This document shows, piece after piece, positions 1 through 20,000 of a stretch of DNA of 20,000 bases. The notes under the pieces were generated by a model, which was not told the origin of the DNA, did not search any database, and saw only the letters and a list, made by a program, of their open reading frames with translations. This DNA comes from an uncultured virus (IMG/VR IMGVR_UViG_3300035698_022242) (Duplodnaviria > Heunggongvirae > Uroviricota > Caudoviricetes). The first letter of the stretch is position 1; each line of letters opens with the position of its first letter. The stretch lies in the IMG/VR virus record IMGVR_UViG_3300035698_022242; one strand, given 5' to 3'. Made by a program: the position numbers and the translations under genes.

Positions 1-2
1 AC

Positions 3-890
3 AATTTAATTGTATTGTCTACGTATTCACAACTTCTAGAAGGAAATACACATATCGATAAAGTGTATCCTTTGGCTGACCCAGAAGATTTTTTTTCAAA
101 GTACTTATTTGAAAAACCTGTAAGATTTTATAAAAAACATTTTATATATGATCACCTACTCGACGAGTGTGCTGAGGGTGTAACATCCTTACCCGAGTTT
201 GCATGTGCTGCGTATGGGATAGATTACGACGGCGGTCCTCCCGACTACACCGTTTCTGATGAAGAGCATGCCATTGTAAAAACCTTCCTTGGACAGTATG
301 GCCCAGAAAATAACCGCGTGCCCATTGTTTTGCTCCACTGCACAGGGTCGATTCCATCCGATGGACAAATGAATAAAGTGCACACATCAAAGGATTTAAA
401 CATAGAAACTGCCGCCGAGGTTGTTAAGCATTTTGAGGGTAAAATACGATTTATTCAAATAGGGCTTGAAGGTGAAGCGGTTGTTCCAGGCGCGATTGAT
501 GCACTAGGTATGCCTATGCGTGAAGCTATCGCTATGATCCCTCATACAGATAGTTTCTTATTTATTGAGAGTATTTTTGCACATGCGGCAGCTGCATTCA
601 GTGCTCCCGGAGTTATTCTCTACCAAAATACATCTCCAGACTTTTTCAAATATCCGGGGTATTCTGAAGCTATCAAGGTCTATGATAGCGGTAATTGCCC
701 CCACTGGCCCTGTAACCGCCCGCTGGGTGCCTTGATGGACCTCATGCCTGGGTACCATAACCCCAAGACACGTGAACGTCTGCTATGGCGTTGTGATACG
801 AATCTGTGCCGGAATATCAAATCGTCTGAACTTATCAAAGCACTGGAAGCTACTTTAGCTCCCAAATCTGAGAAAAAAGATGACAAGTAA
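3..890 (+). CDS. GT9-like (ADP-heptose:LPS heptosyltransferase fold) glycosyltransferase, 5'-partial
   Basis: Frame is open to the window edge (AAT TTA ATT GTA TTG...). GT9-like pattern: LLEGNTHIDKV, IVLLHCTG, FIQIG, REAIAMI..DSFLFIESIFAHAAAAFSAPGVILY, plus a C-terminal Cys cluster (CPHWPC...C...C). Confidence 0.75.
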   Translation, partial: NLIVLSTYSQLLEGNTHIDKVYPLADPEDFFSKYLFEKPVRFYKKHFIYDHLLDECAEGVTSLPEFACAAYGIDYDGGPPDYTVSDEEHAIVKTFLGQYGPENNRVPIVLLHCTGSIPSDGQMNKVHTSKDLNIETAAEVVKHFEGKIRFIQIGLEGEAVVPGAIDALGMPMREAIAMIPHTDSFLFIESIFAHAAAAFSAPGVILYQNTSPDFFKYPGYSEAIKVYDSGNCPHWPCNRPLGALMDLMPGYHNPKTRERLLWRCDTNLCRNIKSSELIKALEATLAPKSEKKDDK

Positions 891-1908
891 AAAGATTATC
901 GCATTTCGTGGTGACCGTGCTGCTTGTTGGTTTTACCGGCTACATTCACCCCTGACTTATTTGGCGAAGAATAACCAAGATGCGTATGAGATTACCGTAT
1001 CGGGGGTTCTCAATAAGGCGCATTACGAGGGTTTTGACCTGGCGATCCTTCAACGCCAGTATGCGAAAGATGTATACGATGGTGTTCTGAATCTAAAAAA
1101 GAGTGGAACAAAATTAGTTTATGAGATTGATGATGATTTATTTAATATACCTAAATGGAATCCTGCGTACGAAACATTAGGAAAAGCTAATGTACAACTT
1201 GGTATTCGTGAATTTTTAAAAATAGTTGATGCCATTTTTGTAACTACAGAAAGTTTAAAAAAGATTTATGAACCCTTCTGTGATAATATATATGTTCTTC
1301 CCAATTCTATAAACTATGATGTGATCTATCCTAACGCAAAAAAGAATCAAAAGAAAGATGTAGTGTGCTGGCAAGGATCACTCACTCACGAAAAAGATGT
1401 TAAGATAATTGAGAAAAGCTTGCATAAGCTGGCGCAGTCAGATGAAGCAGTTTTAAAAATGTGGTGCGGGTTTAAGCAAAGAAAAACACTCAAAGAAGAC
1501 CGCACCCCTGTGTTTGATATCCCTGGAGCAGATGTTCTGCAGCTTGTTCAATTTGAATCCTTTTTTCAGATGTTCTCGCAAGTTGGGACGTCCATCGGAC
1601 TTGCCCCCCTTGCTGCAAACACATTCAATAAAAGCAAGTCTAATCTTAAGTTCTTAGAGTACACCGCGTTGGATGCCGTGACCGTTGCATCGTCTGTAGG
1701 CCCGTATAAGGATACTATTGAAGACGGGGTTACCGGGATACTTGTAGAGGACAATTCTACTTGGTACGATGTAATTATTGACCTCATTCGCGATAAGGAA
1801 TTGTATAACAAACTACTTACCAACGCGAAAGAAGTTGTACACACGGAGTATAATGTTGAAAGAAATTACAAAATGTGGCAAGATGCCATTGAACAAATCT
1901 TAGGATAG
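880..1908 (+). CDS. GT4-like (GT-B) glycosyltransferase
   Basis: DLAILQRQ, LVYEIDDDLF, VLPNSI, WQGSLTH and IGLAPLAANTFNKSKSNLKFLEY..VASSVGPY..IEDGVTG, a GT-B pattern common in phage GTs. Overlaps the upstream stop. Confidence 0.85.
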   Translation: MTSKKIIAFRGDRAACWFYRLHSPLTYLAKNNQDAYEITVSGVLNKAHYEGFDLAILQRQYAKDVYDGVLNLKKSGTKLVYEIDDDLFNIPKWNPAYETLGKANVQLGIREFLKIVDAIFVTTESLKKIYEPFCDNIYVLPNSINYDVIYPNAKKNQKKDVVCWQGSLTHEKDVKIIEKSLHKLAQSDEAVLKMWCGFKQRKTLKEDRTPVFDIPGADVLQLVQFESFFQMFSQVGTSIGLAPLAANTFNKSKSNLKFLEYTALDAVTVASSVGPYKDTIEDGVTGILVEDNSTWYDVIIDLIRDKELYNKLLTNAKEVVHTEYNVERNYKMWQDAIEQILG

Positions 1909-1916
1909 GAGATACA

Positions 1917-2342
1917 ATGCATGATACTGAATATTTTGTATTAGTAGTTATGACCGGCATGCCCCCATGGGTATGTGTACTGTCCGCTAGTGATTTGGAT
2001 GATTGGAAAGCGGGAGAATCGCGTACGGTGCTTGCTATAAGTCCTCGGTCATTTCAAATGCAGCAGGGCGCTAACCGCACAGTAGAAATGGTGATTGGTC
2101 CAGTGTATCCGATGCTGACAAAGCAGGCGGAGTTATGGTGCACGCCAACCTCTATTGAAGTAATTGGCGAGGTAATTGGCGAAGTGCTTGGTGATAACGA
2201 TTCTAGAAGTTGTGCGGAAGACCCACAATTGTTTAAGAGCTACATGTCAGCAGTGTCTACGTGGTTCAAAGAAGCCAGTGCTGCGCGTGCAGGGATCACG
2301 TTAGCAAAACCTGGGGACATGCCTAACGTACTTGAGCGGTAA
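1917..2342 (+). CDS. Hypothetical protein
   Basis: 141-aa ORF with SD AGGAG at 1907-1911; fits the operon tiling. Confidence 0.75.
   Translation: MHDTEYFVLVVMTGMPPWVCVLSASDLDDWKAGESRTVLAISPRSFQMQQGANRTVEMVIGPVYPMLTKQAELWCTPTSIEVIGEVIGEVLGDNDSRSCAEDPQLFKSYMSAVSTWFKEASAARAGITLAKPGDMPNVLER
2157..2192 (+). repeat. Imperfect 12-bp tandem repeat x3 (EVIG-EVIG-EVLG)
   Basis: GAAGTAATTGGC GAGGTAATTGGC GAAGTGCTTGGT. Confidence 0.8.
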
Positions 2343-2345
2343 ATC

Positions 2346-2720
2346 ATGGCTAAAACTCCAAAAAAAAATAAATCGTATCTTCTCTGTGTGCTAGATAAAA
2401 AATATCATTTGTATGTGTCTAGTAATGCATTTGTTATCAAAGAACGCATGATTAAAAAGAATGAAGAAACTTGGGTAGGAAAATTCTTTTACGCAAGTTT
2501 AGCAGACTCCCTTCGTGGATATGTTCGTCACAAGATGCGGACAAAGGCAACAGCAAAACAAGTGAACGGAGATGTTAAAGAACTTATTAAGCTCGTGGAT
2601 AATCTTCATAAATATCTGCAGAAATTTGGTAGTGAATTTGAACATGATTTGATGGAACGTTTGAAGGATCCTGTAGAAATGCATTTGCTTAATAATACTC
2701 TGGAGACTACCGATGCGTAG
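2346..2720 (+). CDS. Hypothetical phage protein (weak resemblance to DUF5405-type proteins)
   Basis: 124-aa ORF starting 3 nt after the previous stop. KYHLYVSSNAFVIKE...W...FYASLADSL recalls small phage proteins; the family call is tentative. Confidence 0.7.
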   Translation: MAKTPKKNKSYLLCVLDKKYHLYVSSNAFVIKERMIKKNEETWVGKFFYASLADSLRGYVRHKMRTKATAKQVNGDVKELIKLVDNLHKYLQKFGSEFEHDLMERLKDPVEMHLLNNTLETTDA

Positions 2721-3342
2721 TACGACGCGTATGGACTACACACTCCGAATAAGTAAGGAGTACGTTGTTGGATTGGTGAATTCGTTATTGTTTTCAAATA
2801 CTATCTTATGGGATGGAACAAACCAATTTAATGAACTTCCAATTTTTAGTAGCGACATTACTGAAGATGATAGACGAGAACAACGTGGTGCATTTTTTGT
2901 AGACAATCATTATGGTCGTGTACTTCGATTATTGGCTACCTTAGAAGAAGAAAACCTTCGAGGGAATAGTACATGTCGTGTGTGCTATAGATTGTCTAGC
3001 ATCCAAGAAAAAATGCGTATTGGATCTGCAAACCGTATATACTATCCTTTTACAATTCCTCTTGATTTTTCTGTATCAGATTTACGGTTAGGTGTGCGCA
3101 CTCCCTTTTTATCTTTTTCAGATAATACAGAGAAGGATAATGAAGTCAACTTATCTAAATTAATGGCGCTTATTGGGCATCTCGTTGCTAGTAAATTTAT
3201 TGTTGTAGACGATGAAAATCTCTTTTCTGATCTTCTTACAAGTCAACTGAGTACGCCTCCTATGGCTTCTGATCCACATTTCAACTTAATTTATGGGGTT
3301 GCACCCCCTGGTGATCAGGAGTGTTTAAGCGATGACTATTAA
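2713..3342 (+). CDS. Hypothetical protein
   Basis: 209-aa ORF overlapping both neighbours; no motif recognised. Confidence 0.7.
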   Translation: MRSTTRMDYTLRISKEYVVGLVNSLLFSNTILWDGTNQFNELPIFSSDITEDDRREQRGAFFVDNHYGRVLRLLATLEEENLRGNSTCRVCYRLSSIQEKMRIGSANRIYYPFTIPLDFSVSDLRLGVRTPFLSFSDNTEKDNEVNLSKLMALIGHLVASKFIVVDDENLFSDLLTSQLSTPPMASDPHFNLIYGVAPPGDQECLSDDY

Positions 3343-3901
3343 GGGTATGACATACGTAGGCATAGACCCGAGTTTAACAGGCACAGGGATTTGTGTATTT
3401 AATAGCGGTAGCGGTAACGATGATGAAATGCCTGTGTGTACAATTAAAACAGAAAAGAAAAACTTTGAGAATTCATTACAACGTTATTTATACATTGTAA
3501 ACACTGCGATTGCGTTTATTAAATCTGCTGCTATTTTTCCTCCCACTATTTTTATCGAGGGCTATTCATTTGGTTCTCGCGGTGCTGCAGTTTTTTCTTT
3601 AGCTGAATTTGGTGGACTTCTACGTTATAAAATTGCAAAAAGATTTAATGAGTACTATGAGATTCCACCTACAGTTCTTAAAAAATTTATTACAGGGAAA
3701 GGTAACTCCAATAAGAATGTTATGCTTGAGCAGACGTTTAGAAAATATGGAATAGGATCAGAAATACTTACGGATGATAATCAGGTTGATGCATTCAGCA
3801 TAGCACAGTTTGCTAAAACGATGCGTGAGGGGGCATTACCAAAAATTTTTATTGGTAAATATTCAAAAACAATTTGGAATGATGCGTCGTGCATGGAGTA
3901 G
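3332..3901 (+). CDS. ruvC: Phage-type RuvC-like Holliday junction resolvase
   Basis: RNase H-fold acidic motifs: YVGIDPSLTGTG, IFIEGYSFGS, LAEFGGLLR, IPPTVLKKFITGKGNSNK, DDNQVDA. Confidence 0.9.
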   Translation: MTIKGMTYVGIDPSLTGTGICVFNSGSGNDDEMPVCTIKTEKKNFENSLQRYLYIVNTAIAFIKSAAIFPPTIFIEGYSFGSRGAAVFSLAEFGGLLRYKIAKRFNEYYEIPPTVLKKFITGKGNSNKNVMLEQTFRKYGIGSEILTDDNQVDAFSIAQFAKTMREGALPKIFIGKYSKTIWNDASCME

Positions 3902-4515
3902 TAGACATAATTGTTATTGGTTTTGGTTTAGATAAGATAGAGATAGATTGTCTTAAATCAATTATAAAAAATACAGCACATCCTTATGTTCTTACGTACT
4001 ACGACAATAAAAAAAATAAATACACACTTACAGAACTTTGGAATATGTTTATCGCAAAAAGTTCTTGTGAGTATATTTGTTTATTAAATAATGATACAGA
4101 AGTATCCCCCTATTGGCTAACTAAGTTAATCGAAACATTCTCAATACGTGAACATTGTGGGTTTGTTGGACCATCTACAGATAATTGCCACAGCCCACAA
4201 TCTACTGTGCAAACCTTCGAAGAAGCTGAAAAACATAAGAATGTTGTACGTGTATTAGAGGATCCGATTAGTGGTTTTTGTGTTGCATTTAAAAGGGAAT
4301 TATTTGAAAAGCTTGGTGGATTTGACTGCAGGTATAAACACTACGGACAAGAATCTGATTTAATAAATAGGGGGCAAAGACAAGGGTATGAGGCTTGTTG
4401 GCGGGTAGACGCATTCGTACACCACATTGGTGAGGCAAGTGTTGGACCCGCGAAGATAGACGTAGAAGCAGCACGGAAAGAAGCACGAGCTATTTATTGG
4501 TCATCAAGGAAGTGA
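3889..4515 (+). CDS. GT2 family glycosyltransferase
   Basis: YICLLNNDTEV (DxD-like), VGPST, ISGFC, LGGFD..YGQESD, FVHHIG. Confidence 0.88.
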   Translation: MHGVVDIIVIGFGLDKIEIDCLKSIIKNTAHPYVLTYYDNKKNKYTLTELWNMFIAKSSCEYICLLNNDTEVSPYWLTKLIETFSIREHCGFVGPSTDNCHSPQSTVQTFEEAEKHKNVVRVLEDPISGFCVAFKRELFEKLGGFDCRYKHYGQESDLINRGQRQGYEACWRVDAFVHHIGEASVGPAKIDVEAARKEARAIYWSSRK

Positions 4516-4519
4516 CATC

Positions 4520-5500
4520 ATGCGTGTTCTATTCTTTTGTCCGCATACGCGGATTTCAGGCGGTGTAAAAGTAACATTCACAGTTGCAAACCATTTGGCT
4601 AAATGTGGTGTAGATGTTAATTTAGCTAGCTTAAAGAATTTTGAAAGACCTAATGACTGGTTTATTGATAAAATCCATTTTAATATAATTGATGGTAAGA
4701 GAATACCTTTAGGTGCGCTAAGTACTTATGATGCCTGCGTTACCTTTTGTGACGGTCCCAGTTTATCTGGGGCATCGTGTAAAAAAATATTATATCTGCA
4801 GGGGTTTGCTGGAACTAAAGTAGAAAAACAACGTATTTCTGAAAAATATGATCTTGTTGTAGCTACATCTAAATGGTTGGTAAAACTGGCTAAACAACAT
4901 AATGAAAATGTTATACTTATACCTCCCGGTATTGATAGCATTTTTGCTAGAAAAGAAGCGCCACTGTGCTCCAGATACCAAGCGATAGGGACGATACACC
5001 ACGCATCAAAAGATAAATGTTTTGATAATTTTACAGACATTATTACGCGATATTTTGTAAAGCGTAGAAAACCAGTGCACTGTGTTATTGTAACCGCACA
5101 ACCTTTAGCTAGTGTCCCAGCATTAGATAAGTACATGATTCCGTACTCTATTTACTATAAACCACCTCAAAGGTTATTACCATATATTTATTCCATGTGC
5201 AACGTGTGGGTATCTACGTCAATCAATGAGGGATTTGGACTGCCTCCGCTAGAGGCTATGGCATGTGGTTGTCCTGTAGTTATGTGTAAAAATCGTGGAT
5301 TAGATAAGATTGTACAGCATAAAGCAAATGCATTAGTATACACGGGAAATACCGATGCTGCTGAATATATTAATACATTACTTTATTTCAAACAATGTGT
5401 AAAGAAGTTAAGAAAAGTTGGGTATAATACAGCTAGTAAATTTTTATGGAAAGATTCATTAGACGCATTTTTTTATAATTTACACAAGGTGTGTACATGA
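4520..5500 (+). CDS. GT4 family glycosyltransferase
   Basis: N-terminal ISGGVKV..ANHL, IPPGID, and the EX7E motif STSINEGFGLPPLEAMACGCPVV. Confidence 0.9.
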   Translation: MRVLFFCPHTRISGGVKVTFTVANHLAKCGVDVNLASLKNFERPNDWFIDKIHFNIIDGKRIPLGALSTYDACVTFCDGPSLSGASCKKILYLQGFAGTKVEKQRISEKYDLVVATSKWLVKLAKQHNENVILIPPGIDSIFARKEAPLCSRYQAIGTIHHASKDKCFDNFTDIITRYFVKRRKPVHCVIVTAQPLASVPALDKYMIPYSIYYKPPQRLLPYIYSMCNVWVSTSINEGFGLPPLEAMACGCPVVMCKNRGLDKIVQHKANALVYTGNTDAAEYINTLLYFKQCVKKLRKVGYNTASKFLWKDSLDAFFYNLHKVCT

Positions 5501-6435
5501 CATATCTTTTTATCGAGCCTGGGTTACACATCTGTGGAGGCATACGGCGTATCGTAGAAATTGCCACAAGACTGCGTAATTTAGGGCATATCGTGTATGT
5601 AGCGTCCCCTAAAGGACGTGCGTGTACATGGTTAGACTCTAACTTCATCCCTATAAAATTAGCTAATATAAAAGAATTCAGTAAAAAACATAAAATAGAT
5701 ATCTGTATATTTAATTTAGCAGATCAATATACTGAAGCAAAAGCTGTTACTGCGGCAATTAAGATCTTTTGGGTACTCGCTCCTGAAGCGATGTATAAGA
5801 ACCCGGAAATACCTATTAAAGCATTAAATTGTGGCTTTAATCTATTATCCAATTCTTCATTTACAGTATCCTATATTAAAAAATATGCAAGAAATTATAA
5901 AGATAATATTACTATTATTCCAGGTGGCATAAATAAAACACATTTTAAATATGATTCTATTATTCCAAAAATTTATCATGTAATGTATTATGGATCTTCA
6001 CGCCCATGGAAAGGTGCACAAATTATTGAACGCGCACTAACTCCTTTACAATTGAGGCTCCATAAAATGAACACAGGAAATATGCTACAAACGCAGATGT
6101 ATAAATTGTACGCGTCAGCCACGTGCTATGTATCTGCGGGCCAGATTGAAGGATTTAATTTCCCAATACTTGAAGCTATGGCGTGTGGTTGCCCTGTTGT
6201 TTGTACGTCAGACGGTGGGAGTGCGGATTTTGTGAAAGATGGAATAAATGCAATTGTTGTAAATCGTACTGTGGAAGGGATTTCTAAGGGTGTTCGGAGA
6301 ATACTTGGTGATAAAGATTTGCGTAGAAAACTAAAACAAGGTGGATTAGAAACTGCATCAGCTAAGAAGTATAATTGGGATGTAGTAACTAAGCAATTCA
6401 GCGATTATGCAGAGAACCTTTTATATAGAGAATAA
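5497..6435 (+). CDS. GT4 family glycosyltransferase (paralog of 4520-5500)
   Basis: CGGIRRIVEIA, IPGGIN, RPWKG, EGFNFPILEAMACGCPVV. The ATG at 5497 overlaps the upstream TGA (ATGA); the alternative start is GTG at 5491. Confidence 0.9.
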   Translation: MTYLFIEPGLHICGGIRRIVEIATRLRNLGHIVYVASPKGRACTWLDSNFIPIKLANIKEFSKKHKIDICIFNLADQYTEAKAVTAAIKIFWVLAPEAMYKNPEIPIKALNCGFNLLSNSSFTVSYIKKYARNYKDNITIIPGGINKTHFKYDSIIPKIYHVMYYGSSRPWKGAQIIERALTPLQLRLHKMNTGNMLQTQMYKLYASATCYVSAGQIEGFNFPILEAMACGCPVVCTSDGGSADFVKDGINAIVVNRTVEGISKGVRRILGDKDLRRKLKQGGLETASAKKYNWDVVTKQFSDYAENLLYRE

Positions 6436-6472
6436 AAAAAAATACACTTAACTTTTTTTAGAGGTATACACA

Positions 6473-7216
6473 TTGTTAGATCTAACTGTTATAATAGCTT
6501 GTAAAAATAGGAAAGAAAATCTCGATTATTGCTTGAGGTCTATCTCTGGTGGATCTATACTTCCAAAGGTGTACATTGTGGATTTTGGAAATAAAACACC
6601 AATAAAGACACCGTATAAGTGGGTAAAGGTTATCAGAGTTACCAATAACACTGAGAAGTTTCATAAGGCGCGGGCTGTAAATATTGGTTTAAAACAGGTG
6701 AAAACGAAATATGCATGTGTTACAGACGCAGATCAAATTTTTAGCAAAAACTTTTTTAGTACAGTAGTGAGGGCACTGGAGGAAAACTCTAAAAGGTTTA
6801 TAATGTGCAAAACATATGCTTTGCAAGGTATCCCTAAGACAGTACAACCAGAAAGTGTTTTTGAAAAATACGGGGTACTTTTAAAGTTGGCAAAGAAAAC
6901 TAGGGATGCCTATGGTGACGGGTGCTGCCATGCAACGCTAGCGTCTTGGTTTAGGAGGACGGGTGGGTATGAAGAATCTTTTTTGGGGTGGGGGTATGAA
7001 GATAGTGATATGGCTTGGAGAGCGCGAAAGCTTGGTTTGACTTTATATAGTATAAACAGACATGTCTCTATGATTCATTTGCCACATCCGATAGAAACAC
7101 AAGTCGGGGGATATAGGCACAAGCATGTTGAGAGGACTAATAAGGTACGCTATGCAAAGAGAAGACAAAGGGGCATTTTAGTTGGAAATGTGGGTAGAAA
7201 GTGGGGGATACTTTGA
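6473..7216 (+). CDS. GT2/GT7-like (galactosyltransferase-type) glycosyltransferase
   Basis: TTG start with SD GAGGT at 6461-6465. Motifs IVDFG, FHKARAVNIG, TDAD (DxD) and GGYEESFLGWGYEDSD (GT7 C-terminal WGxED). Confidence 0.88.
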   Translation: MLDLTVIIACKNRKENLDYCLRSISGGSILPKVYIVDFGNKTPIKTPYKWVKVIRVTNNTEKFHKARAVNIGLKQVKTKYACVTDADQIFSKNFFSTVVRALEENSKRFIMCKTYALQGIPKTVQPESVFEKYGVLLKLAKKTRDAYGDGCCHATLASWFRRTGGYEESFLGWGYEDSDMAWRARKLGLTLYSINRHVSMIHLPHPIETQVGGYRHKHVERTNKVRYAKRRQRGILVGNVGRKWGIL

Positions 7217-7512
7217 AAATATTTGTTGATATAGATGGAACTATTTGTCGTACAAAGGATGCAAATTATTCGGAAGCGGTACCCATCCATGCAAGTATAC
7301 AAAAGATAAATAAGCTTTATGACTTAGGGCACGAAATTATTTTTTGGACTGCTCGTGGGTCTGCAAACAAAGAAGAGTCTACTGAAATCCTAAATATAAC
7401 TAACAAGCAGCTACAGGAGTGGGGTTGCAGGTATACACAATTATCAGTGGGTGAAAAGCCCGTGTATGACCTACTGATATGTGATAAATCTGTCAGGATC
7501 GATGAGTTATGA
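7213..7512 (+). CDS. Small cap-less HAD-superfamily phosphatase
   Basis: IFVDIDGTIC (motif I), FWTARG (motif II), KP.YDLLICDKS (motifs III/IV). The TTG at 7213 overlaps the upstream TGA; the ORF track uses GTG at 7201. Confidence 0.85.
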   Translation: MKIFVDIDGTICRTKDANYSEAVPIHASIQKINKLYDLGHEIIFWTARGSANKEESTEILNITNKQLQEWGCRYTQLSVGEKPVYDLLICDKSVRIDEL

Positions 7513-8165
7513 AATCTGTAGCTAAATTGGCTGGTAGGCATAAGAATAAGGACATCTACGTTATAGGTGCGGGACCTTCTTGTAATTTTCTTAGTAGATC
7601 TTTTTTCAATGGCAAAATAGTAGTTGGTGTTAATCAGACATATAAGAAGTTTCCATGTAACTATGTAGTTCGCAAAGAGCATAGCGATGTGGTGAAAACT
7701 CTAAAGATGGCTCCAAAGTCTTTTGTTATTGTTTCAAAACTGAATTATGGATCTGCGAAGTCTAAGATAGCTGGTATAACCCATAATAATTTGCATATTT
7801 TTAATCATCTACTAAATAAGGGAGCTATAAATACAGCTTCATTTGGAAAGCCTGGGTTTTTAGTAGTGAGTAACTCTACCATTACATCAGCTATCCATTT
7901 TGCATACGTCTTAGGAGCAGCTAACATTATTTTAGTTGGTGCCGACCACGGGACACTAGATGACAAATTTGTGTATGATGGCTATTATGAAGATATAAAG
8001 CAAACACCTTGGAAGAATTGGGAACAATATGTAGGATGGTTAAAAATTCTCAGTAAGGATACCGAGAGTATCAGCGCTAAAATACGTGAAAAGGGTGTTA
8101 ATGTTGTTAGCTTAAACCCATTTATAAACTTTGGGTTAGAAGGGCACATATACAAGTATGGGTAA
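7509..8165 (+). CDS. Maf/DUF115 (MptE-like) domain protein, putative CMP-nonulosonate transferase
   Basis: IYVIGAGPS, IVVGVN, NSTITSAIHFAYVLGAANIILVGADH, the pattern shared by Maf/DUF115 and CstII-like sialyltransferase folds. Lies directly upstream of neuA and neuB. Confidence 0.7.
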   Translation: MKSVAKLAGRHKNKDIYVIGAGPSCNFLSRSFFNGKIVVGVNQTYKKFPCNYVVRKEHSDVVKTLKMAPKSFVIVSKLNYGSAKSKIAGITHNNLHIFNHLLNKGAINTASFGKPGFLVVSNSTITSAIHFAYVLGAANIILVGADHGTLDDKFVYDGYYEDIKQTPWKNWEQYVGWLKILSKDTESISAKIREKGVNVVSLNPFINFGLEGHIYKYG

Positions 8166-8793
8166 TTATACTATAGTCGTGCCAGCGCGTAGCGGTTCAA
8201 AGGGTGTACCCCATAAGAACAGGATGCTCATTCAGAGTACTCTTAACATAGTTTCGGAGTCTATGCGTACGCACACTATAATTACCACTGATGACGAGGT
8301 TATCATTGAAGCATATCAAGGTAATCATATAGTTCATAGGCGAAGCATTGCGACTAGTTCTGATACAGCCTCTATGAAGTCTGTGATGTTAGAGGTGGTT
8401 AACGCCGGACTTTTGGGAGCAGAAAATATTATCGTATTATATCCAACGTATCCTACAAGGACATGGGAAGATGTTTTGGATGCCATTAATTTTTTTGAAC
8501 GATCTGCTGCGAAATCATTACTATGTAGGATACCGTATATTGGTCAAAGCCCTTACCTTTTAATGCATCCTGTTGGAGAGTATTGTGGGAGACAGGTTAT
8601 AGATCACGACTTGTATAGAAGGCAGGATTATTTACCTGTGTTTGAGCTTTCTCATTGCGTTTGCATTTTTTCTGCGTCTATTCTTCATGAGTTAAATCAA
8701 AATTTGTACAACAGAGATACTGTGTTTATGGACATGTGCAAGAAAGTGGACGTAGACACAGAACAGGATATAAGCACATGGAAACAAAACTGA
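8158..8793 (+). CDS. neuA: Acylneuraminate (CMP-nonulosonate) cytidylyltransferase
   Basis: IVVPARSGSKGVPHKN, ITTDD, HRR...SSDTAS, LYPTYPTR, RRQD, VDVDTEQD. Confidence 0.92.
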   Translation: MGNYTIVVPARSGSKGVPHKNRMLIQSTLNIVSESMRTHTIITTDDEVIIEAYQGNHIVHRRSIATSSDTASMKSVMLEVVNAGLLGAENIIVLYPTYPTRTWEDVLDAINFFERSAAKSLLCRIPYIGQSPYLLMHPVGEYCGRQVIDHDLYRRQDYLPVFELSHCVCIFSASILHELNQNLYNRDTVFMDMCKKVDVDTEQDISTWKQN

Positions 8794-9632
8794 TAGGTGA
8801 AATAGGTATAAACTATGCTTTTGGTGATGACAAGCAGAATTTTGTCGGTAATGCAAAAAAGTTAATTTTTATAGCGTCAATAGCTGGGTGGGGGTACGTG
8901 AAACTCCAAACGAGGACACCAGATGTTTGTGTACCAGAAAGTGAGAAAGGGTTGCCAAAGCAAGTACCCTGGTCTTCACAGCCAACAACTTATTTGGGGT
9001 ATAAAAAAGATGTGGAATTTTCTAAGGATGCCTATGTAGAGCTTCGTGAATATGCTGCATCATTAGGTTTAACTCTTTTTTCATCTGTTTGGGATATTCA
9101 GGCAGTTGATTTTCTTCGTGATATTTCTGCTAATAAGATTTTGAAGATTCCTTCGGCTCTATTAACTAACACCTCTTTACTAAGGTATGCTAGGAAAAAC
9201 TGTGAGCTACTCATACTCTCTACTGGAATGAGTACGGAGGATGAGATTGAGATAGCTGTAAGGGAGGGGGAGCCCGATGTGTTGATGCACACAGTGTCTG
9301 CATACCCAGCTATCGTTGAAGACCTGAATTTGCAGTACATAACGTGGTTAAAACAGAAGTATGGACATAAATGTTGTATTGGGTATTCAGGGCACGAGTT
9401 TGGGCTAACTATGTCTATTGTCGCTGCGGTACTAGGCGCTGAATGGGTAGAGCGCCATATTACATTAGATAGAACCCTTTGGGGGTCAGACCAGTTAGCT
9501 AGTGTGGAACCGGTCGGTATGATAAAGCTAAAAAAGTCGTTGGATGATGTGCAAAAGGCTTTTGTTAATTTTCCCGGTCCACGGAAGGTACATCTTTCAG
9601 AAATGGAAAAAGTAAAATCTCTACGTGGGTAA
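8778..9632 (+). CDS. neuB: N-acetylneuraminate/nonulosonate synthase family protein lacking the C-terminal SAF/antifreeze-like domain
   Basis: GEIGIN, VKLQ, SVWD, KIPSA, ILSTGMST, MHTVSAYP, IGYSGHE, VERHITLDRTLWGSDQLASVEP. Likely start is the ATG at 8778 (METKLIGEIG). Confidence 0.93.
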   Translation: METKLIGEIGINYAFGDDKQNFVGNAKKLIFIASIAGWGYVKLQTRTPDVCVPESEKGLPKQVPWSSQPTTYLGYKKDVEFSKDAYVELREYAASLGLTLFSSVWDIQAVDFLRDISANKILKIPSALLTNTSLLRYARKNCELLILSTGMSTEDEIEIAVREGEPDVLMHTVSAYPAIVEDLNLQYITWLKQKYGHKCCIGYSGHEFGLTMSIVAAVLGAEWVERHITLDRTLWGSDQLASVEPVGMIKLKKSLDDVQKAFVNFPGPRKVHLSEMEKVKSLRG

Positions 9633-9635
9633 CTA

Positions 9636-10699
9636 ATGAGAATACTGCACATATATGCAACTGTCAATAATTCTGGCGATCAGATGATCGGGTATGCAAC
9701 ACGCCTCATGTTTGAGAGGTACGTTAAAGTAACGGGTTGGGTTAGTGAGAATATTAGAAAGGTTTTTAACTATGATGATGTAAAGAAAATTAATACGTTT
9801 GATGCCGTGGTAGTTGGCCCAGGAGGAATTTTTTTGTATGACGAGACAAATTCAAAGGCTGGCACAAGGGAGATATCTGGATACCAATGGTTGATTTCTG
9901 AGGCACTCCTTAGTAAGATAAAAGTTCCAGTACTGGTTGTAGCTGCTGGTTGGAACCAGTTTCGTGGTAGGGCTGCTTTGTACCCGACCACTCTGAAAGG
10001 GATATCTGACTTAATTTCTAAGTCTAGCTATTTTTCTGTTCGACATACCGGTGATGCCCATAGTTTAGAAAATTTTCTTCATTTGCATGAAGGTAGTGTT
10101 AAAGTATTTATGTGCCCAACCTTGTTGCTTGGCACGTCTCATAAGGCAGAAGTGCAAAGAAAGCGAATTTTAGCCATTCAGATTGCGGGGGATAGACCTA
10201 AACTTCGTTATACCGTTGGAATAAAAAGAACTTATGAAATTCTTTCAGAGTACATATCGGTAATGTCGAAGGACTTCCCGGAGATACATATAGTTGACCA
10301 GTGTTGTGATACAGGATTTTTTAAATTTATAAAGGAACGAAGAAAAGATGTGAAATTTGTTTCATTGGTAAACAAGTCACTAGACCAGCAGCTAACGTAT
10401 TATAAAGAAATAGGGGTGATGTTGGCCACTAGAGGGCATGCCCAAATGATCCCAATAGGATGCGCTACCCCAACTGTTTCTCTAATAACGCACAATAAAG
10501 TAGCGTATTTCTTGGATGACCTAAAAAGGCTACTCCTGCTTCACGAATTTCTGAGACGGGGGTAGATATTACGCGGGTAAGGTCAGGTGATCTGGTGCAG
10601 GCGACACGTATAGCACGTTCGCTGGACTACACTTTGGTGAACAGTGCTATAGAGAAATCTATTATAGCTTCTTTCCAAGAAATGTTGAGTATTTTATGA
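9636..10699 (+). CDS. Polysaccharide pyruvyl transferase family protein (CsaB/WcaK-like), apparently frameshifted near 10523-10562
   Basis: NNSGDQMI, VVGPGGIF, SVRH..D, ATRGHAQMIP, SLITHNKV. Frame 0 stops at 10565. The -1 frame is open from 10520 to TGA 10697-10699, which overlaps the next ATG. Confidence 0.8.
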
Positions 10700-11334
10700 C
10701 TTGTCCTGTTTGTCAATCCCCAGATGTTATTCATAAGGTGGCTACTAGTTCCTTTTTTAATTTAGATATAGATCAGTGTAACTTCTGTGGTCTTAGTTGG
10801 GTTAACAGGGGCGATGATCAGGTTAGCGAGGTGGAAGAACAAAAAAAGTTTGACCACATTTTTGGTACAAACAGGAAAAGAAACGAGTATTATTTAGAGA
10901 AATTATGTGCTTTTTCTGACGTGAAAACTGTTTTGAAAGTTGGCTCACCAAAAGATTTTTCGTTTTTGCTAGAGATTGGGAGAAGGTATCCATTTATTCA
11001 CCTTTTTTCTTATGATTTATTACATAAGGATACACCAAAAAATGTGGAACCAATCAGCGACATCACAGAGTACTACTCTATAATTTTTTGTATCCACACG
11101 TTAGAGCATATTTTGCCTACTGATACCCAGGCTGTAGTAGCTAAAATGGTTAATCATTGTGATTATTTATTCTTGGAAGTACCTAACTGCCATTCAATTG
11201 ATCGTTTATGTGAGAGTAGCAAGCACCCGCACAACGTGTTCTTTACTAAGAAGTCGCTGACTAACTTATTAGGAACTGACTCTATTTGCAGAACTACAAA
11301 TCATGTAATTCAGATTGAGAGAAAAAATGTATAA
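10696..11334 (+). CDS. Class I SAM-dependent methyltransferase-like protein with N-terminal Zn ribbon
   Basis: CPVC...CNFC, degenerate motif I (VLKVGS), IIFCIHTLEHI, LFLEVPN, HPHNVFFTKKSL, typical of glycan-cluster methyltransferases. Confidence 0.7.
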   Translation: MTCPVCQSPDVIHKVATSSFFNLDIDQCNFCGLSWVNRGDDQVSEVEEQKKFDHIFGTNRKRNEYYLEKLCAFSDVKTVLKVGSPKDFSFLLEIGRRYPFIHLFSYDLLHKDTPKNVEPISDITEYYSIIFCIHTLEHILPTDTQAVVAKMVNHCDYLFLEVPNCHSIDRLCESSKHPHNVFFTKKSLTNLLGTDSICRTTNHVIQIERKNV

Positions 11335-12061
11335 CGTAGATGTAGTGATTATTAGCTGGGCAAAGACCAAAGAGCTATACGACATTACGTGGAATGGACT
11401 TTCTTCTTTATTTGGATGTAAGCCAACCATGGCGTATCATGCTTATGTTGTTGAGTCAAACCCAGATGTTACGTATGACCAGTTTAATTCTGATGTGCAT
11501 ACATGTACAACTATCCACCCCACTACAGAATTTGGGTATAACAAATATTTAAATATTGGTAGAAGGTTAGGAAAGTCAGAGTACGTGGTTCTTTGTAATA
11601 ATGACTTGACTTATGATTGCGGGTGGGCTGCTAATATTATAAGAGAGATGAACAAAGATGCAGACCTTTTATCTGCTTCTCCTTGGTGTCCTCAGATACA
11701 TAGAGACAGGCATAAGAAGGGAAATGTGGGGAATTGTGTTTATGGGTATAGTATAATTACTAAGGTTACTGGATGGTGCATTTTTCAGAAGAGGAAGATA
11801 TATGATTTACTTGGTGATTTAGATGAGCGTTTTGTATTTTGGTATAGTGACAATGATTATTGTATGACTATTCGAGAGAAGGGTATTAAACATGCTTTAG
11901 TTATTAACTCTTGGGTGGAACATCATGGAAAACGTGTTGGCAAAACTGCGGATAATGTATTATCAAAAGAAAAACTAAGAACATATACATCATTGCAAAA
12001 GAAAATATTTTTGAATAAATGGAAAAATATAAATAATATACTAGTAAGCCCTAAGGATTAA
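11327..12061 (+). CDS. GT2 family glycosyltransferase
   Basis: VDVVIIS, YVVES, FGYNKYLNIG, LCNND, GWC, LDERFVFWYSDNDY, VEH. Likely start is the ATG at 11327. Confidence 0.85.
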   Translation: MYNVDVVIISWAKTKELYDITWNGLSSLFGCKPTMAYHAYVVESNPDVTYDQFNSDVHTCTTIHPTTEFGYNKYLNIGRRLGKSEYVVLCNNDLTYDCGWAANIIREMNKDADLLSASPWCPQIHRDRHKKGNVGNCVYGYSIITKVTGWCIFQKRKIYDLLGDLDERFVFWYSDNDYCMTIREKGIKHALVINSWVEHHGKRVGKTADNVLSKEKLRTYTSLQKKIFLNKWKNINNILVSPKD

Positions 12062-12062
12062 C

Positions 12063-12596
12063 ATGAGTAAACTAACTGTAATATTAGCTCATAAAAATAG
12101 ACAACATAATTTAGAGTTTTGCTTAGAATCTATTAATTCATCAAATAAAATACCTCGTGTTATATTGGTTGATTTCGGAAGTACCATACAACCAAGATAT
12201 ACATATCCATGGTTACAAATTATTCATGTAACACATAATACCGATTTTTTTCAAAAAGCACGAGCTTTAAATATTGGAATTAGGCAGACAAAAACTGTTA
12301 ATTTGTGTACTACTGATGTTGATCAGATATTCAATAAAAATTTTTTTAGTGTAGTTGATAATACACTTACTACGCGTAAAAGTGTGTATGTAATGTGTCG
12401 TACGTACGTATTGCGTGAATTGCCTTCAACTATTTCCCCCAAAAACATAATGATAAATTTTGATAAACTTTTAATAGAAGCAAAAAAAATAAGAAAAATA
12501 CCATTTGGTGATGGATGTTGTCATGGGATGCCTACATATGTTGCGCATGCATTAGGAGGGTATGATGAAAGTAGCAGATTATTCGCAAAAACATGA
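12063..12596 (+). pseudogene. C-terminally truncated GT2/GT7-like glycosyltransferase, paralog of 6473-7216
   Basis: Aligns by eye with 6473-7216 (LTVI.A.KNR, VDFG, KARA.NIG, TD.DQIF.KNFFS, GDGCCH, GGY.ES) but stops 7 codons after GGYDES, without the WGxED motif. Confidence 0.7.
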
Positions 12597-12705
12597 CAAA
12601 TGAGTTATACATTGTGACAATAATAAAAATTGCGCAACCAGAACAGGCGTAGTAAAAAAATTGATTAATATAAGTTATAAAATCAGGTTATTATGAAATT
12701 TTTCT

Positions 12706-12710
12706 AGGAG
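12706..12710 (+). promoter_or_regulatory. Shine-Dalgarno site
   Basis: AGGAG 5 nt before the GTG at 12716. Confidence 0.65.
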
Positions 12711-12715
12711 ACTAT

Positions 12716-13429
12716 GTGAATGATGTTATTTCAGTATTAGTTCTTACATATAATAGACGTAATATTGTCTCTATGTGTCTCCCATACATCGCAGAACATT
12801 TAGAAAAATCAAATTCTGAGATATTAATCTGGGATAATGGATCAACTGATGGAACATTAGATTGGATTTTTCAGTTCGCACATTCAAATACAAAAAATAA
12901 AATCAATGTATTTTTTTCTGAAAAAAATTATGGAGTTGAAGCTATTAATTTTTTAGTAGACAAAACTGTAGGAGAATATATCATAAAAGTGGACAGTGAT
13001 ATAATTCCGCCCGTTCAGTATGATACGCGTATGTTAACCGCTTATATAGCATGTGCAAAGGAAAACATTGCTTACTTATCTTGGGATATTCCTTGGGGGC
13101 ACACATCTTTTGCCAAACGTTCTGGTATGAAATTGTATAAAGGTGATCGAGGAACTATTGTGTCTGTTACCCCTAATACACGCGTACTCTGTAATTATGC
13201 TCCAAGCAAATGGATGGTGAATGGTGCGTGCAGATTTTCAGAAAAAGATGTATTTACTAAACTGGGTAGTCATCCACAAGGTAAGCGGTATGGAGTAGAC
13301 ACGTATGTGAGTGCTCAGGCCGAGAAAGCTGGTTATACATGTGGATTCATAGACACCCACGATAAGGCACAGCACATCACACAAATGGATATTATGGAGA
13401 AAATCTATGGCAAAACATCAACCACTTAG
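12716..13429 (+). CDS. GT2 family glycosyltransferase
   Basis: ISVLVLTYNR, EILIWDNGSTDGT, NYG, GEYIIKVDSD. Confidence 0.88.
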   Translation: MNDVISVLVLTYNRRNIVSMCLPYIAEHLEKSNSEILIWDNGSTDGTLDWIFQFAHSNTKNKINVFFSEKNYGVEAINFLVDKTVGEYIIKVDSDIIPPVQYDTRMLTAYIACAKENIAYLSWDIPWGHTSFAKRSGMKLYKGDRGTIVSVTPNTRVLCNYAPSKWMVNGACRFSEKDVFTKLGSHPQGKRYGVDTYVSAQAEKAGYTCGFIDTHDKAQHITQMDIMEKIYGKTSTT

Positions 13430-14213
13430 TATTATTATTCCTGTCGTTAATCAACCTGAAATGACTGTGCGGTGTTTTCAGTCAATACGTGCAAATACAA
13501 AAATGCCGTATGAGATAATTTGGGTTGATAATAATTCAGATCCTGAAAGCTTTGGAATAATTAGAAGACAAGCTACGCGTCCTAGAGTTAATTGTAAATT
13601 GATACGAAATGAATACAATGTTGGTTTTATCAAAGCAATAAACCAAGGTATTGCAGAAGCTAAAGGTGAATACATAATTTTGTTAAACAATGATACAGAG
13701 GTAACGTGGCGATGGGCTACAAAATTAATAAAACCACTTATTAATGATAAAAAGGTTGGAGCGGTAGGCCCCGTCACACAAAGTAAAATTGCCTGGCAAG
13801 AAGCAATGAGTCTTAATGCTCGTTGGGATTTAGGCCTACCCAAGTACACAAAAGCACAAAAAAATAGATATGGTAAAGTACTCGATGAACTATTCAAAGA
13901 CAGATACATTGATGTAGAACGCCTACCTCTGTCTTTTTTCTGTGCTGCTTTTCGGAGAAGTACGTTCACAGAGCTTGGCGGTCTTTGTGAGGAGTTTTCT
14001 ATCGGCTTAGGTGATGATGACGAGTATGGGATGCGTATGCGCGCAAATGGCTTTAAATCGCTTCTCAGCCTGGGTACCTTCGTGTATCACGCACATCGAA
14101 CAACGTTCAATGCTCTGCAATTGGGTGTGGATTCTTTGCGGAGGTACAACATGAAAATTTTGCGAAGAAAAGAAAAAGAATTAAAGGCTGCTGAAAAAAA
14201 GAAGGCGATATAG
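13407..14213 (+). CDS. GT2 family glycosyltransferase
   Basis: LSIIIPVVN, EIIWVDNNS, NVGFIKAINQG, LLNNDTEV, GDDDEY, FVYHAH; SD GGAG at 13396-13399. Confidence 0.9.
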   Translation: MAKHQPLSIIIPVVNQPEMTVRCFQSIRANTKMPYEIIWVDNNSDPESFGIIRRQATRPRVNCKLIRNEYNVGFIKAINQGIAEAKGEYIILLNNDTEVTWRWATKLIKPLINDKKVGAVGPVTQSKIAWQEAMSLNARWDLGLPKYTKAQKNRYGKVLDELFKDRYIDVERLPLSFFCAAFRRSTFTELGGLCEEFSIGLGDDDEYGMRMRANGFKSLLSLGTFVYHAHRTTFNALQLGVDSLRRYNMKILRRKEKELKAAEKKKAI

Positions 14214-14225
14214 TATGATGGCTCT

Positions 14226-15695
14226 ATGAGCGTTCATATACGCGTAGGACCACTTCGTCTGCTCATTACACCTAAGCTGCATCCAAAGGACTTTGATTTT
14301 CTTAAAAAGAAACTCACGTTCACGATGCATAACTACCAGTTTACCACCCAGCACACGATGCATGGGTGGGATGGGCGCAAAACACTTTTGTATAAGAATC
14401 AATCTGCTCCAGCAGGTTGTTTGTATCGGATCATGACCATTCTTAAGAATCAGCTGAAGTACGATGTAGACGTTGAATACGAGCATGATTACCCACCTAC
14501 AGGTGTTGCAGAAGTTATTCCATTTGATTTAATGGATTTTCAATTAAAAGCAGTGCAGCGTGCCATAAAGTACCGTCGTGGAATCATTCATGCTCCTGTG
14601 CGTGCGGGTAAGACTGCAATAATGTCAGCGTTAATTAACAAGATACAACATTTTCCAGTTTGGATAGTTACAAATGGTAAAGATCTTGTAAGACAAACTA
14701 TGAGTGATATTAATGAACATTTAAATATCCAACCTGGATATTTTTCTGAAGGTACGTTTATCCCCGGAGAAGTCGTAGTTACCAGTTATCAAGCACTTGG
14801 GCGTGCTGTATCCGACGCTAAGAAGTGGGAGAAAACTCAGATTCAATCTAATGCACTTGTCGAAAGAAATAAAGCAGTTCTAGCACATTTAAACCGTGCC
14901 CGCGTAGTCCTCTTTGACGAGTGTCATCATGCATTATCCCCGAAAAATCGAGCAATTGCAAACGAAGCGGTATCGTCAGGATACACCATAGGACTGTCAG
15001 GAACGCCTAAACCGGACCATGCGCATCGATTAGAAATGGAGGCTGCCATTGGTTCTGTGATTTTTAAGGTGAGTTATGCAACGTTAATTAAACATAAACG
15101 CATAGCTAGGCCTAAGATAGTCATGTACGAATTACCGTACAAATGGTTCGCAACAGGTCTCCGTGAATACCCAGAAATTTACACTGCAAACATTGTTGCA
15201 AACGTTTATAGAAATGCATTTATTGCTGAAATAGCAAATAAATTAAAGAAAGCAGGAAAAACTGTATATGTTATGATTCGTCATTTAGACCATGGACCCG
15301 TACTTCGTGCGCTAATTCCTGGGAGTGTATTTGTTCATGGGAATATCTCTGGAGAGGATAGGGAAAACTTGTACAAAGGTATTCAGGATAGGCGCATCAA
15401 ATGCATTGTCGCTACTGTTGGTAAAGAAGGATTAAATATTCCTAGTTTGGATGCCGTGATAAATGCGGAAGGGTATCAATCATCTATAGCGACCACTCAA
15501 AAAATGCGTTCAATTACAGCTAGTACTGGTAAAAAGTACGGAATAATTGTTGATTTTATTGATCGTGGAAAATATGTTGGAAAGCATAGCAAAGAAAGAA
15601 AACGAATTTATGAAAAAATAAAAGATGCAAAAATACTCTATCGCACGGTAAAAGCAAACCATTTTGACATGGAAGGTAGCCGATGGTCCCCATAG
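14226..15695 (+). CDS. Superfamily 2 DEAH-type DNA helicase (UvsW/XPB-like)
   Basis: Q-motif DFQLKAV, Walker A APVRAGKT, DECHH, GLSGTP, ATVGKEGLNIPSLD, IVDFID; N-terminal WDGRKTL as in UvsW-like proteins. Confidence 0.9.
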   Translation: MSVHIRVGPLRLLITPKLHPKDFDFLKKKLTFTMHNYQFTTQHTMHGWDGRKTLLYKNQSAPAGCLYRIMTILKNQLKYDVDVEYEHDYPPTGVAEVIPFDLMDFQLKAVQRAIKYRRGIIHAPVRAGKTAIMSALINKIQHFPVWIVTNGKDLVRQTMSDINEHLNIQPGYFSEGTFIPGEVVVTSYQALGRAVSDAKKWEKTQIQSNALVERNKAVLAHLNRARVVLFDECHHALSPKNRAIANEAVSSGYTIGLSGTPKPDHAHRLEMEAAIGSVIFKVSYATLIKHKRIARPKIVMYELPYKWFATGLREYPEIYTANIVANVYRNAFIAEIANKLKKAGKTVYVMIRHLDHGPVLRALIPGSVFVHGNISGEDRENLYKGIQDRRIKCIVATVGKEGLNIPSLDAVINAEGYQSSIATTQKMRSITASTGKKYGIIVDFIDRGKYVGKHSKERKRIYEKIKDAKILYRTVKANHFDMEGSRWSP

Positions 15696-16213
15696 ACGTA
15701 GACGAAATATTGTTGAATGATGCGGTGTGGTCCCAGGATCCTGTTGAACGCCATCTTATGAAGAAGATTATTAACTTGACAAAACAGAATGCTCGGTTAA
15801 AAGAACACATAGAAAGTACGAGTACGTTGTCGAAGTCGCGTCCAATAGATACGTGGACGCCTTTTAACTTCTTTCATTATTTTTGTACGAAGTACCGGGA
15901 GCGTTACAACCGTGAATTCAAGAAAAATGGAAATGTTGCCAGGGTATATTTCAAAATTGATTCATTTAGAACCTCTAATAGTATATCAAAAGAAGATTAC
16001 AAAAAATTCATAGATTCTGCTTTTTTTGGCTATTTTAATAACGTAAATACGCCAACTGTTTCCCATATCTGTAGTGCCAAACTATATAATTATTTGATGG
16101 CTCCAGACACGGACGTTACGTCCGCAGATGACTTGCGGGCACTTGATAAAGTACTTGCTACTGAAAACTCTGACTTTGAGCAGTACATGGACGAGATACC
16201 CTATGATGGATGA
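15683..16213 (+). CDS. Hypothetical protein, possibly replication-associated
   Basis: 176-aa ORF overlapping both the helicase and the loader genes; function inferred from position only. Confidence 0.7.
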   Translation: MVPIDVDEILLNDAVWSQDPVERHLMKKIINLTKQNARLKEHIESTSTLSKSRPIDTWTPFNFFHYFCTKYRERYNREFKKNGNVARVYFKIDSFRTSNSISKEDYKKFIDSAFFGYFNNVNTPTVSHICSAKLYNYLMAPDTDVTSADDLRALDKVLATENSDFEQYMDEIPYDG

Positions 16214-16952
16214 CCGAGACATCGCAGGACTTGAAGCAATAAAAAAGAATTGTGGAGTTTGTGGTGGTAAGGGGTACACAGTAACGGCTGATGGATCCTC
16301 TTATGAAATTCAGGATTGTATCTGTGTAAAAACAATAAGTGAGCATATTAAATACATTGCTGCAAATATACCAACAAAATACCGTTCATGGCATATTAAT
16401 GAATTGCGTAAAGACATTAAAGAGAACTCAAAAAATAAACGTTTCATAAAAGAAATTTTTGATTTTTTAGAACACATACCAGAAAACATAGATGACGGAT
16501 CAGGTTTATGGTTTTTTGCCCCGCCCGGTTTAGCAAAAAGTTCTATGATTACGTATATTTTAAAAGAGTCTATCCGACAAAACTATAAAGTATACTGGGG
16601 TAAGGCACACCAGTATGTGGATCTTAAGTTGAGTGCATCTCGGGGAGATCGTGATGCTGCAAAACTCTTACGACGTATTATCGAGTCTATGGATATTATC
16701 GCAATTGAAGAGGTAGATAAAGTACATCTCTATAGCGATCAACGTACTGCGCCTGCTGCCCAAAATAGGTCAGGCTATTTTAGAGATCATATTTTCTTTG
16801 AATTTCTTTCCGATTTATACGATGCAAATATCTCTATTTTAATGAGTTCTAATATGCCTCGCAATAAAATAGAAGAGGCATATCCATCGCATGTACGTGA
16901 TAGATTGCGTAAATTACATAACGTAGCACTCATTGGAAAGACGGGACGATAA
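16203..16952 (+). CDS. DnaC/IstB-like AAA+ helicase loader with N-terminal Zn-binding motif
   Basis: CGVCGGKG...DCIC, ANIPTKY, GLWFFAPPGLAKS (Walker A variant), IIAIEEVDK (Walker B), MSSN, RDRL. Likely start is ATG 16203 or 16206. Confidence 0.82.
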   Translation: MMDDRDIAGLEAIKKNCGVCGGKGYTVTADGSSYEIQDCICVKTISEHIKYIAANIPTKYRSWHINELRKDIKENSKNKRFIKEIFDFLEHIPENIDDGSGLWFFAPPGLAKSSMITYILKESIRQNYKVYWGKAHQYVDLKLSASRGDRDAAKLLRRIIESMDIIAIEEVDKVHLYSDQRTAPAAQNRSGYFRDHIFFEFLSDLYDANISILMSSNMPRNKIEEAYPSHVRDRLRKLHNVALIGKTGR

Positions 16953-18337
16953 TGCCAGCACTTGCATCTGCTACCGTAGAGCGCAGGGCGCTATCTGCGC
17001 TACTGATTGAGCCACATCACCTTAAGTCGCTTAGTATTCATGCTGATACGTTTTTTTCATCAAAAAATAAAACAGCATTCAAATTAATAAAAAGTTATGT
17101 AGATCGGTATAAAAAGTCACCGACGGTAAAAACACTTAAGATATTTATAGATAAAGAAAAAGATGCAGAAAAAATTGATGAATTATTAGATGGATTAGAT
17201 GTAATAAAAAAATTACCAACTGTTAAAGAAAAAGAAGTAGATTTCTATTTAGAAGAGGCAGATAATTTACGTATTGGTAGAGAAATCGCAAAAACAGCAG
17301 AATTGATCAAAGATAAATTTGAAGGCGGTGAAAAGGATTATATGAATGTTTTGCAAGATGTTATGAAAAAACTTTTAACAATTTCTACAGATAAAGATGG
17401 GGGGGTTACTAGAGGAATGATCCATGAAAATGTTAAGGACCGCTACGATATATTCGCTAAAAAACTCGGTACAGACGACAAAGGAGAGGTCATTCCCTTT
17501 GGGATGTCTGCACTGGACTCCATTGTAGGCGGTATGCGCAAAACATTTGTTACGCTCCTATACTCTAAGACTGGTGGCGGTAAAACGCGTACAGCAATCA
17601 ATATGGCGTATAATGCTGCGATGGCTGGGTTCAGCGTGATCTATTTCTCCTTAGAGATGTCATTTAATCTCCTTTCCTCATGTTTTGATAGCCGCATGGC
17701 TATGGTGGACAGTCGTAACATTATTTTCAGTAAAATGTCTAAGAGTGAGATAAAAAAGTATAAACAAGCTTTACGTAAACAATACGAAGATAAATTAGAT
17801 GTGTATGTAGTAGATATTTCTATTGGGAATACATCATCAAAGATCATGGAAGAAATTGAGCTATATCAGATGACTCAAGGAAAAACTCCTGATCTTGCAA
17901 TTATTGATTATGCCAATATTATGCGACCACAAGCGGTATATTCTGGTCGATCTGAACAATACGATAAATTATTTCAAGAGATTCATAATATTGCTAAATT
18001 TTACAATGTGTCGATTCTTACCGCTACACAGGAAAGTAGAGAAGCATCGAAAGGAGATATTGAAGCTAAACAACATAAAATACAGATAGAACAAGGTGTT
18101 CATAATATTGGATTATCTAATTTTATGGCTCCACACTGTGAAACAGTTATTCGTTTAAAACAGGACTCAGCTGACCGCGCACAAAATAAATTATGGGCAA
18201 TTATTGATAAAAGTCGTTATGGAAATATTGGAGAAGCAATTCCATTAACTGCATTGTGGGATATCACGTATGTGGGTGACCGGTCTAGTAACCTGCGTAT
18301 AAAAAAGAATCCGAAAAACGGTTTATACGATGGTTGA
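16952..18337 (+). CDS. dnaB: DnaB-like replicative helicase
   Basis: IPFGMSALDSIVGG, SKTGGGKT, YFSLEMS, IIDYANIM, LTATQ, IDKSRYG; TAATG overlap with the loader gene. Confidence 0.9.
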   Translation: MPALASATVERRALSALLIEPHHLKSLSIHADTFFSSKNKTAFKLIKSYVDRYKKSPTVKTLKIFIDKEKDAEKIDELLDGLDVIKKLPTVKEKEVDFYLEEADNLRIGREIAKTAELIKDKFEGGEKDYMNVLQDVMKKLLTISTDKDGGVTRGMIHENVKDRYDIFAKKLGTDDKGEVIPFGMSALDSIVGGMRKTFVTLLYSKTGGGKTRTAINMAYNAAMAGFSVIYFSLEMSFNLLSSCFDSRMAMVDSRNIIFSKMSKSEIKKYKQALRKQYEDKLDVYVVDISIGNTSSKIMEEIELYQMTQGKTPDLAIIDYANIMRPQAVYSGRSEQYDKLFQEIHNIAKFYNVSILTATQESREASKGDIEAKQHKIQIEQGVHNIGLSNFMAPHCETVIRLKQDSADRAQNKLWAIIDKSRYGNIGEAIPLTALWDITYVGDRSSNLRIKKNPKNGLYDG

Positions 18338-18776
18338 CATTGTAGACATATATGCGCAAGCAGGTGTTCTCCTGGTTGTTATGGGCGACCGATGGCATGC
18401 TCCATGCCCATTTCATGAGGAAACGAAGCCTTCATTTGTTGTTTACCCGGATGGTGGATACCACTGTTTTGGGTGTGGTGCGCACGGAACACTGCAGGAT
18501 ATGGGAGAATATGCTGGTGTAGACTTTATTATTATTCCCGACTTAGCATACGAGCAAGATCATACAGAGGTCGAAATAAAAAAATACTTGAAAAAAGTTG
18601 AAAAAAGTTTATTATCAGTAGTACAAACATGGTCAAATACACAAAAGATAAAGATGTTCGATAAATTTGATGATATGTATGGTGATTGTGTAGCGAATTC
18701 TAGAGATGTCGGTTCTTCTTTAGTATCGCTCATTTCATATATTCGTAAAGTTATGGGTAAAGAACTGTTCTCTTAA
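18330..18776 (+). CDS. Stand-alone CHC2 zinc-finger (DnaG primase zinc-binding domain) protein
   Basis: CPFHEETKPSFVV...YHCFGCGAHG followed only by about 90 aa of helical sequence; no TOPRIM motifs. Confidence 0.85.
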   Translation: MVDIVDIYAQAGVLLVVMGDRWHAPCPFHEETKPSFVVYPDGGYHCFGCGAHGTLQDMGEYAGVDFIIIPDLAYEQDHTEVEIKKYLKKVEKSLLSVVQTWSNTQKIKMFDKFDDMYGDCVANSRDVGSSLVSLISYIRKVMGKELFS

Positions 18777-18790
18777 TCTTTGGAGATATT

Positions 18791-20000
18791 TTGCGAGCTA
18801 ATAAATTACAGGAAATTGTGGATGATATTGCGCATAAAAAGAATGACGATGGTACATGGGATTTAAATCATGAACGTGCGGATGAATTTTATAAGACTGT
18901 TTATCCTTATGTAGCAAAATCTGCGAGAATATCAGATCCATTTGATCCTGAAGATGCCGTGGGGGACGTGTTAGAAGGGTTATGGAAGTCATTAATGCGT
19001 TATGGTCCACGATATCAAGGTAAGCCATTTGTTAATATGTTAAAAATGAAAACTAATAATGTACTTACAAATAGATTTAAAAAAAGAACTGCATTAAAAC
19101 ATAAACTAAATTATACAAGTGAATCTTTTGATGGACTTAAGTATGAAGACAATGAAGGTATTTTACGTGGAGGAAGTAAAGAACCTTGTGGAGGATTTTT
19201 AGATATTTTATCTGTTGAACAAGTATTAACTAAACGACAAAAACGCGAGATACTTGAAATACAACAGGAATACAAGTGTTTGGAGGAAGAAAAAATGCCA
19301 CATAAATTAGAAACGGATGAATTTTTACATTATTTTAGAAGATTGGGTCATGAAGAAAAATTAGTGGTATTTCAAAATATTTTTTGTCTTATGGCTGGGC
19401 TCAAACACCGACGTACCAAGGAGATTTTTAGTCTCTTTGTGGATGGTGACCAAAAAGGTGCACCTATACAAAAAGAAACGCCGCGCAAGATGCGCATAGA
19501 CGTAGTTTCTGAGTATATTACCTTATTAGGGACAGTACCAGAAGGAGAGGATGACATGGATAAATATGTACAGATTGGATCAGGGGTTGTTGGTGAGCAG
19601 TTTTTAACTCCTATGTTGAAAAAAATTGAAGTTGTCAAAGTAAAAGGTGATTCTGTTAGAATTAAAATCATGCCTTATGATGATCAAATTGATGTTCCTG
19701 TAACTTATTTAGCTATTCCTATGAGTTATGCGGAAGATCATCCAGAAGACCTAGACCCAACGCAGGAAACACAGTCAAAGATTGCAGAAGAAACTGAAGA
19801 AGAAGAAACTGAAGAAGAAGAAACTGAAGAAGAAGAAACTGAAGAAGAAGAAACTGAAGAAGAAGAAACTGAAGAAGAAGAAGAAACTGAAGAAGAAGAA
19901 GAAACTGAAGAAGAAGAAGAAGAAGAAACTGAAGAAGAAACTGAAGAAGAAACTGAAGAAGAAACTGAAGAAGAAACTGAAGAAGAAACTGAAGAAGAAA
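18791..20000 (+). CDS. Sigma-70 region-2-like domain protein with acidic T(E)n tail, 3'-partial (absent from the ORF track)
   Basis: SD GGAG at 18782-18785, TTG at 18791, and no stop to the window end. Translation: MRANKLQEIV...DEFYKTVYPYVAKSAR..DPEDAVGDVLEGLWKSLMRY...FVNMLKMKTNNVLTNRFKKR...LTKRQKREIL...AEETEEEETEEEE. Confidence 0.75.
   Translation, partial: MRANKLQEIVDDIAHKKNDDGTWDLNHERADEFYKTVYPYVAKSARISDPFDPEDAVGDVLEGLWKSLMRYGPRYQGKPFVNMLKMKTNNVLTNRFKKRTALKHKLNYTSESFDGLKYEDNEGILRGGSKEPCGGFLDILSVEQVLTKRQKREILEIQQEYKCLEEEKMPHKLETDEFLHYFRRLGHEEKLVVFQNIFCLMAGLKHRRTKEIFSLFVDGDQKGAPIQKETPRKMRIDVVSEYITLLGTVPEGEDDMDKYVQIGSGVVGEQFLTPMLKKIEVVKVKGDSVRIKIMPYDDQIDVPVTYLAIPMSYAEDHPEDLDPTQETQSKIAEETEEEETEEEETEEEETEEEETEEEETEEEEETEEEEETEEEEEEETEEETEEETEEETEEETEEETEEE
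19787..20000 (+). repeat. Perfect coding tandem repeat ACT(GAA)n encoding T(E)3-7
   Basis: ACT(GAA)4 x5 (19793-19867), ACT(GAA)5 x2 (19868-19903), ACT(GAA)7 x1 (19904-19927), ACT(GAA)3 x6 (19928-19999), continuing past the edge. Confidence 0.97.

What the first reader, a model, noticed from the sequence alone, without database searches (positions are those of the whole stretch)
3..18776. Probable phage-encoded glycan assembly line (about 11 transferases plus nonulosonate pathway) continuous with the DNA replication and recombination genes
Seen: ten GT9/GT4/GT2/GT7-like genes plus a Maf-like transferase, NeuA, NeuB, HAD, pyruvyl- and methyltransferase. They share one strand, overlap start/stop codons, and are interleaved with RuvC and continuous with SF2 helicase, loader, DnaB and a primase ZBD. 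No flippase, Wzy, Wzz, ABC exporter or initiating undecaprenyl-phosphate transferase is visible, and the GTs show no obvious membrane-spanning segments. Known: phages glucosylate hmC in DNA (T-even phages), some glycosylate virion proteins, and some cyanophages carry LPS-type sugar clusters. Inference: this is a virus-encoded, cytoplasmic system building a complex nonulosonate-capped, pyruvylated or methylated glycan on virion proteins, host envelope precursors or viral DNA.
Basis: partly seen in the sequence, partly recalled or inferred. Interest (0 to 1): 0.85.

Follow-up and report, generated by a model that had tools for sequence, protein, structure and literature searches.

The report
Phage sugar-chain island with sialic-like cassette
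A large uncultured bacteriophage carries about twenty genes for building a decorated sugar chain, including a swappable gene set for making a sialic-acid-like sugar, but what the chain is attached to is still unknown.

Summary
Window 3-14213 encodes 11 glycosyltransferase-type genes (8 pass Pfam cut-offs, 3 rest on PHROG, fold or Atlas evidence, 1 is truncated), plus NeuB, a CMP-sugar synthetase, a mini-HAD phosphatase, a pyruvyltransferase and a methyltransferase. All lie on one strand and run into RuvC and replication genes. The contig is a phage: large terminase, PolA, RecA, SbcCD and RNR, with a complete 184-kb relative that has terminal repeats. Eight relatives keep a glycan island at the same place with a conserved core (GT9-like, GT4, a GT2 pair beside the helicase) and a widely varying middle. 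The nonulosonate cassette (7201-12061) is private to this phage within its lineage. It recurs in other jumbo tailed-phage contigs (NeuB beside the Maf-like gene in 20 of 34 long loci) but in no cultured phage. No flippase, polymerase/ligase, initiating transferase or ThyA-type hydroxymethylase was found in the contig or the complete relative. The acceptor is not shown. My odds are phage-made (virion) protein 0.4, host envelope (LOS-type) 0.3, DNA 0.06. This scan noted the same kind of island before on other DNA (e1-6012774). It is a new variant of a known kind.

The parts
3..890 (+). GT9-like GT-B glycosyltransferase. It is the first gene of the island and is cut by the window edge; the full gene is 348 aa and starts 156 bases upstream. 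Conserved core gene.
   Evidence: Pfam Glyco_transf_9 at 20.4 bits, below the 22-bit cut-off. Atlas nearest clusters are 93-100% Uroviricota, with TM 0.70-0.77 to bacterial GT9 clusters. 36-39% identity to L011 and to the complete relative G003.
880..1908 (+). GT4 glycosyltransferase (GT4a), phage family phrog_7162. Conserved core gene.
   Evidence: Pfam Glycos_transf_1 at 36.2 bits. phrog_7162 at 9.1e-46. 42-44% identity in L011 and G003. Homologues in Streptomyces, Arthrobacter and E. coli phi92-type phages.
1917..3342 (+). Three small genes of unknown function (141, 124 and 209 aa). The last two are conserved in L011 and G003.
   Evidence: No Pfam or NCBIfam family. blastp at 26-33% identity. 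The Atlas gave no lead for 2713-3342.
3332..3901 (+). RuvC-like Holliday junction resolvase, embedded in the island.
   Evidence: Pfam RuvC at 34.6 bits and phrog_159 at 1.5e-31. Shared with L011 only.
3889..6435 (+). GT2/7C-like gene (3889-4515) and two GT4 genes (4520-5500, 5491-6435). This block is shared with relative L011.
   Evidence: Pfam scores of 31.0, 60.5 and 64.6 bits. 34-50% identity to L011.
6473..7216 (+). Full-length GT2 with a Glyco_transf_7C motif. It is the left bracket of the nonulosonate cassette.
   Evidence: Pfam at 53.7 and 36.9 bits. 40-42% identity to L009 and G003. 46% identity to the truncated copy at 12063-12596.
7201..7512 (+). Mini-HAD phosphatase (103 aa), the predicted nonulosonate-9-phosphate phosphatase.
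   Evidence: phrog_1238 at 5.6e-23. TIGR01689 capsule biosynthesis phosphatase at 9.8e-8. All four HAD motifs are invariant in 7 of 7 virus-borne homologues. It lies beside NeuB in L063 and L064.
7509..8165 (+). Short MptE/Maf/sialyltransferase-fold protein (218 aa), the predicted CMP-nonulosonate transferase that caps the glycan.
8158..8793 (+). CMP-nonulosonate synthetase (NeuA/PseF-like cytidylyltransferase).
   Evidence: Pfam CTP_transf_3 at 24.4 bits, above the 22.6-bit cut-off. The NCBIfam PseF profile is matched over its whole length at 4.3e-8, far below the equivalog cut-off.
8778..9632 (+). Short, SAF-less NeuB-family nonulosonate (9-phosphate) synthase. It is 284 aa as called elsewhere; the longest ORF starts at 8736.
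   Evidence: Pfam NeuB at 191.1 bits. Below the NeuB_NnaB and PseI equivalog cut-offs. PDB best match 6NCS at 9.5e-27. The identical 284-aa protein P0001 and a large clade of about 285-aa relatives.
9636..10565 (+). Polysaccharide pyruvyltransferase.
   Evidence: Pfam PS_pyruv_trans at 54.5 bits, profile positions 1-279 of 280.
10696..11334 (+). Probable SAM-dependent methyltransferase.
   Evidence: Pfam Methyltransf_23 at 21 bits, below the 27-bit cut-off. Its 32%-identical homologue in L070 passes at 28.1 bits.
11315..12061 (+). GT-A type glycosyltransferase (phrog_22332), part of the cassette.
   Evidence: PHROG at 1e-20. A distant paralogue of the GT2_268 family. 34% identity in L070, directly before the Maf-like gene.
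12063..12596 (+). Truncated GT2 paralogue (177 aa) that lacks the 7C motif region. It is probably a remnant at the right junction of the cassette and is followed by 119 bases of non-coding AT-rich DNA.
   Evidence: 46% identity over 170 aa to 6473-7216, ending where the 7C region starts. Start-to-start spacing is 5590 bases.
12716..14213 (+). Conserved pair of GT2 genes (237 and 268 aa) directly before the helicase. This is the lineage-wide core.
14226..18776 (+). Replication module: UvsW-like SF2 helicase, a 176-aa unknown, DnaC-like loader, DnaB and the primase zinc-binding domain.
   Evidence: Pfam and PHROG matches. All are conserved in the 8 relatives.

Best explanation
The window holds the glycan island of a large uncultured tailed phage. 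The genome is about 185 kb by CheckV's estimate and is of the PolA/RecA type, with a PaBG/Rctr197k-like terminase.

The lineage keeps the island between a metallopeptidase gene and the UvsW-like helicase. The core is conserved: GT9-like, GT4 and two unknown genes at the left, and a GT2 pair at the right. The middle is exchanged between relatives, much as in an O-antigen locus.

In this phage the middle holds a mobile nonulosonate cassette. The inferred chemistry is as follows:
1. A short NeuB condenses PEP with a 6-phospho-hexose from the host. Man-6-P, giving a Kdn-type sugar, is the most economical guess.
2. The mini-HAD removes the 9-phosphate.
3. The NeuA-like enzyme makes the CMP-sugar.
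4. The short Maf/sialyltransferase-fold enzyme puts it on the end of an oligosaccharide built by the soluble GT4, GT2 and GT9-like enzymes from host (and RmlA-like) NDP-sugars.
5. Pyruvyl and methyl groups finish the glycan.

Everything happens in the cytoplasm without a lipid carrier of the phage's own. I think the most likely acceptor is a phage-made protein of the virion surface, as in mycobacteriophages and giant viruses.

Shown: the gene content, the viral origin, the island architecture and the recurrence of the cassette. Inferred: the 9-phosphate route, the sugar identity, the capping role, and above all the acceptor.

The confidence given (0.4) is for the whole statement, acceptor included. 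For the part without the acceptor I would say about 0.85.
For: - **Viral origin.** TerL, metallopeptidase, UDG-PolA, RecA, SbcCD and RNR on the 39-kb contig. The complete relative G003 is 183,765 bp with terminal repeats and has TerL at 50% identity.
- **Island architecture.** The GT2 pair is in 7 or 8 of 8 same-lineage loci. The middles differ: GT10, sulfotransferases, dehydratases, DegT, FkbM/TylF methyltransferases, radical SAM and WbqC.
- **Cassette is accessory.** NeuB is in 1 of 4 held lineage records. The cassette is bracketed by a full and a truncated GT2/7C paralogue.
- **Cassette is a viral module.**
  - There are 152 Maf-like relatives in IMG/VR, of which 80 were kept.
  - Of the 34 loci of at least 14 kb, 20 have NeuB, 19 the HAD, 17 NeuA and 8 the pyruvyltransferase within 8 kb of the Maf-like gene.
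  - L070 has the same seven genes.
  - 4 of 5 such contigs have a tail-sheath match.
- **9-phosphate route.** The NeuB-HAD pairing is conserved and the HAD motifs are invariant. PMC6200933 (passages read) says that the organisms with a phosphatase step use phosphorylated substrates.
- **Capping enzyme.** The fold class is Maf/CstII/GT29.
- **Phage-made acceptor.**
  - The core GT families are phage-specific (phrog_7162) and occur in phages of Gram-positive and Gram-negative hosts.
  - One homologue lies beside terminase and portal in phage Zuko.
  - No initiating transferase, flippase or polymerase/ligase was found in 4 of 4 records, with positive controls.
- **Precedents.** Clade-specific Megavirinae clusters of 6-33 genes (PMC10117803, abstract). 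Pyruvylated and methylated Mimivirus fibril glycans (PMC8456856, passages).
Against: - No acceptor is identified, and no virion gene lies in the island.
- The island is co-oriented and contiguous with replication genes rather than late genes.
- The ppGalNAc-T lead over K4CP, WrtF and heparosan synthase is only about 1.2-1.5 Z, which is nearly a tie.
- GT9, CstII-like enzymes, NeuB/NeuA and pyruvyltransferases are classic cell-envelope enzymes.
- Only 21% of this phage's genome is seen. The absence of export or DNA-modification genes therefore rests mainly on a relative with only 40% helicase identity.
- The sugar identity is a guess. NeuB falls below every equivalog cut-off.
- Promoter and terminator scans gave no more sites than shuffles, so nothing is known about timing.
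Confidence: 0.4

Rival explanations
1. Host-envelope remodelling of the LOS type. The soluble enzymes extend the host's lipid A-core (or another host lipid-linked glycan) at the inner face of the membrane, and the host's own MsbA or flippase exports it. The infected cell surface changes, which blocks superinfection or stops progeny being wasted on debris. This is the usual reading of cyanophage 'LPS' clusters.
For: - The GT9-like fold, CstII-like fold, NeuB/NeuA and GT2/7C and GT4 genes resemble a lipooligosaccharide sialylation locus. That resemblance is my recollection of the Campylobacter LOS locus, not tested here.
- This route needs no Wzx, Wzy or initiating transferase, so searches do not count against it.
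- The island sits with early or middle replication genes.
- PMC7824862 section 3.4.10 (read) interprets the polymorphic cyanophage clusters in this way.
- The variable middle fits an arms race at the cell surface.
Against: - The conserved core GTs belong to phage-specific clades. The GT4a family occurs in phages of Gram-positive hosts that have no LPS.
- No host is known.
- No such function has been demonstrated for any lytic phage cluster in the papers I read.
Confidence: 0.3
2. DNA hypermodification. The transferases build an oligosaccharide on a modified base of the phage genome, as in T-even phages, the 5hmC-glycan clusters of Pyle et al., or YerA41.
For: - The island abuts the helicase, DnaB, primase and PolA.
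- Pyle et al. (bioRxiv 10.1101/2023.12.21.572611, abstract and section 9 read) often find phage GTs beside replication genes.
- YerA41 carries an adduct of about 1 kDa, with oligosaccharide character, on thymidine (PMC9023294, passages read).
- PolA has an N-terminal UDG-like domain.
Against: - The ThyA family is absent from 4 of 4 lineage records; the control rang in 10 of 14 genomes.
- No Tet_JBP hit appeared in Pfam scans of the contig or of 222 ORFs of the complete relative. The six-frame Tet_JBP search had no positive control and is uninformative.
- The relative has ThyX, dCMP deaminase and thymidylate kinase, which is the ordinary dTMP route.
- phi92-type phages, which carry a homologous GT cassette, are exceptionally sensitive to restriction (PMC8594841, passages read).
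- Known DNA glycans are mono- to trisaccharides, according to the abstract of Pyle et al.
Confidence: 0.06
3. There is no single assembly line. The island is a collection of two or more independent small systems with different products or acceptors: the conserved core on one hand and the exchangeable cassettes on the other. Some genes may be decaying.
For: - The core and the middle have different evolutionary behaviour.
- One GT is truncated.
- RuvC and three unknown genes are interspersed.
- The nonulosonate module travels with other GT sets in a different island, between dUTPase and PhoH, in other phages.
Against: - Tight packing on one strand, with 15 of 25 junctions overlapping.
- The cassette brings a transferase, but an acceptor glycan must come from somewhere. 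In every context seen it lies among further GTs.
Confidence: 0.15

Closest known systems
Megavirinae (Mimivirus and relatives) fibril glycosylation gene clusters
   Same: Virus-encoded nucleotide-sugar pathways plus soluble glycosyltransferases in clusters of 6-33 genes. Their content is specific to each clade (PMC10117803, abstract). The products carry pyruvate ketals and O-methyl groups (PMC8456856, passages).
   Different: Those are giant viruses of amoebae, and this is a tailed phage. No nonulosonate pathway was mentioned in what I read of those papers. Attachment to the virion is shown there and not here.
Cyanophage 'LPS/capsule' clusters (P-SSM2 type, 15 genes)
   Same: A polymorphic phage cluster of epimerases/dehydratases, nucleotidyltransferases and several GT families, with no experimental function (PMC7824862, section 3.4.10 read).
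   Different: A different phage lineage: here PolA/RecA with a PaBG-like TerL. No NeuB homologue was found in any cultured phage record, cyanophages included. The proposed host-surface role is itself untested.
Phage DNA sugar-hypermodification clusters (Pyle et al.) and T-even glucosylation
   Same: Phage GT-A and GT-B enzymes related to LPS and teichoic acid enzymes, often near replication genes.
   Different: Those depend on a ThyA-type hydroxymethylase or on 5mYOX/TET with a methyltransferase. None was found here. Their products are mono- to trisaccharides.
Bacteroides thetaiotaomicron / Prymnesium Kdn pathway (Kdn-9-P synthase, phosphatase, CMP-Kdn synthetase)
   Same: The same three-enzyme logic: a NeuB-family synthase plus a HAD phosphatase plus a cytidylyltransferase, with no NeuC/PseB-type upstream enzymes (PMC6200933, passages read).
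   Different: Substrate specificity was not tested. The HAD here is a 103-aa capless form. NeuB is a SAF-less clade of about 285 aa that falls below all equivalog cut-offs.
Maf flagellin nonulosonate glycosyltransferases and CstII/GT42 sialyltransferases
   Different: Only the central domain is present (218 aa against 632 aa in 5MU5). There are no flagellar genes. The profile found no sequence-level match to any solved structure.
Mycobacteriophage virion O-glycosylation (Freeman et al. 2023)
   Same: Phage-encoded GTs that glycosylate capsid and tail-tube subunits. I saw this only as described in PMC12619734 and did not read the original.
   Different: Those phages have two or so GTs. Here there are 11, plus a nonulosonate pathway and decorating enzymes.

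Membership tests
NeuB family (PF03102), N-acetylneuraminate or pseudaminate synthase | NeuB TIM-barrel domain above Pfam's gathering score | tested here: met
   191.1 bits against a cut-off of 22.1, residues 44-276. The six-frame search confirms it.
NeuB family (PF03102), N-acetylneuraminate or pseudaminate synthase | Equivalog-level score that would assign the substrate (NeuB_NnaB or PseI) | tested here: not met
   157.2 bits against 399.65, and 127.8 bits against 340.25. The substrate is undefined.
NeuB family (PF03102), N-acetylneuraminate or pseudaminate synthase | C-terminal SAF/antifreeze-like domain, as in the 349-aa enzymes | tested here: not met
   The protein is 284-298 aa and the NeuB domain ends at 276. 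The nearest solved chain, 6NCS, is 290 aa. That the SAF domain is typical of the long enzymes is my recollection.
Maf (motility-associated factor) flagellin glycosyltransferases | Central MptE-like catalytic domain | tested here: met
Maf (motility-associated factor) flagellin glycosyltransferases | Flanking N- and C-terminal domains and a flagellar gene context | tested here: not met
   218 aa against 632 aa for 5MU5. No flagellar genes in the contig. It works like a sialyltransferase-type enzyme and is not a Maf protein in the strict sense.
HAD-superfamily phosphatase | Four catalytic motifs: DxDxT, a Thr/Ser, a Lys and an acidic motif IV | tested here: met
   D10, D12, T14, T50, K86 and D95-K96 are invariant in 7 of 7 homologues. 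Pfam scores are just below the cut-offs. phrog_1238 matches at 5.6e-23.
Wzx/Wzy- or ABC-dependent polysaccharide locus | Initiating phosphoglycosyl transferase, flippase, and polymerase or ligase | tested here: not met
   Bac_transf, Glycos_transf_4, Wzy_C and Polysacc_synt: each in 0 of 4 records (window contig, complete relative, two partial relatives), with controls ringing in 10-13 of 14 genomes. ABC2_membrane was not searched in six frames; no such hit appeared in the Pfam scans.
Phage DNA sugar-hypermodification cluster | An enzyme that makes a hydroxymethyl-pyrimidine acceptor (ThyA homologue, or TET/JBP with a methyltransferase) | tested here: not met
   PF00303 in 0 of 4 records, control 10 of 14. 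No Tet_JBP in the Pfam scans. The six-frame Tet_JBP search lacked a positive control. Only 21% of this phage's own genome is seen.
Virus-encoded virion glycosylation system (Megavirinae or mycobacteriophage type) | Virus-encoded sugar pathway plus soluble GTs in a lineage-variable cluster | tested here: met
Virus-encoded virion glycosylation system (Megavirinae or mycobacteriophage type) | The glycan is attached to virion proteins | not testable with these tools
   This needs particles. No cultured relative exists.
Polysaccharide pyruvyl transferase (PF04230) | Full-length match above the gathering score | tested here: met
   54.5 bits against 25.3, profile positions 1-279 of 280.

The most novel reading that the evidence does not exclude
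The island hypermodifies the phage's DNA with a nonulosonate-capped, pyruvylated oligosaccharide. The attachment chemistry would not use ThyA- or TET-made hydroxymethyl-pyrimidines. That would explain why the conserved GT2 pair is welded to the helicase and replication module in every relative.

Short of that, and much more likely (about 0.4): this would be the first tailed phage whose virions carry a sialic-acid-like cap, made by a cassette that jumbo phages exchange among themselves.
Probability: 0.06. Interest if true: 0.95.

Novelty: new variant of a known kind. Interest (0 to 1): 0.6.

Why it matters
Sialic-acid-like sugars are known as surface masks and recognition tags of cells. A phage that makes its own would be new for tailed phages, and so would a gene cassette for this that moves between jumbo phages.

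**If the target is the virion.** Particles in water would carry acidic, decorated glycans. These could affect adsorption, aggregation, grazing, and recognition by lectins or defences.

**If the target is the host surface.** It would be a concrete example of a lytic phage re-dressing its host.

**Enzymes to test.** The data define three compact enzyme families: a NeuB of about 285 aa without a SAF domain, a HAD of about 100 aa, and a Maf/sialyltransferase-fold enzyme of about 218 aa. They are abundant in metagenomes, unnamed, and easy to test in vitro.

**Limits.** The value is limited by the lack of a cultured phage, and because the same kind of island has been noted before (cyanophages, giant viruses, and this scan's e1-6012774).

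Tried and rejected
- **Whole genome.** None is held for the window.
- **Megablast of the window** against 50,697 phage records gave no match.
- **Single-protein scans with the helicase** found no relative in genome contigs (41 pattern hits, 0 confirmed) or in viral contigs. Only the three-sequence alignment worked.
- **Promoter and terminator scans** gave no more sites than shuffles: 61 against 69.9±9.1, and 10 against 11.1±3.9. Nothing can be said about transcription units.
- **Sequence matches to solved structures.**
  - The Maf-like profile's best hit against PDB sequences was E 0.16, to ankyrin repeats.
  - The single Maf-like protein found nothing.
  - The GT9-like protein found nothing at E up to 1.
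- **Atlas search** for the conserved unknown 2713-3342 gave no lead: scores 0.82 or lower and TM 0.36 or lower.
- **The one metagenome scan** gave only a 3.6-kb overlapping contig, whose genes match the ends of G003.
- **Cluster-member names** for the nearest NeuB and Maf-like proteins were uninformative.
- **Six-frame searches without controls.** The Tet_JBP and NCLDV-capsid searches had no positive control. Terminase_6C gave one weak hit in 5 records.
- **'Moraphage' lineage (PMC12619734).** Considered and rejected as the same group, because those phages use PolB.
- **ORFs left out of scans.**
  - Only 99 of the 161 called ORFs, from 4 of 7 loci, went into. L075, L083 and L087 were left out.
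  - Only ORFs of 95 aa or more (222 of 290) of G003 were scanned.

Full report
**1. What is in the window**

Twenty-six plus-strand ORFs tile positions 3-19999. With the longest ORFs, 15 of the 25 junctions overlap. Pfam, PHROGs and NCBIfam give the following order:

- 3-890: a GT9-like gene
- 880-1908: a GT4
- 1917-3342: three small unknown genes
- 3332-3901: RuvC
- 3889-4515: a GT2/7C-like gene
- 4520-6435: two GT4 genes
- 6473-7216: a GT2/7C gene
- 7201-7512: a 103-aa HAD
- 7509-8165: a 218-aa MptE/Maf-like protein
- 8158-8793: a CTP_transf_3 cytidylyltransferase
- 8736/8778-9632: NeuB
- 9636-10565: a pyruvyltransferase
- 10696-11334: a weak methyltransferase match
- 11315-12061: a PHROG glycosyltransferase
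- 12063-14213: three GT2 genes
- 14226-18776: an SF2/UvsW-like helicase, a 176-aa unknown, a DnaC-like loader, DnaB and a primase zinc-binding domain

Eight of the eleven transferase genes pass Pfam's gathering scores. The three that do not rest on other evidence:

- **GT9-like.** Atlas clusters with TM 0.70-0.77 to bacterial GT9.
- **Maf-like.** Fold evidence, described in section 6.
- **11315-12061.** PHROG match at 1e-20.

No 19-residue window exceeds a Kyte-Doolittle mean of 1.79, and the highest values lie in Rossmann-core strands. The first gene begins 156 bases before the window. The GT2 at 12063-12596 is a truncated copy.

**2. It is a phage**

The window is positions 6401-26400 of a 39,042-base IMG/VR record, G001, which is linear and 21% complete by CheckV.

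- **Left flank, opposite strand.** A large terminase (phrog_17415, 2.8e-62), a WYL/Lar-like protein, an RmlA-like nucleotidyltransferase and a phage metallopeptidase.
- **Right flank.** A UDG-fused PolA, RecA, SbcD, SbcC and a ribonucleotide reductase.

There are no tRNAs and no cellular housekeeping genes. The terminase is at best 31% identical to those of Rctr197k, PaBG and other large myoviruses. No GenBank phage matches at the DNA level. A relative, G003, is complete: 183,765 bases with terminal repeats and CheckV 100%. Its terminase is 50% identical.

**3. The island is a lineage feature with a swappable middle**

A helicase alignment retrieved 44 viral loci. Eight have 40-57% helicase identity.

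- GT2_268 is present directly before the helicase in 8 of 8 of these loci, and GT2_237 in 7 of 8. The eighth locus has only 454 bases upstream.
- Neither gene is present in the 36 more distant loci.
- The GT9-like gene, GT4a and two of the unknown genes are shared with L011 and G003.

Between these edges the content differs from phage to phage. It includes a GT10 fucosyltransferase, two sulfotransferases, GDP-mannose and other 4,6-dehydratases, DegT aminotransferases, a UDP-GlcNAc 2-epimerase, FkbM and TylF methyltransferases, a radical-SAM enzyme, WbqC and an acetyltransferase.

L011 has the same left half as the window but passes straight from the two GT4 genes to the GT2 pair.

**4. The nonulosonate cassette is accessory and mobile**

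- The HAD, Maf-like, NeuA, NeuB, pyruvyltransferase and methyltransferase genes have no homologue in the eight relatives.
- NeuB is found in 1 of 4 held lineage records and is absent from the complete one.
- The cassette is bracketed by a full GT2/7C gene and a copy that is 46% identical. The copy stops exactly where the 7C region should begin and is followed by 119 non-coding bases. I read this as the scar of a module exchange; that is an inference.

**5. The same module occurs in other viruses**

The short Maf-like family has 152 confirmed relatives in IMG/VR, of which 80 were kept.

| Gene found within 8 kb of the Maf-like gene | Of all 80 loci | Of the 34 loci of at least 14 kb |
|---|---|---|
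| NeuB | 24 | 20 |
| HAD | 23 | 19 |
| NeuA | 19 | 17 |
| Pyruvyltransferase | 10 | 8 |

NeuA usually starts about 12 bases after the Maf-like gene.

- L070, from a 380-kb record, has the same seven genes.
- In that second group the module lies in another variable island, between dUTPase and PhoH.
- 4 of 5 such records have a tail-sheath match.
- An unrelated 68-kb contig, L063, has NeuB, the HAD, a cytidylyltransferase, a GT29 sialyltransferase and many tailoring genes.
- Among 50,697 GenBank phage records only 2 have a NeuB homologue, both uncultured, and none has the Maf-like gene.

**6. What the cassette enzymes probably do**

- **NeuB.** It belongs to a large clade of proteins of about 285 aa without a SAF domain. 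It scores below the equivalog cut-offs for both Neu5Ac and pseudaminate synthases.
- **HAD.**
  - The coupling of NeuB to a HAD of about 100 aa is conserved.
  - All four catalytic motifs of the HAD are invariant in 7 of 7 sequences.
  - I therefore infer a nonulosonate-9-phosphate route. No NeuC-, PseB- or LegB-type gene is present in the cassette, so a Kdn-type sugar from Man-6-P is the most economical guess. It is only a guess.
- **Maf-like protein.**
  - It gave a confident model, with pLDDT 91.1.
  - It lacks Maf's flanking domains. I read it as a transferase that uses a CMP-nonulosonate to cap a glycan.

**7. The acceptor**

*DNA.* ThyA-type enzymes are absent from 4 of 4 lineage records; the control rang in 10 of 14 genomes. 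Pfam scans of the contig and of 222 ORFs of G003 show no Tet_JBP. They do show ThyX, dCMP deaminase and thymidylate kinase. phi92-type phages carry a four-GT cassette near PolA that includes a GT4a homologue. They are exceptionally sensitive to restriction (PMC8594841, passages read). YerA41 shows that a DNA adduct of about 1 kDa is possible (PMC9023294). I keep DNA at 0.06.

*Lipid-linked export.* Bac_transf, Glycos_transf_4, Wzy_C and Polysacc_synt are each absent from 4 of 4 records, with controls ringing in 10-13 of 14 genomes. This rules out a self-contained Wzx/Wzy locus. It does not rule out extension of the host's lipid A-core, which needs none of these; that last point is my recollection of LOS biosynthesis.

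*Phage-made protein.*
- The conserved core GTs fall in phage-specific clades.
- They occur in phages of Gram-positive and Gram-negative hosts.
- One homologue lies beside terminase and portal in phage Zuko.
- Giant viruses set the precedent of clade-specific clusters and of pyruvylated, methylated virion glycans (PMC10117803, abstract; PMC8456856, passages).

My odds are virion or other phage-made protein 0.4, host envelope 0.3, independent modules 0.15 and DNA 0.06.

**8. Novelty**

Virus-encoded glycan clusters are known. Examples are the cyanophage clusters (PMC7824862, section 3.4.10 read), giant viruses, DNA glycosylation clusters (Pyle et al., abstract and section 9 read) and mycobacteriophage virion glycosylation, which I saw only as cited in PMC12619734.

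This scan had already noted an island with a 'swappable middle' on other DNA (e1-6012774). I reached the same picture independently here.

What is new:
- this PolA-type lineage;
- the recognition of a compact nonulosonate module that moves between the islands of jumbo phages and has no cultured carrier.

Four literature searches listed no paper on nonulosonate synthesis by tailed phages. Two limits apply: only the listings and the named passages were seen, and subscription journals are not covered.

I class this as a new variant of a known kind, with interest 0.6.

Noticed in passing
L061:13363-14673 (complete relative G003): A 436-aa adenylosuccinate-synthetase-like gene (PurZ-like?) lies between SbcD and SbcC in the replication module. 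It might mean a 2-aminoadenine genome in that relative. It is not present at the same site in the window's contig.
   Followed up: no
L013:1262-3415; L001:13714-17445 and 17448-19550: An intein with a LAGLIDADG domain interrupts a GDP-mannose 4,6-dehydratase inside the glycan island of one relative. Inteins also sit in PolA and RecA of another relative. An intein in a sugar-nucleotide enzyme is unusual.
   Followed up: no
L006:412-2949 (just right of the window); also L001 and G003: DNA polymerase A carries an N-terminal uracil-DNA-glycosylase-like domain in all lineage members examined.
   Followed up: no
window 18791-19999, continuing into L006:1-369: A long acidic, low-complexity ORF lies between the primase zinc-binding domain and PolA. 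Its length varies in relatives (591, 440 and 399 aa), and G003 has only a 178-aa ORF at that position. No family was found.
   Followed up: partly
L005:3732-4559 (minus strand, 1.8 kb left of the window): An RmlA-like glucose-1-phosphate nucleotidyltransferase (172 bits against the rmlA profile, below its cut-off). It probably feeds NDP-sugar to the island. G003 has RmlC, RmlD and a UDP-glucose-dehydrogenase-like gene scattered elsewhere in its genome.
   Followed up: partly
L005:3110-3718: A WYL domain fused to a Lar-like zinc ribbon, beside the terminase gene. A WYL protein is also present in G003.
   Followed up: no
G003: L056:16003-17241, L059:14539-15678, L061:7611-8750; L055:2925-3404: The complete relative carries three TnpB (OrfB_IS605) copies, one of them inserted between PolA and RecA. 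It also has a Tad6-type Thoeris inhibitor.
   Followed up: no
L063:5592-6215 and L081:9292-10443: Eukaryote-type GT29 sialyltransferase domains lie in viral contigs next to NeuB/HAD/CMP-synthetase modules.
   Followed up: no
window 12001-13000: GC falls to 28.5%, against about 38% elsewhere, around the truncated GT2 and the 119-base gap at the cassette's right junction.
   Followed up: partly

Follow-up and report, generated by a model that had tools for sequence, protein, structure and literature searches.

A predicted sigma region 2-like domain joined by a charged linker to a winged-helix domain in a replication-module protein of uncultured phages

The last gene in a 20,000-nucleotide stretch of DNA from an uncultured virus of the Caudoviricetes (IMG/VR record IMGVR_UViG_3300035698_022242; the whole stretch is hereafter called the window) encodes the greater part of a protein whose predicted fold makes it a member of the sigma-70 superfamily. 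It belongs to an uncharacterised family, without a Pfam, PHROG or NCBIfam name, whose genes occur in large uncultured phages at one set position, flanked by those for primase and polymerase. Our best reading, held with confidence slightly above even, is that a small phage sigma factor became fused to a DNA-binding protein of the replication module, giving a sigma-like factor in which a tethered winged helix replaces region 4. Binding to RNA polymerase and promoter-specific initiation are predicted activities of such a protein. Phage sigma factors are one of the chief means by which host transcription is captured by large phages, and those described are either small complete sigmas or a T4-type region-2-only protein that needs separate partners. 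The family would represent a third design, in which sigma region 2 is tethered by a long, charged and disordered leash to a winged-helix DNA binder unrelated to sigmas, and may reveal a novel means by which phages direct the host RNA polymerase. An annotation made initially from the sequence alone had proposed a new architecture, and this view holds in that neither GenBank phages nor the literature searched, in which few subscription journals were covered, yielded a matching arrangement; the combination of sigma region 2, acidic linker and winged helix therefore seems undescribed.

The reading frame starts at a TTG at position 18791 of the plus strand and runs for 403 codons to the end of the window without a stop. 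A Shine-Dalgarno-like GGAG (18782-18785) lies 5 nt upstream of the TTG and is itself immediately preceded by the TAA of the upstream ORF. The initial annotation had described this frame of at least 403 codons as open in the window, which is correct, and the motifs it quoted (DPEDAVGDVLEGLWKSLMRY, MLKMKTNNVLTNRFKK, LTKRQKREIL and KKIEVVKVKGDSVRIKIMPYDDQIDVPV) are all present in the translation. It had also proposed extending the contig, and the stop codon is indeed reached in a second virus record, G001 (39,042 bp, estimated to be 21% complete), which is 100% identical to the ORF across 910 nt and in which the frame extends to 491 aa. Over its first 1070 nt the ORF is the same in both records, the sole differences being in-frame indels within a repeat. 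For the genome of the window itself, the C-terminus is read across from G001 and presumably alike. The last 70 or so residues before the window end are T(E)n, for which a tandem repeat of 12-15 nt (19786-20000) codes. Because the G001 frame continues to 491 aa, this tract is an internal linker and not the polyacidic tail for which it had first been taken: in G001 it is followed by a Lys-rich patch, TTSKMKKGKGKKMTKTR, and then by a winged-helix domain of about 65 aa that is predicted to be folded. The presence of this C-terminal domain also departs from the earlier picture of a gp55-like protein consisting of region 2 only.

An AlphaFold2 model was obtained from an alignment of 92 rows, comprising the window protein and 91 of the 120 matches of a profile search described below (the 29 omitted were mostly the weakest or of odd length). 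It has a mean pLDDT of 76, with clearly separated domains. The features of the gene and the predicted protein are as follows:

18782..18785, plus strand: Shine-Dalgarno-like GGAG, read directly from the sequence
18791..20000, plus strand: the gene's 5' 403 codons, open at the window end; full length 491 aa in the near-identical G001 (L001:1501-2976)
18791..19120, plus strand, residues 1-110: sigma region-2-like helical N domain (pLDDT 93-98)
19121..19561, plus strand, residues 111-257: variable helical middle region including LTKRQKREIL and LGHEEKLVVFQNIF, with no recognised fold (pLDDT 35-84)
19562..19750, plus strand, residues 258-320: small SH3-like beta-barrel (pLDDT 84-97)
Residues 323-342: single helix in the model
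19787..20000, plus strand, residues 333 to 403 and beyond: T(E)n polyacidic tract, an internal disordered linker with a tandem repeat of the GAAGAAGAAACT type
Residues 345-414: disordered linker (pLDDT below 50)
Residues 423-491 (G001 numbering): winged-helix domain with three helices and a beta hairpin (pLDDT 94-98)

A structural search independent of Foldseek, run against 48,161 PDB representatives, indicated that residues 1-110 would adopt the fold of region 2 of the sigma-70 family, with ECF-type sigmas closest and RpoS, BldN, sigma32, pro-sigmaK and others further down the match list. At the sequence level the resemblance is fainter. Pfam Sigma70_r2 (PF04542) aligned with the window protein at E 0.16 (12.2 bits, cut-off 24) and gave E<=1 in four of eight family members, the best reaching 5.4e-5 and 23.3 bits against the same cut-off of 24. 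TIGR02937 returned no match to the window protein at E<=0.1; among nine fusion proteins it was found in three, over the sigma region 2 half only, and the SigE model in one, all under cut-off (24.9 bits against 42.9 for the best relative with TIGR02937). The failure of the window protein to reach the curated region 2 cut-offs (PF04542, TIGR02937) counts against a sigma identity, as does the outcome with a narrow, 11-row profile restricted to the N domain of the fusion family, which retrieved no sigma factor from the PDB by sequence. The likeness to sigma region 2 noted at the outset is thus upheld by fold, but not by the curated sequence thresholds. PHROG 1740 ("RNA polymerase sigma factor") matched residues 4-120 of the window protein at E 2.8e-4 (profile positions 36-143 of 567) and seven of the eight family members, with a best value of 3e-7; no other sigma-annotated PHROG was returned for the window protein. 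When the N domains were combined with small relatives into a 35-row profile, the best PDB match was the M. tuberculosis ECF sigma SigH (E 6.3e-4), aligned from region 2 into region 4. The sigma region 2 motifs are strongly conserved throughout the family, including the part that aligns with the promoter-recognition region of ECF sigmas.

The C-terminal half of the protein proved harder to place. In the model, the last domain displays the three helices and the beta-hairpin wing expected of a winged helix. The possibility that it is a diverged sigma region 4 was not supported, the hhalign probability being 3%. The beta-rich segment, initially suspected to be SH3/KOW-like, does resemble that class, weakly and at the level of fold (tested as a five-stranded SH3-like barrel: KOW, Tudor, PWWP, uL2 domain). 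A Foldseek search with the whole model gave no match at E<=0.001 in the PDB or BFVD, a further point against the sigma reading, and PDB sequence searches with the full-length and winged-helix profiles returned nothing meaningful. The best named lead is HARE-HTH: in the ESM Atlas the top three named clusters for the C-terminal domain were of this type (0.82-0.83, a lead only), and one of seven C-terminal domains (L010) matched PF05066 at E 6.3e-4, with 20.5 bits against a cut-off of 25.9. No HARE-HTH sequence match was obtained for the window protein, nor in G001 or G002.

A word-index search with the full protein was dominated by poly-E words and gave one match, and residues 1-335 gave two relatives; scans of viral and metagenome contigs supplied further loci of the family. 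Neither tblastn of the full protein against 50,697 GenBank phage records nor a pattern and tblastn scan of 185,579 species genomes detected a relative. A profile search of 1.84 billion cluster representatives yielded 120 matches at E<=0.001 (75 at <=1e-10 and 33 at <=1e-30), which are of three kinds. The first comprises full-length proteins, between 363 and 641 aa long. Of the 92 aligned rows, 26 (the window protein and 25 cluster representatives) combine the N domain, the barrel, a linker of at least 30 aa and the winged helix, and so answer in the affirmative the question, raised early on, of whether homologues keep the fusion. The second kind, of about 200-290 aa, matches over the N domain only and consists, as judged from the alignment, of a sigma region 2-like domain, a short linker and a sigma region 4-type HTH. 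Scans of 33 of these small relatives found PHROG 1740 in nine, PHROG 351 in one and Pfam Sigma70_r4 in one, and in two of them (P0070 and P0098) TIGR02937 covered both halves (positions 2-158 of 165, and 4-162). The third kind, of 60-340 aa, matches over the C-terminal module only: 28 rows of the 92-row alignment carry barrel, linker and winged helix, while others have the winged helix with a basic leader, one of them with four AT-hooks ahead of it. Pfam recognised no shared family among 57 matches of the C-module type.

These comparisons, made on sequence, show that the N domain is homologous to the region 2 half of small two-domain phage sigma factors (PHROG 1740, about 200-240 aa), including an N-terminal extension ahead of region 2. 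The PHROG 1740 proteins end in a sigma region 4-type HTH, whereas in the window protein that end has been replaced or followed by a long C-terminal module; the window protein matches the N half of the profile only, and the small relatives reach approximately position 214. We infer that a small phage sigma gene was fused to a neighbouring DNA-binding gene of the replication module, and that its own region 4 decayed or was lost. Fusion is the simplest history; the reverse, loss of the N part from a fusion protein, is conceivable. Judged by region 2 fold, the closest known proteins are the ECF (group 4) sigmas, such as M. tuberculosis SigC, SigH and SigK, B. subtilis SigW and P. aeruginosa AlgU. 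In contrast to these, the window protein has no recognisable region 4, scores below every curated sigma cut-off, and carries about 380 extra residues that make up the SH3-like barrel, the acidic disordered linker, the Lys patch and the winged helix.

According to the sigma-like reading, the region 2 domain would engage the host RNA polymerase through its beta-prime clamp helices and deal with a -10-like element, while the winged helix and the Lys patch, held on a long flexible leash, would serve as the upstream DNA anchor, which is the role of region 4. The winged helix could bind either a DNA element lying upstream or phage DNA more generally. The acidic block beside the basic one would act as a spacer and probably as an electrostatic auto-inhibitor that masks the DNA-binding end in the free protein, similar in principle to sigma region 1.1 or to the acidic region of the delta subunit. 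A parallel is offered by the T4 late transcription set, formed by gp55 (sigma region 2-like), gp33 and the gp45 clamp. Both would rely on a region 2-type module without a working region 4, anchored through another DNA-linked element, and both have a link to replication genes, but the anchor is a sliding clamp in T4 and a covalently tethered winged helix in the window protein. If this function is confirmed, the family would offer a tractable case for studying the replacement of region 4, the control of DNA binding by acidic and basic disordered blocks and, possibly, the coupling of transcription to replication.

The genomic position of the gene must be weighed against this reading. The genes upstream of it in the window encode, in order, a UvsW-like helicase, a 176-aa ORF, a DnaC-like ATPase, a DnaB-like helicase and a CHC2 primase-like protein, the last being defined as:

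18330..18776, plus strand: 148-aa CHC2 zinc-finger-only primase-like neighbour (Pfam Zn_ribbon_DnaG, E 5.2e-14; TIGR01391 over residues 2-66 only)

This neighbour, which recurs in the related loci, comprises the CHC2 zinc finger of DnaG and a C-terminal part of about 80 aa. Downstream of the gene, in G001, come a family A DNA polymerase and a RecA/UvsX-like recombinase. The slot between the zinc-finger primase-like and DNA polymerase genes is occupied by the fusion in the seven loci where both flanks are visible (window/G001, L004, L006, L008, L009, L012 and L017). The flanking ORFs of the related loci have the same order and size, their identity having been established by family scans for window/G001 only and by eye for L004, L006 and L017. 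The same slot holds a stand-alone C module (barrel, charged linker and winged helix) in L016 (168-178 aa, record G003) and L023 (234 aa). G003 is a 183.8-kb record with terminal repeats, rated complete, and the sigma region 2 domain of the fusion family was absent from its whole genome at E<=0.01. Canonical complete sigmas are encoded as separate genes in G003 (L021:1477-2091) and G004 (L022:1477-1995), with TIGR02937 scores of 92 and 90 bits, and G004 carries both the fusion and the canonical sigma. Since both phages have a separate sigma, and the C module of G003 lacks region 2, the conserved function of the slot may not be transcription initiation.

An alternative that we consider unlikely but credible is that the C module is a DNA binder of the replication module, acting for example at the origin or fork, and that the fused region 2 brings the host RNA polymerase to replicating DNA. 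Origins could then be activated or primed by transcription, or late transcription could be tied to replication, in what would amount to a one-polypeptide counterpart of the T4 gp55-gp33-gp45 logic. The placement of the gene between the zinc-finger primase-like and polymerase genes in seven fusion and two stand-alone loci speaks for it, as do the order of helicase, ORF of about 180 aa, DnaC-like and DnaB genes upstream with a RecA-like gene downstream, and the retention of the C module in the slot of G003 without the fusion family's region 2. Position by itself, however, shows no function, and the protein bore no resemblance to known initiators, clamps or SSBs, the PHROG "O-like" match (E 0.045) falling in the low-complexity tract. 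The DNA repeat in the linker is unconserved among relatives, so that its GAA-type units are not an iteron array and lend no support to an origin inside the gene. Nor need RNA polymerase replace a missing primase core. The DnaG catalytic core of G003 (G003:6386-6733) lies far from the zinc-finger gene, about 2 kb from the canonical sigma, and its presence led us to discard the idea of a sigma-directed RNA polymerase standing in for the core; the records G001, G002 and G004, which are incomplete, showed no such core. The separation of zinc finger and core in G003 suggests a split primase, as far as sequence can tell. A broader version of this alternative, to which we give the same low credence, regards the slot gene as encoding an undescribed replisome-linked DNA-binding protein (SH3-like barrel, blocky acidic and basic disordered region, winged helix) that captured a region 2 in one phage lineage, coupling host RNA polymerase to replicating DNA or to an origin. 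Coupling of this kind would let transcription activate or prime replication, or let replication license late transcription; the polyampholyte linker would then serve as a condensate driver or as an auto-inhibitory mimic of nucleic acid.

The polymerase gene next to the slot deserves a few remarks. The enzyme has 845 aa (L001:3019-3909 / L002:1712-4249), is encoded just past the window end and bears an N-terminal extension of about 170 aa, found also in L004, L016, L017 and L023, for which the PHROG matches say only "DNA polymerase". This extension may be a domain of the uracil-DNA-glycosylase type. Among cultured phages, the polymerase is nearest to those of SPO1-like Herelleviridae, at about 30% identity. 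In one member of that group, Lysinibacillus phage LysYB1 (L024, OP628075.1), a gene for an HU-like DNA-binding protein lies directly upstream of the polymerase gene, so that a different DNA binder appears at the analogous position in Herelleviridae.

The linker bears on two further alternatives. In the window protein, D/E account for 58 of its first 82 residues and K/R for 8 of its last 25. Across the fusion proteins the body of the linker is net acidic in 21 of 26 and its last 25 residues are net basic in 18 of 26, and the stand-alone C modules behave alike (22 of 28 and 18 of 28, respectively). A body with at least 50% D/E is found in only three of the 26 fusions and in one of the 28 stand-alone modules. 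The DNA repeat is strong in this phage (L001) and its closest relative (L006) and nowhere else; it is moderate in L017, whereas L008, L009 and L016 lack it. Its copy number varies among near-identical sequences, as seen between the window (19786-20000) and L001:2496-2712, which differ by in-frame indels only, and between L006 and P0002, whose proteins have 476 and 467 aa. Given this variation and the rarity of such acid-rich linkers, the extreme T(E)n tract is a lineage-specific, slippage-prone exaggeration of a general design made of acidic block, basic block and winged helix, and not a conserved functional core.

The recurrence of this acidic-then-basic pattern in fusions and stand-alone modules would also suit a condensate or scaffold co-factor, in which the disordered region concentrates RNA polymerase on phage DNA by phase separation or multivalent clustering and region 2 is only a polymerase-binding handle. 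A precedent exists in the transcription co-factor SPO1 Gp27, reported to have a folded N domain, a Lys-rich DNA-binding disordered region and a folded RNA polymerase-binding C domain, and to support weak phage sigmas (PMC13401047). The two proteins would be alike in architecture (folded domain, charged disordered region and folded domain, with DNA at one end and RNA polymerase at the other), and the kinship of the phage polymerase with SPO1-like enzymes is in keeping with the parallel. Gp27, however, has 155 aa, with a disordered region that is Lys-rich and not acidic, and its short helical domains differ from the winged helix and SH3-like fold predicted here. The charge pattern is no more than compatible with phase separation, and we judge this explanation improbable.

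Another possibility, which we regard as highly improbable, is a host shut-off decoy, whose region 2 would compete with the host sigma for the core enzyme while the polyanionic tract fills the DNA channel as a nucleic-acid mimic, blocking host transcription. The predicted region 2 fold and the very acidic tract of the window lineage agree with it, and so does the precedent of the B. subtilis delta subunit. The N domain of the Bacillota delta subunit (RpoE) is of the HARE-HTH type, the same that gives the best named lead for the C-terminal domain of the window protein, albeit sub-threshold in one of seven relatives and absent for the window protein itself. In both proteins a winged-helix-type domain stands beside a long polyanionic disordered region that contains or adjoins a Lys tract. 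The order is nevertheless reversed, with the acidic tract preceding a protein-terminal winged helix in the window protein, and delta has neither a sigma region 2 nor an SH3-like domain. In B. subtilis, delta consists of a folded N domain and an acidic C-terminal region with a net charge of -47 (PMC7749165). Against a decoy, extreme acidity is limited to the three fusions mentioned above, a conserved winged helix of the DNA-binding type and a Lys patch would be superfluous, and the region 2 motifs are strongly conserved, those aligned with promoter recognition included. The sigma-like factor with a tethered winged helix remains our preferred reading, although not all of these explanations exclude one another.

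The integrity of the gene was examined in contigs from four public runs (X1-X4, labelled salt lake metagenome, X1 being the possible source), which cover parts of 18300-19795. Their long pieces showed no other letter and no gap relative to the window, and outside the repeat the ORF contained neither a stop nor a frameshift, so that the stop codons once envisaged as splitting it did not appear there. Every X1-X4 contig breaks at the acidic-tract repeat and none spans it, and the length given for the tract is therefore provisional. That the frame is not one gene, but an assembly artefact or two genes joined across the low-complexity repeat, is barely credible, since the lack of a bridging short-read contig in the four runs is outweighed by the same unbroken frame from N domain to winged helix in G001, by its continuity in independent contigs with non-repetitive linkers (L008, L009, L010, L011, L012 and L017) and by the 25 cluster representatives that carry it.

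Some minor features of the region were also recorded. The window start corresponds to position 6401 of G001, yet 18791 corresponds to 25193, a net length difference of 2 nt upstream of the gene. A 31-nt stretch (18574-18604) is common to short contigs in X2 and X4, with one nucleotide missing at 18590 and unrelated sequence thereafter, and could reflect either a diverged relative or a short element held in common. G001 encodes, at G001:37431-37484, a 94-aa ORF with a weak sigma region 4-type HTH match (12.6 bits, E 0.005) and, upstream of the window, a transposase-like ORF adjoining a strand switch (L003:5232-5855; PHROG 513, E 2.3e-16). Finally, the part of the window upstream of the replication module (880-14213) is unusually rich in glycosyltransferase-like ORFs and also includes a phosphoheptose-isomerase-like one:

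880-1908, 4520-5500, 5491-6435, 11315-12061, 12716-13429 and 13407-14213: glycosyltransferase-like ORFs
7201-7512: phosphoheptose-isomerase-like ORF
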